DNA of 62,426 nt, counting the filler, from Sluysia triapertura (lineage: Eukaryota), in assembly GCA_046118255.1 (NCBI GenBank). It is 5 parts of 5 records of this genome, joined end to end, with 100 filler letters (N's around TTAATTAATTAA, not from the genome) between each part and the next. Parts side by side here need not be neighbours in the genome. Positions count along the whole stretch, not along the records: positions 15,698 to 27,013 come from JBJNIA010186057.1; positions 27,114 to 38,599 come from JBJNIA010184213.1; positions 38,700 to 50,225 come from JBJNIA010183712.1; 2 more parts are not named here. The stretch is one strand, 5' to 3'. Within the stretch, counting starts at the first letter, position 1. The number at the start of each line of letters is the position of its first letter. Below the pieces are notes generated by a model. That model did no database searches and had not been told where the DNA came from. It saw nothing but the letters and a program-made list of their open reading frames with translations. Position numbers and translations under genes: made by a program. Of the stretch, positions 1 through 62,426 are shown one piece after another.

Positions 1-53
1 TATCGATTATTAAAATTTAAATATTAATTTGTGTGATTTCCTTTTTTTGTTAT

Positions 54-85
54 CGGGCCGCACGTTGGACATGGCTGTTCTAGAC
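54..85 (-). mobile_element. hAT (Charlie/SPIN-like) terminal inverted repeat with probable TSD
   Basis: Reverse complement of 54-77 is CAGCCATGTCCAACGTGCGGCCCG, a typical hAT end. It is flanked by TTCTAGAC (78-85), matching the NTCTAGAN target consensus, and it interrupts the cyclin C fragment. Confidence 0.7.
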
Positions 86-345
86 ATTAGTGGTCATGGA
101 TCACAGTAATTTAAGAAATACATTGTATAAAATCTTTTAGAATGCATCATTGCTGCTGATATAACTTCTTGTCGAACACTAAGTCGTTCGTCAAATGTAA
201 AAACATCATCATTAAAAAGTATCAACTCTTGACTTTCATCTACATTATCTAATTTATCATTATCACTTTGACTATTTTTCAAAATATCATGTTTGTCTAA
301 TAACAATTCCAAATAATGAGAACTTGTCCAAAAATTATTAGTCAT
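82..345 (-). pseudogene. CCNC: Cyclin C N-terminal fragment (intronless, premature TGA, cut by hAT insertion)
   Basis: MTNNFWTSSHYLELLLDKHDI...LSVRQEVISAAMMHSKRFY...CDP*PLM resembles cyclin C MAGNFWQSSHYLQWILDKQDL...LKLRQQVIATATVYFKRFY...IDPVLM. Confidence 0.85.
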
Positions 346-933
346 TTTGAAATTTAAATTACAAAAATGTTATATCTTTTTATTTTTAGGCTACGAATTA
401 TTTTTAAGCGTGAACGTTATATTTTACTTCTGAATAATTATGTTTTAAACTCATGTAACAAAATGTTATGCCAAAAAATAAAATTTCTTTAATATCTCTT
501 ATTTTATTGCACACAAATTCTTGGCTACTTCACAAATTCACAATTGGACATACATTTATAATTTAAGTCTTAAGAGCAACAAAATGTACAGTAATAAGAC
601 TGATTTGGCGTGCAATCAAATAAAAATCAAAATTTAAATTGGTGCATTTAAAATTTTATTGAGCTTGTTATGGAAACGATATCTATTGGATGTTTAAAAT
701 TATGTGTGGCAAAAGGCACGCTACTAAAATGTATTAAATAATGACTATCAGCAATGACAATGGATGATGTGTACAAATTGAAACTATCATTACTGATAGT
801 GGCAGTTACTGCAAATAATATTATAAGTGTGTATTGCTAATGATTATATCGATACTAATGAAATGGTATACAAAAATATAAATGATAATAATAACAAAAT
901 TATGTAAAAACATACAATATTGAAATCAAAAAG

Positions 934-990
934 CATAAATCTTATACTTTGTTAGATACATGATCTTTCTTTTGTTTATCTTCTTTCTTA
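934..990. promoter_or_regulatory. Conserved upstream box of chimeric family (copy 1)
   Basis: CATAAA...TACATGATCTTTCT aligns by eye with 16885-16950 and with the reverse complement of 42945-43008. Confidence 0.6.
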
Positions 991-1445
991 AAATAATATT
1001 TATTTAATTATAATGTAAAAAGATATAATTGAAATTAATGTTTTTAAAGTTCCTAAAGAATGAATGTTGAAGGATTGTGAACCTAGGAAGTTTTAAATTA
1101 ATTTTCACGTTTTCAATGATAATTTAAGATGTAATTGTGGTTCTAATGTTATGGATAATGAATAAAATGTTTTAAATGAATTTTTAAATGTACATATATG
1201 TTTTTGAATATATGTGTAGTTTGGATATTGAAAGATTGTGAATTTAAATGTTTTAAAGTATGAAAAGGTTCTAATAGTGTGAGTAGGTAAAATATAAAAT
1301 GTTAATACATATGATATTGTGAATAAAAAATATAATTTTAACCTTAAGCTAAATGCTGTCCACCACCAACTGATTAATGATCTTTACTCATTGTATATCA
1401 AAATTAAAGTGAAGATTTGCTTTGTACAGTTACAAGACATAAGAC

Positions 1446-1510
1446 GTTTACTGTAACCGGACCCTGCTCAAAATATTTTTGCCGTAGGTTTAGATTTAAG
1501 AAAATCACAG
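1446..1510. repeat. Dispersed repeat; inverted copy at about 9158-9218
   Basis: GTTTACTGTAACCGGACCCTGCTCAAAATATTTT matches reverse complement GTTTAATGTAACCGGACCCTTCTAAAAAATATTTT. Confidence 0.65.
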
Positions 1511-1721
1511 CATTAGTATCAATAATAGTTTACACGTATAGTGATTGCCTATTTGTTATCATATAGTGTATAATGTATTTAATGGTATTCGTAAAAATAA
1601 GAAGTTGCTCTTATTTTTAAATAAGAATTTCACTTAGACAAATAATTAACTAACGATTTTAACGTGAAAACACGAATAAGAGTTTTTTATTTATAATGCT
1701 TAGTACTTTCTTAATAAAAAT

Positions 1722-1800
1722 ATGTATAATTTGTATAATAAATGTATAATGTATAATAAAATGTATAATAAAGAAATGTATAATCTTTAATTTGTATAAC
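1722..1800. repeat. Degenerate ATGTATAAT minisatellite
   Basis: About 7 imperfect TGTATAA(T) units. Confidence 0.7.
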
Positions 1801-4219
1801 TAAAACTGTAAATCTTCTGAAATTATGTTGATTTAAAATTATTCAAATCTTTATAGTTTTTTATAAATCATGTTTATTAGTCGATATATTATTGATATGT
1901 CTAATAATATTTTCATAATTTATATCTCTAATAGTGATAATATTAATATTATTTATTTTCGCCATAATGTTTATTATTTTCTATTTCTAAAAATTAATAA
2001 ATTTAATTTTTAAATTTTTATATTTAATACTATAAATTTGTTAATTATGATACTACGAAGTTTAGTATTCACGTTATTTCGATTTTATAGGTAGTTGAAT
2101 TAGTTTATCCAAGTACTTAGAACATTATGTAAAAATGAGCCTCCAATATTAACACGCATCAAGTTTATTATTGTCAGTTTACAAATTCTCGTAAAAATGA
2201 TTAAATTTTTTAAATTGAAGAGAGTAGGGGCTGAAATTATTCTCGTTAATAATTTAATTCTCAATTACAAAGTCTAATTTTATATTTTAGACCATTTTTA
2301 TTAATTCTTCACTCAATGTTATGAAAATGTTAGTCGATTTATGTTGCTCTGATTATGAGTACCTGAGTAATTCTAGTTATCATTGGTAAATATTAACGAT
2401 AGAACTAATCTGAAGTTACTTTATCCACCAATATTGTTAGTTAATGATTTTATGTCTAACGTTAAATTTAAATTTAAAATTTTACTGAACTTGAATACGA
2501 ATCTTATTAATTTTTTTATATTAAACTTTTCTCTGTTATTTCTTTAGCTTAGTCATGATTATAATACGCATAAAGCATTTTTTGGTTAACATCACAACTA
2601 TCTAATAAAATCAATTAAAATTCTTATTTTCTCAAATAGAAACTTATTTTCTAAAAAGGAAAACTTCTTTTTGAAAATTCGCTTCTAAATCTTACTATTA
2701 TTCAGTTATTAACGTAACACCTTTTTATTTAATGTAAAATCATTTACATTAGACTGGTCTGGATCTCATTCACAATATGGAAACATCAAATTATTCAGCA
2801 AGATTAAAATATATTTAAATCAAACTGTGCTTAAATTAAAGCTGCACTAATATTAAAGAAAATGTGAAAGAATATTATGCTAAAGCTAAATCTCACAATT
2901 TCAAATTGGTGATAAGAGTTTAAGTTATGATTCAATTGTGAACAAAGTCCAATCTCCTAAATTTAATAACCATTTAAGTGACCATACAAAGTTATCTCTA
3001 CGAATTTAGAAGTAACATTAAATAAAAATAATAAAACTAAAATATTCATTCAAGCATATATAAATTTGTAGCAATTGATATCTGTTTTAATTTATGATGT
3101 AAAATATAAATACCAATAAATCAAGTGTATTGTAAGCAAAAACTTTAAAAAATTCAGAACAGTTTAAAAAGATCAAAGATTATTTCAACTTTACTATTTA
3201 TTATTATTTGGTGAAACTTATTTATTAAGGCTAATGCTTGAAAAGCAAAACAATGCACAAAGAATCTTCATTAAAATTTAGAAGGAATATTTTCTGCTGT
3301 CTGTCCATTTAATGCGTTATTCTATTGTAAACTCTTCTGCTCTTAACGTCACTTTAATGTCATCAAGTATATAAAAGATCTTATATTTTCATTAGAGGCT
3401 CTAAAATAATAATTTTAAAAACTGCTACACAAATTTAACCATACAAATTAGCATTTCCAGATTATTTCAACTGTATCCTTGAATATAACACATCTATTAA
3501 TAATCTTAAACCATTCAGGATTAACTACCAATAATTCATAGTGGCCTTCTTACCCTCAAAACGAATGGCCATGAACAATTAAACGAGAAAATAACTATCT
3601 AGAAATTATAAACACTCGATAATTTTTCTTCAATAATCTTATCTTTTGCATTCCTTGTTGGATGTTTTAATTCAAATATAAATTATTATCCCACGCGAAC
3701 TAAAAAATAGCAGTATGGATTCCTATAATAATGAAGCACAAATGCCGTACTGAAAATAAGAAAAATTTCGAAAAAGTTGACTATATCTCAATAAGGAATG
3801 AGATTATAATATTTCACATTGTTAATACTGTACTGATACCTTTGATAATGAACCACACTGAGAATATGAAGGTAATAAAAACAATTTTTCATCAAAACCA
3901 ATTTGTATACAATGCCATCCAAGCCTACAACTACAGCACAGAAACTAGCCATAGTTCCAAAAGATGTTTAGAAGTCTCACTTCAAAGTATCTATTTTAAT
4001 ATTTGAAGGCGTTCAAAGAATATCTCTAAACTATGTTATTATCGTATTTATTAAGGTTACATATAAAAATAAGTTTCTTGTTAGTCACGTTATGAACTTT
4101 CTTAAAATATTACTTAAGGTAATTTTAAAACTTTATTTACTCTCCTTACACCGATATCTACATCAAAACAACACATGGAACATTTAATTGGTAAAACAAA
4201 TATAATAAAACTTATCGCA

Positions 4220-5290
4220 TTCAGTTTGCGATCATCAAAAACCATATACTTCGCAGTATTTAGCGGATTCTATTCGGGAATCATCAGACTTTGATTGACG
4301 AACATCACTATCTTCTTCGTTGATCTCAACCATGTCTTTTATTTCTTACACTTGAATGATGCCACCTTGACAGGTTTTACTAGTGATCATGAGTTTATGA
4401 TTAATGGCATAAAGCCTTTTAAGATATAAGATTCCTTTAGCTAGTTCAACTTCATCTTGATGTAAATCCTGTAGCTTTTTAAAATCACACAAAATTTGAA
4501 TTGCGCTTGAAGTACAAGGTTCATGAGTATCATGATGAATGTCGCATCATTCACAAAATCAGTTACATCATTTCGCAGAGACAATTCAGTTTCATTAAGT
4601 AAATTAATTGCCGTTAAACTCTAAGAAATATTTTTAATAAATTATACGTTGGATTAACTAAAAGCTTTTTGAAATAGTGAGCGTTTTTTATGTGATATTC
4701 CAAGGTTTAGCTTCATTTAACTGAACACGTGGTGAAAATAGTCCTCTATATTTGAAAACTTCTGACAAGGCATAATGTGCATCTGTCTCGGTATCACTAC
4801 TTGTTTTTACTAGCAGCATCTACTGACAACTTAGATTCCATATACAAGTCGGTTAAAATTACATACTTAACTCGAACTGGTTTTGAAGATCACGAGCAAA
4901 ACATCGCTTAAGATAATCTACTGCTGCTTTACTGATACAATAGCTTAACATATTTTAAAAATACTTAGAACCAGCTGCACTAGAAACATTAACAATTGAT
5001 TCTTTGGACGTTAGCAAATAATTTACTAAGGCATTTGTAAGAAGTAATATTTAAGGAACATTAATATTCATTACATCATCATACTTTTTGCTTTAACATT
5101 TTCCAAACTTTTTTCAACATCATCGGATAATTTGATAATTATATGTTCATTTCTAAAACAAACTTCTGACTAAGATACTTCTTTTTTTCATTGCATTTTT
5201 CTAATATCTTTTATACTGTCTTCTGAACGACCTCTAATAAATAAGTGTACTCCAAGTTCGGCAAATAAATTCCACTACTAGCATCCGTTA
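4220..5290 (-). pseudogene. Decayed multi-exon gene with very short introns, possibly helical/TPR-like
   Basis: GT-AG mini-introns at about 4621-4647, 4823-4866 and 4932-4964 separate coding-like segments (KAAVDYLKRCFARDLQNQFE; TETDAHYALSEVFKY; LQDLHQDEVELAKGILYLKRLY) that contain stops and frameshifts. Confidence 0.45.
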
Positions 5291-7386
5291 TAAGTGCTAC
5301 TTTATAAATTAAATAAAGGTTTTCATATTTTTATTTTTAAATAGTTACTCGATTAAAACAAATATATTTAATATGTGTGTCATAATGGTTGGTAATAATC
5401 AAATCGTAAAGAAAGTAAACGAGGAAAATATTAATACTTATGAAATGTATGCGATAAAAATGAAAACTAAGGACTTTTAATATAGAATACATTTTATTTT
5501 AATTAACATATATGTTCTAATATTTTAATCTGCATCCGTTCAAACATACCGATTAATTCGAACTCAGAAGCTTTTTGTAAAGGTGCCACTCCAATGGTAA
5601 TTTTAATAATAAATAACTATTTGAGTTCTGTTGTTATACAACTTCTTTGATCTAATTTATTTGCTATTTCATTGTTCCTGGTGGTATTAAAATACCGAAC
5701 TTCTCAATTAACATTATGAACATTTCTTATTTAGATACATTATCCTGTCAATGACAAATCATAGCACACAAACTAAAAAGGTACCGTAAAAATTGCTTTG
5801 GGAATAAATGCCTAAATAACACATACAACCGAAGTAACACTACATTTCCAAATTTCTTAATGTATAGGACTTCTTTTTGTCAAAAGCTCCTGTCAGAAAT
5901 CATTAAATTTTAAACTGACAGTCAATTAATTCATAAATAGATCAAACAATACCACATCCACTCGACTATTCAACTGGCTTATCTAAATCCTTGCGAAGAC
6001 TTACAAAAGATAACACATAAAATATTGTTTTTCCAATTGAAATATTGCATTTATTGTTATATTTATTATTGTGTGTTATTGTAGTAGCTATTTTTATACA
6101 TATAAACTTTTAAACATTTTATTCGATTAGATTTGATTATATCTATATCTATATAATTATAATTATATCTATAAACAAAGTTAATTAATTTTCTTATCAC
6201 AATTTACCCACCATGAGAGCCACATTTAGCTAAATTCTATTTTTATAAAATTGTATAAAAATAACGAAAATCCTTCTGTACTTACTTTACAACTTAAAGC
6301 TCAAAAGCCAAAATATCTTCTTAAACACCAAAAGTACTATGTGAAGTATTTTCAAAAATTTCATAGTTTAAAATTTTAATATTGATGGAATCTTTGTTTT
6401 GAGCAAATATAATTTGTAAATTAACATTGTTGTTTTCGTATTGGTAGACTAAAAAGAGATTAAATGATTGAGATTATATTTACATCTGCACGGTAACTCA
6501 TAATTAACTTTATAAAGTTTAACATTCTAATTCGATATAGAGCTGTGTTATAAACTACAATAAAGTAAACAAAGATAATGAAACATCAAACTTTTAATGA
6601 AATCTTAAACTTAAATAAAATGGTGCATTACTTTTGGGACAATCTAATAAATAAAATCATTATAAACAAAAATTCGATTAATTTTATATACCTTTTATTT
6701 GACATAAAGTAAATTTATTATCTACCCTATATCTATTATTTATTCATCGTTAATTTTATTTTCTAAATATTTGAATTTATATAAAGATAAATATGAAAGA
6801 ATGAAAAATAAAAATTAAAGAATTGTGACAAGGTAAAATAAAAATTATTCTGAATGTTCAAAAATTAATTTATTGTTGAAAAAGAAATATTTACAGATAT
6901 TTCAGTAAAAATAAAGATTTTCACGACTTGTATAAGAAAGACTGTACAATCTTCTTCACTGAAACTTCTCTATGGTGACAATTGGAGCTCTTCGAACGAA
7001 ATAAAATAAATCTATTTATTAGAAATAGAAGTTAGTAAAAGTTAACATTTTTAATATCACTATTATAAATCTTGAAACATCAAGTTTATTTAATTTTACT
7101 GATAAAAAACCAAATAATATGATCATTTAAAGACTTTTGCATTTAAGAGTCTTTCAGTCACAATCAGAACAAGAATATTATTTGATTTTTTTCTTTAAAT
7201 TTATTATCCAATAAATATTTTAGATCCTCATTTCGAAATGTATCCAACTACAAAATAAAGTGCAATTTCGATGAACAATGCAGAACTACTACTATTAAAG
7301 TGCGAATACTCGATAAATGCTACTTCAGAATAATGTCAGGTTCTTTCACGTTTACAAAATAAGTTGATCAATTACAAAATTCGTGT

Positions 7387-7388
<2 letters not shown>

Positions 7389-7448
<60 letters not shown>
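7389..7448. repeat. (AAT)n microsatellite
   Basis: Perfect trinucleotide run. Confidence 0.95.
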
Positions 7449-7450
<2 letters not shown>

Positions 7451-8554
7451 CAATATTGTTCATGCAATACAACTTAAGATATCATCTCATAGACTTGTTA
7501 GAATGTATTAATGATAAAAATAAAAATAAACAAGAAAAAATGACAACAAAATATAAACATTACAACATTACATCTACACAAAAGATAATTGTCCAGAAAA
7601 TATTGTAAAAATGTAACCTTTATTTTCAACCATTGTTACACTTGTAAAACATAATAAAAGATCGATATCTTTAACAAAAAAATTGTCAAACATTTTTAAT
7701 GAGAAACATTTTTAAAAACAACAAATTAAATTTTATCTTAATTATTATTCTTGTATTATTCGTACTTATAAATTTAATTAATAAAAAATTGAAAACTAAT
7801 TATTGATTTAAAAATAAAAATTATGTTTACAAATAAAAGAAGAAGAAGAAGAAATCTATCGGGATTTATTTTAAATGATATTTACCATTTCAAATTTAAA
7901 TAAGTTTATAGAAAATAAATTAAAATTGAAAATTTTGTTTACTTATTACTGTTAATAGATAATTAGTGAATATTGGAAAGTTAGTTAAACATTTAAATAA
8001 TAAAACCTTTTATATTAGTTTGTTTGTAAGAAATTTAATTTTAAAATATGATAAGTAAAGAAGATATGTTGAAGTATTCAATTTAAACTATTGCTTTTAC
8101 ATATTGAAAATTGTGTTAATCCTTGTTAAATTAATACCAGAAATAATAATAATAATAATAATTTTTCAATAAAACATTCTCATTACAGTTTACAGTAGTA
8201 TATTTACAACTGAAATTTGAAAATCAACGAAGGACTTTTTTCTGCTTATGTTGTTTTTTTCTTCTTTTACTGATCGAAAATTGGGAAGATTAATCAGGAT
8301 TAAGTTTTGTTTTTGTGTATATATGTATCTGTTTTTATTCCGCTGGTATTAAAACAATGCATAGAAAAAAATTGAAATTGATTTTAGGGCCGAAAAAAAT
8401 TGATTTATCTTTTTAACCTTAAAGAAATTTTGTAATTGCAGATTTGGTGAGTTTAAAAACGCATTAGGATAGGATAAAACGGAGATATATTGTTTTCATT
8501 GTTTAATAAATTATTTTCATTAATTAATAAAAATTAGCTTAAGTTTTTCTTGTA

Positions 8555-8555
<1 letters not shown>

Positions 8556-8619
<64 letters not shown>
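8556..8619. repeat. (ATT)n microsatellite
   Basis: Perfect trinucleotide run. Confidence 0.95.
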
Positions 8620-8620
<1 letters not shown>

Positions 8621-9579
8621 TTTTACAAAAAATTACGACGCAAAGAAATAATTTATAATTTATTATTAAGAAAAAAATTATTATATTATAAAACTGAAGG
8701 CTTCTTCTATAAACTGTCATTCAACCTATGGTGCTGTTCTTAGGGACTTTACTAATGAAAGAAAGCTAATAAATTTTTTGCGAAAAATTGCGTATTTATG
8801 CTTATGTTAAAAATGTTTTTCTTTTAGTATCATATTATATTTAAGGAAGCTTTGGAATAATATGAATTGTAGTTGAATATGGATTTGTGATACAAGAAAA
8901 ATAAATATTCAATGAATGTTTTGAGATCAATCCTACTCTAGAAGTAACTCGGTGAATAAAGTATGTGCGTGGAACGAAATGGTACCTGTGAATATTTTGC
9001 TATGTTATATATTTCTATGTTAAGCTCACTATTAACGTGTCATTCGAAGGTTTGCATAAAATTGAGATTTTATACTTTTTCTTCAGTAAATCGAATTAGT
9101 TTAACCCATTAACACACACTTTTTTTGAGAAAACAGGCAAAAACAAATTTTAGAACTGTTGTAGTTTTCTTAATTTACAACAAAATATTTTTTAGAAGGG
9201 TCCGGTTACATTAAACAATTTACAACGCGGAGTGGTCGTTCCTGTAAAAATAAGTTAATAAATCTTATCGCACAATTTAAAGTGATTTTTGTATTCACTT
9301 ATAAGATTTTTCTTGCGTGTGTAACTATAATATTCTTTATTTTGAGGATCATAAAACTAATTACTCTTTTTATTCACTGTAACATTTTAAATGTATTTAG
9401 TATAATTTTCACTCCCTTAATTGATCATAAGAAACTACTAATCTTGTAATACTATGCTTTAAATGAAACAAAGATCAAACAAATACTTATATTCAAAATA
9501 TACAATGCACTTAAAATTTTTACAAAAATATCTTTATTACATTGATAAAATTAATAAACAAGAAAAACAGATCTAGTAA

Positions 9580-10394
9580 TCAAATATATATAACCACATG
9601 TTCGTCACTTGGATACAATTTATACGCCGCACTACAGTCCTTTACCACACGTTTCAGAAAAACATAAATAACTTTACAAGATTTAAAACTTAACATGATT
9701 ACATTACTTAAGTTATAACTATCTTTTAAATTGAAATTAATATAAAAGCTTTTATAAAATTCAAATTTAAGTATTTGCATTAAACGAAAAATTTTACCAT
9801 ATAAAATAAAATAATGACAATCAAATATTAAATTTGTCAAAATAATAGTAATTAGTTTTATTGTAGATATATTATGGTTAAAGATAATGTTGCTAAACAA
9901 ATAACACATAACTAATGTAGGGTTAGTAATCATTTTTATTATCAACATTTCTTTAACTTCAAGGTTGCAGAAACATTTCAAATAATATTCCATATAATCA
10001 TAAATAGAATATCTAAAAGGATATTCTAATTGGTTACAAAACAAATATATAACTAATGTAGTGTTAGTGATCATCTTTGTTACCAACACTTTTTTAACTT
10101 CAAGCGATTTTAAATGATCAAATTCTGGTTCATGGTTGGTAAATGTATAATGTACCACAAATCTACTATGCGACGAACTACATTATGATTCCTTTTGAAC
10201 ACTACTATTCGACTACCTTTATCACCAGTAGCCACAAAACTTACGGATTCATCAAATTCAAGACAAAATATATCAGCATCATTAGCATCTTTTGTTGTGC
10301 TTTTCATTTGAGAAAAGTACCAATCCATATTTATTTTTAATTCTTCCTATGTAACATCATTTCCACAAGCTTCCATTTTAAACACGGTATCCAT
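9580..10394 (-). pseudogene. PPP2R2: Chimeric ORF: PP2A B55 (PPP2R2/twins) N-terminal fragment + 141-bp duplicated segment + unrelated tail
   Basis: DWYFSQMK...ADIFCLEFDESVSFVATGDKGSRIVVF, then after a frameshift YTFTNHEPEFDHLKSLEV, match B55 WCFSQVKG...ADIISTVEF...LATGDKGGRVVIF...STFQSHEPEFDYLKSLEI. There is an in-frame TAG after the ATG at 10394. Homology ends at KSLEV. Confidence 0.85.
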
Positions 10395-10539
10395 TTATAA
10401 AATTATCGAGTCACAACGTTAATGTTTTAAAAAAATTTAAATTTCTATTTTGTGACTTTTTAGGTGGTTGACTGTCTATTTATATGATACACACATGTTA
10501 TTAAGGCACTATGAATTTGATTGGCCATTGTGTGCTTAT

Positions 10540-10775
10540 TATAATTATTGTCATCATAATCGTCATTATTGTCATTATCATCGTAATCATTGTGATCATA
10601 TCGTCATCACTATTATTATAATCGTTATCATTATCATCATTACTACCATTATAATCATCATCACTATCACTATAATTACCATTATTTCTATCACGTTAAT
10701 CATCATCATTATCACTATAATTATCATCATTATTATCATTATTTCTATTACTACCAATTTTAATAGTAGTAGTAA
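10540..10775. repeat. Degenerate (ATC/ATT)n trinucleotide tract upstream of the B55 chimera
   Basis: Low-complexity tract; it produces the spurious poly-Ile ORF. Confidence 0.85.
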
Positions 10776-11299
10776 TTAGATTTAAATTTGGGATTAGAAT
10801 GCGGTTATTTATTATTTTTGTTATAACCAGACAATTCATTATTAAATGTATGGACTTAATTTCCATTCAGAATGAAAAGTACAAAAATAAAAGGTACAAT
10901 TAAACTAAAATTTATATACCTTGTCAAACTAAATATAATAGTTAAATTATTTTGTAACTTTTGATTTTAAAAAAAAGTATTATAAACTAATTGAGATAAA
11001 CGACTTTACAAAAGCCGCAAACCCTGTGAATATTCTCCTGCACTCAATCTCCTGCACTCAGTTACACAAATTAAATTCTTGGCAAAAATAAATGATTTAT
11101 GATGTATTATGAAATTGAAGTTTGAAACAAGTTTATTAAGTTTTTTTATTATAGAGTAACAAATTGTAAACTATGATATATTTTTATAGACCATGTTTTT
11201 TCATTGAAACCAATCGTTCTGACTTAATTTATAGTAATTATGTGAATGTGTTGAGTTTTTATTGTACTTTCAACTCGATCTATATTATATTTGAACTTC

Positions 11300-11683
11300 A
11301 GGCTCCCAAACATATTTTCCTATCCAAACCATCTTCAAGTTGAATAATATCACTACTTTCTTCACGTACAATTGAAGAAGTCAAACGAACTAAACATTTT
11401 ACTTCTAGATCACCAATTCTCTTAATAACTAAACATAATTCTTGTCCACCTATAGCCAATTCGATCGTTTCATTAGGCCGTTATTCTTTTAATTTTTCTG
11501 ACAATCTTTTAAAAAGTCCATTAACTAATTTCATTGTTGGCCATTTAGGACAAAGCAGTACTAATGCAACGGTTGTGTCTTGTTTGAGAAGTAAACCCTT
11601 TGCTAATGGATCAACTCGCATTGCACCGCACAAAGCCTTTTCTGTACTTTCTTTGCACTTGTAGCTATCATCAATAATCGATT
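11300..11683 (-). pseudogene. ZFR: ZFR/ILF3/STRBP-family DZF-domain fragment
   Basis: KALCGAMRVDPLAKGLLLKQDTTVALVLLC...LTSSIVREE...DGLDRKICLGA* resembles ZFR [30 protein letters not shown]...LTSPIIREE...DVLDRQKCLDA. It has an internal TAA and is missed by the ORF track. Confidence 0.8.
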
Positions 11684-13949
11684 CTAATTTGTGAAAAGGT
11701 AAATTTGAAAAAATGGGAGATACAAGAAAAAGGATAGTGCGTCATGGTGATGACAAAAATAGCAATGAACGCTGAGTTTAATGTTTTGGCTAAAAATGTT
11801 AATAAAAGGAATTTTACTAGGCATTTGTGATTTTGTAATGATTAGTGGTGTAATGTTGTGAATGATATGGACAAGATTTTTTGTGATGAGGTTTGTGTAC
11901 ATGATTTATGTGATATATAGGTAGGTGTGGGCTGGGCCACCACACACCAAATTTGCACTTATCCGATAAAACGAAGTTTAATTTAAAATATATAATTCAA
12001 TTTTTTTAGTATTTTGATAGAAATAAGTCTTACTTTTTCGATACTATATGATATCAGAATTTTTAATAGATGAATAAATTTCTGTAGTTAAAATTATTCA
12101 AATACGAATAAACATAATCAGTGATTTAAATCTCGACACTTCGGATCTTCAATAAATAATCACTTAGTACTCCGGTGTAATTCTTTGATTCAAGATTTAA
12201 TCCTCATAGTAGGATCCAACTATGAAATTTAATGAAATTTAACAAAATGGAATCGACTGCTTTACAATTTAATAATTTTCTTCTAATGAAATCCATCTTA
12301 TTTATACCAAATTTTCTTCTAATTATAGGACTTGTTCATTAATTTGCCAATAAATGTCTCGTTCAACAATAATAGTGTTTACTTTTCTTCCATAATATTC
12401 TATGCATTGCCTTATATTATTTTATATTATATTATTTTAAAATACTTATATTATTTTATAATAGTGATTCCTTGTTTATAGTGTTTCCATAATCAGTTTC
12501 TTATATTATTTGTTACTACAGTAACTTTCTCCATAATGATTCCATAGTAATATATTTTATTATAGCGTATTATTTTATGATGTTTCATTAATTTATTATA
12601 ATTGTTTTAATTATTTTGATTATTATTTAATTATTTAATTACTTGAATATTCATACTAAAAATGTAAAAAATTAAAAAAGGTTAAGTGTGTAAATATTTG
12701 AATGAGTTGAAATGAACTCTTAATCTCTGGTGATAGTTTCGTTAAAACTTATCTGTTCTAGAAAATAAAAATGTATCCTTTGAAGCTGTCAAAATTCGAA
12801 AGGCTAAATTGATATAGATACAAACTTTAGTAACACATCAATATTTTAATTTATCTGAAGGTATATATACTTTATGTATTGTGTTTATTCTTTCTAGCAG
12901 CGTGAATTCGAATACTCGTCCAGTTATTCGGGATAGAAGTGCTTATCTACTAAACTATTCTTTTAAATTTTATTTAGTTAAGCTCTTGTTTTATTCTGAA
13001 TATCTCTTAGTATGAATCAATAATATAGTTATCAACGATAAACGATATAATATTGTATCATAGTATCGATCAATAATATGGTTATTAACGATAAAATGTA
13101 AAAATTAACAATTATAATGTAGTTTCGTATTAGAAATTTCACCAATAAAACAGTAACACTATTGTTAATAATATTAATAATTACACTAATATTCCAAGAT
13201 TTAATATGTATTATCAAAATTTCATGTAATATTAGCTTTTTAGTTTGAATGTTATTTAATTTTGATTTGAGATTATTTTTGTTTAATCATAATTTAAAAT
13301 GATTTTACTCGTTTATAATGCTCTTAAATATTGATTACATATAATTTTTATTTATTCTATCTGAATGGCAATTTAAGTTAATTTTGATCGAGAATAATAT
13401 TAATTTTTAATTACATACTAGTTTTATTTAATCTCAATTTAGTATGCTTTTTTCTTATTTATCGTAATATTCTAAATCATGTTTTTAAGATAATTTTTGA
13501 TCGAGTTTTATGCTTTAAGTTTGATTACATATTGTGGTTATTAATTCTTATTTTATAATAATTTTATTAACTATAAATAGGTAGGTTTGATTTTTATAAA
13601 TTTTAATTTCATATTATCTTTATTGAATCTCATTTTAGAATGATTATTTATACAATTTCAATTTAAGATTGATTGTTATGTGTTACTAAATTTTGAATTC
13701 ATATTATATGTATGAATCTCATTTTAATTTAATATAAGAGCATTATGATTTTGATGATAATTAAATTAATGAAAATTTAAAATTAAATAATTTTAGATTT
13801 ATTAAAAATGAAGTGAAAATTTGATTGAAATGAATTCAAAAATGAAAATTTGAAAATAACTTAGCATTATTATTTATTTTATAAATTGGTCATAGTTAAA
13901 AATAGACATTCGTTTTACAAAATTACAAAAAAAACAATTAGCATTCATT

Positions 13950-14060
13950 TTATAATAATAATATTATTATTATTAATAATAATAATAATATTAGCATTAA
14001 TAATAATAATAATAATAATATTAATATTAATATTAGTATTAATAATATTAATAATAATAT
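13950..14060. repeat. Degenerate (AAT)n tract at the end of a formin intron
   Basis: Imperfect trinucleotide repeat. Confidence 0.85.
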
Positions 14061-14064
14061 TTAG

Positions 14065-15581
14065 TTAATGAAAAAAAATCCAATATTATGGAATCATCTT
14101 TAGGAAGCAGTAATTTTGGTGATGGTATAATGAATTCCAGCTTTATCCAAAATAATCCAACATCTACATCTCATGCTCCTCTTATGAAATGGAATGTATT
14201 AAGAAATCAGCAAGGGACAGTGTTTGAAGAACTTGATGATAGTAAAGTTGAAAAGCATCTAGATTTGGATGGCTTTGAAAAAATATTTCGTTTGCCCCCT
14301 CCAGTTACCAATGGTTGTAAACAAGCAACAACATATGAAAATGAATATGACATACCTCCTTGTTCTGATACAATTGATGGTGTTTTACAGAAAGCTGGTT
14401 TTGATGTTGGAGGAGTGAAACGTACGAGTCAAAACAGTAAACTAAGTCAACGAAATAAAAGTGAAAGTGTTGCAAATACTATTACGGAACATGAAAATAT
14501 TAAACATGAAATGCCATTTGTTACAGCTTCAACTAATGTGTCTAATACAGATCATGATAAAATTTCGCTATTGGATGGAAATAGAAAAAAGTTTGAATCA
14601 TTTGTTTACTCTAAATTATATATATGCAAAATACAATATACATGTGAAAATTATTTAGTATTTTGTAGGATTTTATTTAATGATAAGAACAAAATCTATA
14701 AATATTTGTGATTTTTTCTACCAGCATTCGGCAATAATAAGTAGTAAATTATACAACTCATCTTATTTGAAATCCAGCAAGTCTCTTTTTAGAATTGCTC
14801 ATATATATTTACTTCACACGTTTTGTATTTGATAAGGTTAAAATCTAGTGAATTCAGAGAGACGCTTTACTCTTAGAAATAATCTTAGTAATTTTTGTAT
14901 GAAATTTGTATTTGTAAATTTTATGAAATCCGACACTTTTTCAAATTATATTTTTTAATTGCAGTCTTTTTACTGGATCCTATTTGTAACATGAATGCAA
15001 AACTTTACCTAAATTATCTGTCGACAAAATCACTACTTTAAATGAATTGTAAATGCCTTTTAACAGTTGTATATTTGTGCTAAATATGTTAAATTCATTA
15101 ATATAGATGATCAAATGAAAATTATTCCATTTCAGTATTTACGAAAATGTTTTACTAAATTATAAGATGTAATCACAAATTTATATGAAATTAGTTTGTA
15201 AATAAACATTCTACAAAGTTTATTGTATTTTATAGTTGTTTGAAAGTGGTTGTGGAATATTTAAAGCAGGAAAATTTATTGTTTAATAAAAATGAATCCG
15301 AAAGTGCCACAAAGGTTACATTCCGTGAGTGGGGACGGCCACTTGCGTTTGCAATATCGAATTTAGAAATGTCATCTGAAGCTGCAGACAGACTTTTATA
15401 TCAATTACCAAGTTTTCAAGAGATTGACATGTATCGTGATATTTCTGGAGATAGTCTTGATGTGTTAGCGGACGAAGATAGACTTATAGCTCTGTTGTCT
15501 TGCTTGGATCGTGTTGAGATGAAATTAGAAGCAATTTTATATATGGATGCTTTTGAAGAAACTTATTTTGGATTACAAGAA
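14065..15581 (+). CDS. FMNL: Formin (FMNL-like) FH2 region, partial; exons 14065-14590 and 15236-15581
   Basis: MKWNVLRNQQGTVFEELDD...LDLDGFEKIF, ISLLDGNRK|NCL and LADEDRLIALLSCLDRVEMKL match FMNL FH2 motifs (FNW...GTVFNEIDD, LLEANRAKNL, LSDEDRFM). AG/GT splice sites join in frame; the gene runs into the contig end. Confidence 0.85.
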
Positions 15582-15597
15582 GTATGTTTACATATAT

Positions 15598-15697
15598 NNN
15601 NNNNNNNNNNNNNNNNNNNNNNNNNNNNNNNNNNNNNNNNNTTAATTAATTAANNNNNNNNNNNNNNNNNNNNNNNNNNNNNNNNNNNNNNNNNNNN
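15598..15697. other. Artificial contig linker (N44-TTAATTAATTAA-N44)
   Basis: The identical 100-nt spacer, with stops in all six frames, recurs four times. Confidence 0.97.
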
Positions 15698-16437
15698 TAA
15701 CTTTATTAGCTGATCGTAATATTCCGCTTAAGATAATAATATTGTCTTTTAGAATCATGTACAAAACACACTTTACTAGTCGGCTTATCCATTTCTACAT
15801 ATTTTCGTTTAACTCTATATACATCTTTAACAGGTTTATCTATTTCTAATTTTGTTCGTCTAACTTTATATACATCTTTGACAGGTTTGTCTATTTCTAA
15901 TTTGGCCCATTATACGCTGACTAAATGGAGATCGAACAGTATTGCCATGACAGTGCCTTTCAACTTCGTTCGAAGATCATCTATGATTAAATCACACAAT
16001 TTACTAGCGAGCATCGGTTGAAGAGTTACCAGATCCTCTTTTATCAAAATTAATGAACAGCTATCTGCTCTTATTAGTAGACTCACATTTTGAAGAATTT
16101 TAAAACCAAGTGTTGTGACTTTCAAATCATCACATAAATCTTTTAATAAATCGTGTATCATTTCATTTACGTTTAAATTATTTTTATATGCACCTCGACA
16201 TCTCTCAGTATGTTTTGTTGATGATGATTAATTAATTAGGTTCGGAGCATATGGTGACGAAATTGTAACGGAACCATCACCATTAGTTGAAATCACAGGT
16301 TTAAAGTTGACTGATGCGTTTGATACAAACTTAGATAGTAGTCTTTCGAAGCATAATTTACCGATAATACTAGTCGTAGAAACGTTAATATTTGAACTTC
16401 CACTCTGCTTAAGTTCTATACATAATGGTAATATCAT
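15698..16437 (-). pseudogene. Chimeric ORF: cGMP phosphodiesterase (PDE5/6/11-type) GAF-A fragment + 51-bp tandem repeat + family tail
   Basis: One reading frame with two in-frame TAA (16228, 15910). HDLLKDLCDDLKVTTLGFKILQNVSLLIRADSCSLIL...LASKLCD resembles GAF-A ELVKDIS..LDVTALCHKI...LISADRYSLFL...LISRLFD. It is followed by KLEIDKPVKDVY repeats and HDSKDNIIILSGILRS. Confidence 0.8.
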
Positions 16438-16590
16438 TCTGGTATTAAAATCTAATGATAAAAATTTCGATATACGAACGAAATTCTAAAAGTTTTTAAT
16501 TTTCTATTTTTTAGTTATTAATAAAGTAACTCTTTATTAATAATTCTACCTGTTTTTATTTTTAGTTTAGGCAATTTCGATTGTGGTTGG

Positions 16591-16749
16591 TCATCCAATC
16601 AGGCCTTTAAAAAAGATAGGTGAGTAAAATAGGTCCTGATTGGATGATGAACAATTCTGCTGCAAAAATAGTTACTACTGATGATTGGCCATCATCAGTG
16701 TTGACACATTAATGAGAATTGTGATACATTGTGTCAACACTGGTGATGG
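16591..16749. promoter_or_regulatory. Inverted CCAAT pair (CCAATCAG-N33-CTGATTGG) plus a second 20-bp inverted repeat
   Basis: TCATCCAATCAGG and CCTGATTGGATGA (16591-16647); CCATCATCAGTGTTGACACA and TGTGTCAACACTGGTGATGG (16689-16749, 19/20 match). Confidence 0.7.
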
Positions 16750-16884
16750 TAGCGACCAGATTTTGGCATTTATAAGTAATTAAGTAAAATAATTTAATTT
16801 GTACTTTATAAAATAATTTAATAATTGATAATAATAATAATAATAACAATATTGTTATTATTATTATTAAATAAAAGAAAATCG

Positions 16885-16950
16885 CATAAATGTCTTTTAA
16901 CTATATTTTACACGATCTTTTCTTTCTTCTATATCTTAATTCTAACATAT
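16885..16950. promoter_or_regulatory. Conserved upstream box of chimeric family (copy 2)
   Basis: CATAAATGTC...TTACACGATCTTT. Confidence 0.6.
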
Positions 16951-19900
16951 ACAAGACAAAATGAAATAAAGATCGCTGATATGTATGAAGGAGCAACGAT
17001 AACAGGGTACACAATGCTCGAGTTGCTGCTTCGTTTTATAAAATCAACTCTTTAGAGCTGTGTTAAATTCTTGAAGGATTTAAGTATGTTGGAATGAATT
17101 AGAATGTATTTTGAAATAACCATTGTATTGGTCTATAAATATATTGTGAGAAAAATAACTATTTGATTTGAAAACGCTGAGTTATTTTTTATTCAATTAC
17201 CAGATATAAATTGAAAATTTTAATTAACTCAAATATTACCTATTTTCTATGCTACCTAAAGTTACATAAATTTAAAATGTAATTTAACTTAAATATGAAC
17301 ATCATTTAAGGATAGCTTCTTGTCACATATTGTAGCATTTATTATTTTACAATGTTTATTATTCTTTTGTTTGTTTTGATCTATTGTTTACGTACTTTGA
17401 TTTGAAATTTATTATTATTATTAATTAATTAATTAATTAAATTAAAACAATTAATTATTTTTTGTTTTTAAAAAGCACTATTATGAAAATTGAAGAAGGC
17501 TGGATATCAAAAAGCAACCGTCTCGAATCAACTAAAAAGTATTGAGTCAGAAAAATCTGGAAATCTTGATGTTATTGCAGGCATACCGAATACCTTCGTA
17601 CCAAAATTTTTATTAAACATCAAATCAGTAATGGCAGATGCACCGTTTGATGAATTTCTAAGTTGTTGATTAAATGGCGTCTTAAGAATACAAATTATGT
17701 TTTTGAGAACGATTTTCTTGACTCCAAAAAACTGAGATGTTTGATAAATATTTATGTAGAAGATTTTATAGTAGAGCAATATGGATTTTTATCAACTATT
17801 AAGGAACAGATTGTGTTTAAATGATAGATACAAGTTCAAAAACTGTTTCATCTATAATGTTGCTGGAGTTCGTGATAGTCGTAAATTAGATGTTATGTTA
17901 TTGGAAGCATCTGCTCAATTACAATAGGACGATGAAGTTATTGTTATATTTTATAAAAGTATTAGCAAAGTTAGGTTTGTAATTGCCTGACTTCTCAGTA
18001 TTTTATTTTGGTTTTAAATGTTGATTTGAAATATTGAGTTGTTGCAACGGTAATTTTGAAAATGACAAATATCAACCAACTCCCTTCACGAGTTTCAGAA
18101 GAGAATGTGTTTCTGTTGCATAGTTCCGGTGATTTTTGTTTCAAAACTCTATTGTTAGTATACGACAATCACGTTATTATTAAAAGTGATCCACATAATA
18201 AAATATTGTTTATATGTTTTTGAATACAAATTCGAGCAATGAGTTTAATAATCTGTAATAGTGAATATACCAATTTGTTTATTTATTAATTAGTTTATCG
18301 TTCAATTGTACGTTCAGATATAAATGATAAATTTAAATTTAAACAACTTTTCAAGTAGCCTGAGTACCGTTATATATTACTTTGCGAAACTAGAGGATGT
18401 TTCCACGTCGAGATAAGCGCTCTCCAAACTCGTTAATCTTATTAACTTCTAAATTCGATCTACAGAAACATCTTTGTAGATGTTTTATGAAAGAATTATA
18501 ATGATCACTTGATGCGACAGCTCTTGGCTTCAAATGGTTGATTTTGTTGATAAATAAGAACATTTTGGAAAATTCATTGTTTAACTTTCCTTGTTAATCT
18601 ATATGTAGCATTCCTACAGGATTTTTGCTTTGTGATGCTAACAAAAAGTTAAGCCAATTATATCAATGATATATATATTTTTTGATGCTCTTATAATTCT
18701 TACGACTTTTTGTAAACTTAAATAATATGTTTGTAACTTCAAAATTTTAACACATTTTGTTATATACAATCATTCTTTTTATATAGCATGTACATTATTA
18801 AGTGGGAAACGAGTTAACACATTCTGCACATGGTATCGCTAGTGTGCAGGAGCCGAAACTCGGATGTAATTATAATAAATAAATTATTATAAGATAAAAA
18901 ACTGACAGATTAATTTTCAACTTGAATTAGGGTAAAATAGCCCGCATAGAATATTTTAACAAACAGTACACTTATACTTTTTCCTTTGGGTAATCTACGA
19001 CTTTTTATTTCATATATTTTTTATCAACTTAAAATACCGACACAATCTCGTTTAGTCTTAAATTCAAAATATATGTTGCTTATGGAAACTCCAAAGAGAT
19101 TTATTACAATAAATAAATAATGAAATGAACAATTTGGAATACAAAAATATAACTATTTCAATAAGCACTGCAAAGAAAAACCGTTATTTAATTTATACTG
19201 TCAAGAATATTTCCGTAGTTATAATATCGAGGTATGTATGTTTTTGATGAGTTTACAGATTTGTGCACATTGGTAATACTCTATAATTGTTTTTTTAATA
19301 ATTTTATGTTATTAGATGCAAAAATTATTTAGCAAAAAATGGTATTGAAAGGGTTAATATGTAAATATGAAGTTTTTAAAAAGATTTCGTAAGATACAAC
19401 AAAAATTTAATAAATATTGCAGTTAGATTTTAAGAATTGTATTAAATAGGCCAAAAATCGAGTTGTCAAAAATTCGAGCATTGGATGAGTTAATCGACTT
19501 TGAATTAAATTCAGTCTGAAATGCTAAAAGTGTGAACGAACATTATCAAATAATAACTATCAGATCTAGGATACCAAATATGAACGAATTTCATTACATA
19601 CAGATTTCAATATTGTTGAATTCTATTGTTGTACAATTATTTTGTTTTTCTGAGTGAAATCATTTTTCGAACACTTATATAACATTACAATATTATTATT
19701 GTAGTTATTAAATTACATTAATTAGCACATAAGTCTTATGCCCTTAGTATTTGAATGAAAGTATTTTTGGGCTGCAATGATCCACTTCAAAATTTATTAT
19801 TTATCAATAATAACAGTCAAAATTATCGAACACAATTAGTTTTCATTCTGTCACAAATTTTACACCTTTTCACCATACAAATCACACTTTTGTTCACATA

Positions 19901-21266
19901 TCTAAAACTTCTGTTACGAATTCTAAAAATTAAGATTAATGTCAAAAAATTACTAAAACAGTCAATTTCATTGAAATAGTTAAAATTAAAATACACAAAG
20001 AAGGTTGCATTTAACGTAAACATTTAAACAATAAAGTAATTATGACATTTTAGTTATTTTCATTTCTTCATTTAATAAACACATATTACTCCGTATCACT
20101 TTTACTCGGCGATTTCGAAAATTATTATTATTGTTATTACTATTATACAATATTATTGTTATACATTTATTGTTGCCTCATTCAATACTACCAATTTGAA
20201 GCTCTCTTTTCATTGTCAAGGTTTAAAAGTTAAAGGCATAGTAACATAAAAGTATTAAAATAAATATTTTTATATTTGTTTTAACGTAAAAAATACAAAG
20301 TAAATATAAGATAATATTAATTATTTTATATTTTATACATGTATTATTTGTCTTTAAGCTTATTTTTAATCATTTTTATTTTTTATTTAAAATTTTTTTC
20401 AAAATCTTTACATTAAACAGAAATAAAAATTTATGCGCCATATTAGATTTTACTTAAAATACAAAGAAACACAAAACATATAAGTCATTTAAGCATCACA
20501 TCAGTCCTTTCATTTAAAAGTCTGCATGATCACAATTCTGATTCAGAAAAAACTTAAAATATAATTATTCGCTATTCGGATTCAAAACATATTCAATTGG
20601 AACTTATTCGGTTAGCTAATCTTAATCTAATTTTAAAATCTATTTTAATATTAGAATACAAATTCTAATTCACTAATCGTTTATAGGTTTTTCTAATTAA
20701 TAATAATTAATTTTTGAATGTCATAATAAACTTTAGTAGAATTTTAGTTACAAGACTTGACCTCTTTGCAACTCGATGTTTTATTCGAATTTGAAATACG
20801 ATGTTACGAGATTTTTAATGATTGTTTATCATACTTATATCTTAAACAAAGTTTTTACGTAAAACTAGTCAATTTTACAACATACATTCTAGTTGTTTAT
20901 ATATTCATTCATTCACTCTCACCTTCTATTAAAATATAATAGTCGACGTATGTGTCATTATAATAAAATTAAGGTTATCTTTAAAGAAAAGTTAATATCA
21001 TTAAATAAGGAATTAAATTTGGGTAAACGAGTTGAATTAAAAATCAAATATGGCGCGAATTACAAGCACAGAATTGTAGGGTAAACAAAATAAATAAAAA
21101 TTTACTCAAGACTCCGAAAAACCACGTTAGCGTAAAGGTTAAATAAACAAATGTACTTAGTTTAATAGCATGTATACGGAAAGTCATAAAATGTCATTGG
21201 ATTATTTCTTTTCAAAATGAAATATGCAGAAATTATAACAGTACAATTTCATAATAAAAATATTAC

Positions 21267-22301
21267 TTGGTGTTTGTGGTAATTCGATATGCAATCCGAT
21301 CTGCGTCTGTGTTTCAACTGGTAATCCATTTAACATGTAGGTAATGCGTAGTTTAAGAGGTAGTAGCTGTAAAATATGTATTATTTAATATTCTATTTAG
21401 AAATAAATCAATTTAATATTTTATTTTTTACTTTTAATTCAATGAATAGAAAAATAATTCTGATTAACTAAGCAATTAACTAAGAAATTTCTTTTCCAAT
21501 CTTTGTTAATTATTTTTATTGAATAAATGGAACAAAACTAAGAAATTCAATTTCATTGGAAAATGAGTTGATAATATTGAACGAATTGAAATCGAGGAAA
21601 CATAAATAGAAATTAATTTTCGAAAAAAGTAAATAAAATTTCAGAAAAGGAAAATTCGTTTCTAAAAATAGAATAGAAGCTTCTAGATTATTTTGTGAGA
21701 ATTGGTGTAGAATAAAGTAAGCCAAAAAATGTGAGTCCACCAACGTACTGGGCTTACCAGTTAGGGCCAGCCGTTGGAATTCGTAAAGAATTACCTAGAA
21801 TGTAACTTTGACTAAGTTTTCCTTTCCTAACGGTTAACAAAAAACGTTCTAAACTGTCAAAATTTTAAAAGAAAATTCTGGAGGTTTATTATAGGTATTT
21901 TACACGGATCCTATTAAAAGGATCTTCGACAATTTTCTATCAAATTTAAGCTCTTTTAAAAAAAAATTAACGGTAGTGAAGATTTATTATACAATAATAA
22001 TTTTTGCAATTGTACAAAATAAATTTACACTTGTTCACAAATAAAATAATGTGTAATAACCTAATATGTAATACTTTATACAGCTAAATATTGTACGCAT
22101 AGAAATATTTTTATTTTATTATTTGTATTCTTGAATCATTGTATTGGACGTCTCTGGATTAATAAATGAAAACAATGGATAAAACAAAACGTACTGTAAA
22201 ATGAAATTTGACTAAATTAAAAAATTACCTCATAAATACCATTCATTTTTAAGTCATTCTCTATAGCATTAACAATGGTTGTCAGAACTTCGTACGAATC
22301 C
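21267..22301 (-). CDS. Two isolated open exons of an unidentified gene (about 22230-22301 and 21267-21366)
   Basis: CAG|DSYEVLTTIVNAIENDLKMNGIYE|GTAATT and CAG|LLPLKLRITYMLNGLPVETQTQIGLHIELPQTP|GTAATA; splice signals are good but the family is not recognised. Confidence 0.35.
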
Positions 22302-23189
22302 TGCAATAATTATGACAATATTTTAGTTTATAAATAAATGTGAAATACAATATATTATAATATTATCCACTATAAAATATGTGTATCAGTATAAGAGCTT
22401 CTTTTGCTATGTATTTTTCAAATTTAACTAAGTCAAGGAATGCATTTTTGAAGAAAATACTGACAGTATTTTATCAGCAACTGCAAGATTTTGTCACTTC
22501 TTTCCTGGAGTAAAACATAATCACTTTTGTCACATTTTGATGATATTAAAAAGGATACAGCGTCATGTAATTAAATGTGATTTATGTATTTAAACAAACT
22601 ATATTTACAATATTAAATATTATTATTCTTTCTGGTTTAATCTGGGTAATTATTGAATGCACCACGTTTATTTTTCATTCGGTTTTTGTTTAATATTGAC
22701 AATTTCCAATAAATCAATAAACAAAATTCTGTTAATCAAAAAATAATTTCAAAAATCCAGTTCCTAGTCTTCCTACTTCGTCCATCACAACAATAAATCG
22801 ATTATATCATTCATTATATCGACAATGCCTTCTTCATTGAATAGCCTAATTTTATTTTCGAAGAAATGTTTCACTTGTTTGAACTTGTGCAAGTATAAAA
22901 ATTGTTTCTCAAACTCGGTGTTGAAATATTTACCATTTAACGTGCACGCTCGAGTTAATTCGAGAGGGATCTCTTTATTGACATTTATCATTTGTGATTT
23001 CGTGAATTTATATAAAGGCTATTGTTTCTTATATTTTACGATTTAGTCATGAAATACCACATACTTGTTTCTCTTGTTTTACTTAATTGTTTAGTTCAAT
23101 TTTTACCTAAGTGTTGCAAAGATAATAAAATAAATAAAATTGCGCATATATTGGGTATTTATATAATTAGTATGTTGCCTAATTTTCAA

Positions 23190-23248
<59 letters not shown>
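23190..23248. repeat. (ATT)n microsatellite
   Basis: Perfect trinucleotide run. Confidence 0.95.
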
Positions 23249-23249
<1 letters not shown>

Positions 23250-23459
23250 TCTGTTGAAAAGTACAAACGATAAAAATGTTTTTTTCGAAACAGCAATTCG
23301 AAAGGAAAGATAATAAAAGTCGATGTACGTGCAAGATTGCAATATTTGGCTCTAAGAAATCCAGTGGATATGAATGAATTAGAAACCACCGTCAACACCA
23401 TCCATCACTACAAGCATGGTCATCGAATTAGAGAGGAAGAATATATATATATATATATT

Positions 23460-25380
23460 ATAGAGGAAAAACTATTAGGGTTAAAATGAGAAAAGGAAAA
23501 ACAGGAATAATAGAAATTTTTGAATTGTAACATCTGTGGGTGGAGAAATAAATATAATCGGAAAACTAAAATGTGAAATCACAGTAAAGTAAAAAACAAC
23601 TCTCCATACGACATAATTATATGAATGAATGTTAGGTGTAATTATTAATATTACACGAAAGCAAAATATTGGCTCCAAATGCACAAACAGTGATTACTGC
23701 TTCGGCTTCGTACAATGGAACATATCTTTACTATTCGAACCTTCAGCATACTTAATTTACTAGTAAACAATTTTATTACCATGAAGTATTAGTAACGTTA
23801 AACATCACGAATTACCAATTAAAATTTATAATACATGCGATTCAGTTAAATTATTTAAAAATCAAAAAATTCGAATGTTAGAACCAGTACCGGAAAATGA
23901 TACCATATGCACAGCCAAAGAGAAACCTCAAATTTATTTAAAGCGAGAATTTACCACGGAAGATTACGACAATTTATCTACGATACCAACACATAAATTA
24001 AAACAACTTGTAAATACCCACAGAGGTTATCGAAAAATCCATATGATACAGGAAGTGCTCCAGTAATCTAACATACAATTCCATTAAGTACGATTAAACC
24101 TATTAAATTATGTTCATATTCGATACCGTTTCATCATATCGAATAAATGAAAGCCAGAAACAAAAAACTGGAAAAAATGTGGAAAATGTTTTTTGTTCGA
24201 CAGAAGCACCAGTCACTTCTCCACGATGTCAGCACACAATGGTGTTATTATATATTCTGCGATCTTCGGAAATCACTTGAAAGAAATAGATGAAGTATTT
24301 TTCTGATTAGAAAATCGACAAAGTGAGAATGGACAAAAGAGAATGTTGTACTTTTAGGAGACATTTCATCTGATCAAAAAAGATAGAAAAGATTAAACTA
24401 TTTCCAACACCTACAAGCTTTTTCTCGGTTTAGTGAATTACAGAAAAATTATAAACAACTTCGTAACCATAGCAAAGCCGTTGAGCGAACTAATCGAAAA
24501 AGAATACAAATGCGTAAAAGAAAGATGTAAATTAAGTAAAAATTTCATACGAAATGATAAACATGAAAAAGAGTCAATTATTAAAAACACTCCTTTATGA
24601 TTTTATACTTATGACAAATGGAAGTGATTTTGCAATTGGTAGTAGTCCTAGGATAAAAAGATGTAATCTAATCGCTTATCAAATTCGCAGGTTAAACTCA
24701 TATGAAATGCGCTTTTCAGTAATTGAAAAGAAATACTTAGCGATTATCTATTCTCTAAAACATTTCAGACAATATTTACTAGGTCGTAAAAAACATTTAC
24801 ATACGAATATTTACATGAGGAAAATTAGAAATGTGATTGGAACCTAGAACTAGATGAATACGATGTCAAAATAGCTTATAGAATAGGAATGCTGATTTTA
24901 CGTCAAGACTAGAAAATGTTAACGAAAAAAGGAAAAATCAATACACAAGCACAAAGTTAATTGATCTTACTATAGATGGAAAGATAACAGACGAATTAGC
25001 TGCAAAATGGAAGTTAGAAAATAACTTATTAAAATATGTAACAAAGAAAGATTACGAACAGTTGTACCTGAATCAAGAAAAGTTATGAAGATAATTGGAA
25101 AAACATTAAAATGAATCAAACAAAAGTATTATTAAATAATGGAGCAATACAGGAGTTAAAAATAAAACACCTTTAAAACCTACGCCAGTGCCAACTGTCT
25201 CATGGAAATTACAGTAATGTGTATTCTAGATCCATTACCAACTACTCGTATGCTCGGATTACCAAACAAGATATCCAGCAACCTTCTCTATGCAAGACCA
25301 AAAAGTGGCACAACTATTTTAAAAAGAAATTACATATCGATAAAAAACGTATAAGAAATTTCACATAGATAGAGATAAAA
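23460..25380 (+). mobile_element. Decayed Ty3/Gypsy LTR retrotransposon pol
   Basis: RT connection (FLGLVNYRKIINNFVTIAKPLSEL), RNase H (FILMTNGSDFAIG...IAY...FSVIEKKYLAIIYSLKHFRQYLLGRK, WNLELDEYDVKIAYR) and integrase start (PLKPTPVP) occur in Gypsy order with many disruptions. Confidence 0.85.
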
Positions 25381-25874
25381 AAACTTCACAAAATTATCAG
25401 AATATATAGATTAACCTTAATCTTCCATAATAGTTTATTGTCTACATAGATTATTTTGTTATATGCGTGAATTCACAATTTAGATCAATATCAGCTACAG
25501 TGTGTAATCTAAATTTTTGATTATATTTATATACATTTACATATATTAGATTACATATATTTACAATGACAATAACAATAACAATAACTTAAAAGAGAAT
25601 CAATAGCTTTAAAGTATAATTATTTTGCGCACATCTGAAGGTGGAATATGTGGAAATTATGGTGCACAGAAATTAAAGAGTTTCGTTTATGTGCATCTAA
25701 AAATATACACAATTAATATTGCAAAAAACAAAGCAGTTAAATCGAAGAATTAATGGTTTAGAGTTTCGATAATGACTTAATGGTGTATAACTTTAATTAT
25801 TGTACTAAATATAATAAGTAAATTGTACTTAAGACTCCAAGTTTTGACTTAAACAGATTTAATAAGCAAGCATG

Positions 25875-26410
25875 TACAGGGTGGCCCAAAAGTAGGTTTA
25901 TAGTTATCACGTAGACTATTCGTAGAAATTCGTTATATCTGTTAATGTAAACATAACCATAAAAAATTTAATCTCACACATGCTCAAAATATCCTCCCCT
26001 TCAACAAAGCAACATTCTTCAAATATCTCCAGGACACTCTGACACAAAGTGCGGCACAAATTCAGATTTTCATCAAGATAAATATAATCTTTTAAATCAT
26101 TTATTGTTTTGGGTTTTTTCTCATAACACCCCAAAAAAGGAATCTATAGGTATCAGGTCAGGTGAACATGGTGGCCATTCGAGGCTGACCATTCTTCCGA
26201 ACCAGAGATGCGGAAAAATTTGGTCAAGGTAGTCTCTTATGGTAGACGCATAATGTGATGGTGCTCCATCTTCCTGAAAGAAAAGTTCGTCAAAGTTAGG
26301 TTTAGTTTAGAGTTTTGGCACTATAACTTCACGAAGAATATCCAGGTAGTTCTCTCAATTTACAGTTCCATTAAAAAACGGGATTGATAATGCACTCAAA
26401 CCGAAATACC
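25875..26410 (-). mobile_element. Tc1/mariner relic (DD37D/DD41D-like), 3' part with TIR
   Basis: TA|CAGGGTGGCCCAAAAGT terminus; transposase FQEDGAPSHYASTIRDYLDQIFP, frameshifted WPPCSPDLIP, and KPKTINDLKD...LCRTLCQSV. Confidence 0.85.
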
Positions 26411-26942
26411 TCTCAATATTTTTTACACTTTTTTTAATTTTCTTTTATTTCTTAATGTAACAGAATTTTAAATATTTCTTTCTTAATATCAGAAATTTTA
26501 AAATATTTCTTTTATAGCTACGGATACATTAGTTTTATTTATTAAAAGATTATTAACAGATTGAAGACAGCGTGTGGCCTGATGAATTCGTGCTTATATT
26601 TTTGTAAATATTTTAAAAAGTAATAACAAAAATTGTTCATTGTTTTTTCATGTTTTATTTACTTGTAATTCTAATTTATTATACGATATTGCATGAAATT
26701 CCAAAAAAACATGAATTTTCGTCACTTTTTCTCAGTACGTTAAGATGTTTTTAAAAAAATTATTATTCTCACAATAAGATTAATAAAAACCTGTTGTTGA
26801 AGTTTTTTCCATCCACATATTTTCACTAATTTTTGCAATTGTTGAGCAATTTTCATCTCAAAATTTCCTTTTGATTTGTTTATATCTACAAATATTTCAA
26901 TATATTATCAGTTTTTATGTCTCGTTATTGATATACTTAGAT

Positions 26943-26966
26943 CAGTGGTGTCAAAGTGGCGGCCCG
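26943..26966 (+). mobile_element. hAT terminal inverted repeat
   Basis: CAGTGGTGTCAAAGTGGCGGCCCG after ACTTAGAT, near the contig end. Confidence 0.6.
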
Positions 26967-27013
26967 TGTATTTACAAACAATACCAGGATAGGTACACGA
27001 ATATTCATCCGTT

Positions 27014-27113
27014 NNNNNNNNNNNNNNNNNNNNNNNNNNNNNNNNNNNNNNNNNNNNTTAATTAATTAANNNNNNNNNNNNNNNNNNNNNNNNNNNNNNN
27101 NNNNNNNNNNNNN
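27014..27113. other. Artificial contig linker
   Basis: N44-TTAATTAATTAA-N44. Confidence 0.97.
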
Positions 27114-28556
27114 AGACCTTCATTACTTTCAATTTCTTTAAAAGTTGACATCTGTGTGTAAGCCCGTTGACATAGAGGACTCAGAAATAAATACATAAGT
27201 AAAAATATATTAAAGTTTTATTTATTTTTCACATATTCTCACAATATCGTATATAATGAAATTTCAGCAATATTTTTCTTTAATATAATGTAATTTCCGT
27301 AAACACGATTAATTTTTCTATAATTTTTGTACAACGTTAGAGCAACAAACATTCTTAACTTATGGTACTTTATAAATGCGCTGGTACATTTTAGGTATAC
27401 TGGTGCATTATAAATGCATTTTATTTACTTACAATAAGATTAATTGAATTAAAGGAAAAATTAAAAATTTTAGAAACTAATATTCCTCATTCAGGGATTT
27501 GTACATATGCCTCCATATATACAAAGATCAATGCTTTTAACAGATAAAGCAGTTGTTAAAAAAAAGGTCAGAATATCTTGAATAGCATAATTACAATATG
27601 GAAGTTGAAGTTTCATATTCACATTTATTTATTTATCTTAAACTTACTAAACTTAACTTTAATACAGAGCGCTTTCATTAGCATTATATTAATGAGTTAT
27701 TAAATCTACTGCAGTATGTTCATATTTCTTACTCAATGAAAATAGACATTCTACTTATTTATCTTACAAAAAGTTTACACTTTTCTCTTAAAGGAACATT
27801 TATATTTATCACTTATTGCATTTTTATTTTATATATTTGTAATATATAAGAATCATATCAACCCTTTAACCGCCGGTGAGCGCATTTTTGCGAACATAAA
27901 TTTATATGAAATATATGTGAGAAAAGCCATTAAAAAGCCGGTACCACTTGCGTTAGTATTAATTTCAAAATGAATAAAAAAAGGTATAATTTTTCATGAA
28001 TTTTCAATAAAATAGCATAAAATGTAAAAATTGGTAAATTTAATATTCTCTATCAAAGTGTAATAAAGTATGGAATGTTCTAAAGCAATCTGCCATCTTC
28101 TAAGAAAGTAATAATAACTTTAGACTATAATATTTTCACTTATTTTATTTGATTCAAATATTTTTCTCACAAAACGGTAGTCTATTATTGAAATAACTTT
28201 GTGCACACACTTTAAAAGCAGAAGCGATTATGCAAAACATCGTCCTTATTTAATATGTAACATGACCTGCTTAAGCCTGAGAAACTTGCAGAAATGTTTT
28301 TTAAATATTTTATTTTTAGCTTTAACTAATTTATGGAAATGAATTTAATTAAAATGTTTTTCATTGTGAAAATTGTTATACTTATAAATGGTGTTAAAAT
28401 TAGTAAAAAAATCAACTATAAAAATGTTTTGTATTTACTCATAAATTTACCTCTAAGTATACAATAAGTAGATATATTTTTTAATGTTCGATGTTTTTTT
28501 TCTAAATATAATTACAAAGTATTAATATTTAAAAATAAAAATATGGCATAATATGG

Positions 28557-29975
28557 TTATTGAGATGAATCTTCATATGCTTCATGAAACATTTTAGCTA
28601 TGGTAACCAAATCGATAGTACGTTCAGGATTCCGTGGAAAAGCTTTATAAATTTGTTGTTTGTCAAATTCTAATAAACTAAAGCTATATTTTAAACACAA
28701 ATCGTTCACTATGTCTGGTATTTTATCTAAATTTATATGTTTGTCATCTTCATTACTAATGTATTGGGCAAAAAAATCCGTTATTTTCATATCAAATTTC
28801 GTGGCTAATAATCTTAATCGATATAATGGACTAATATCGGATGTTATTCTTTCGATTAATCTAACACCAGTTAGTATTATTAAATCTGGAATTAGTTCCA
28901 CCAATCTTTTCGCTAAAACTTTAAAATCATCATTTACTTCTACACTTTCAAAATCCAAAATTTTAAATGGTGGATTTTTATGTTTCAAGCAAAAATTAAT
29001 CACTGAATAAGCACCAGCTGTTAAAATTGGATTTAAACCTAATCGTAAAATTTTTATCGCTTTACATTGATGTAGTTGCTTTGATAATGAAATTAAACAT
29101 TCAGTATTTATATGATTATTAACCAAGATTAATTCCTCTAAAGTTTCATTTGTTTTTAATACTTTACCAAAACCTTGTAAAGCCATTTTATTATAGAATG
29201 AATTATAAGATAAGTCCAATGTCTTTATTGACGTATTTTTACATAAACCTGTTATAAATTTACTCATAACCTTTTGATCCAATGTTCCAAGATTATTAAA
29301 ACTCAAATCTAAAAATTCAATACTACTAATCAAAGGTAAAATTTTACCAAAATTTAATAAAAAAGTACTGCCTAAATTATTATGAGACAAGTATAAATAT
29401 TTTAAATTAATTGATGTAGCCATTAAGTCACACAATGCTATTGAAGCGTTATCATTGAAGAGATTATGACTTAAATTTATTGTTATTATATTTGTACAAT
29501 TTGATAATGTTTCACTAAGATTTTGTGAACATACATGAGTTAATCGATTGTAAGTCAAATTTAATTCCGTTATATTATTATTAGAACGTAGCATTAATAA
29601 AAATGGAATAATACCGATGTCACCTAGACAATTATCAGTTAAATTAATTTTTGTTATTGTTTTATTATGCGTTAAACTTTCTGATAATGGTCGAATATCA
29701 ATTTCACCAAGTCCATAATGAGGTAATTCTAATCTATCAGATAAAATGTTACGGATGTATTTATTACATGGAATCACGTTATACTTTTTACATTTATTTA
29801 TATAATATGTCCTACCAGTACTATCATTATCTGGTAATTTGCTTTCATCTGTAAGTGATTGGATTAAAAATTCGGTAATGTCGATATCTGTCTCAACGTA
29901 TGATTCGTCACACGACGAGACATAAAAATTAACAGTACTATTAGATGATACCGAAATAGGTGTAAAGCTGTCCAT
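28557..29975 (-). CDS. LRRC74A: LRRC74-like RI-type leucine-rich repeat protein, intronless, 472 aa
   Basis: YINKCKKYNVIP...YIRN...LELPHYGLG...SLTHNKTITKINLTDNCLG matches the LRRC74 N-terminus, followed by about 8 LxLSxNxL repeats of roughly 28 aa; intact ORF. Confidence 0.85.
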   Translation of the reverse strand: MDSFTPISVSSNSTVNFYVSSCDESYVETDIDITEFLIQSLTDESKLPDNDSTGRTYYINKCKKYNVIPCNKYIRNILSDRLELPHYGLGEIDIRPLSESLTHNKTITKINLTDNCLGDIGIIPFLLMLRSNNNITELNLTYNRLTHVCSQNLSETLSNCTNIITINLSHNLFNDNASIALCDLMATSINLKYLYLSHNNLGSTFLLNFGKILPLISSIEFLDLSFNNLGTLDQKVMSKFITGLCKNTSIKTLDLSYNSFYNKMALQGFGKVLKTNETLEELILVNNHINTECLISLSKQLHQCKAIKILRLGLNPILTAGAYSVINFCLKHKNPPFKILDFESVEVNDDFKVLAKRLVELIPDLIILTGVRLIERITSDISPLYRLRLLATKFDMKITDFFAQYISNEDDKHINLDKIPDIVNDLCLKYSFSLLEFDKQQIYKAFPRNPERTIDLVTIAKMFHEAYEDSSQ

Positions 29976-31827
29976 TACGTTATCTTAATTTACTTATACT
30001 TATACAATTGTTAATAAAATCATACACAATAATGAAATTTCATAAGTAATAAATCCAATCAATATTTAAAATTTATTATTATTAATGTATTATTATTAAA
30101 TTTATTAATAATACTAAATGCTACTGAAGTACAAATTAATAATTTGAAAAACAAATTGGGACAATAAAAAATGCGGGATGAAGAGAACATAATTAATTAG
30201 AAAGACTATGAAGCTAAATCACGTTAGGAGTTTGAAACATGAGACACCTGTAAATTAGAAATGAACAATTTCATATACAAACAAAAACTCTAATCCAAGG
30301 CGGATGTAAATGAATATATTATGTGGCCAGAGATATATTAAAGAATAAATGATTCGTATACTCATATTATATACATTTATTTAAGTATTACCCGAATATC
30401 AGAAATATAAGGAGTAAGGTAAATATAAAATTTAACAAAGCGTAAAAGCATCTCATGAAATATATGTGAAATATATGTGCAGACTGTCATATTTCCAATA
30501 AAGCATACACCTACATAAACACCCTACATAATAATGCAGTTTTGATTAAAGGAGGCAACCTACTATCATAAATGGAAAACTTAATCCTAATGAGTTTTCT
30601 TGTCATTCAAGACTTATGGAATGGCTTATTCAAAGGAATTTTGAAAGAAACGCTTATTATGAAACTGAAAGTTAAAATATACTTCGAAATTAACGATTTA
30701 TTGCCTCATTAATGCCTAAAATTTTTATATTCAAACTTTAGTGGTATGAGTGATTTTAAACATATTTAAAATAAGAGTAGATAAATATGTCCACACTAGG
30801 CCAACCTGGAAAAGTGGGGAGATACCAGGTTTACTTGTGCGCATAATTTGAATTGGTATAAATCGTTAAATTAAATTTGGATTTGGTATAATTAACTGGA
30901 TGTTTATTGTATTTGCACGTGTACGGAACTTAGCGAATTTGAGCGAGGTTTTATTTTAAGGAGTCAACTTCAATTTTAATGATGATTTAATCAGGTAATT
31001 GAGTTGTTTGACACTACGACATCTGTTACGATCTGTTATCACTAAATTGGACAAGCAACTATACTTTTATAATATATACAAAATGTAATATATCCATGAT
31101 GGTTCCGCGGTTACCATGGTTATGCCTGCAGAGGTTCCATGTTGTGCAGTTTGTCTACTCTAATGTAAAAGCAAATCTTGTAACGATGATTACATTGCTT
31201 AAGAATTGCATGACGGCTGAAGCAGTTTCCATCTTCTTCAACAGCATTCATCGTATTCACACAAACCTATGAAAAAATGGATACCATTCGAATATTATGA
31301 CCGTTCGAAGAAATATCCATCCCTGAATAATATTAACATAATCTTGTAGTGATATTGTTTCTGAGTATAATCAATATTACTAAATATTAACAAAAATCAT
31401 CAATATCACAAAACTTACACATTTACCACTGTGATTACATTTTACCTTTATATCCTTAATAAATAATTACAAATTGTAAATGCCTGTAAAAGTTATTGTA
31501 TGAGTTAAAATATACAATATACAAATTTAATAATGGCAGTAACTTTATCAGGTTACCTTAGCAAAATTATTTTGTTGTTATTGTTGTGTCTTTTGATACT
31601 TTTATTTTCCAAATTATTAAATTAAAACTCAATAACTAAATAAATTCAAATAAATATATTCGTTATATTATCACAATATTACAACTAGAATATATGTAAA
31701 TTATTCTTTATAGCAAGGGTAATACAAATTACTCTTTATAAAAATGTAAATTATTCTTTAAAGGCAAATTACAACCATGGGTGACACAGCTTATTTAAAT
31801 TTTAGCACCCGTATTAATGCAAAATAT

Positions 31828-31901
31828 AAGTAAGAAATAGTAATAGTAAGAAATATATTACTAGTAAGAAATAGTAAGTAATAGTAAGAAATATATTACT
31901 A
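31828..31901. repeat. Short tandem duplication (AGTAAGAAATA-based)
   Basis: Two imperfect copies of AGTAAGAAATAGTAATAGTAAGAAATATATTACTA. Confidence 0.75.
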
Positions 31902-34569
31902 ACCCTTGTCCTAAAAAGAAAATGATTTATTTTAGTTAATTGCTAAAGAAATGACTTTAGTTTCACTGTTATTCACTGATGAACTAAAGCAGCTTCCCTA
32001 CAATTAAAAAGTTTGCTAAATTGATTTATCTTGACGCTTTCCTATTCTCGCTTCTACTCTGTTCTAATTGCAAAAATGTAACTGCTTATATAGCAGTTTT
32101 ATGACAATTAGTGAAATTAAAAATCAGAAATCGAACAAGACGGAAATTAAAGCTGTTGATTTTCTTTTAATCGGCAATAGGCCGACTAATTTCACCGAAT
32201 AAACGTCGACAGCAATTTCCATCTGTGTTCAACTTCATTATTATTCCAATTATCTAAGGATAATGGGATTTGTGGCAAACAATCCCCTTATCTTCTTAAT
32301 ATCAAATAATTAAAATTTAAAATCACTGTTACATTTCTTTTATAATAATAACGCAATTTGTCAACTTAATTTAAAGATAAAATTTATTAAATAATAAATC
32401 AATTTCTCACGGGAGTATTCTACATTGAACCGTACGTTATATGTCAAGTTCAATAACATATTAGAATTAGTATCTTTATAAGAATTAATTTGATATATAA
32501 TTTATTAATACTTAATATTTAACTTTAATTTTAAATTATAAAAATTAATTAAAATAACTAATTTTGACGTTATCAACCTTAATGTGCTTCACAACACTTC
32601 ATCATTAAAATACTAATAAAACTCAATATTATACACTAAATCCAATATCATTTTATCATGAGCAAACATTTTTATTGAATTCTCAAACAAATTTAATTAA
32701 ATTAATTAACAAATGTACTTTGATGTTTTAACAAAGAAACTCTGTAAGGGATTATTTCTTCGTATTTCTCATTGTTTTATCTTGATTTAAGTATTTTATA
32801 TACTTATCTTACCATTACAGTTTATCACAATACCTCATCTTAATTTTTTTAGTAATGTTTAACTTATTCTGTTATCTTTAGTCTTGGCCCTTACATCTCC
32901 CTTTATTTTTCACCAATTCCAACATTATGGTTCCACTTAAAGTATGAAGTTTATTTTTATTATTTAAAATACGCACCTCTAAGATTCTTAATTGTGATAT
33001 ATTATACTTAATAATTTAGTCTTTAGAGTTGAGATAAGCTTATAAGATCGGTTATTTAATTCTTTTACATATTGACCTAGCTATAAGTTAATGTTCTATA
33101 GACTTAGTCCTCTATAGTTGATCAATTGGTATTTATTGGAAATAAACTTGATTCATTTCTTTAAATATTATAACAATTAAATGATTTTATGATTCTTCTT
33201 CTATGCGTTACTTAGTGTCAGTTAAGTATTCAACAATCAAAAAACTAAAGTTTATTACATGACACAAAAGTTTATTGATTATATACCAAACCACAAAATC
33301 AACACCTTTAATAAAATTATGTAATTAATGTACGACAACATTAGCAATATGCAAAACCATAAGATCAAAACCTTTTAAAAAATTCCAATCGAATTACATA
33401 ATAAATATATAATAATATTTGTCACAGTAGATTTGATTCTAGTGCCTTCACTTTATTATTTTAAAAGATGAGTTTGGCACTGGTCTTAAGCCAACGTAAA
33501 TTCAAATAACTTTAAAGTAAGATTTTATGCCTTACGTAAGTAAGGAATACTTAACACTAATGAACTTAAGAATGTTATTAAAGCGTATATGAATTTCTCA
33601 ATGATTCACGGAATAATCGAGATTTTATGTATTAATCGCACATAAATCCAACGTAAAAAAAACTGCGAACTTAATCTGTCAAATGTCGATGCCACTTATA
33701 AAATATTTGAAGAACGTGATCATGTATACGCGAAGATCCTACGCAAAAGTAGCGAAACAGATATGCCGAATGTATGTGCCGCGGAAAAAATAGCGATGCT
33801 AATAAACTTTTTCTATTGGATTATTGTTGTGATGTATGTAAAAATGTTTTAATTTATATTTTCTTTTAGATTAGTAGAACCATTATCATTATTTAATATT
33901 TATTTTAAAATCATAAATATTTACAATTATGTTATAAAATTTTTTGTAATTAAAAATGTATAATTATGTTACTCGCGTAACAATTTGATAAAAATAAGGT
34001 CCACTTTCGCAATTTAAACAGAAAAAAGATACGTTTATTAAAGATTTACATAATTTTAATAATTCTAAACAATTATTAAACAATTAAAACTGAAGCAGTC
34101 ATATAGTCCAAGCTAATTATATTAATTATTCTAAAGTTACAAAATTAAAGCTGTCACTAGAGTATGAAAAGAGATTATGCTATACAGGATATACTTAGCA
34201 TTATATTCGCGATATAAATTGGTGCCAGATAAACCTCCGTGATGCTGAAGATCCAGATCTTGGTCTGACAAATTCAACGAATGAAAGGTGCATTGATTTT
34301 TCTTTTGTTCAATTCGACTTTCTTGTTTTGAGTCCATATAAATCCTTAATGTCTTATTCGTCTTATTTGGTAGTTCATCCTATTAACGTACACGATAAAT
34401 TTCTCGGTTTTAGTATTAAAGCTCATAAATTAATAAATTCAACAATTTTAAATTTTATAAAATGGTCTTTGTTATAAATGTTCTAGAATGTTCTGCGTAA
34501 AATCACATAACAATACAATAAATATAAATAGTTATAAAGTACCTTAATAATAACATTAATTTATTCAAA

Positions 34570-35576
34570 TTTATCAATTTCTTCAAAGCTTCATCCAGAC
34601 AAGTATCTATTATATAAAATTTAGTATTATAGATGTTCACAAAAAGTATAATAATGAAGCAAATTACCTTCTTACGAAAAATTATTTAATTTAAATACCT
34701 TTTTATTTTTTTAAAAATGTTTAACAAGAAATTTACAAACATTAATCGAAAACAAGTTGTTTAATTTAAATTTTAAAATTACGAAAGAAATAGGCTTAAG
34801 GCCTGTAACAGTAAAGAAATTTAAAACTGCGACAAAATATGGTAATGTATCAAAACCGAAATATAACCAATAAAGGAACATTAAAAACAGAGTCATTAAT
34901 GACCGTAGTGTCATTACAATTGGCATTCCAGTTTTTATTTTTATAGGAACGTTTTTTTAATAAGTTTTTCAGATAAAATGTTCTTATCTACTAAACTATT
35001 TATATAAACTAGTTTTGTACATTTTGTCAAATATATTCTTAGTATACATTCATAGCGACGAATAAAAGATCTATTAAATTTTAAATTACCTTGTCTTACT
35101 ACTTGTAAAATATCGAAAGTGTTAGTAGCAATTAAATTTTTAATAAATATCAAATACGTATCTAAACTTTTCGTAATATCACTTATTTTTGCACACCACT
35201 TTTTATTAAGCACATAATTTATTTGCAATGTTATGAATCTAATATATGAAGAATACATTAAAATATTTATTAATTGTAGATTATTAGCACGAAATGACGT
35301 ATCATTAACACATGATTCAAGTCTTTAAATCAACTTCTAAAGTATTAATAACACGAGTATTGAAACTTTATGGTTTTGGAGTTCTAATTCTTCATAAATT
35401 TCTTTTTCTAATTCATCACGAGTTAAAACACTTTTACCATCAAATGTACAAAACAACTTTAACTTGTTATTAGATATCAAATAGTTTATTGTATCGATAC
35501 AATTCCTTTCGCTCAATTTATCAATTAGTAAGATTTCTTGTACTCTCTTAAAATCAGAAGCTAATACCATTACCAA
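34570..35576 (-). pseudogene. UFL1: UFL1 (E3 UFM1 ligase) 5' portion, intronless and frameshifted
   Basis: LASDFKRVQ...KLSERNCIDTINYLI...TFDGKSVLT...EKEIYEEL resembles UFL1 LAADFQRAQ...RLSERNCIEIVNKLI...TLDGKEYIT...KEMRDEL. It continues via frameshifts (KISDITKSLD, SFIRRYECILR, INSLVDK); there is no ATG start. Confidence 0.85.
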
Positions 35577-35632
35577 AACAACATTGAAAAATTTTTAAAA
35601 TTAATATCGATAATTTTTATTACTATTAATTT

Positions 35633-37090
35633 TTATATATTTTTGATTTCAGGATAATTATCATTTACATCAAAAACCGGAACTGTGAGATTGAATTTCT
35701 TTTGAATAATAGGTTGTGCCATGTAGGTGCATAAAATGACTAACCAACCACAACTCGATTTTTCTGCATCAAAAACAATATTAGTAACTATTTGAATGAC
35801 TAAACCACGATGACTCATTATTTTCAAACCATAAGACTCAGTGCACACACAACTAATCTTGTTTTTAGAAACTTCATCACGATCGATAAATGATACACTC
35901 AATACGGGTTTATTAATTGGTTCATTTTCAATAATTGAATTGTTTAAATAAACCTTTAATTGTGGAGAATTATCATTTAAGTCGATTAATTTAATGCTCA
36001 ACGTAAATGAACTAGAATATTTTAATTTCCCATTATCATTTACAATAATTATTAAATTAAAAAATCTATCATTAAAGTCTTCAAAATCTAATTGTCGTAA
36101 TAGTTTCAAAACACCGCTTGACTCATTTAAATAAAATTTTTCTCTGATATTATTTAATGGAAAACTTAATGGAGAAATACGGAATGTTAATTTTGAGTTT
36201 AAATTTGAATCTGCATCTGTGGCTTTAAAAACATAAATATCTGAATTAACTGTTGCATTTTCTGTTACCAAAATCGAAGCTTGATTTGTCAGAAATTGTG
36301 GTGCATTGTCATTTTGGTCCAAAATAATAATTGTAATATTCGTTTTAGTTCGATATTTATTATTATTGTCATCAGAAGCGTAAAGATTAAAATAAAAAAC
36401 TCGTTCAGTCGGCTTTTCATAATCAATTGATCTAGTGATATTCATTTGAGGTAGATTTCGTTTTTGAAAAATTTTAAATAAGCCATTATAATCATTATCA
36501 ATTGTATAAGATTTGATACTGTTTTGAGTAGAGTCAATATCAATAGCTTGAGGTAAATTCAATGTTGGTAATGAATTTAATTTGTCATTTTCAAATAATG
36601 TTAAAACATATTCCGATTTTGGAAAATAAGGTTGGTTATCATTTTCATCTATTATTCGTAATAATACATTCACTTTTCTATTGAAACTTTTTCCCGATAC
36701 TGAGTTACTTTGTAATGCAGCAATAATGATTTCAAATTCGATTAAACATTCCAATTTTTGACAACACTGCAATGGTCCGCATATCGAACGTCTATCGTCA
36801 CGATCAATTTGTTGGATTGATATCAATTCAGCTTTATCATTTATTTTAAAATATCGAACTAAATTACCAAAATTTGTTTTCCCGAATAATAACTGATAAT
36901 TTTCTAAAGCTTCTTTTTCTGTTAACGGTAAATGACCGATAAAAGAATTCGCTGTAATATTATCATGAATAATAAATGTTGTATGACCAGAATTTGAAAT
37001 TTGATATGTAATTTGATATAATGGTAGTGTAAAAACAATTAGAACAAGAACAGTATTGATTGTCGAATGATATTCTAAATAATATTTCCA
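35633..37090 (-). CDS. Protocadherin-like ectodomain with 4 cadherin repeats; truncated, possibly a pseudogene
   Basis: DENDNQP, DQNDNAP, DLNDNSP and DVNDNYP repeat ends, plus DxD and DYE/DFE motifs and Cys-containing EC1. The frame stays open upstream of 36826 through a hydrophobic signal-like stretch, but the ATG at 37091 is out of frame. No transmembrane segment. Confidence 0.85.
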   Translation of the reverse strand, partial: WKYYLEYHSTINTVLVLIVFTLPLYQITYQISNSGHTTFIIHDNITANSFIGHLPLTEKEALENYQLLFGKTNFGNLVRYFKINDKAELISIQQIDRDDRRSICGPLQCCQKLECLIEFEIIIAALQSNSVSGKSFNRKVNVLLRIIDENDNQPYFPKSEYVLTLFENDKLNSLPTLNLPQAIDIDSTQNSIKSYTIDNDYNGLFKIFQKRNLPQMNITRSIDYEKPTERVFYFNLYASDDNNNKYRTKTNITIIILDQNDNAPQFLTNQASILVTENATVNSDIYVFKATDADSNLNSKLTFRISPLSFPLNNIREKFYLNESSGVLKLLRQLDFEDFNDRFFNLIIIVNDNGKLKYSSSFTLSIKLIDLNDNSPQLKVYLNNSIIENEPINKPVLSVSFIDRDEVSKNKISCVCTESYGLKIMSHRGLVIQIVTNIVFDAEKSSCGWLVILCTYMAQPIIQKKFNLTVPVFDVNDNYPEIKNI

Positions 37091-37134
37091 TGATTTAGTG
37101 GTTTAATTATTAATTTAATATAGATAGTTTTAAA

Positions 37135-37310
37135 AATTATTAAATTATGTATATTTGATAATTATTAAAATTAGAATTATTTTAATCAAATTAAGAATTA
37201 TTAAACTATACATATTTTATAATTATTAAAATTAAAATTATTTTATTAAAATTAAGATTTATTAAACTATATATTTTTATAATTATTAAAATTAAAATTA
37301 TGTTATATTG
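37135..37310. repeat. About 60-bp AT-rich tandem repeat, about 3 copies
   Basis: Recurrent ATAATTATTAAAATTARAATTAT at about 60-nt period. Confidence 0.75.
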
Positions 37311-38599
37311 ATTTATTTTCAATACTATATTAATTATTTTATTTATAATATAAATTAACCATAACAATTTATTATACGTTAGTCTAATAAGATTGAAAAT
37401 TTACTATTATTATTATTAGATTCACACGAAAAAGCAAATTAATCATAATAAGTTAAAAATCTATAATTTTTATTGCGTTTTAATTTTTATTTTAGTATAT
37501 TTACTCACTATATTTATTTAATATTCATTGTTGAAAATACTTTTATTACCGAAAAACTATATTGTAAGTAATTAATAAGAAGCTTATAAATCTTTGTTTT
37601 CATCATGCATTTGTATTGTGCTACTAAGAAGCACATAATTACATTTATAAATAATTAATTTTATTGAAATTTTCTTATGGAATTACTGGTGATCTATATA
37701 TAACTATTATTAATAATTTTTTATTCAGATTTAACTGTAATTTAATTTAGCATCAATTTGATTACTTTTTACATACAATCGCCCTTTGATCCTTATCGAT
37801 ATTTATGAAAAAAATAAATATCAATTTAGAGGAAATAATTGATCCCTAGTTTCATTTTGAATACAAAATTTAATATAATCAATTTTTAAATTTGTCATAA
37901 TTTTAATTTTTTAGTTCTATAATCAGAATTTTGGATAATTATTTGACTTCTGATACATTTTATACAGAACAGATTTTTAGAACAAAGCTTCAATTATGAA
38001 CATTGTGCTTTGAATTTTTTTATTTTTTTAATTTTGTATCTATAACTTTAATCAATCATTCAATTTCTATATTTTTATAAATAACATTATTGATTTTACT
38101 CTAACACATTATTAAGTGAAACTTTCTGTAAAACCACGCGTTGATTTTCCATTGAAATATATTTAATACTAATTTAGCGTATAATTTTATTTATTATTTA
38201 CATTTATTATTACATTTTTTAATTAATTTTTCTTAGACGATACCAAAATAAACGAAACAAAGTTAATTATAGGTGGTAAGACTAAAACTACGAAATAGGC
38301 TATTATATATGGATTCAAAAATGAACATAGAAGAAAATATCAAATAATAGAAAATTTATTAATAAAGAAACAGCGAAACTAATAACTAATAATATTGATT
38401 TTAACAATGGTATAATGGACTCAATTTCACATAGAAAAGTGAAAAAATTACAATTAATAATGCTGGGTTCTTTTCTAATCTAAAAGCTTCCCTACAGCAA
38501 AAATAATTAATATTTATGAGTTCGTTTACAGTATACGACTTATCTGTGGCGTACCTGTAAAATCACTTAAAGTAATTATTAAAATTAACTCCTTAAAAA

Positions 38600-38699
38600 N
38601 NNNNNNNNNNNNNNNNNNNNNNNNNNNNNNNNNNNNNNNNNNNTTAATTAATTAANNNNNNNNNNNNNNNNNNNNNNNNNNNNNNNNNNNNNNNNNNNN
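38600..38699. other. Artificial contig linker
   Basis: N44-TTAATTAATTAA-N44. Confidence 0.97.
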
Positions 38700-38706
38700 T
38701 ATACCA

Positions 38707-38776
38707 TAAGCGCTTTTGAGTACTTTCGCGGTAGATATGAGCGCCATATAAATTAATATATTATTATTATTATTAT
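38707..38776 (+). mobile_element. 3' tail of L2-type LINE (or partner SINE) ending in (ATT)n
   Basis: TAAGCGCTTTTGAGTACTTTCGCGGTAGATATGAGCGCCATATAAAT is nearly identical to the reverse complement of 50391-50437. Confidence 0.75.
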
Positions 38777-41486
38777 CAAATTATTTGATACTTTAATTGA
38801 CTAATTCCTTTATTCGTTGTTTTAAATTTTCTACTGCTTTACAAAATAAATTAATTTTGAACTTGTAAAATTTTTTATGGAATTTCTTGTTGCTTTGCTA
38901 AACATACTTGATTTACAATCTCTATATTTTTTAAAAATACGTTTGATTAAAATTTACCTCGTTTCTATTTTTACTGCGCCTAATTTCATATACATTTGTA
39001 GAAAATGCCAAGGTACAACATAATTTTATTTATATTCGAGAGTTTTTTGGTATTTTGGTAGACAATTAAATTCATTTAACTTATGACGCAATAAAATGAA
39101 ATTATCAAATCAAAATTTAATTGATTACCTAATTTAATAATGACAGTATTAGTATTTAGTAAATTTAAAAATAAATTATTTAATTTATCTATATTGCACA
39201 TCCATTCGAAGCCAATGTGTGGTAATGGTTAACAATGTAATATTAACAACTTTCGCACAATGTTTGTCGTCAAAGGTTATTCCACCTCTTACACAAGTTT
39301 AATAAGAAACTAAACACATCGGAATCAGTTAAATCCAGTATAATAATCTTTGGATTTAATTCTGACTTTATTTATGGAAGTGTTTTTAGCCAAGAAATGT
39401 CTAATTTTAAGCACGCCATTGCATAGTTCTTGCTATATTATATTATTAATTCTTGTTATATTATAAGCCGTGTTATAATTGCAATTATTTCTACCAATAT
39501 TCTATTTTGGCGTTAATACTTTAATATATTCTAGTGCACAGGATATCCATAGCTATGTGATATGGAAAATACCGTTGGATTTATCAACACTATTGGAATA
39601 TACATCATTATGATAATCTAGTCAAATTTAGGTAAAGTACTTGGTAAAAGTTTTTAAGAATCGATAAATTTAACAGCGAAATTTTGAAGTTTAATATTAT
39701 ACGAAAAGAGTTCCTGGAAGTTCCAAACAAATGTATAAATGCGGAAATTTGGTTTACAAATGTAATATAAAACAACCATAATAACAAATTATATGATCAA
39801 GCAACAATATGAAATAATAAGGCCAAATTTGAAGTGGACATTGTAACAAATACTAAAATACCAAAACAAAATAATATTACTATAATTAAAGCAGAACAAC
39901 ACAAGTAAAGAATAAATAAATAAATGTCATAATGCAAAACAAAAAATACTATATAACAATGCAAGTTGAAATTCAATTTGTTAATTGAAAGTATACTTTG
40001 CGAAGTGCAATCGAAGAAGATATATTAATTTGACATAAACTAAACATATCTGTTATATTTAGTTTATTTAATTAGTTATATTTAATATATTTAGTTTAGA
40101 ATCCTTTCAAGTCTGTATATATTGTTAAAGTACAAATAAACGAATAAAATAATAACAATTATTATTATGTTATACTATATAGCATTACATTATATTAAAT
40201 TAAATATAGGTTGATTCCTTATAAAACATTTATAATTTTGTTAATAGAACTTAATTTTAGTAAATGTTTATTACGACAATTCTCCACGTAAAAAGCAATA
40301 AATATTGCGTTTTAGCCCAAAAAATTTAAAGTTGAAGAAACAGAAACTTCAACTGATAAACTAATCTTGCAATTATCAATTAACACTAGTAAAAGTTCAA
40401 TATTCGTAACCACTAAAAGAATTTTGAACTGTTATTAATAAAAAACAATATTAAATAATGAACTAATTTTAATATAATGTTAATAAACAAAGGGTGTCGC
40501 AACCAAAGAAATACAAATTAAGTTTCCGATAAAAATGAAAAGAAGATTCTCCGAAATTATTTAATCATACAAATTAGAAGGAAGATAAATAACAACAACA
40601 AAATAGTAGTGAGTCTTCCCAAAAAAGGTTAATTTAATTTTAGTAATAAAATGATTAAAATAACAAAAATGAAGATTTTAATTAATTAATTAAATTTCAG
40701 ACTTAATTTTTAGGTTTTATTAAGGTATTTAAAATTGTTGGATTCTTTATGAGTTACTCATGTTTTCTAGATGTTTTCACTTTCACCAATATGATTCTGT
40801 TTTCTACACCATTATGTTAATTATTATTAATTATTAAATTTGTTTTTATTATTAAATTTATCTTTAATGTAAGTAACAATAATTTAACTTCTCAAATATT
40901 TTGAAAATTTCAAATACTTTATAAGGTTACTTGAAGGTCTCAAATGCTTATCAATGTTTCAGACATTCTTAAAGGTTGATGAAGTCCTAAATAGTCTCAA
41001 AGTTCTCAAGTTCAATGGTACTTTAACCGGTATCAAGCTTCATCAAGGGTATCAACATCTTATAAAGATTTTGGGAACTTCAAGGTATTCTTCAATTCTC
41101 AAAATGGTCATAGATGTTTTCATGTTCGTCAATCACACTCCAATTATATTTCATTATGCTTTATCATTTTTATTAATTATTTCTACATCTTTCAATTCCA
41201 CATCTTTATTCATCTCCCATTTGGCTGCTGGGCAATCCAAATGTATCTCATTCTCGAGGAAAAGGTCTGACATCATACATCCTAATTAATAAAAAATAAA
41301 ATGACCACTACACGATAAAAATTCAGATACCATCAATCCAAGAACTTACTGTTACATGCAGAAATTGAAATGAATAATAAATCAACAATCAAGTTTAGCT
41401 CGTCCTCCCAAAAGATATTCTAACACGCCTTTCCTTAAAGAATTACTTTGGTTATTGATAAAATCATTGATTCCAAAATTATAACT

Positions 41487-41580
41487 TTAGACTTCAAAAA
41501 ATGAACTGACCGGTAATCCAACCCGGAACCTCTCGCTTCACAGCTGTAGTTCGATGCTCTGACCACTGAGCTATCAAACA
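41487..41580 (-). mobile_element. tRNA-derived SINE / tRNA pseudogene (copy 1)
   Basis: A box TAGCTCAGTGGTCAGAGC, degenerate B box GGTTGGATTACC, and a non-tRNA tail (TGAAGTCTAA) shared with 46734-46818. Confidence 0.75.
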
Positions 41581-41944
41581 ATTTTAGATTATTATAGTCA
41601 ATTATACTATCATTATTCTAAATGGAACTTTAGGCCTTTAACACAACATAATAATCATTTATAGAACTTATATTATGTCTCTTGGAGATAAACAAAAATT
41701 TGGAAACAAAAATGAATGCCAGAAAAACAAGAATTTGAACAAAATTAGCTGCGTGACAGGTTATGTACCGTTTGTTTCAAAAAACATATAAATTACGGAA
41801 ATATTATATATTTAAGAAAAAGGCAATGCTTTTTCTGAATCAGAAATATTATACTGAATGATTTATTTTAAGTACTGATTTTCTATTAAGTATTATAGGT
41901 CGGTTTTTAATTGTTCCAATTATTATTGTTACTACTTTGACATT

Positions 41945-42345
41945 TATTTCTCTGAATATCTTTCCTTAGATTTATCCATGTGTACTTTACTTGTATCATC
42001 ATCATCATCATTTTTGAGTATAGTTGCAAGACATTGCCCTTTGCTTCGATTAGCATCCTTTCAGTATATCTACTAAAGAGACTTTTTTAAGATATGTTTT
42101 TGTTTTCAATTTGTCTTCATTTGAACTAGTACATTTCTAGCTAGCGCTGCTGATTCTGCTTCTTTACTGGCTAGCAATCGATCGTCTTGTTTCATTTGGT
42201 AAGGATAATTATCCTTATGAGATACATAAATTGAATAAATTACAGTTCCATTTCCACCTTTTTTTTCATGCACCTGTGGGTGTATCTAAATCCACATTTA
42301 TTGTTTTCACTAATGTTTCCATTATAACAAACTTCTACCTGTGAG
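41945..42345 (-). pseudogene. Decayed coding-like fragment, unidentified
   Basis: METLVKTINVDLDTPTGA*...NYPYQMKQDDRLLASKEAESAALARNVLVQMK; GC is above background and several stops are present. Confidence 0.35.
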
Positions 42346-42944
42346 GTAACTGGTACTTGGTGTAGTGGTCAACCCCATAAGTTAAGATTGAAAATAACCT
42401 CATTAAAATAATTTCAATCACAATCATACTCTGTAACTATAATCACCACACAATTCACCACATAAAACAACAATACACAATCATAACACTTTACTAACTT
42501 ACATTCACCAACGAAATAATCTCTATCTCAAACATTCACAACTCAATAAACCACTACTTTCACTCCAAATAATTCATAACATCCATTCATCAAACACTTC
42601 ATCAAACAAGTCAGAACCATAACACAAATTTCACAAATCACAAATACAATAACATTCAAATGTTCTTATTAACTATTTCAGAAACAAAGATCATCTCACC
42701 TAAAACAATAATCAACAATAACATTCCAAATCCACTTCACATAACCATACCCATCATCTGCAATCATTTTAATAACATCATAATATATACAAATTGTTCC
42801 GCAATTAACAATTAGAGTCAAAATAACCTCAATTTCCTTCTTAACAGCATTTTAATCTTTATACACTTCCAAAACAAAAGTCAGATAACTTCAAAGACTT
42901 TGTTATCTAACCGTGAAGTTGATATTCCTTAGTTTTCACTCCAT

Positions 42945-43008
42945 ATATGTAAGAAAAACAAGACATATCAGAAAGATCGTGTAATTAATAGAATTGAAGA
43001 TCTTTATG
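42945..43008. promoter_or_regulatory. Conserved upstream box of chimeric family (copy 3)
   Basis: Reverse complement CATAAAGATCTT...TTACACGATCTTTCT. Confidence 0.6.
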
Positions 43009-43148
43009 TATTACATTTCACTTAATAACAATAATAACAACAATAATTCATCACTTCTGGTACTGTTGTTGTTATTATTGCTATTTTAATTGTTATTATT
43101 ATTCTAATTATTACAAATTCTATATTATTATATACCTTAATCTTACCA

Positions 43149-43149
<1 letters not shown>

Positions 43150-43206
<57 letters not shown>
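43150..43206. repeat. (ATT)n microsatellite within a degenerate trinucleotide tract (43020-43250)
   Basis: Perfect run flanked by imperfect triplets. Confidence 0.95.
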
Positions 43207-43208
<2 letters not shown>

Positions 43209-43317
43209 TTAGCATTACTATTATTATTACATCATATTAATAATTATTCATCAAACAAATTAAATTCTTATTACATAATCTAAACAAAGCACCACAACAC
43301 AAGTGTGATTTACATCA

Positions 43318-43367
43318 CCCAATCAGATAATCTCTGCATCGTCACGGCAATAACGAATCTGATTGGG
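43318..43367. promoter_or_regulatory. Inverted CCAAT pair (CCAATCAG-N32-CTGATTGG)
   Basis: CCCAATCAGA...TCTGATTGGG about 300 nt upstream of the ATG at 43661. Confidence 0.7.
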
Positions 43368-43660
43368 CAGAGAGAATTCATTACAACTAATGACACATTT
43401 CTTTGTATTCGAATACAATTACTCAGACAATAATTATTCATAAAAATAGTATCAAGAAAATGAACACACAAAACAGACTAGAATAATCAGCAGCCAATTA
43501 ATTGCACACAATTCGTAATAAATCAATTCAGCCATTGTTAAAAAGTACACTATTAATCACTCAATTTTAAAAATCAAATTCTTATTCAGCCATAATTATT
43601 TTTAAAAACAGACAGGTGATAAAAATTAGACAGACATAGATTAAAAAAGACAATTAAAAA

Positions 43661-45280
43661 ATGAATTCAGAACATAGAAAAGACTTCCTATTATCGTGTT
43701 ATCAAGACATTACTAAAAGCTTGAACAATGTTTACGAAGACAAGTTGTCTATACGTAAAAAAGAGATAACTTCCATGTCTTCACCAAATTTATTTACAGA
43801 ATTTTATTCTCAATTGGCACAAATTAAAGTTTATCATAAACGTAATCCCGATGGAAATAAATCATTATCGTTATTAGAGTCATTGTCATTATTAGAATAC
43901 GATAATTTTAATAATATACGCGAAAACGTTGAAGGAGCTGGTGCACTAGTTTTTGAGTCTACTGATGAAGAGAATCATATTCGATTTTTAGATTTACGCG
44001 AATTTAATCAACTAAGTGTTGATCGGAAAGTATCACACTTTGACTGTGTTATGTACTTGCTTAAACTTAATAAGCTCTATGAGATTCCTAAAGACAAGAA
44101 GAATGTTTTACGCTATTATTATTTATTAAAGTTGACAGAACATCCAGATGATTGTATTGCTCGTTCTAAACATACGATAAAATTAGTAAATGCCGATTAT
44201 GTTATTAGTGAAGAATTAGATGATGCTGCCGATGATGTTGTTAGTGGAGAATTAGATGATGCTGCCGATGATATTATTAGTGAAGAATTAGATGATGCTG
44301 CCGATGACGTCGTTAGTGAAGAATTAGATGATACTGCCGATGATGTTGTTAGTGAAGAATTAGACGATGTTACCGATGATGCTGTTAAAGAAGAATTGGA
44401 TTCATACCAATCACCAAGTGTTTACCGAATCTTAGATAAAGTCGCTGATGATGTTCCCGATGATGTTGTCAAAGATAACCATGATGCATTAGACCAGTTG
44501 CTACTCTACATCCTTTCAAGCAGAAACAAATGTACTCGGACAGTATTTCTCATGTCTGCCTCCAATTCGATAAAGATACAGCGTAACGATATGTTTAACA
44601 TTTTTAAATACAACACGTCTGGAGACTTTGAAGGTAATAAATTAATGCTGAATTTTAACTTATATTTTGTTCACAATTATAATTTTTATATTAATTATTG
44701 TAGAATCTGCAATTCATCATGTAACGAAGATGGACCCATAAACGAAGAAACACTGTATATCATCAAATCATTAACTGTGTGTATAAACTTAAATAAAATT
44801 AAAATTTTAATAAATTCTTTTGTTAACAGTCTTAGATTTAATTTTAGTTATAATATGACAAATTACGACAAATTCAATAACAAAGAAAAGTGCAATTATA
44901 TTAAACCCAGTTATATCACAACCGGGATAGACTATAAAATAAACAATGATCAAACTCGTAAAGGTGTTAACTCATATAAAAAGGAAAATTCTTATAAGAT
45001 CACTCTAGAGGTTAAACATAGCTTTAATATAGGAAGTCTTGAATATGATATTTGCAAAGTTGTAGTAAATTGTACACAACACAAGACATATCTTAAATAC
45101 GATGACATAGTTATTTCAGATAATCTTACGTGCCGCAAGGTTACAAATAGCTTAATTCTATTACAATCAAAGATTAAAATACCCAAATCATTTAACTTTA
45201 ATCATATTAATTTACAACCATGTACTCACAAGCCCTCCATAATTTGGTTAATTAACATTAAATTAATCGAACATTTCTAA
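43661..45280 (+). CDS. SF3A3: Intact chimeric protein (539 aa): SF3A3/Prp9 fragment + acidic 12-aa repeats + lineage-specific tail
   Basis: MNSEHR...YEDKLSIRKKEITSMSSPNLFTEFYSQLAQIKVYHKRNP...TDEENHIRFLDL...LYEIPKDKKN resembles SF3A3 INSDHR...YDDKDGLRKEELNAISGPNEFAEFYNRLKQIKEFHRKHP...TDEEGYGRYLDL...LFDIPKERKN. Homology covers only about the first 175 aa, so this is a derived copy rather than the ortholog. Confidence 0.85.
   Translation: MNSEHRKDFLLSCYQDITKSLNNVYEDKLSIRKKEITSMSSPNLFTEFYSQLAQIKVYHKRNPDGNKSLSLLESLSLLEYDNFNNIRENVEGAGALVFESTDEENHIRFLDLREFNQLSVDRKVSHFDCVMYLLKLNKLYEIPKDKKNVLRYYYLLKLTEHPDDCIARSKHTIKLVNADYVISEELDDAADDVVSGELDDAADDIISEELDDAADDVVSEELDDTADDVVSEELDDVTDDAVKEELDSYQSPSVYRILDKVADDVPDDVVKDNHDALDQLLLYILSSRNKCTRTVFLMSASNSIKIQRNDMFNIFKYNTSGDFEGNKLMLNFNLYFVHNYNFYINYCRICNSSCNEDGPINEETLYIIKSLTVCINLNKIKILINSFVNSLRFNFSYNMTNYDKFNNKEKCNYIKPSYITTGIDYKINNDQTRKGVNSYKKENSYKITLEVKHSFNIGSLEYDICKVVVNCTQHKTYLKYDDIVISDNLTCRKVTNSLILLQSKIKIPKSFNFNHINLQPCTHKPSIIWLINIKLIEHF
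44192..44407 (+). repeat. 36-bp coding tandem repeat x6 (ADDVVSEELDDA)
   Basis: GCCGATGATGTTGTTAGTGAAGAATTAGATGATGCT units. Confidence 0.95.
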
Positions 45281-46138
45281 AAACATTTTTAAATTAAATG
45301 TCGTTTCTTTCAATAAATTATATAGAATTTACCTTGTACCTTTTTCATCTTATTGATTGTATTAATAAACTTTCTTTACTGTTAAAAGAACATATCCATT
45401 TGAGTGTAGAAAGAAATTGTGAATGTAAATAAAAAATCAAAAACTCGTTGACAGTTTCATTTCTTACATCAGAGATGAGAAAATCTCTGATTTCCAAATA
45501 TAATCAATAAAGAAAAATTAAAAGTAGTAAAAATGTAAAAAATCAAAGTAGTTTTATAATTTTATCGAACTAGTTGAAATATTATAAAACAAACTACAGA
45601 TAAGTTATCATTACATTTACAATAATTCGTTACTTAACTTATGCAGATAAGTCACGAAATTGAATAATTTACATATGTATATCCTATTTTTTAACCATAA
45701 TAATTTTGGGTTATTATTATGGTGACGAGGAACGCAAGAGCATAACTCATAGTATAAAAATAAAATAAGGAATTAAGATGAAACAATAGGATGAATTGCG
45801 ATAACAAAATATTTAAATCAAAATAAAAGAATGAAAGATACGAAGAAAGAACCATTTATAATATTAAAGTACGTTTGTTAATTAATTTAAGCAAAAATTA
45901 ATTTGCTTAATTTGATAATTTAGTGAAAAATGTTTGCTCAATGCTAAATTTAATTAGTAACGTAAAATTCAGTTTAAGTATAATTATGATACCCATAATG
46001 TATACTCATTTAATATAATTAATTATATTCATGAGGATATCAACTTTAATATGTTATTGTAATCGACGTGCGACAAACGGTTGACGCATAAAAGATTTCT
46101 ATAGAAAATAAATTTGGTATTTGATTAGTTTTATGTAG

Positions 46139-46216
<78 letters not shown>
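46139..46216. repeat. (ATT)n microsatellite
   Basis: Perfect trinucleotide run. Confidence 0.95.
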
Positions 46217-46733
46217 GTGTTGTTGCTATATCGTATTATATTATTTTATATTAAATTATATATTGTTTTGTATTGCATTATATTATATTACTTACTGCAT
46301 GATCGATTTTTATGAAAATTGCGAACGAAAACTAATACATTATGGCAAATTTCAACTATATTGTTTAATATTTTTTTGAATTCGATTAATCACAGAATTC
46401 ACTTGTTATATTTTTAGGATTCTTTAAACTTCTATATTCTTATTTCAATTGTTTGGACATCAATTTGTTTATCCAATTTAATTTCTGTATTTAGATCTAT
46501 GAGTTAAATTTATTAGAGCATTATCTACATTAATACTTTCACTCGTTTCGTTATTCCATTTGTTTATAAAATTAAAAACAATTTTTGCTGTTTCACATTT
46601 AAAAAATTGACGTTTGACTTTATCTTAGTTTGGCCATCTTAGGCTAGTCGACTAAATAACGTTTTGTTGGGGTAAAAAGGTCTAAAGTGCCATTTGGTAA
46701 AATTGACTATAATACAATAAAAGTGTTAGACGA

Positions 46734-46818
46734 GGGTGATAGCTCATTGATAGAGCATCGAACTGCGCAATGAGAGTTTCGGATTCGATCCCCGGTCAGT
46801 CCATTTTATGAAGTCTAA
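46734..46818 (+). mobile_element. tRNA-derived SINE / tRNA pseudogene (copy 2)
   Basis: GGGTGATAGCTCATTGATAGAGCATCGAACTGC...GGATTCGATCCCCGGTCAGTCCA plus the shared tail; acceptor stem pairs poorly. Confidence 0.75.
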
Positions 46819-48478
46819 CAGCTTCATATGCACTGATTATTATTCTACTATGTGGTGGTTCAACTCAATTGTTTGAAATATTGTTTCACATAAATAATTA
46901 ACGACCACACCTAAGTCACTTAATATATTTAATATCAATATTTACAAGCTCTAAAATTATTTTAAAAATGAAATTTCTATAACGCAACTGCAAATTCTCT
47001 TAATTTTCTACCACTCCTTTTGTCACACTTACGTGTTCCCAACCTTCTCTCTTTTTGCTTTTCTAACTTATTTCTTTTACAGTCCCCTTACATGATCACA
47101 AGTTGTTCCATATCTTACACATAATTCTACATCTCTCTACACTAAACACGATTTCACGAATACTTTCCCTACGGATAATGATAATCCGTAGATTATTCAA
47201 ATAAAAAACGTGTATCAATCATTCAAGATCTCAATCACAGATTTTTGAGTAAAATTTTGAGTAAATTTTATTAATTTTAATTGTAAATTATTTTATAAAT
47301 TGTAAATTTTGGTATTAAATATTCCTTTATATTATTATTGCCTTATATTAAGTTTGCTTCTTGTTAATACACTTAATAAACTACGATGCCTATTTAGTGT
47401 AACTAAAATTCCAAGATAATATTTTGATTTTAAATTTAATTTTTGAGAAATATAAGTATTATATAAGTGTAAGTGTAAGTGTACACTTAAAAGATTTTAA
47501 AAGATTTAGTTATAATACATAATACATAAATAGTTATTTGCAAAAAAATTTTTATTTTTTATTTAACCATCATCTTTCTTAGTTTATACCTTATCATCAA
47601 ATAACTTCGCTTTTCAACCTCAAATAATTTTACCTGCTTTAAAAATTGAAACTAATTCAAATAGACTGATTATAAGTGAATAAATTTGTTGCATTTTCAA
47701 TAATAGTTTTGTACATTTTGACTTTGAATTACATTAATATTCCAATTTAATATTACAACTTCAAAAAATTAAATTAAGTTTGATCGTTATCTTTATTAAG
47801 ATTTGTTAATTTTTAAACAATTTCATTTACAATTTCTCAATTAGCATCACCCATTATATAATAAATTATGTAATCAATTTAAGATTAGTTTCATTTTTTG
47901 GATTATTTAAACAAAGTAAAAAAACTTTTCAAAAAATATATTTAACAAAACATTTAAAATATGCTTTTTTTACCTTTATTTTTAAAATTTTGCATTTTGA
48001 TCATCAGGACATATATCTTCGTGATAATATGAACAATTTCAATTGTATTTTATTTTTCTTTTACAATCCATTGATTTGGACATCTTATCATTTATTTAAA
48101 TTCAATTAATGGTTACGCATTGATTTGTGTTTATCTTTTAATAAGTGTATTTGACATTTTGATTCAATCATAAAATTAAAAAATTTAGGTTTAAATAAGC
48201 TCAATCACTAATATGAATAATAATATTTATGTGACTGTTAAATTTAACAATAAACAGTGAAATGTAGAATTATAATACATATTTCATATTTTAAGCACCG
48301 TCAAACAAAGTCACGTAAAACTTGCGAAATATGTATAATTAACTTGACTGTCACGGAATTGTATAAATTGACTTGAATATTTTTGAAAAAATGAAATAGA
48401 TTTAATATATTTACTACTTAATTTTCATTTGGTACTAAATATATTAACAAAGAATTGGCATGTAGAATACATTGAATT

Positions 48479-49859
48479 TCAATCAGATATACAATATCCA
48501 AAAATTTTTATCAGTGTTATGGGGTTGAGGTTAATGTTTATTTGTTGTGTGTGCATCACCAAGTTTATTTCGACAGGTGAACGTTTCATAATTTTGGGTA
48601 TATTAATAAGTCTGCCTACGCCGAGTATACTTTTAATGTTGATCGCGGTTGTCAGTTTGTAACTTAATGAGTTGATTCTACCTTTCTTGTTATATGTTTT
48701 GACTACGGCTTTGCTCATGTAAGTATTATGAATGATTTTGTCAAACCTTCGGCAATAGTTTGCTCTGGTAGACGTTTCCCTTACTTTAACATTATCGACT
48801 GTTGATTCATTAATTAGATTAATTTGTGAAGGTGAATTATTACAAACGAATGAATGTGGCGAAACATATATTAATCCTTTACATCTTAATAGAGAACAAA
48901 TTCTGTTTCTAAAATCATAAACGTTTACTGATTCCTTACATTTTGTAAAAAAAAGAATTCGAATTTCAAAATTGTGAACATTTATTAATTCTTTACATAT
49001 TAAAAAAAAACTATTTGTACTTTCGAAATTATGAACATTCATTGATGCTGTACATTTTATTAGGAAGCGAAAGCTAATTTTAAAGTTCCACTTCCGCTGA
49101 TTTTCGGTCTCCTTGAATCCCAGTTGACAGATTGGTGTTGATCTAAGATATAAATAGTAAAATATAATATGATCATCGTATATATTTATATAATCAAGGA
49201 TAAAATGATTACTTATTGCTAATTGGAATGCTTCGTCATATTTAGAGCTGGACTCGTGGTGGAAGATAGAATTGATTGCATCTCCGTGAAACAGCTTGGG
49301 CGGAACTTGAAATACTAAAATGAGTTCGTCGCCGTGCATCATCTTCGAACGAATCTCGGATGCTAAATCAAATTGTACATCGTTCGCTTGAGCAAAAACA
49401 TGACTGTACGCGTCGTACGCTAAATTGATTGGGTCGTCATGTATTGACTTGATTGGATCGTATTTAAATCGCTCATACTTTACATCATATTTACCGGCTT
49501 GAACAAAAACATGACCGTACGCGTCGTACGCTAAATTGATTGCCTCATCATGCATTAACTTGATTGAATCGTATTTAAATCGCTCATACTTTACATCATA
49601 TTTACCGGCTTGAACAAAAACATGACCGTACGCGTCGTACGCTANNNNNNNNNNNNNNNNNNNNNNNNNNNNNNNNNNNNNNNNNNNNNNNNNNNNNNNN
49701 NNNNNNNNNNNNNNNNNNNNNNNNNNNNNNNNNNNNNNNNNNNNAATTGATTGCCTCATCATGCATTAACTTGATTGTTTTCTTGGTTTCGCAATAGATG
49801 CTATTATTTATCTTTATTTTCCTTATCTGATTTTTTAGTTTGCTGTTCTTGATTGCCAA
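48479..49859 (-). CDS. Repeat-containing protein of the chimeric family, no recognisable captured domain
   Basis: Long open frame across the assembly gap, with 37-aa repeats, 19-aa NVHNFE repeats and a C-terminal region resembling the tail of the SF3A3 chimera. Start uncertain. Confidence 0.65.
49390..49776 (-). repeat. 111-bp coding tandem repeat (at least 3 copies, collapsed at 100-N gap 49645-49744)
   Basis: GTACGCGTCGTACGCTA recurs at 49406, 49517 and 49628. Confidence 0.95.
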
Positions 49860-49972
49860 ATTTCTTATTTTTAATCGTATAATGCTGAATTATTGAAAAA
49901 ACCGAATGATGATTGTCAAATTTCTTATTTTTAATCGTATAATGCCGAATTATTGAAAAACCGAGTGATGGT
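49852..49972. repeat. About 60-bp tandem duplication
   Basis: CAAATTTCTTATTTTTAATCGTATAATGCYGAATTATTGAAAAA occurs twice. Confidence 0.9.
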
Positions 49973-50174
49973 TGAATTGTTTTTTATTGTTTTACGAAAT
50001 GTCTGAAAATTCGTTCTTGAAACGCCTGCAACAATTATTTGTATTTTCTTTTTGTGTCTGCCAAAATAATTATTAATTTTTTAAAACAAAATGGCCGTCT
50101 AAATTTTATTTTTTGCTTGTCTACTTACTAATCTGTCTGATTAGTTAATTTGTGTTAGTTTGATTTTAGCACAA

Positions 50175-50222
50175 CCAATCAGCTTAGTTATCATTAAAAC
50201 GGCTAGTATTGATTCTGATTGG
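50175..50222. promoter_or_regulatory. Inverted CCAAT pair (CCAATCAG-N32-CTGATTGG)
   Basis: CCAATCAG at 50175-50182 and CTGATTGG at 50215-50222, upstream of the minus-strand ORF. Confidence 0.7.
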
Positions 50223-50225
50223 GTT

Positions 50226-50325
50226 NNNNNNNNNNNNNNNNNNNNNNNNNNNNNNNNNNNNNNNNNNNNTTAATTAATTAANNNNNNNNNNNNNNNNNNN
50301 NNNNNNNNNNNNNNNNNNNNNNNNN
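50226..50325. other. Artificial contig linker
   Basis: N44-TTAATTAATTAA-N44. Confidence 0.97.
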
Positions 50326-50392
<67 letters not shown>

Positions 50393-50720
50393 TTATATTG
50401 CGTTCATATCTACCGCGAAAGTACTCAAAAGCGCTTAAGATAAATCATTCACCATAATATTCCAGCAATTTGACATTCTCTGGTAATTGGTTGTATATTT
50501 TTGAGACATAAACAGTATACAACCTATTACTTAGCTTCCTATCACTATTAATTATGTATAGATTATTGTCTCAATGAAATATTCATCTTCGTTTCCAGTT
50601 TTTGTATTATTTCTGACAGATATTCATGACTTCCGTAATGTAAGCATTTGTAAATTGTCATAATTTTAAATTTTATTCTTGCTTTGATTGGCAACGAATA
50701 GCAGAACTTATTATATGACA
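50326..50720 (-). mobile_element. 5'-truncated L2/CR1-group LINE, 3' end with (ATT)n tail
   Basis: SLPIKARIKFKIMTIYKCLH...EYLSEII and KIYNQLPENVK match L2 ORF2 C-terminal motifs (WLPxxxRIxFK...KxLH...YLS; LWNxLP), followed by the conserved 3' tail and (TAT)n. Confidence 0.8.
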
Positions 50721-51522
50721 AAGTTGCAGACAATTATTTTTTCTAATATTAAATGAGAAAGTACAAAAGGCATGCTCAGGCTTAAAAATAAGAAAACTTA
50801 TCGATTAAAGTTTATCATGATGCTAACACAAAATTAAAAAAAATTTAAGTATTTAAAATAAACTGTCTCTGATCAAAAGGACCAAATTTTCAATTTTTTG
50901 AACCGCGTAAAGTATCGTGTAAAATGAGAGACAATCTTCAAAAAAAGAAAATTTAATGCAATATATTGCATTTATTCAAATTAATACAATAAAATACATT
51001 AAGACATTCTTGTTCAGGTGTTACAGACGTTACAAATAATGGTTACGCAAAGACGAAATTGGTCAGCTGGTCATTAAAATGGAAAAATTGGTTTGCGTTT
51101 GGTGGAAATTCGAAGGTTCAGTAATTTATTTCTGATCACCTATATATTGTAATCAAATAGAAACTTCAAGCTATTATATAATGCTAAACCTTACATCGAT
51201 AAAATGAAATTATTAGATGATATTGATGTATGAATTAATTTCCACATTCAACATATAATCTAGATTCTGGTGATCTGGAAAAGAATCATTTTTAAACAAG
51301 ATCGACAATAACCATAAAAATAAATAGTTCAGTCTTTCGATCCTAGAAGCAAAATTGGTATTAAGCATTTTATCGTCGTTGGAAAAACTGTACAAAAACG
51401 ATATTTTTCGAAAATTCTTTATAGCTTTTGAAATAACCTAATACACACTTTTATGAAAATATATTTGATATAGTATTTAAATAATTTTACATATTTTAAT
51501 TTTTAAAAAAATTAAAACTAAC

Positions 51523-54500
51523 TTTTGGCAATTTGTGTGTATTATCTGAAACAAAATGTTGCATCTGCTGATTTGTCTTATGAGACTTAGGATCGATAAA
51601 CGGTCCATTGACCGATATGACAACTGGAGGCTTTTGAACTACTGCTGCTGTATTATTTGAAGTAGCGTCTACAGAATTTACTGAAGTTTGTTCCACATTT
51701 GCCGTCGTCGTTAAGGTCTTTGAATTTAAAAGATTTGAATTGTTGCTAGTGTCTGAATGATTAGTTGTTTCAGTTACATGAAATTGGGATTGATTTGAAG
51801 GAATAGCTGCGGAAACTACTGATGCAGCAGTGTTTGATTTAGCATGCAATTTCGACTTTTTTCTTTCCTCCCATACATTAACAGAAGGAATCGGCGCAGG
51901 TTCTGGTATTTTTTTCTTTTCCTCAGTTTTTGCATCAGTTGGGGACGCAGGCACCGGTGTACTACCACTATTAATACTGTTATCACTTGCCTTAACGGAA
52001 GACAACTTGTTCGGAACTCCCCATGCATTAGATCGAGTATGTGTTCCAACACTACTACTTTTATTCAAACTTTGAATTTTCAACTTCTAAAATTTATATT
52101 GTAATTATCTAATATATAATTTAAACGTACTTTTCACTAAAATATTTTGATTTGCATCAAATTGTTAGTTTTTAATTTTATAAAATAATTTTTTAAGTGT
52201 ATACCTTCAAGCACATTGCGCATACAAAATATACGTTGTGTATTTTAGATGTCTTTTAAGAAATTGTTGTCTTTTTGAATTTATATATTTTTATTTATTT
52301 TTTTTTACATTTGTATAGTTTCAAAGTTTTAGATTGTGATTAGAATTTTTCGTGATGTTACTCGAAAACATTAATACAATACATTAGCAAGAGTGATTTC
52401 ATAAATACTTGGTATCCTTAATTTCTTTTCGTTGTATTAAAATCTAAAGACATTCTTTGTTGTAATCTTCAATTTAAGCTACATTATTAAAATATTTCAA
52501 AAATATATTAAGATAAATAATTAAAAGTAAGGTGTCGGTTATATCTGAATACTTAAAATTATGCAACGACATTGATGTTTAATATTAATATTTTGTATAT
52601 ATTTTTTAATTTAATTTCATATTTTTCTTAAGTTAATATAACAAGATTATACGTTGCACGTCTGACGATTAAAGAAAGATCTGCAAGTACTATCATAACT
52701 TCAATAATTATATAATTCATTGGCACTAAATGTGACTTCGAAAAATAAGTGCATTTTTTAATGATTTGACATGGGTATGAATTGTGGATTGAATACAGCA
52801 AGTAGAAGAATAACAGATAAAAATGTCATTAAATTATGTAAACGAAGCTTCAACATTAGACGTCAAAAAAATTCATAATGTACGAAAACATTGAAAACAC
52901 AAAAATTATTCAAGACTACAAAATTATTTGAAATATTTTTGGCATCTTTTACATTGTCACGGTTTGTTACACAAAAATAAGATAAAATAATTAAATTAAA
53001 TATAAATAACGTAAATAATGCAAATTGTTCAATTTGTGATATTTCAATTGCGCTTCGTTTGTTTATATCGAAGATCTAATATTAGATCTTTTTGTTAATA
53101 TTTAATAATTCAAATCAATCATTTTACAAGTACTCAAAATGAAGTCTATATAATATTTGTTATATGAAGTGTTCCATTCGAGTTTTGAAATGAGACCATA
53201 AACCTCATGTGAAGTCATATTTAGTACTATATTCAATTAATAAGGGAGTACAAATGATTTAGATCTAATGACTGGACATTTTTCAAAATAAACTCTTCTT
53301 TGACCTTTAATATTAACTCTTTCATTAACGTTATCAAATTATTATTAACAAAATTTTTAGGTTCCATATTGTATTCACATCAAATCCCAAATCCGTAAGA
53401 CAAATTGGAATTATGATGTAAATTAAACTCTGAATATTTAGCATTGTAAAATGGGTGTCGACATTATACGGTGAAATAATTAGGCTAAATAGATTGCTTT
53501 TCAAAATTTTTTAGGATGCACCACATAATCCGGAAAATACGGTGCATTACAATTCATCAGCATTATTTAATCAAAATAGAAAGCGAATAACTACAGTACC
53601 TTTGAAAATGCAATGGCAAAATTTTGAATTCTAATAAAGATGTTAAAGTATTAATAAATTTTTGACTTTAAGTATTCAAGAAAGCAACATTTAATGGAAG
53701 CTACTATATGGGTATTATTAAGAGATGCACTAGTCCCTGAATCAATATTATTGTAAGAATCCTCATTTATAAATATCTTTGACAGAAAAAATGTTTCAAT
53801 AAAATTATACAATATTATGTTGCACTTCACAATGTCTAAATATCAACGAACATCCACTGTACGGCTTCAAACTATTAGAAAACAGTTAAACTCAAAAATA
53901 AATAAGATAGACGTTATTAATTACCAAACATCAGATCAAGACGCCACAATGCACTAAAAATGAAAATCCGGTAAAAAGTTAATACTAACTAGCAAGCGGA
54001 TACAATTCAATAATGTACGTAGTTAGAATTGTAGTTATAATACTGAAAATATTATATATAATAATTAACCAATAGGTAAAGAAAACTAATAAAATATAAC
54101 CATATTATAGAAATAAATTAGATAGAAGCTGATTATCGTGAAGTCGCCAAGTGATGAAAATTGAATAAGTAATGAGCATAAAATTGTGAATATAAAAAAT
54201 AATATTGAAACATGAAAAATTTGTTTGGCATTTTACTTTTTGGGAGCACATCGCTATTTTGAAAATATCATAGGTACAGTAATAAGAATAAATGGTATTA
54301 TTATACAGAGATTTTTTCTAATTACTGTAATATCGTTTAATTATTAACGAATAATTATTAATTATTAAACAGCTTGAATCATTCTTATCAATTCACAAGT
54401 TGAACGAGGTCACATTTGAAATATTAAATCATTCTTGTTAACTAAAATATAAATATGATGGAATATCATACGGGCTGGTTTTTAAGCAATAAATATAGCT

Positions 54501-57500
54501 TACATTATAATAAAATGCTTTTTAACTTAACTAAAGCTCTAGCATTATTCATTTAGATTTATTAATGTGGTTTTTCATATAAAGAATACTTTGTGATTTA
54601 TTAAAACTAGACAGATCAATTTGTATTACTTCAAGAAGTTTTTCAGAAATACTGAAATTCATGATATGATTAATTTAATGAAATCACTAGAACCTGAAAA
54701 TTCTGTTAAATGATAATTTATCTGCAGCAGCTGAGAATTCAGTTGACACTGAATAAAACATATGATAAGAAAAGCTGGCATAAAGAATTAGAGATGAAGC
54801 AAACTGAAAATGATGAAGGTTTTAAAGAAATGAATGTAATAATCAAACATGCCGATAATTCATTTGATATAACATCAACTATGTATGTCAAACATAATTA
54901 CGATCGAAATCACTACAAAACCGCACAATGGATGTACGGTATTTCAAACTTAGGTTTATATCTTAGATATGGTCAACAATACATATATGCCCATAACATC
55001 TCAGAATTACGTCAATCCTCCTACAACAATGATTTCAATAATAACTTGATCGTATTTGTAATCTGTTATCCATCTTGCAAGCAAAGTCAAGTAGTATAAA
55101 TTCTTCAATAGGAGACTACATGAGCCTTAATCACATCGATCATGATTTAGCAGATTCAAGTATAAATGACAATATGAACTTAGAGGTAAATCATTTTTTC
55201 TTAAAATTTTTATTTGATGATATTTATTTCTTTTTATTAGTATCATCCTTCAACATATGGCTTATGGCATACCAAGATGTAATTCAATCATCATTTGTAT
55301 GTAATAAATTAACATCCAATAATGAGTTCATAATTTTAATTTACGTTATAGTAAATAAATACCTTAGATTTTATTTCGTGTATTTTTATTCTAACCAAAC
55401 AATAAAAAGATGTAATTTAGTTTAATTTTCGTGTTAATAAAAAATATTAAATTAACAATTTAATTGAATATATAATACTTAAACATAACATTATATAATC
55501 ACCCAAAACAGTAATTTTTAATTCCTACTAATAATCTATTCCTACTCATTTTTTGATATATTTTACTATGTATCGTAGATTGTAATATATTCTTATAAAT
55601 ATTACAATACTGGAAATATAAGTATGTGATATGCAAATAAAGCGACAAATCATTTTTTACATGGATATTCAAAATAGTAAATAACACTTAAAAATGAATT
55701 TATCTAATTACCTAATAACTTACTTAATATAGATTTAAAATTTAGTTAAACTTACACAAATCAGCGTACAACTTAATGTAGTTTTTTGAAATTTAAAACT
55801 GATTATGCTTAAGGAGTCAACCTAATAGATGCTAATAGGTTTATTTCGAAAATTTGCATACAAAGTACAATATTGTAAATTGTGGATCTGCAACTGATTT
55901 AAAACTTTCTTACACCATTGTAAACTTAGTAATAAACCTATTAAGCAGTAAACAATAAAGTCACATTCAATTATTCATCATCTTACTTTCTCTTTTACAC
56001 TCCACACTAATATTAATATAATTATTTACATTATAATTATATTAATATTTTATCAATTTTTCTGAATTAATATTTTATGAACGTTTACCTTCTCAAAAAA
56101 GGTTGTAATAAAGCTATACAATTGGTTTAGACTGTAGCATTTCAACCACGCACTATAATCTCATTGTTGCTCTTATACATAAATTCATACAAGTCATAAT
56201 CCAAGTCATGCATAATTTACATATAAAACATTTTCTACATATCACTACTTCATACTCAATACAAAATTCCTACAATAAAATATATTTAAGTTATTAACCG
56301 CTAAAATTATATTATTGTACACAAAATTATAATATATCAAATTAATGCCACACATTATTTATTCATTGTATTCAACTTCAAACCACAAATTCTTTTAATA
56401 AAATCAAATTAACTAGATCAAATTATAATAACCAAATACGTTAATATCGTACAGTCCTCATGATCGTCATTATCAGTTATCATTGTTTTTTTATTTTTTT
56501 TACTAATGTACCAATCTTTAAGGCATAACACTTTTAGAACAATTTCAAGTATTGAAAAATCATGACTCCAAATTCTACGAAATAAATGAATGTTTTGTTA
56601 AAAATTATGAATTCTTTTGTTTGAATGTGTCATTTCCTTTTATTACAGTATAGTATATTATTTTTCCTACTATTTTTCTTTCGCCTTTTTTTCTGATATT
56701 ATTTTTATTGTAATTTCACAAAAAACTTTAATTTCCAAAATTTATTGAATTTATATTATATTTTTCTGTGTATTTTAAAAAAGCCAAATATTGGGAGTAC
56801 TTCTTAAATCATGTATTTTTACGTGAAAGCTAAATGAGACTCAAATATTTTGAGTTTTCATATGCAAGTTTTAAAGATTATGACGTTGATAGAGATGAAA
56901 TGACACTGACAGATGTTAGAGACGAAACATTTCTCAGAATGGAATCTGTGAAGGCTTCTAATAATTCAAAATATTATTAGACATCAGGAATTTCGAAAAT
57001 TGTTCTCAACCAGATAAAAGAATGTTTTGCAAAACTGTTGATTACATTTGTATGTTAAATAATCAAGTTAAATGCAGCAAATTGCTTAATTTGCAATATA
57101 ATTTGAACCTTTTCAAACCTTTACTTACTGAATTTTCATGTTTCTTTTTTAAAATTTCCAAATAGAGTTATGCAGCAAAATGTGTAGAGTCCGACGCATT
57201 TGACAACGTTATGGGCTTGTAACCATATGTGCAGCAAGAAGAACATAAAAAATTAATGCATTAGTTATTTGATAAGTACTCCACATAAATATTTATAAAC
57301 GATTGCATGAACTTAATTATAAATTCAATATTAATCAAGTTAATTGAGCTAACATTAGTATAGAAATTTTTAAACATTAACTCAATAAATATAAAAATTT
57401 CAAATGTTTAATCTACGAAAAATTAAACATACTTCTAATTTTTCATCTATTTCTCGTTCCCTCTCTCTAGTATCAATAGGTCTAGCCTCACCGAAAATAT

Positions 57501-60500
57501 TTTCTTTAGATACAACAGCTGAATCATTGACAAGAGTTTCTCTTTTCGTATGAAGCTTAGATAATTTACGATCAAAAGTTAACTCCTGAAATGGTTTATT
57601 ATCTTTGTCTATTTTTTCTTTAACCGGTGATGGCGGATTTTCATCATTAGATCTTGTTTTACGCCAATTATCCATATTGTCAATACTTGATTGAGGTATA
57701 ACAGCCGCATTTCTATCAACTGGATTATTTCTTGAACGCCAATTTGTACCAGCATTTCCACTTCTAAAATTTCCTGACCCTTTCCTAAAATTGTCATCTT
57801 TTTGTGCACTAACTGGTTGTGATTTTCGAACCCGCCAATTATCGCTTTCGTCACAGTTTGATATAGATTGACTAGGTTGATAATTTATCTAAATAAAAGC
57901 ATATATTAAATTTTTTTGAAATTTATTCTAGAATACGTCAATGTTTTAGGAAGAATATTCAAAGTTTTTAACTTTGTTAATATCATCCGCATATGCTTAC
58001 AGGGAGAACGTTATTAATATTGATTATAAATAACTTGAGATCACATATGTCAGAATTTTTTTACTTTCTGTTCGCCAACTTACTAAAAATTATTCATGGG
58101 CCTCAATTTGTCAATAACCATATTTTACCTTAATGTTATATATAATATAATGTTAAGTATAATTTGTAGTCTTAGTTATCGCAGTTGATTGTATTATGAA
58201 TTAAAAAAATAAATTTCACTATTAGCATTTTATTATTAATCAAATAAGCAAAAAGGTTTGTTTCTAATAATCTCTAATCTAAAGAATTTTCGTCACCAAA
58301 ACTTTTATGCAAATTAAGATTACTTTTGTTAATTCTTAATTTTTCGACGCTTTATATGAACTCTTTTCCTTTATTCACCTCTTCTACTAATATTACAATT
58401 ATTTTAGCATAACTACTGCGATTCATATAGTAGGTCAAGATCCTTCGCGATATATCCTTTTCTTTTAGTCTTCCTTGCTTATTGTTCTTCGTGAAATGTG
58501 TCATCGAATATAAACATCACTACAGTTTTCACCTTATCAGCACTTGCTCTCTTATTGATTAAATCTATAAGTACCTAATATTATTTTGAATTGATAAATT
58601 TAATCACACGTAATCATCAGTGTGATTCCTAATTCTTTTCAAATAATTTAAAATTTTCTCTCCAAACTTTGCTAAATTTTTCAATAAATCAATCTGAAAT
58701 TTAAAATACACTCCTTATTTGAAGCATTTTATAAAATCACTAAATTTTTAAAATTTCAAACTTTTCTATAATGACCGGAAGATTATATAACTTTATTTAC
58801 AAGTTGACATTTAAATATTTGTTATCTTTATGGTGTTTTATCAATAATCTAGATTAGAATATTATTTGTAAATTGTGAAATTATCTTCATATATCAATGA
58901 ATTAAGCTAAGTCACAATTTCAATCTCGAATGTTATAGAATAACTTTCAAACCCTATTTAAAACAAGTTACTTTAGCTTGTTACTTTCTTAATGCAAAAG
59001 TTCAAGTTTGCTAACTTTTCTTTAAATCACTAAGTCTATTAAATCTAATCCAAATTTAACAAAACATATAATAACTGTTTTGAGAACAGTAATAATAAAT
59101 TTTAAACAATTTTAATTAAAACATTTAATTCTAAAAATGCAGCAATTACTCAAACCAAAATATAGCAACCAAATCCAGATAAATTTTATCATCAAACAGT
59201 GCCAAATTTCTACTGTCAGATAGAAAATTCAATGAAAAATAAATTATAGATGAATTAAGCCAGAATAAATACCAACCAAATTATTTTAGAATTATTCTTA
59301 ACTAAAACTGCTTCTAAAATTACGGTAAACCAAAATCACCTCAATTATTTTTAATTTGTTTATTAAAAATTTTACAATACTATTTATAATGAAATGTAGT
59401 CAATAGTTATTCAACATTTATAATTAATTTCCACCACTCAGCCAATTTCACCCTATAATTTTTTGTACATATTTGCTGTTATATTGTGTGGATAGTTTTC
59501 TCTATATTAATAGTTAATCACAATCCCCATACGATTGTAGATGTGCTTTTATTTAATTATATCGGTCTTGTTACATTGTTTTATTTGTGCATGTCAAATT
59601 CTTTTTTTAATAAGTTTTCTTATTCTACTAGCCGTTAGTTAGTTTAATTTCTTATTTAAAGATGATTTATAAATATGTTTTGATGTTTATGAAAAATATT
59701 TTTATTAACGTTTTGTGAACGTTCATTTTATTCTTACTTTTTGTAAATTTTTAGTTACATTAACACGTTCTCTACAACTTCGCAAATATTCGACGTATCA
59801 ATTCTTGCTTTTGAGCCAGGCGTAACAAACGTGTTGTCTATCTGGTAATACTATTTCGTTGTATAATTCGATTGAAATTCTTGTGCATTTCTATCGATTT
59901 CCTATACACCTCTACACAACACTGTCCTTGATTGCTTTGGATAGCTATAGCTTTTACCTGATATTTAATACCAACGATTGAAGTTTTGCTTTGGTATTTC
60001 AAATTATTTTTCGCAATTTTAATGGAATGATAAAATTTTCGTTTTGATAATTTAGAAATTAAGTTTTTCCTCCTCATTTCAACCAAAAATGCTTTAATCA
60101 ATTCAATTATAACCACTTAGGCCATATAACAAAGCATCTAAATGCCTGATATGTTAAAATTAAAATTAGTCTTCAAGTGACTTTCATGACTGGCTTCTCA
60201 AGAATTTCTTTGGGTTCTACAATATATTTTTAAAGACTTTCGATGTCATTTGTCAACAAACCCGCTAATTTTTAAGTTGATAAATTCAATTTTAAAAACC
60301 TCATTAAATTAAATTTGGATTGAAAATTTAAATTTAATAAAACTTAGAGGGTTCCAAAATTATCCCACCATTTGATCGTACGTTAGTTTAAAAATAGATT
60401 GAGAAACTACTGATCACAGTCAAAAAATATGCAAACAAAATTTCAGCTTTTTATTTTGTATTAAATACATTTTAAAATTAACTTCAAGTCAATAAACTTG

Positions 60501-61735
60501 ATAATTTTTTTTCATATTATTATCTAGCTTTGAGATAAAAGAACAAACAGCGTTTTGATTACAATCTTTGTTTTAGTATTCTAATATTTTTAATTAACGA
60601 GTAGCAATTTAGTTACCAGATTGCATTTAGATTTACTGATTAATCTAGAAATATAAAATTATATTTATTGCAGTATTTTGAAATATCTGACTATTATAAA
60701 CTTTAGCTTGAATATTTGAATCATCAGGTTTATTCAAATAATATTTGTTTAGTAAAATTTTATTTTCATCAATTTAACTGCTTCACGAGACATTTGAGAA
60801 AATATTTTCTGGTAGCGCATCTATTTAAACTTTTCGTCAGCTTTGGCTTGTTTCCAATTCTAGATGCCTGTAGGATCCCTTGAACACACAAGACATGGTA
60901 AAGTAATTACAAAAATGTTTGTTACTTATTAGACAAAACGTTCCATATCAAATTTTTATATTGTAAATGTTTTAATAAATTTAAATATATTACTTAATAG
61001 CATGGCGTAAAAAGCATTTTTTACAGCGCATTACTACAAAGTTAAGTATAAACCTACTAACTCTGATTGTTATCACTTGAAGACGTCTAAAATACAAACT
61101 AAGTAGTCGATATTTATTAAATTGACAAGTTTATAATTTTTTATTTTTCACAACATTATTTCAATTTACTGGTTAAATATTTATATTTTATATTAATACA
61201 TTGTTAGCAAAACATAATTAGTCTTACCTTAGAATCTCTTTGATTCCGAGATAGTAAAACATCCCCAGAAGCAGCAATATTTAAACGAATAATCCTACTC
61301 TTAAATGTTTTATCATTATAATTTAAAGCAATCTTCAAATTATTTAAATCATAAAACTCTATTTGACCAGTGCCCTTCCTCTTTTCATTTACTCTTATTT
61401 CTTTTATTTCGCAGTTTTTTAAATATCTAAAATTATGTTTAGTTATGAATACAAGTTACTGTTTAAGATCATCTTGAGAAGCTTCATAAGGAATGTTAGA
61501 ATAATTTAATATAAATGGACCATCTTGTGATATATTATTTAATTCTTCTGATTGACGCGTTGCACTTGTTTCTGTGGGCAAAGTCGATCGAATTGCACTT
61601 ATATCAACTGAAGGAATTTCTTCATCAATAGGTGACTTACCAATAAGCTTCTAATTAAATAAATTACAAATAACAAAAACTAACAGTTGAAAACTGTACA
61701 TCAACAGCAATTTTTTTACTCAACTTCTTACTCAT
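51523..61735 (-). CDS. EIF4B: Translation initiation factor eIF4B; exons 61735-61700, 61650-61460, 61426-61228, 57888-57433, 52086-51523; last exon unresolved (candidate about 51438-51213)
   Basis: Spliced in frame: MSKKLSKKIAVD|...STLPTET...GPFILNYSNIPYEA (RRM; KGTGQIEFYD...RIIRLNIA)|DNWR repeats, NIFGEARPIDTREREREIDEKL (eIF4B SIFGGAKPVDTAAREREVEERL)|PAPIPSVNVW. All junctions are GT-AG. Confidence 0.88.
52650..52880 (+). pseudogene. Possible small GTPase (Ras-family) fragment inside an eIF4B intron
   Basis: IFIGTKCDFE resembles the G4 box (LVGNKCDLE), and downstream YVNEA resembles NVNEAF; heavily decayed. Confidence 0.35.
53450..53544. mobile_element. pogo/Tigger-like terminal repeat
   Basis: Reverse complement ACCGTATTTTCCGGATTATGTGGTGCA resembles pogo-type ACCGTATTTTCCGG ends. 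Confidence 0.55.
54558..55300 (+). pseudogene. Decayed intron-bearing gene relic nested antisense in eIF4B intron
   Basis: Coding-like overlapping ORFs (54710-55099, 55075-) linked by frameshifts, and a GT-AG mini-intron at about 55186-55240. Confidence 0.35.
59760..61100 (-). pseudogene. Decayed basic/helical coding relic(s) inside eIF4B intron 3
   Basis: ORF 59838-60116 continues past its stop (RLLRLAQKQELIRRIFAKL); exon-like blocks with AG/GT ends lie near 60870 and 61087. Confidence 0.3.
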
Positions 61736-62426
61736 TGTGTCATTAATTAAGCATAAAATATTATTTAGAAATATTGAATGTACTATTATACTTTCAAATT
61801 GTACGGTTTTTAAAAATTAATTGCATTAAAACAAAATTGACGTGAAACGTATCAGTATCGCATAAGAAACATATTATTTTCATTTTTTCATATATTTAGT
61901 ATTTCACAAAAAATAAATTTATTAATATGTCAATAAATGCATTTATAAATTCATGCAGTTTAAAATCATTAACACAAATTTCGTAACCTTTTTAATTTAA
62001 CGATTAATTCAAGAACCACTGTTAGGTAGCGTATTTTAAAATATTCGATTTAAATTAACTTATTAACTCTTGATTCAAAAATTAATAAATCAAAATAAAA
62101 TGGATACTCAATTATATATTTTATAATGCAAATTATATAATTATGATAAATAATTATAATAAATGTATCTATCTAAACTTACAACTATTAATGATCACTA
62201 ATAATAGTCAAATATTCAAAATCAAATAAAATATCTATGAACTGTTAGTTACTTAAATCGGTATTAAATAGTAAACAATCAATTTTCATATAATAATAAT
62301 AATGTTGCGTCTTTACAAATTATCAATAACTATAAATCAATATTAATTCAATTAGCTTAAAAAGAATCTCAATTATTTAAGTATTCACTAGATCAAATAT
62401 AAATTTTCAATAATTCTCTTATTTAA

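Follow-up and report, generated by a model that had tools for sequence, protein, structure and literature searches.

A shared upstream module before different host-gene fragments at five loci of Sluysia triapertura suggests a mobile element building new chimeric genes

Do five loci in the AT-rich animal genome of Sluysia triapertura (GCA_046118255.1) carry one and the same unit, loaded each time with a piece of a different gene, and what could have multiplied it? The question arises from a stretch of 62,426 nucleotides (the window), for which the original prediction had described a strand-biased arm, a box, a trinucleotide tract and an inverted CCAAT pair, in this order, upstream of different host-gene fragments. 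The five loci are referred to here as cyclin C, B55, PDE, SF3A3 and ORF5.

The box AAAGATCRTGTA, followed 15–25 nt further on by TTTATG, was found at three loci, at positions 968 (minus strand), 16920 (minus strand) and 42972 (plus strand); the CATAAA...TACAYGATCTTT motif described earlier is the opposite-strand reading of this arrangement. It has the form AAAGATCATGTA ... TTTATG at the cyclin C locus (934..968, minus strand) and AAAGATCGTGTA ... TTTATG at the SF3A3 locus (42972..43008, plus strand), both recovered by motif search with shuffled controls, and lies together with a trinucleotide tract at 16808..16920 (minus strand) at the PDE locus. The complete inverted CCAATCAG pair was present at the PDE locus (16595–16643), at the SF3A3 locus (43319–43367, 294 nt 5' of the ATG) and at ORF5 (50175–50222, with the contig ending 3 nt beyond), with folding z values of −5.3, −3.4 and −1.3, respectively. 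The box with TTTATG and the complete pair each had no occurrence in 100 shuffles (dinucleotide shuffles for the box, which alone had a mean of 0.03 per shuffle), and the corresponding P values are too flattering because the motifs were picked after the fact. The presence of each motif at three loci was thus confirmed against shuffled sequence, and a check on ordinary host-gene frames found neither box nor CCAAT pair upstream in any of the five tested. The PDE locus has a further small CCAATCA hairpin at ~16677–16699. We take the paired CCAAT boxes to be a putative NF-Y-type promoter motif. The box pattern also matched at least 119 loci in metagenomes, none of which was followed by a tract or CCAAT pair, and these were dismissed as chance matches.

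Pairwise alignment linked the loci further. For the box regions, the PDE–SF3A3 score was equalled by none of 500 shuffles, that of cyclin C–SF3A3 was reached by five of 500 and that of cyclin C–PDE by 124 of 500. For the proximal regions, the B55–PDE alignment (0/200 local shuffles) and the SF3A3–ORF5 alignment (1/200) stood out, and the remaining eight of the ten pairs gave no significant alignment. The B55 locus contributes a module remnant at 10395..10560 (minus strand) with one CCAATCA at 10524, which aligns to the PDE locus. Box and proximal alignments together connect all five loci in a chain, and conservation between cargo classes is limited to the short motifs of the module. The shared upstream module of the five loci is real, and in this respect the chassis proposed in front of different host-gene fragments was borne out.

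The outer parts of the proposed layout were less uniform. The arm was G-poor at three of four loci (skew 0.50–0.81), namely cyclin C (965..1369, minus strand, skew 0.50), B55 (11700..11950, minus strand, skew 0.66; full box absent) and SF3A3 (42357..42930, plus strand, skew 0.81; within a very abundant repeat), whereas the PDE arm was not (0.09). The strand bias claimed earlier therefore stood for three of the four arms, but the arms could not be aligned with one another (0/6 pairs significant). The motif TTGGTG..GTGG had four occurrences versus a shuffle mean of 0.06; in three cases it opens an arm from its outer edge (at 1369, at 11950 and at the SF3A3 locus). The arm may be a separate repeat, because its abundance exceeds that of the module ~100-fold. 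Readings of the arm as a decayed reverse transcriptase or as an opposite-strand zinc-finger array were rejected, having no Pfam support. Trinucleotide tracts were present at three loci (B55, degenerate, 10538..10742; PDE; and SF3A3, (TTA)n, 43072..43229), against the four claimed; the cyclin C locus has no repeat and no clear tract.

The SF3A3 locus contains an intact 539-codon chimeric frame (43661..45280, plus strand), in which SF3A3 residues 37–200 (43661–44167, E 2e-20) are followed by six 36-bp repeats (44191–44401) and a tail with no homologue found and ESM Atlas scores <0.8. With the whole frame, or with residues 1–178 against shorter proteins, nothing was retrieved at E 0.001 by a word-based search so insensitive that it missed SF3A3 itself. 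ORF5 (48479..49889, minus strand) consists of TPR-like 111-bp repeats, 57-bp repeats (48863–49059) and a tail, again with no homologue found; its codon at 49859 is TTG, and a 100-N assembly gap at 49645–49744 interrupts the frame. It has no named cargo, its repeat being TPR-like only: a full HMMER search gave five matches, three to generic TPR proteins and two to spurious-looking repeat proteins, and the ESM Atlas scores for its start were <0.8. Rfam returned no match at E 0.5 and ARAGORN none. A protocadherin search, with at most 31% identity among the best 120 of 494 matches, gave no taxonomic placement.

The other three copies, B55, PDE and cyclin C, are broken or truncated. The cyclin C fragment (97..345, minus strand, E 2.4e-14) covers residues 1–83 from the native Met, intronless over the aligned stretch, with a stop after 83 codons and the contig end 96 nt further. 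At the B55 locus, residues 10–59 and 66–95 of PP2A B55 lie in two different frames (10087..10394, minus strand, E 2e-6 and 6e-5), with a stop at codon 16 plus a frameshift; the second piece belongs to a 200-codon open frame (9583..10182, minus strand) that includes a two-copy 141-bp repeat from 10104 and a tail with no homologue found. The PDE locus (15835..16437, minus strand) comprises an unrelated 69-codon leader, a stop and a GAF-A fragment with a second stop (codons 70 and 176); the PDE5-like match at 15835–16158 is weak (E 0.007), and a 51-bp tandem repeat (15785..15903, minus strand) overlaps its end. Named cargo was thus recovered as predicted at four loci, weakly for the PDE GAF domain, but not for ORF5, and in-frame cargo swapping is confined to at most two loci, SF3A3 and, probably, ORF5.

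Between the arm and the tract of the B55 module lies a fragment overlooked in the original prediction, a DZF domain of the ILF3/ZFR/STRBP type (11295..11672, minus strand; Pfam DZF_N E 1.1e-9, ILF3 E 2.5e-10), intronless over the aligned stretch and with one internal stop; this module therefore holds two unrelated cargoes. Compared with PDB chains, the cyclin C, SF3A3 and DZF fragments are continuous over 83–169 residues; the window does not include the parent loci.

The 36-, 51- and 111-bp repeats proposed as locus-specific were detected by TRF, but the 141-bp repeat has only two copies, similar over about the first 78 nt. The periods of all six repeats within the frames (18, 36, 51, 57, 111 and 141) are divisible by three. 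The tails remain open over 172–249 codons, where shuffles carry 16–21 stops. The related tail of the original prediction did not hold up, in comparisons made without the cyclin C and PDE loci, where the contigs end: tail pairs scored no better than controls (z 0.1–1.5 versus shuffles), blastp gave no tail–tail match, the scores of 3' DNA pairs were reached by 10–18 of 100 shuffles, and a shared CCCH finger sought in the tails was not found. Because a common C-terminal tail is unsupported, the shared unit is, as judged from these alignments, the 5' module and not a common protein scaffold.

Read depth was estimated for two of the five loci, SF3A3 and ORF5, with four of the seven listed runs, from the assembled contigs of run X1 at 80% likeness over 38700–50225; the values are not copy numbers, and are scaled to the depth of six unique pieces with exact matches (median 15). 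In run X1, the SF3A3 frame had a depth 63–253x that of unique sequence, ORF5 with its 5' region 58–92x and the box/CCAAT region 32–47x; the arm reached 7,000–23,000x (109,000–346,000 versus 10–19), and depth dropped to 7x just past the SF3A3 stop. Runs X2–X4 reproduced this pattern at several-hundredfold lower depth, exact matches included, and their signal is probably carry-over and not independent support. Depth was raised at both loci examined, in line with the high copy number predicted: host-gene fragments are carried and multiplied, and by this measure the genome seems to contain tens to hundreds of copies of the two chimeric frames.

Among the 21 listed between-copy differences in these two frames (from 40 of 764 rows, two falling in the same codon), 11 were synonymous, versus 5.4–5.6 expected (P ~0.008; range 0.0008–0.011 across four null models), and none created a stop. 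One contig of a relative differed by a net 36 nt, which keeps the frame. Repeat units compared with one another had a neutral share of synonymous differences (18.5/70 versus 16.0 expected, P 0.23). The SF3A3 and ORF5 frames are likely to be under selection.

These observations bear on whether the layout is a coincidence. The genome is rich in repeats and broken gene fragments, and because such fragments also occur without the module, as for the SDR at 4880–5113, the pseudogene background is high. Independent processed pseudogenes beside abundant old repeats, assembled into a layout by chance and pattern-picking, would fit this background as well as the failure of arms, tails and eight of ten proximal pairs to align. 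We nevertheless consider this explanation very unlikely, as all three boxes are oriented toward cargo on the same strand, all three CCAAT pairs lie ~160–410 nt from a long frame, module and frame are multicopy together, and the copies show a synonymous excess.

The same synonymous excess would also fit a conventional family of host genes under a paired-CCAAT promoter, spread by tandem or segmental duplication and with retrocopies repeatedly inserted behind the promoter (jingwei-like), no element moving at all. The promoter-like module, of which only short motifs are kept between cargo classes, and the failure to find either ends or a mobilising enzyme are consistent with such a family. A common ancestral gene should, however, have left a shared tail, depth is near unique directly after the stop codon, and the units are scattered among unrelated host genes and repeats, all of which make this reading unlikely.

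Within the window, neither an element end nor a target-site duplication or empty site came to light. Of the 885 inverted pairs over 38700–50225, the 25 longest included none that bracketed the SF3A3 or ORF5 unit, in a search that old, short subterminal copies could escape; a separate search around SF3A3 likewise gave no such pair, and no terminal inverted repeats enclosed the cargo at either locus. On contig 1, the sole inverted pair (at 1452 and 9210) falls outside the two cassettes; a reading of these positions as LTR ends was discarded, there being no adjoining primer-binding or polypurine signal. In the Pfam-scanned frames, which cover part of the 62-kb window, no Rep/helicase, transposase or gag-pol remnants were detected beside the units; a Rep/helicase partner may be encoded elsewhere.

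Gypsy-type RNase H remnants are present in the window, and the units might be internal parts of non-autonomous LTR retrotransposons, with mRNA pieces acquired through template switching and the arm as a G-poor leader. Intronless sense cargo, two cargoes per unit and in-frame products match LTR-mediated retrocopies, as do multi-gene mosaics and the constraint on some products, so far as these are covered by the accessible text of PMC5131818. Unlike in such retrocopies, no LTR-retrotransposon sequence was found flanking the SF3A3 cargo: between 41.7–43.0 kb and 45.2–46.7 kb there were no direct repeats >17 nt except a microsatellite, and the minus-strand read-through of 40.5–43.0 kb contained no retroelement domain. 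An internal promoter directly 5' of the ATG would, moreover, be superfluous in an LTR element, and we regard this origin as improbable.

Rolling-circle elements provide closer parallels. In vespertilionid bats, HelibatN211/N424 and N102 represent Helitron-amplified retrogenes and promoters, and most copies of the bat chimeras are broken, a few having dN/dS <0.5 (accessible part of PMC4224331). What the present units share with these, according to the same part of that study, is a multicopy unit in which a captured promoter is joined to gene pieces without introns, together with sequential captures; two unrelated cargoes in one Helitron unit are likewise on record (PMC6431247, as far as accessible). 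The present cassette differs in reusing one promoter module for many cargoes, in frames that continue through repeats into a long tail for which no homologue was found, and in showing no Helitron termini or autonomous partner. With the Helentron partners DINE-1 and HINE, to judge from the available portion of PMC4067079, it may have in common a very abundant non-coding repeat, a microsatellite and a palindrome, but no subterminal inverted repeats were found in the present units, and the palindrome is the CCAAT pair inside the unit, 5' of the coding frame, instead of a terminal stem-loop. Pack-TIRs, including Drosophila Ssk-FB4, also form a multicopy chimeric protein family with captured host sequence in an animal (PMC8277862, accessible part); here, the window yielded neither terminal inverted repeats nor target-site duplications, and the depth points to tens or hundreds of copies instead of the handful indicated there. 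No description of this cassette was found by title or abstract opening in the full-text literature, mostly outside subscription journals. The family nonetheless stands closer to known gene-capturing elements than the original prediction granted, the bat Helitron layout being the same in the portion of PMC4224331 available.

We favour, at slightly better than even confidence, the interpretation that the five loci are copies of a mobile repeat, one-ended and equipped with a promoter, that acquired mRNA-derived pieces and was then multiplied at the DNA level, with some frames selected and the rest decaying. The paired CCAAT boxes would act as an NF-Y-type promoter 130–400 nt upstream of a start codon. 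The cargo fragments would have arrived as cDNA, because they are intronless while neighbouring host genes have introns. Since promoter region and frame are both multicopy and the units show no corresponding second end, copying would have taken place at the DNA level, most likely through a rolling-circle partner of the Helitron/Helentron type. Slippage at the 3' junction of the cargo could then expand the tandem repeats, and read-through into unrelated DNA could give each locus its own tail. The dominant-negative, decoy-like or small-RNA roles put forward in the original prediction are purely hypothetical. A bolder, doubtful extension is a standing gene factory, in which a portable paired-CCAAT promoter is repeatedly loaded with mRNA fragments of conserved regulators and the chimeras, each joining a host interaction domain to a junction repeat and a tail of de novo origin, are amplified to tens or hundreds, many being kept translatable by selection.

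Gene capture by mobile DNA is already known from plants, bats and flies, and the known animal examples mostly involve low copy numbers and a separately captured promoter in each case. Here, a single promoter module stands in front of many unrelated cargoes, and the cassette points to a mobile element by which new chimeric genes are assembled. If found genome-wide, it would offer a large natural series on how often functional proteins arise from captured fragments and from tails that once were non-coding, and may lead to a mobilising partner so far unrecognised.

The five loci (cyclin C, 94–345; PP2A-B55, hereafter B55, 9580–10394; PDE, 15698–16437; SF3A3, 43661–45280; and an open reading frame, ORF5, 48479–49889) carry a real upstream module, in which an arm, a box, a trinucleotide tract and an inverted CCAAT pair precede the frame. 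The original prediction of a box at three loci and a complete CCAAT pair at three was confirmed: the box AAAGATCRTGTA, followed after 15–25 nt by TTTATG, and the inverted CCAATCAG pair, which we take to be a predicted NF-Y-type site, each occurred three times in the window, and neither full pattern was present in any of 100 dinucleotide shuffles. Both motifs were chosen post hoc, but alignments gave the same picture. In the region around the box, the PDE–SF3A3 alignment was reached by 0 of 500 shuffles and that of cyclin C–SF3A3 by five, the cyclin C–PDE alignment being non-significant (124 of 500). In the proximal region, B55 aligned with PDE (0 of 200 shuffles) and SF3A3 with ORF5 (1 of 200), with no significance for the remaining eight of the 10 locus pairs. 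The common module was thus borne out by alignment, and the pairwise links in the two regions therefore make the five loci a chain of old relatives. The box and the CCAAT pair were both absent upstream of all five ordinary gene frames tested, the check proposed originally. Coincidence, by which such resemblances would have arisen by chance, is the least likely of the four explanations weighed.

The arms provide weaker evidence of common origin than the box/CCAAT module. The predicted strand bias was found in three of the four arms, which are G-poor and open with TTGGTG..GTGG (four occurrences in the window versus 0.06 expected), but no arm pair of six aligned above shuffles; with tighter limits, the best of 15 pairs, B55–SF3A3, was reached by 3 of 100 shuffles. 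Two other G-poor stretches (46850–47260 and 55950–56450; skew near 0.5), neither of them followed by a box or a cargo, gave no significant alignment to the arms.

The host-gene cargoes were confirmed: cyclin C residues 1–83, SF3A3 residues 37–200 (the start Met of the chimera lying at the position of an internal Ile in the human protein), B55 residues 10–95, split over two frames, and, as a weak match, a PDE5-like GAF-A domain in PDE. The B55 module contains an additional cargo, a DZF domain fragment, and the sole recognizable similarity of ORF5 is a TPR-like repeat. All cargo fragments were continuous with respect to PDB chains, which suggests that they may derive from mRNA. At each of the four loci with tandem repeats, these adjoin the 3′ end of the cargo; those of PDE and B55 are copies of the cargo's own last codons. 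They may have arisen by slippage at this junction. The 100-N gap at 49645–49744 lies inside the array of 111-bp repeats; because the letters flanking it are adjacent in the repeat unit, the missing sequence probably amounts to an integral number of units. The related tail claimed for the C-terminal stretches beyond cargo and repeat was not recovered: pairwise z values against shuffles (0.1–1.5) were equalled or exceeded by control proteins, no tail-to-tail DNA similarity was found, and Pfam, HMMER and ESM Atlas searches yielded no relatives. A common CCCH finger was looked for in the tails and not found. In-frame cargo swapping was weakened by the finding that three of the five loci are not intact as fusions. 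The shared chassis is the 5′ module, not a protein scaffold.

The assembled contigs of four of seven sequencing runs were compared with positions 38700–50225, covering the SF3A3 and ORF5 loci. In one run (X1), relative to six pieces matching without difference (depth 10–19, median 15), depth was 63–253 times baseline over the SF3A3 frame, 58–92 times over ORF5 and its 5′ region, 32–47 times over the box and CCAAT region, 7,000–23,000 times over the arm and seven times in the bin after the SF3A3 stop, these ratios being orders of magnitude only, because depth summed over contigs does not measure copy number. The claimed high copy number is therefore supported at these two loci, to that order of magnitude: promoter and frame were multiplied together, the common multicopy part ends near the SF3A3 stop codon, and the arm is part of a far more abundant repeat.

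The window comprises five short, AT-rich animal contigs (about 25% GC) separated by N spacers, with ordinary host genes (formin, a leucine-rich-repeat protein, protocadherin and a UFM1 ligase, the last in separate pieces, as expected of an intron-bearing gene) and transposon debris, including a decayed gypsy-type RNase H region (24397–25085, + strand, E 2e-12) and a weak DDE transposase fragment (26124–26306, − strand, E 0.008). A very abundant repeat occurs twice (46697–46820, +; 41487–41607, −; depth up to 334,000 in X1) and is probably a SINE, with tRNA-like A and B boxes by eye, no ARAGORN call and no Rfam match. Further non-coding repeats of very high depth in X1 lie at 40625–41009, 41808–41872 and 45800–45950, and 45806–45948 is similar to 32652–32797. 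An 81-nt repeat (91% alike) adjoining a (TAA)n tract occurs at two contig starts (38707–38785 and 50357–50437). A 129-codon frame (54710–55096, +) contains what resembles a decayed CCCH finger (Pfam zf-CCCH_UNK, E 0.029, below cut-off) and lacks the module upstream. The stretch separating the cyclin C and B55 cassettes holds two inverted, inward-facing copies of TGTAACCGGACCC... (35 nt, 88% alike) that span 7.76 kb (1452–9210); their flanks, TTAC and TTAA, agree at three of four positions and may be a target duplication. This pair encloses a broken short-chain dehydrogenase fragment with stops (4880–5113, −; Pfam adh_short, E 3e-11), with neither box nor CCAAT pair upstream, and is a candidate Pack-TIR in its own right.

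Among the best 40 of 764 rows of differences between copies, ranked by support, 21 fell inside the SF3A3 and ORF5 frames; in this small sample, 11 were synonymous (4.1–5.6 expected under four null models, P 0.0008–0.011), 10 changed residues and none created a stop, giving a dN/dS of roughly 0.2–0.3. In one relative's contig, 49 nt are replaced by 13 nt, a net in-frame change. All six repeat periods inside frames are divisible by three, which partly follows from the definition of an open frame. When repeat units were compared with one another, the proportion of synonymous differences was neutral (18.5 of 70 versus 16.0 expected, P 0.23), with no stops (3.1 expected, P 0.05), and GC in the tails lacks codon-position bias, whereas real host genes show it. 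Comparison of copies thus gives a modest indication of constraint on the protein; within the repeats and tails, only maintenance of the frame is seen.

Plain retroposition would lose the promoter, whereas here the promoter is multicopy; copying of the unit therefore took place at the DNA level or through a transcript starting upstream. Duplication of a host gene family that took in retrocopies, which would place mRNA-derived cargoes behind a common 5′ module, is considered unlikely. Around the SF3A3 unit, neither paired LTRs nor terminal inverted repeats were found, and the frames scanned against Pfam included no mobilizing enzyme beside the units; capture mediated by LTR elements seems less likely still. 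A rolling-circle element would best account for a unit that is one-ended, varies at its far end, contains a microsatellite and has made several captures, and we somewhat favour a rolling-circle-type, one-ended unit with captured fragments, copied as DNA. The proposed family of fragment-capturing elements thus stands as a common 5′ module with varied cargoes, not as proteins with a scaffold in common.

Bat Helitrons joined a captured promoter to retrogenes and amplified the product (PMC4224331), and the cassettes described here would work like those promoter-retrogene units. They also have traits in common with HINE/DINE-1 (PMC4067079), LTR-mediated retrocopies (PMC5131818) and Pack-TIRs (PMC8277862), with general background in PMC6431247. 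They are assignable to none of these four systems, because the terminal features tested were not found.

Follow-up and report, generated by a model that had tools for sequence, protein, structure and literature searches.

Introduction

Paired CCAAT boxes at a fixed distance have been described in several settings. In the CCAAT arrays of G2/M cell-cycle promoters the boxes stand 33 bp apart (PMC9448500), and human NF-Y peaks were found to contain a double-CCAAT class with a 43-bp distance and no known partner (PMC4889920); the words 'strand' and 'orientation' are absent from the main text of the latter report, in which the orientation of this class is not stated. Such boxes may also be carried by repeats. 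It was shown previously that 40% of the NF-Y sites in K562 cells overlap LTRs (PMC3730095), the LTR-linked CCAAT class having boxes 19 bp apart (PMC4889920), and a CAG immediately 3′ of CCAAT has been called optimal for NF-Y (PMC12065363).

Other repeats spread motif pairs or capture genes. CERP2 and CELE2, the MITE-derived germline promoters of Caenorhabditis, have dispersed a pair of motifs with a fixed spacing of 12-16 or 23-28 bp (PMC9757741). In LTR-mediated retrocopies (PMC5131818) and Pack-TIRs (PMC8277862), partial copies of host genes are fused behind a mobile head and re-amplified. DINE-1/HINE elements, which are non-autonomous Helentrons, combine inverted repeats, a microsatellite and occasional gene capture, and their inverted repeats sit 3-22 bp from the subterminal repeat, at the very end of the element (PMC4067079).

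Here, we describe an inverted CCAAT pair (dyad) found at three sites in a stretch of 62,426 nucleotides from Sluysia triapertura (the window). The window consists of contigs joined by N44-TTAATTAATTAA-N44 linkers at 15598, 27014, 38600 and 50226, which place site 1 on a different contig from sites 2 and 3. The source genome is AT-rich, animal and of invertebrate type.

Results

The original prediction of an inverted pair, CCAATCAG-N33-CTGATTGG at site 1 and with an N32 spacer at sites 2 and 3, proved to be exact (Table 1). These are the three dyad matches in the window, and a number of at least three was reached by none of 100 dinucleotide shuffles. On the plus strand, all three copies of CCAATCAG and all three of CTGATTGG are paired, against 0.32 of each expected in the window, and CCAATCAG is the only 8-mer there with at least three inverted pairs at a matched spacing of 10-100. 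No further CCAATCAG arm was present on either strand of the whole window. It was also correctly noted that the spacers differ while arms and length are conserved: the arms are identical at all three sites, the length is 32-33, and the spacers agree at 7-13 of 32 positions, the chance level for their composition. At site 1 the perfect arms reach 13 bp, and at site 2 they reach 11 bp. The distance between the middle bases of the boxes is 44 bp at site 1 and 43 bp at site 2 and at site 3, which has the same geometry as site 2; this corresponds to about four helical turns and not to the roughly three that had been proposed. In a viral control, at least 121 IMG/VR loci had spacers spread over 20-45; among the matches listed, the commonest length was 24 (27 loci, 10 of them distinct), and 32-33 accounted for 9 of 121. 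Thus, the 32-33 geometry is no general viral motif.

Table 1. Positions in the window of the dyads, their heads and the sequences that they face
Feature	Position	Strand	Description
Fourth-head cargo	100..345	-	cyclin C residues 1-80, then stop; E 1e-13
Fourth, decayed head	683..968	-	block word 957-968; inverted repeat 744-800; degenerate CCAAT arm 683-692; second arm unrecognisable
Site 1 cargo	15706..16485	-	decayed, putative phosphodiesterase (PDE) GAF-like fragment; two in-frame TAA stops; 51-bp tandem repeat at end
Site 1 dyad	16595..16643		CCAATCAG-N33-CTGATTGG; perfect 13-bp arms 16591-16647
Second inverted repeat, site 1 head	16688..16750		precedes the dyad when read toward the cargo; DNA hairpin of -20.9 kcal/mol predicted
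Shared upstream block word AAAGATCGTGTA, site 1 head	16909..16920	-	head comparison
Shared upstream block word AAAGATCGTGTA, site 2 head	42972..42983	+	head comparison
(TTA)n tract, site 2	43072..43229		between block and dyad
Site 2 dyad	43319..43366		N32; conserved island 43311-43371 in paralogous contigs, run X1
Site 2 leader	43367..43660	+	4 CAGAC words in 294 nt; 0.08 expected
ORF A	43661..45280	+	539 aa; SF3A3 (SF3a60) piece, 36-bp acidic tandem repeat, orphan C-terminal half
ORF B	48479..49762	-	111-bp and 57-bp tandem repeats; 100-N gap; orphan repeat ORF
Site 3 leader	49881..50174	-	3 CAGAC words in 294 nt; runs into 60-bp duplication
Site 3 dyad	50175..50222		N32; contig end 3 nt away

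Read-depth mapping covered site 2, which is represented by many divergent copies in sequencing run X1, possibly the source of the window itself. Twenty-two contigs of this run lie over 43275-43450, and their summed depth, which is not equal to copy number, was 1495-1795 over the dyad, 57-857 over 43275-43310 and 115-283 from 43377 onward; the unique-DNA depth was about 18-20 (a 656-nt contig without differences). The dyad stands out as a 60-bp conserved island among paralogous contigs, with no indel listed. Depth is multi-copy on both sides of it and through ORF A to about 45250, and falls to the unique level at 45252-45736. Run X2 provided 29 low-depth contigs, none of them on the dyad bins. 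The dyad variant table of X1 lists only changes at least 31 nt from an aligned end, so that it favours the spacer and gives no clean test of arms against spacer; in the sole contig reporting both arms, 1 of 16 arm bases and 3 of 32 spacer bases differ.

One could propose that the arms owe their conservation to a folded RNA or single-stranded DNA hairpin and not to a role as double-stranded binding sites. Pairing is predicted for each of the three dyads, the stems measuring 8-13 bp or more, and the neighbouring inverted repeat varies symmetrically, both of its arms changing together between site 1 and the fourth, cyclin C head. However, a stem requires pairing and not a fixed word, and the same 8-mer recurs at three sites while the sequence of the adjacent hairpin has changed. 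The single arm change listed (43326 G>C, in one contig, depth 102 of 1582) leaves CCAAT intact, and no matching change is listed at 43359; being uncompensated, this one case fits binding sites rather than a paired stem. With no match at the gathering score in an Rfam search either, we find a hairpin function quite improbable.

Similarity between the sites extends beyond the dyad. Among 1171 tiles from the rest of the window, the one most similar to the upstream head of site 1 was the site 2 head (64.4), followed by the cyclin C head (54.9), both in cargo orientation; the best tile from other regions scored 41.8 (mean 21.7, sd 5.0). Each of these heads holds one copy of the word AAAGATCRTGTA, which was picked after the alignment had been seen; its total of three compares with 0.13 expected and was reached in none of 100 shuffles. 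Of 846 tiles, just two carry at least three CAGAC on one strand, and these are the site 2 and site 3 leaders; alignment of the two over their whole length was not significant (62 of 300 shuffles). The heads have a common order of block, AT-rich tract, inverted repeat where kept, dyad, leader and cargo, and the shared sequence extends 270-340 nt upstream of the dyad. Pairwise arm tests were marginal (site 2 versus site 1, 3 of 200 shuffles; site 2 versus cyclin C, 4 of 200; site 1 versus cyclin C, 19 of 200), by the hairpin-to-arm stretch alone the cyclin C head scored no higher than unrelated tiles, and nhmmer gave no significant match between any pair of the six upstream regions. The element's far end and a copying enzyme were not found.

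The dyads had been placed 150-320 nt upstream of three unrelated ORFs. Measured to the first ATG, this distance holds for site 1 (157 nt, minus strand) and site 2 (294 nt) but not for site 3 (408-412 nt, minus strand). The ORFs are indeed without mutual relation; the site flanks, on the other hand, are related. Judged from these comparisons of sequence, the sites belong to the heads of a single dispersed repeat family, which face captured pieces of genes, and are not independent promoters.

Among the cargoes, ORF A matched SF3A3 over residues about 37-200 (E 2e-20). Its first 165 residues as query gave one SF3A3 match, the whole ORF as query found no homologue, and against 80 representatives the best stretches all lay inside residues 1-249, with none in the C-terminal half. 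The SF3A3 part runs for 169 codons without a break and the cyclin C piece for 80. The host-gene origin of these two cargoes is shown at the level of protein homology. A PDE origin of the site 1 cargo has weaker support: all six matches up to E 1 are PDE5/PDE6 chains, the best at E 0.008. Reassignment of stop codons in the PDE frame was considered and dropped, because frames of 472 and 539 codons run without TAA; a putative plus-strand 49-nt exon across the left arm of site 1 found no protein support. Homologue searches with ORF B found none.

Could the dyad have served as promoter for an ordinary multigene family of the host, which grew through segmental or tandem duplication and received retrocopies, the head itself not being mobile? 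No transposase, terminal repeat or second arm was found, although additional cargoes, or a transposase in decayed form, may have escaped notice, and ORF A is open over 539 codons, with a modest synonymous excess (14 of 30 changes within the ORF, out of 40 listed from 373, against 29% expected, p 0.027) and no stops. Such a family is nevertheless difficult to reconcile with different cargoes standing behind related heads on three contigs, all of them head-first, and no host gene common to these cargoes was found. We consider this explanation unlikely; the synonymous excess in ORF A also speaks for the cassette reading discussed below.

A different problem is posed by decay. At site 1 a perfect dyad is kept ahead of a cargo with two stops, which counts against a promoter, and in the fourth head the dyad is largely lost ahead of the cyclin C fragment. 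With stops in 2 of 4 cargoes and one head decayed, the dyad might be taken for a functionless remnant of some old non-coding repeat, lying head to head with pseudogenes by chance. Yet all 16 arm bases are unchanged at each of the three loci despite randomised spacers, and both parts of the site 2 cassette, head and cargo, are multi-copy, which makes a relic extremely unlikely.

Discussion

The dyad is a conserved inverted CCAAT pair in the head of a dispersed multi-copy cassette. We think it fairly probable that it acts there as an internal promoter, to which two NF-Y trimers would probably bind and which would drive a captured host-gene fragment. A selected, symmetric protein-binding site of promoter type, as originally predicted, is supported by identical arms at three homologous loci, chance-level spacers, the kept length and the conservation island; the binding part is predicted. 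All six arms read CCAATCAG, with CCAAT cores and the favourable 3′ flank. The NF-Y consensus prefers purines just 5′ of CCAAT. Position -2 is a purine in 6 of 6 arms and position -1 in only one, a pyrimidine occupying it in the other five, and this departure from the consensus counts against NF-Y.

The pyrimidine 5′ flank would be of no concern if the dyad were the recognition site of an enzyme by which the element itself is mobilised or recombined (a dimer of a transposase, Rep or recombinase), its likeness to CCAAT being coincidental. Inverted symmetry with a fixed span, arms extending to 11-13 bp, the adjoining second inverted repeat, in which the site 1 and cyclin C heads differ in both arms at once, and the frequent end of matching of paralogous contigs at 43371 all agree with such a site. 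The dyad is internal, however, with shared sequence reaching 270-340 nt further upstream and multi-copy depth on both sides, unlike the inverted repeats at the very end of DINE-1 (PMC4067079). Moreover, the conserved word is the full CCAATCAG, and the spacing is one known for NF-Y pairs. An enzyme site thus seems rather improbable to us.

If the dyad is an NF-Y promoter, its relation to the described pairs can be specified. The proposed analogy to tandem cell-cycle CCAAT boxes 32-33 bp apart is not supported, because the boxes here are inverted and 43-44 bp apart; a pair at fixed distance is what they share with the G2/M arrays. With the 43-bp double-CCAAT class they share the middle-to-middle distance (44 bp at site 1). 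That class, however, comes from human ChIP data and its orientation is unstated in the main text (PMC4889920), whereas the present boxes are inverted, repeat-borne and in an AT-rich invertebrate-type genome, with binding only predicted. A literature search found no report of a CCAAT pair 43 bp apart in opposite orientation. LTR12, MLT1 and other LTR promoters resemble the dyad in being portable and repeat-borne, with multiple CCAAT boxes and the CAG 3′ flank (PMC3730095, PMC12065363), but their class has the 19-bp distance, and a second LTR was not found here.

Among mobile elements, CERP2/CELE2 carry another motif, bound by HIM-17, and land as MITEs beside host genes (PMC9757741), whereas here the head faces copied fragments and no MITE-like terminal repeats surround the dyad. 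In LTR-mediated retrocopies and Pack-TIRs, element sequence flanks the cargo on both sides; at site 2 the depth is unique after 45250, and downstream of ORF A, at this one locus, neither an inverted nor a direct copy of the head was present. DINE-1/HINE differ in having terminal inverted repeats 3-22 bp apart, the dyad being internal with a 32-33-nt spacer. No report linking flatworm, captured gene fragments, chimeric genes and CCAAT was found in the literature search. Both ingredients, repeat-borne CCAAT promoters and gene capture, have been described in other systems; the dyad belongs to a cassette system and is not a separate discovery.

In the proposed mechanism, two NF-Y trimers would bind the inverted boxes in the cassette head, and transcription would pass from the dyad through the short leader into the captured fragment. 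Selection for protein binding, presumably of NF-Y, may have kept the arms; the cargoes may have been acquired from mRNA, and transcription from the head may favour spread or survival of the copies. A more far-reaching version, which we put forward only tentatively and regard as doubtful, is an undescribed one-armed mobile element that has a convergent twin-NF-Y promoter with the 43-bp spacing, unexplained in the human data, gathers pieces of housekeeping-gene mRNA behind this promoter and multiplies them into hundreds of translated chimeric genes.

New gene copies usually arrive without a promoter. A repeat able to provide one and to gather fragments of host genes behind it would be a route to new chimeric genes, and the SF3A3 piece joined to an orphan half may represent one such frame, open and present in many divergent copies. 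Should NF-Y binding prove true, the natural variants, with their fixed inverted geometry of 43-44 bp, would make the partner-less 43-bp NF-Y class testable. Should the one-armed element prove true as well, it would be a promoter-first gene factory and provide a natural series for the 43-bp NF-Y geometry.

Geometry of the inverted CCAAT pairs

The three dyads, inverted pairs of CCAAT boxes made of two 8-mer arms and a spacer, were present as the original prediction had placed them, and none of 100 shuffles reached three or more matches. CCAATCAG and CTGATTGG each occur three times on the plus strand of the window (25% GC; 0.32 expected of each), always paired, and no other 8-mer of the window gave three dyads at matched spacing. 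The geometry is fixed: the middle bases of the two boxes are 43-44 bp, about four helical turns, apart. Compared with one another, the spacers share the base at 7-13 of 32 positions. Since the arms are identical across loci with randomised spacers, they may represent a double-strand binding site under selection. That the dyad is an inert relic seems extremely improbable next to such constancy. The inverted arms could also be read as a hairpin, which we consider quite improbable; a comparison with Rfam yielded no match at the gathering score. Recognition by an enzyme, for which the symmetric arms would be the target, is somewhat less remote, albeit unlikely. Viral contigs displayed no peak at the 32-33 spacing, which was seen in 9 of the 121 loci listed.

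NF-Y prefers a purine at position -1, immediately 5' of CCAAT, and this preference is unmatched in five of the six arms, which have a pyrimidine there. On the 3' side all six arms carry the CAG flank, termed optimal for NF-Y in the available text of PMC12065363. Double boxes in human NF-Y peaks fall into classes of 19, 24-27/36 and 43 bp; the last class, close to the 43-44 bp of our dyads, has no known partner, and its box orientation is not stated in the main text (PMC4889920). The proposed likeness to cell-cycle promoters proved to be a coincidence of measure, because the 33 bp of the available part of PMC9448500 is the distance between boxes, whereas the earlier figure of 32-33 was the gap between 8-mers; at 43-44 bp the dyads fall outside the G2/M arrays. 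Nor does dyad symmetry alone prove a bidirectional promoter, because NF-Y can function in either orientation, also in bidirectional promoters (PMC1802594, in part). Planarian NF-YB is referenced in the accessible part of PMC11802806.

Linkers of the form N44-TTAATTAATTAA-N44 (100 nt) join contigs at 15598, 27014, 38600 and 50226; the three complete contigs measure 11.3-11.5 kb each, so that two contigs joined by a linker probably have nothing to do with each other. One contig carries site 1 and another sites 2 and 3, its end truncating the site 3 region 3 nt past the dyad. Cadherin, formin and leucine-rich-repeat genes are also present in the window and indicate an animal genome.

Features in the window, with their coordinates
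Feature	Position	Strand	Remark
Site 1 dyad	16595-16643		spacer N33
Site 2 dyad	43319-43366		spacer N32
Site 3 dyad	50175-50222		spacer N32
ORF A	43661-45280		539 aa; cargo of site 2
Possible 49-nt exon	16572-16626	+	splice-like signals; covers left arm of site 1
GT-AG stretch, ~65 nt	16487-16551	-	site 1 leader, toward PDE piece
G-rich word GGTGTAGTGG	42359
G-rich word GGTGGTGG	1367	-
G-rich word GGTGTGTGGTGG	11948	-
PP2A B55 N-terminal piece	10083-10331	-	decayed; E 2e-6
CCAAT box and ATC-type microsatellite	10518-10524, 10538-10742		upstream of PP2A B55 piece
Short ORF	54710-55099	+	weak CCCH zinc-finger match (zf-CCCH_UNK, E 0.029)
Leucine-rich-repeat ORF	28557-29975	-	472 aa, unbroken
Very high-depth short repeat	45737-45930		summed depth in run X1 up to 83,000; relative at 32652-32797
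80-bp repeat	38707-38785, 50357-50437		91% identical; adjoins (TAA)n at starts of two contigs
120-bp repeat	41487-41607, 46697-46818		inverted copies, 73% identical; presumably tRNA-derived
LTR-retrotransposon pol-like pieces	~23800-25300	+	broken; by eye from translations

Related heads before different cargoes

Each dyad belongs to a head (upstream block, AT-rich tract, an inverted repeat where kept, dyad and leader, the contig end leaving the last two at site 3) that faces, in one orientation, a different cargo, that is, an ORF or gene piece. The 330-nt head of site 1, cargo-oriented and scored against 1171 tiles (mean 21.7, sd 5.0), found the site 2 head first (64.4) and second (54.9) a decayed head preceding a cyclin C fragment (E 1e-13), the best tile outside related heads scoring 41.8. 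AAAGATCRTGTA, picked post hoc from the alignment, occurs three times in the window (0.13 expected), once in each of these three heads; with two mismatches permitted, a longer version was not above chance. Three or more CAGAC on one strand were found in 2 of 846 tiles, only at sites 2 and 3. In a three-way alignment, the site 1 and cyclin C heads are collinear through the inverted repeat, both arms of which change together from one copy to the other, and on to one CCAAT arm; the partner of that arm is not recognisable in the cyclin C head. Three results speak against kinship: testing the arms in pairs gave marginal outcomes (3, 4 and 19 of 200 shuffles), the leaders of sites 2 and 3, aligned over their full length, scored no better than shuffled sequence (62/300), and nhmmer gave no significant cross-match between upstream regions. 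The three sites belong to one family, an old one of patchy homology.

Three cargoes have similar G-rich words 1.0-1.6 kb upstream, which may be outer ends of the cassette arm; at site 2 the sequence after the word has a strong C-over-G skew. The PP2A B55 locus is cassette-like; its upstream region beat 200 of 200 shuffles against the site 2 arm and is absent from the top tiles for the site 1 head. The CCCH ORF has no perfect dyad upstream; downstream, at 55757, lies a 3-mismatch dyad with a 34-nt spacer. The leucine-rich-repeat ORF has a single CCAATCAA 80 nt upstream (30055), and head homology was not found there.

The ORFs faced by the dyads were, as predicted, mutually unrelated when compared with one another. 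The predicted distance of 150-320 nt, taken to the first ATG, held for sites 1 (157 nt) and 2 (294 nt) and was exceeded at site 3 (408-412 nt). Part of ORF A, which contains a 36-bp acidic repeat, corresponds to SF3A3 residues 37-200 (E 2e-20); its C-terminal half had no match among 1.84 billion protein representatives. The minus-strand cargo of site 1 is a PDE GAF-like piece whose frame is broken by two stops; all six of its matches are PDE5/6 chains (best E 0.008). ORF B, the cargo of site 3, carries 111-bp and 57-bp repeats, and sequence searches found no homologue.

Amplification at site 2

Contigs of run X1 were compared with 43215-46120, at site 2 only (1576 contigs). Of the sampled words, a share of 0.57 is present in this run, from which the window itself may derive. 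Depth was 420-6616 over 43215-45251 against 19-35 in the bins of 45252-45736 (one exception at 229; a 656-nt identical contig there had depth 17.8), and therefore the head, the SF3A3 piece and the orphan half are all multi-copy. Copies of the head with ORF A number, on a loose reading of depth, in the order of tens to hundreds, summed depth not being copy number. That the dyad is the promoter of a host gene family which expanded through segmental duplication we hold to be unlikely, on a par with the enzyme site.

Over the dyad, 22 contigs gave depth 1495-1795, falling to 115-283 past 43377, and no indels were listed. The listed changes comprise nine spacer changes and one arm change, a count that is biased because only differences at least 31 nt from an aligned end were included. 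In the sole contig reporting both arms, 1 of 16 arm bases and 3 of 32 spacer bases are changed; copies of the site 2 subfamily thus have a spacer passed on by descent rather than a random one. The 30 changes evaluated in ORF A (out of 373 rows) included 14 synonymous ones, where 29% would be expected (p 0.027), and no new stop. In one paralogous contig 49 nt of ORF A (43828-43878) are replaced by 13 nt, an in-frame net loss of 12 codons; another combines +1 at 43957 with -1 at 43963.

Proposed function

Word and spacing suggest that two NF-Y trimers would sit on the dyad about four turns apart, and that transcripts would begin within the leader and continue into the cargo. Because their frames are unbroken, the cargoes may have been captured from mRNA, in the manner of LTR-mediated retroposition (PMC5131818, in part). 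Taken together, an NF-Y-type promoter site in the head of a gene-capturing repeat, driving transcription into mRNA-derived cargo, is the reading we consider probable. Modes of working similar to the proposed one are described in the available text on NF-Y-rich LTR promoters (PMC3730095) and on Caenorhabditis motif pairs that are carried by MITEs and serve as promoters (PMC9757741). The features of the cassette do not fit DINE-1/HINE (PMC4067079, in part) nor, at the single locus of ORF A, Pack-TIRs (PMC8277862, in part) or LTR-flanked retrocopies; X1 depth and nhmmer revealed no second arm downstream of ORF A. We found no report of such a gene-capturing element or of an inverted 43-bp CCAAT pair in literature that covers few subscription journals. 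The dyad is real and under apparent constraint, and is best read as a putative promoter inside a dispersed repeat that captures pieces of genes.

Follow-up and report, generated by a model that had tools for sequence, protein, structure and literature searches.

In Drosophila, Stellate/Su(Ste), which derives from CK2-beta, and Sdic are ampliconic families of chimeric genes; they form tandem arrays, and their germline expression has been shown. SF3A3 (SF3a60/Prp9) is a single-copy, highly conserved housekeeping gene. Residues 71-107 of its product form an amphipathic helix that is permanently bound by SURP2 of SF3A1 (PMC9514218). The capture of host gene fragments by transposons, including Helitrons and Pack-MULEs, is documented (PMC4778049, PMC4224331, and PMC5861414). 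In our literature search, nothing was found on SF3A3-derived repeats, retrogenes, capture, or expansions. Here, we describe a reading frame in the AT-rich genome of the animal Sluysia triapertura that probably belongs to a lineage-specific repeat family, dispersed and of high copy number, originating from a captured or partial copy of SF3A3.

The window is a stretch of 62,426 nucleotides, filler included, and the part of the genome analyzed here is its 11.5-kb piece at positions 38700-50225 (JBJNIA010183712.1), with a G+C content of 20-35%. The features on which the following account relies are given below, in coordinates of the window.

43240..45257, plus strand: high-copy repeat unit at its minimum extent, defined by contig depth in DNA run X1, with the 5' edge lying beyond 43240
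43319..43366, no strand assigned: inverted CCAAT-box pair, CCAATCAG-N32-CTGATTGG, 295 nt 5' of the ATG and inside the repeated unit
43661..45280, plus strand: chimeric ORF with ATG start, 539 aa, uninterrupted, stop codon included
43661..44185, plus strand: SF3A3-derived segment, aa 1-175, corresponding to human SF3A3 37 to ~205, colinear and uninterrupted
43763..43873, plus strand: equivalent of the SURP2 (SF3A1)-binding region, SF3A3 71-107 or ORF aa 35-71, located by PF12108 and PDB 2dt7 chain A
44186..44401, plus strand: six 12-aa acidic units, an in-frame 36-bp minisatellite, aa 176-247, consensus DAADDVVSEELD
44402..45277, plus strand: orphan tail rich in Asn, Lys, and Ile, aa 248-539, for which neither a relative nor a domain was found

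In the ORF listing, 43661-45280 on the plus strand was the single long frame of its region, remaining open for 539 codons from its ATG. The original prediction had described an intact fusion of about 175 aa of SF3A3, six acidic units, and about 290 aa of unrelated sequence, with a new start codon, and all three parts were found in this order: M1 faces I37 in the INSDHR motif of SF3A3, and an in-frame TAA lies two codons 5' of the ATG. No entry for the exact 539-aa protein is on record, and no RNA family or tRNA gene was detected in the piece at the gathering threshold. A strict GT..AG scan for introns hidden in the tail returned only two candidates, both being within or adjoining the repeat and neither having a length that is a multiple of 3; the AT-rich sequence at 44632-44700, intron-like by eye, is in frame and stop-free.

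The relationship of the first third of the protein to SF3A3 was recovered by several approaches. A phmmer search against PDB sequences aligned aa 1-169 with human SF3A3 37-200 without a break (E 2e-20) and matched aa 35-64 to the 38-residue SF3A3 peptide of 2dt7 chain A. The sole Pfam match in the ORF was SF3a60_bindingd (PF12108) at aa 38-64, with 38 bits versus a cutoff of 22.3, and the hydrophobic positions of the amphipathic helix were kept throughout aa 35-71 in the phmmer alignment. Word search returned a mite SF3A3 (P0001) as the only match, with 41% identity over aa 1-175, and the best SF3A3 identities in an exhaustive phmmer search of 1.84e9 representatives were 35-41%, the top matches being animal (fish, aardvark, and a cluster with Folsomia candida SF3A3) and ranking above those of protists. 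Ten SF3A3 orthologues share 18 invariant columns within this range, and the segment retains approximately 12 of them, as counted by eye in the BLASTP alignment. The likeness decays past ~aa 158, and a profile of ten orthologues covered ORF aa 1-172 only (hhalign, probability 99.2). Judged from these alignments, the segment is a fast-evolved fragment of animal-type SF3A3.

The remaining parts of SF3A3 were searched for around the fragment. An HMM of the first 42 residues found no exon for residues 1-36 within 3 kb upstream of the ORF, and Pfam did not report the N-terminal SF3A3 domain (PF16837) for the ORF. Full-length SF3A3 (P0001) matched the piece at 43658-44185 only when searched with tblastn, and no similarity to the zinc-finger half was detected in any frame of the 11.5-kb piece by tblastn, hhalign, or a C-terminal HMM, confirming the earlier claim that the zinc finger is absent. 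Likewise, neither the middle region (PF13297) nor the zinc finger region (PF11931, matrin/U1C-type) had a Pfam match in the ORF. Considering the missing residues 1-36, SAP-like middle, and zinc finger, the above level of identity, and the multi-copy status described below, the ORF is, by sequence comparison, not an SF3A3 orthologue. As a separate observation, P0006, located on Logan contig L001 of SRR26183974, ranks among the closest full-length SF3A3 sequences, with 41% identity to the ORF, level with the mite P0001. This contig (1698 nt, intronless, and AT-rich, with 36% GC in the CDS and 23% GC in the 3' UTR) is apparently a transcript of another AT-rich organism and showed no nucleotide-level similarity to the ORF.

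The tail is of a different nature. Its 289 codons at aa 251-539 are stop-free, while frames +1 and +2 carry 23 and 47 stops, respectively. With a per-codon stop probability of 0.082 from local composition, the probability of such an open frame is 2e-11, and 20000 shuffles yielded no open frame, in agreement with the original argument that the frame is improbable by chance at this AT content. Since the 539-codon frame is thus not a product of chance, the founder of the family was probably a coding sequence under selection. The GC contents of the tail at the three codon positions (0.31/0.26/0.29) constitute a weak signature. No relatives of the tail were found by word search, in viral contigs, or in JGI metagenomes; all 81 matches of the ORF in the exhaustive phmmer search were on aa 1-190 or the acidic repeat, and none was on the tail. 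Moreover, the tail had no Pfam domain, and its AF2 model from the single sequence had a pLDDT of 30. Derivation of the tail from a decayed SF3A3 C terminus was also considered, on account of a weak colinear BLASTP pair that placed ORF 332-359 opposite the beginning of the zinc finger, with CxxC kept. This candidate was rejected: the local score was equalled by 280 of 1000 shuffles, the semi-global z was 2.5, no second hhalign match was obtained, and a C-terminal HMM ranked the real tail below shuffled tails.

Of the 31-mers sampled from the stretch, 55% were contained in DNA run X1 (organism A) and 6% in DNA run X2 (organism B), and no RNA run contained the stretch. Logan contigs of X1 and X2 were then aligned to 43240-46100 at ≥85% identity. 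A total of 1363 X1 contigs were placed on these 2.86 kb, including 136 at ≥99%, 323 at 95-99%, 551 at 90-95%, and 353 below 90% identity. Summed X1 contig depth was 320-6900 in all bins of 43240-45255, with the maximum at 43720-43815, above the SF3A1-binding region. On the 3' side of the unit, it was 33 at 45256-45351, 17.8-20 at 45352-45447 and 45544-45735, and 137 at 45448-45543, and a 656-nt X1 contig with a depth of 17.8 was identical to 45178-45833 with zero mismatches. This flank is as AT-rich as the ORF and therefore serves as an internal control, indicating that AT-rich DNA does not attract contigs spuriously. Single X1 contigs above the ORF had depths of 70-120, so that each of them represents a collapsed multi-copy sequence. 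Thus, the ORF, together with 420 bp or more of the preceding DNA, is about 20-400 times as abundant as single-copy sequence and comprises many diverged variants, an estimate that represents the summed contig depth of the single run X1 from one organism, possibly the source sample of the stretch itself. The high-copy signal ends on the 3' side at ~45257, approximately seven codons short of the stop. Because the 11.5-kb piece holds a single copy of the unit and its 3' flank is unique, the copies appear to be dispersed rather than arranged in a tight tandem array.

These results weigh on the original prediction of a maintained chimeric protein that could act as a spliceosomal decoy, taken here as the product of a single host gene. 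The open ORF, its SF3A3 homology, the PF12108 match, and the non-chance frame would all suit such a gene, but the entire ORF and its upstream DNA belong to a family at ~20-400 times the flank depth with many diverged variants, and we consider a single-copy decoy gene scarcely credible.

In X2, both the SF3A3-like part and the acidic repeat were represented by fragments (43652-44556, 91-100% identity, low depth), with flanks that diverge at the ORF start and leave loose ends at 43622 and 43657. Such a distribution may mean that the family is older than a species split, or that the X1 and X2 samples are related.

Whether the fusion is genuine was assessed at its two junctions, since the region is repetitive. 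The junction of SF3A3 and the repeat was crossed by an X1 contig with a joint at 44180->44250, having about two fewer units and anchored on both sides, as well as by an X2 contig at 44015-44205; that of the repeat and the tail was crossed by an X1 contig at 44281-44480 (88% identity, depth 111). The presence of both junctions in independent read-derived contigs answers the concern, raised with the original prediction, that reads might reveal a misjoin, and because they are bridged in other copies, the fusion is a property of the family and not of the assembly. An artefact in which the frame was stitched from different repeat copies, or a junction was misjoined, would be in keeping with the repetitive nature of the region, with the positions at which all aligned X1 contigs differ from the stretch (43790, 43794, 43831, and others), and with the incomplete share of sampled 31-mers contained in X1. 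On the other hand, the contigs bridging both junctions are independent and come from other copies, the exact 656-nt contig runs from the last part of the ORF (45178 onward) into the unique flank, and a mosaic of decaying copies would seldom be open across 539 codons. An assembly artefact is thus very unlikely in our view. The acidic repeat itself varies within the family, as the unit number differs between copies according to the above X1 joint and an X2 joint at 44219->44448. Tandem Repeats Finder resolved it as 36 bp x 5.9 copies at 44191-44401, with degenerate echoes of the unit as far as ~aa 271, and the differences between the six units were distributed over codon positions as 7/6/6.

Sequence differences between copies provide a view on constraint. 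On the aligned stretch, 155 differences were reported, of which 40 were listed and 30 of these fell inside the ORF; transitions predominated overall. The 30 listed ORF differences were at codon positions 1, 2, and 3 in 12, 10, and 8 cases, showing no third-position excess, and comprised 8 synonymous, 22 nonsynonymous, and 0 stop changes versus a random expectation of 5.8/22.4/1.7. The listed differences between copies thus look near-neutral, although a sample of 30 differences, small and treeless, may be compatible with constraint on a subset of copies. The original prediction regarded the frame as a maintained coding gene and held that neutral evolution together with no expression would speak against it; the neutral half of this is what the listed differences show, and near-neutral variation among copies makes the decoy idea less likely.

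An alternative to an amplified fragment is a functional, expressed ampliconic family, in which the SF3A3 helix would bind SURP2 of SF3A1 and the protein, having no zinc finger, would titrate or redirect SF3a/U2 snRNP, perhaps in a germline conflict. The upstream part of the repeated unit is pertinent here. A spacing of ~32-33 bp between paired CCAAT boxes is characteristic of promoters driven by NF-Y, and the inverted pair upstream of the ATG was one of 2 matches in the piece, versus 0.00 expected, the second being located at 50175-50222 with an identical 48-nt geometry, upstream of a neighboring minus-strand ORF. The pair is a candidate NF-Y-type promoter module, and the repeated unit may accordingly carry a working promoter, which keeps the functional reading alive. 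A functional multigene family would likewise show an intact frame, a conserved helix, and a promoter-like module, and each of these is seen: the frame is open beyond chance, the SURP2-binding region scores above the Pfam cutoff with its hydrophobic positions kept, and the CCAAT module lies inside the amplified unit and recurs before the neighboring ORF. Moreover, no stop arises from any of the 30 listed variants, and parts of the family are present in a second organism (X2). These points are opposed by the missing third-position bias and near-random synonymous/nonsynonymous ratio of the listed differences, the fading of SF3A3 similarity beyond ~aa 158, a tail with a weak codon-position GC signature and no predicted fold, the absence of the stretch from the RNA runs searched, and copies that form no local tandem array. 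Overall, we regard a functional expressed family as unlikely. A more specific version, in which the SF3A3-derived multi-copy proteins would be expressed from the double-CCAAT promoter as dominant-negative or retargeting partners of SF3a/U2 snRNP that have the SURP2-binding helix and no zinc finger, being either selfish manipulators of host splicing (drive- or TE-linked) or a host gene family engaged in germline conflict, is more doubtful still.

The family may instead belong to a mobile element. In this case, the ORF would encode a protein of an unrecognized autonomous or semi-autonomous element that exapted the SF3A3 module into its own machinery, where it might, for instance, engage the splicing or nuclear apparatus of the host. 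High copy number and a divergence spectrum typical of transposable element families fit such an origin, as do an ORF whose end nearly coincides with the 3' edge of the unit and a frame that is open in at least the present copy. However, no transposase, reverse transcriptase, integrase, endonuclease, or gag-like domain was found by Pfam or exhaustive phmmer, no termini were found around the unit, and relatives were absent from the viral and metagenome collections searched, so that an element-encoded protein appears distinctly improbable. Specifically, searches for terminal inverted repeats, LTRs, and direct repeats around the unit returned none above the null, with the 5' boundary lying beyond the analyzed 43240; no CTRR of a Helitron-like end was present near 45257; and the stop is followed by just five A's, with no target-site duplication found flanking the unit.

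Returning to the preferred reading, an amplified family from a captured or partial SF3A3 copy, its history may be reconstructed as follows. The founder would have been an intronless copy of part of the SF3A3 gene of the host, most simply derived from cDNA or captured by a mobile element, where "intronless" is relative to the SF3A3 of other animals and not to that of this genome. This copy would have comprised neither codons 1-36 nor those beyond ~codon 205, acquired its ATG at I37, and become fused in frame to the 36-bp acidic minisatellite and ~290 codons of tail sequence. This unit and the DNA preceding it, 420 bp or more, would then have been amplified to tens or hundreds of copies that are now <1% to >10% apart. 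Local tandem duplication seems a less likely mode than repeated retroposition or the transposition of a non-autonomous element, although this is inferred, as no termini, poly(A), or target duplication were found. The present copy may be open because it is young or near the master, with the founder or master having probably been under coding selection. The product, if translated, would have the helix that binds SURP2 of SF3A1 but no zinc finger.

Several other features of the piece were recorded. Upstream of the ORF, a nearly G-free, sharply bounded tract on the plus strand (42390-42880; 1-7 G per 100 nt, A 41-47%, C 22-30%) lies ~780 nt 5' of it and contains no ORF, and an imperfect trinucleotide microsatellite, (TTA)~51, occupies 43072-43229; a perfect (ATT)26 is located downstream at 46139-46216. 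A tRNA-derived SINE-like pair, 77% alike and inverted (41430-41620, minus strand; 46690-46860, plus strand), encloses ~5.1 kb with the ORF, and its plus-strand copy scored 22.3 bits on the Rfam tRNA model, below gathering, while ARAGORN called no tRNA. Between the ORF and this copy, a hyper-abundant short repeat (45736-46023, core ~45806-45940) reached a summed X1 depth of up to 84,000 versus ~18 for single copy; many X1 contigs begin or end at 45806, 45861, 45890, and 45940, and by appearance it is a SINE- or MITE-like element of ~135 nt. An X1 contig at single-copy depth (17.5) connects 43288 directly with 45825 and thereby omits 2536 bp; the joint shows no microhomology, and one of its anchors is only 30 nt long. 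This joint could reflect an alternative arrangement, an ORF-less allele, or a related locus beside the abundant repeat. Finally, a second long orphan ORF is present on the minus strand at 48479-49859 (at least 387 aa readable, with an N gap at 49645-49744), containing a 111-bp (37-aa) tandem repeat at 49386-49644 and a 57-bp repeat at 48863-49059; it had no Pfam match and no word-search relative.

If the family is an amplified captured fragment only, it adds one more case of repeats shuffling pieces of essential genes, and it calls for caution in annotation, as gene calling in this genome could produce "SF3A3-like" models by the hundreds. Expression of some copies, on the other hand, would make them a naturally occurring dominant-negative version of a core subunit of U2 snRNP, retaining the partner-binding helix without the zinc finger, and a rare selfish or conflict-driven family directed at the spliceosome.

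Among the known systems, SF3A3/Prp9 itself is homologous to ORF aa 1-169 over residues 37-200, including the SF3A1 SURP2-binding region. Nevertheless, three of the four defining features of this gene, namely, the N-terminal domain, the zinc-finger half, and single-copy conservation, are missing from the ORF, which stands at 20-400 times the flank depth and 35-41% identity. Processed retrocopies and chimeric retrogenes resemble it in being uninterrupted, 5'-truncated copies with a new start and a fusion to local sequence, and its 169 aa are colinear with SF3A3 without interruption, as compared with the SF3A3 of other species rather than the parent gene of this genome. In contrast to such retrocopies, the unit includes neither the parental 3' half nor a poly(A) tail, is amplified far more than ordinary ones, and includes at least 420 bp of promoter-like upstream DNA. 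Helitron and Pack-MULE captures share with the family a housekeeping-gene fragment that is joined to sequence of other origin and occurs in numerous copies, dispersed and diverging, while Helitrons carry a 5' TC and a 3' hairpin plus CTRR, and Pack-MULEs have TIRs and target-site duplications, none of which was found for this family within an analysis whose 5' limit lies inside the unit; moreover, an intact 539-aa chimeric ORF is unusual among captured fragments. Stellate/Su(Ste) and Sdic are similar in being multi-copy, lineage-specific ORFs from an essential-gene fragment that keep a partner-binding surface without the full function, but they form tandem arrays, whereas the SF3A3-fragment copies appear dispersed and are known here from DNA alone. 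By analogy, then, the ORF family resembles both captured fragments and ampliconic families while differing from each of them in structure.
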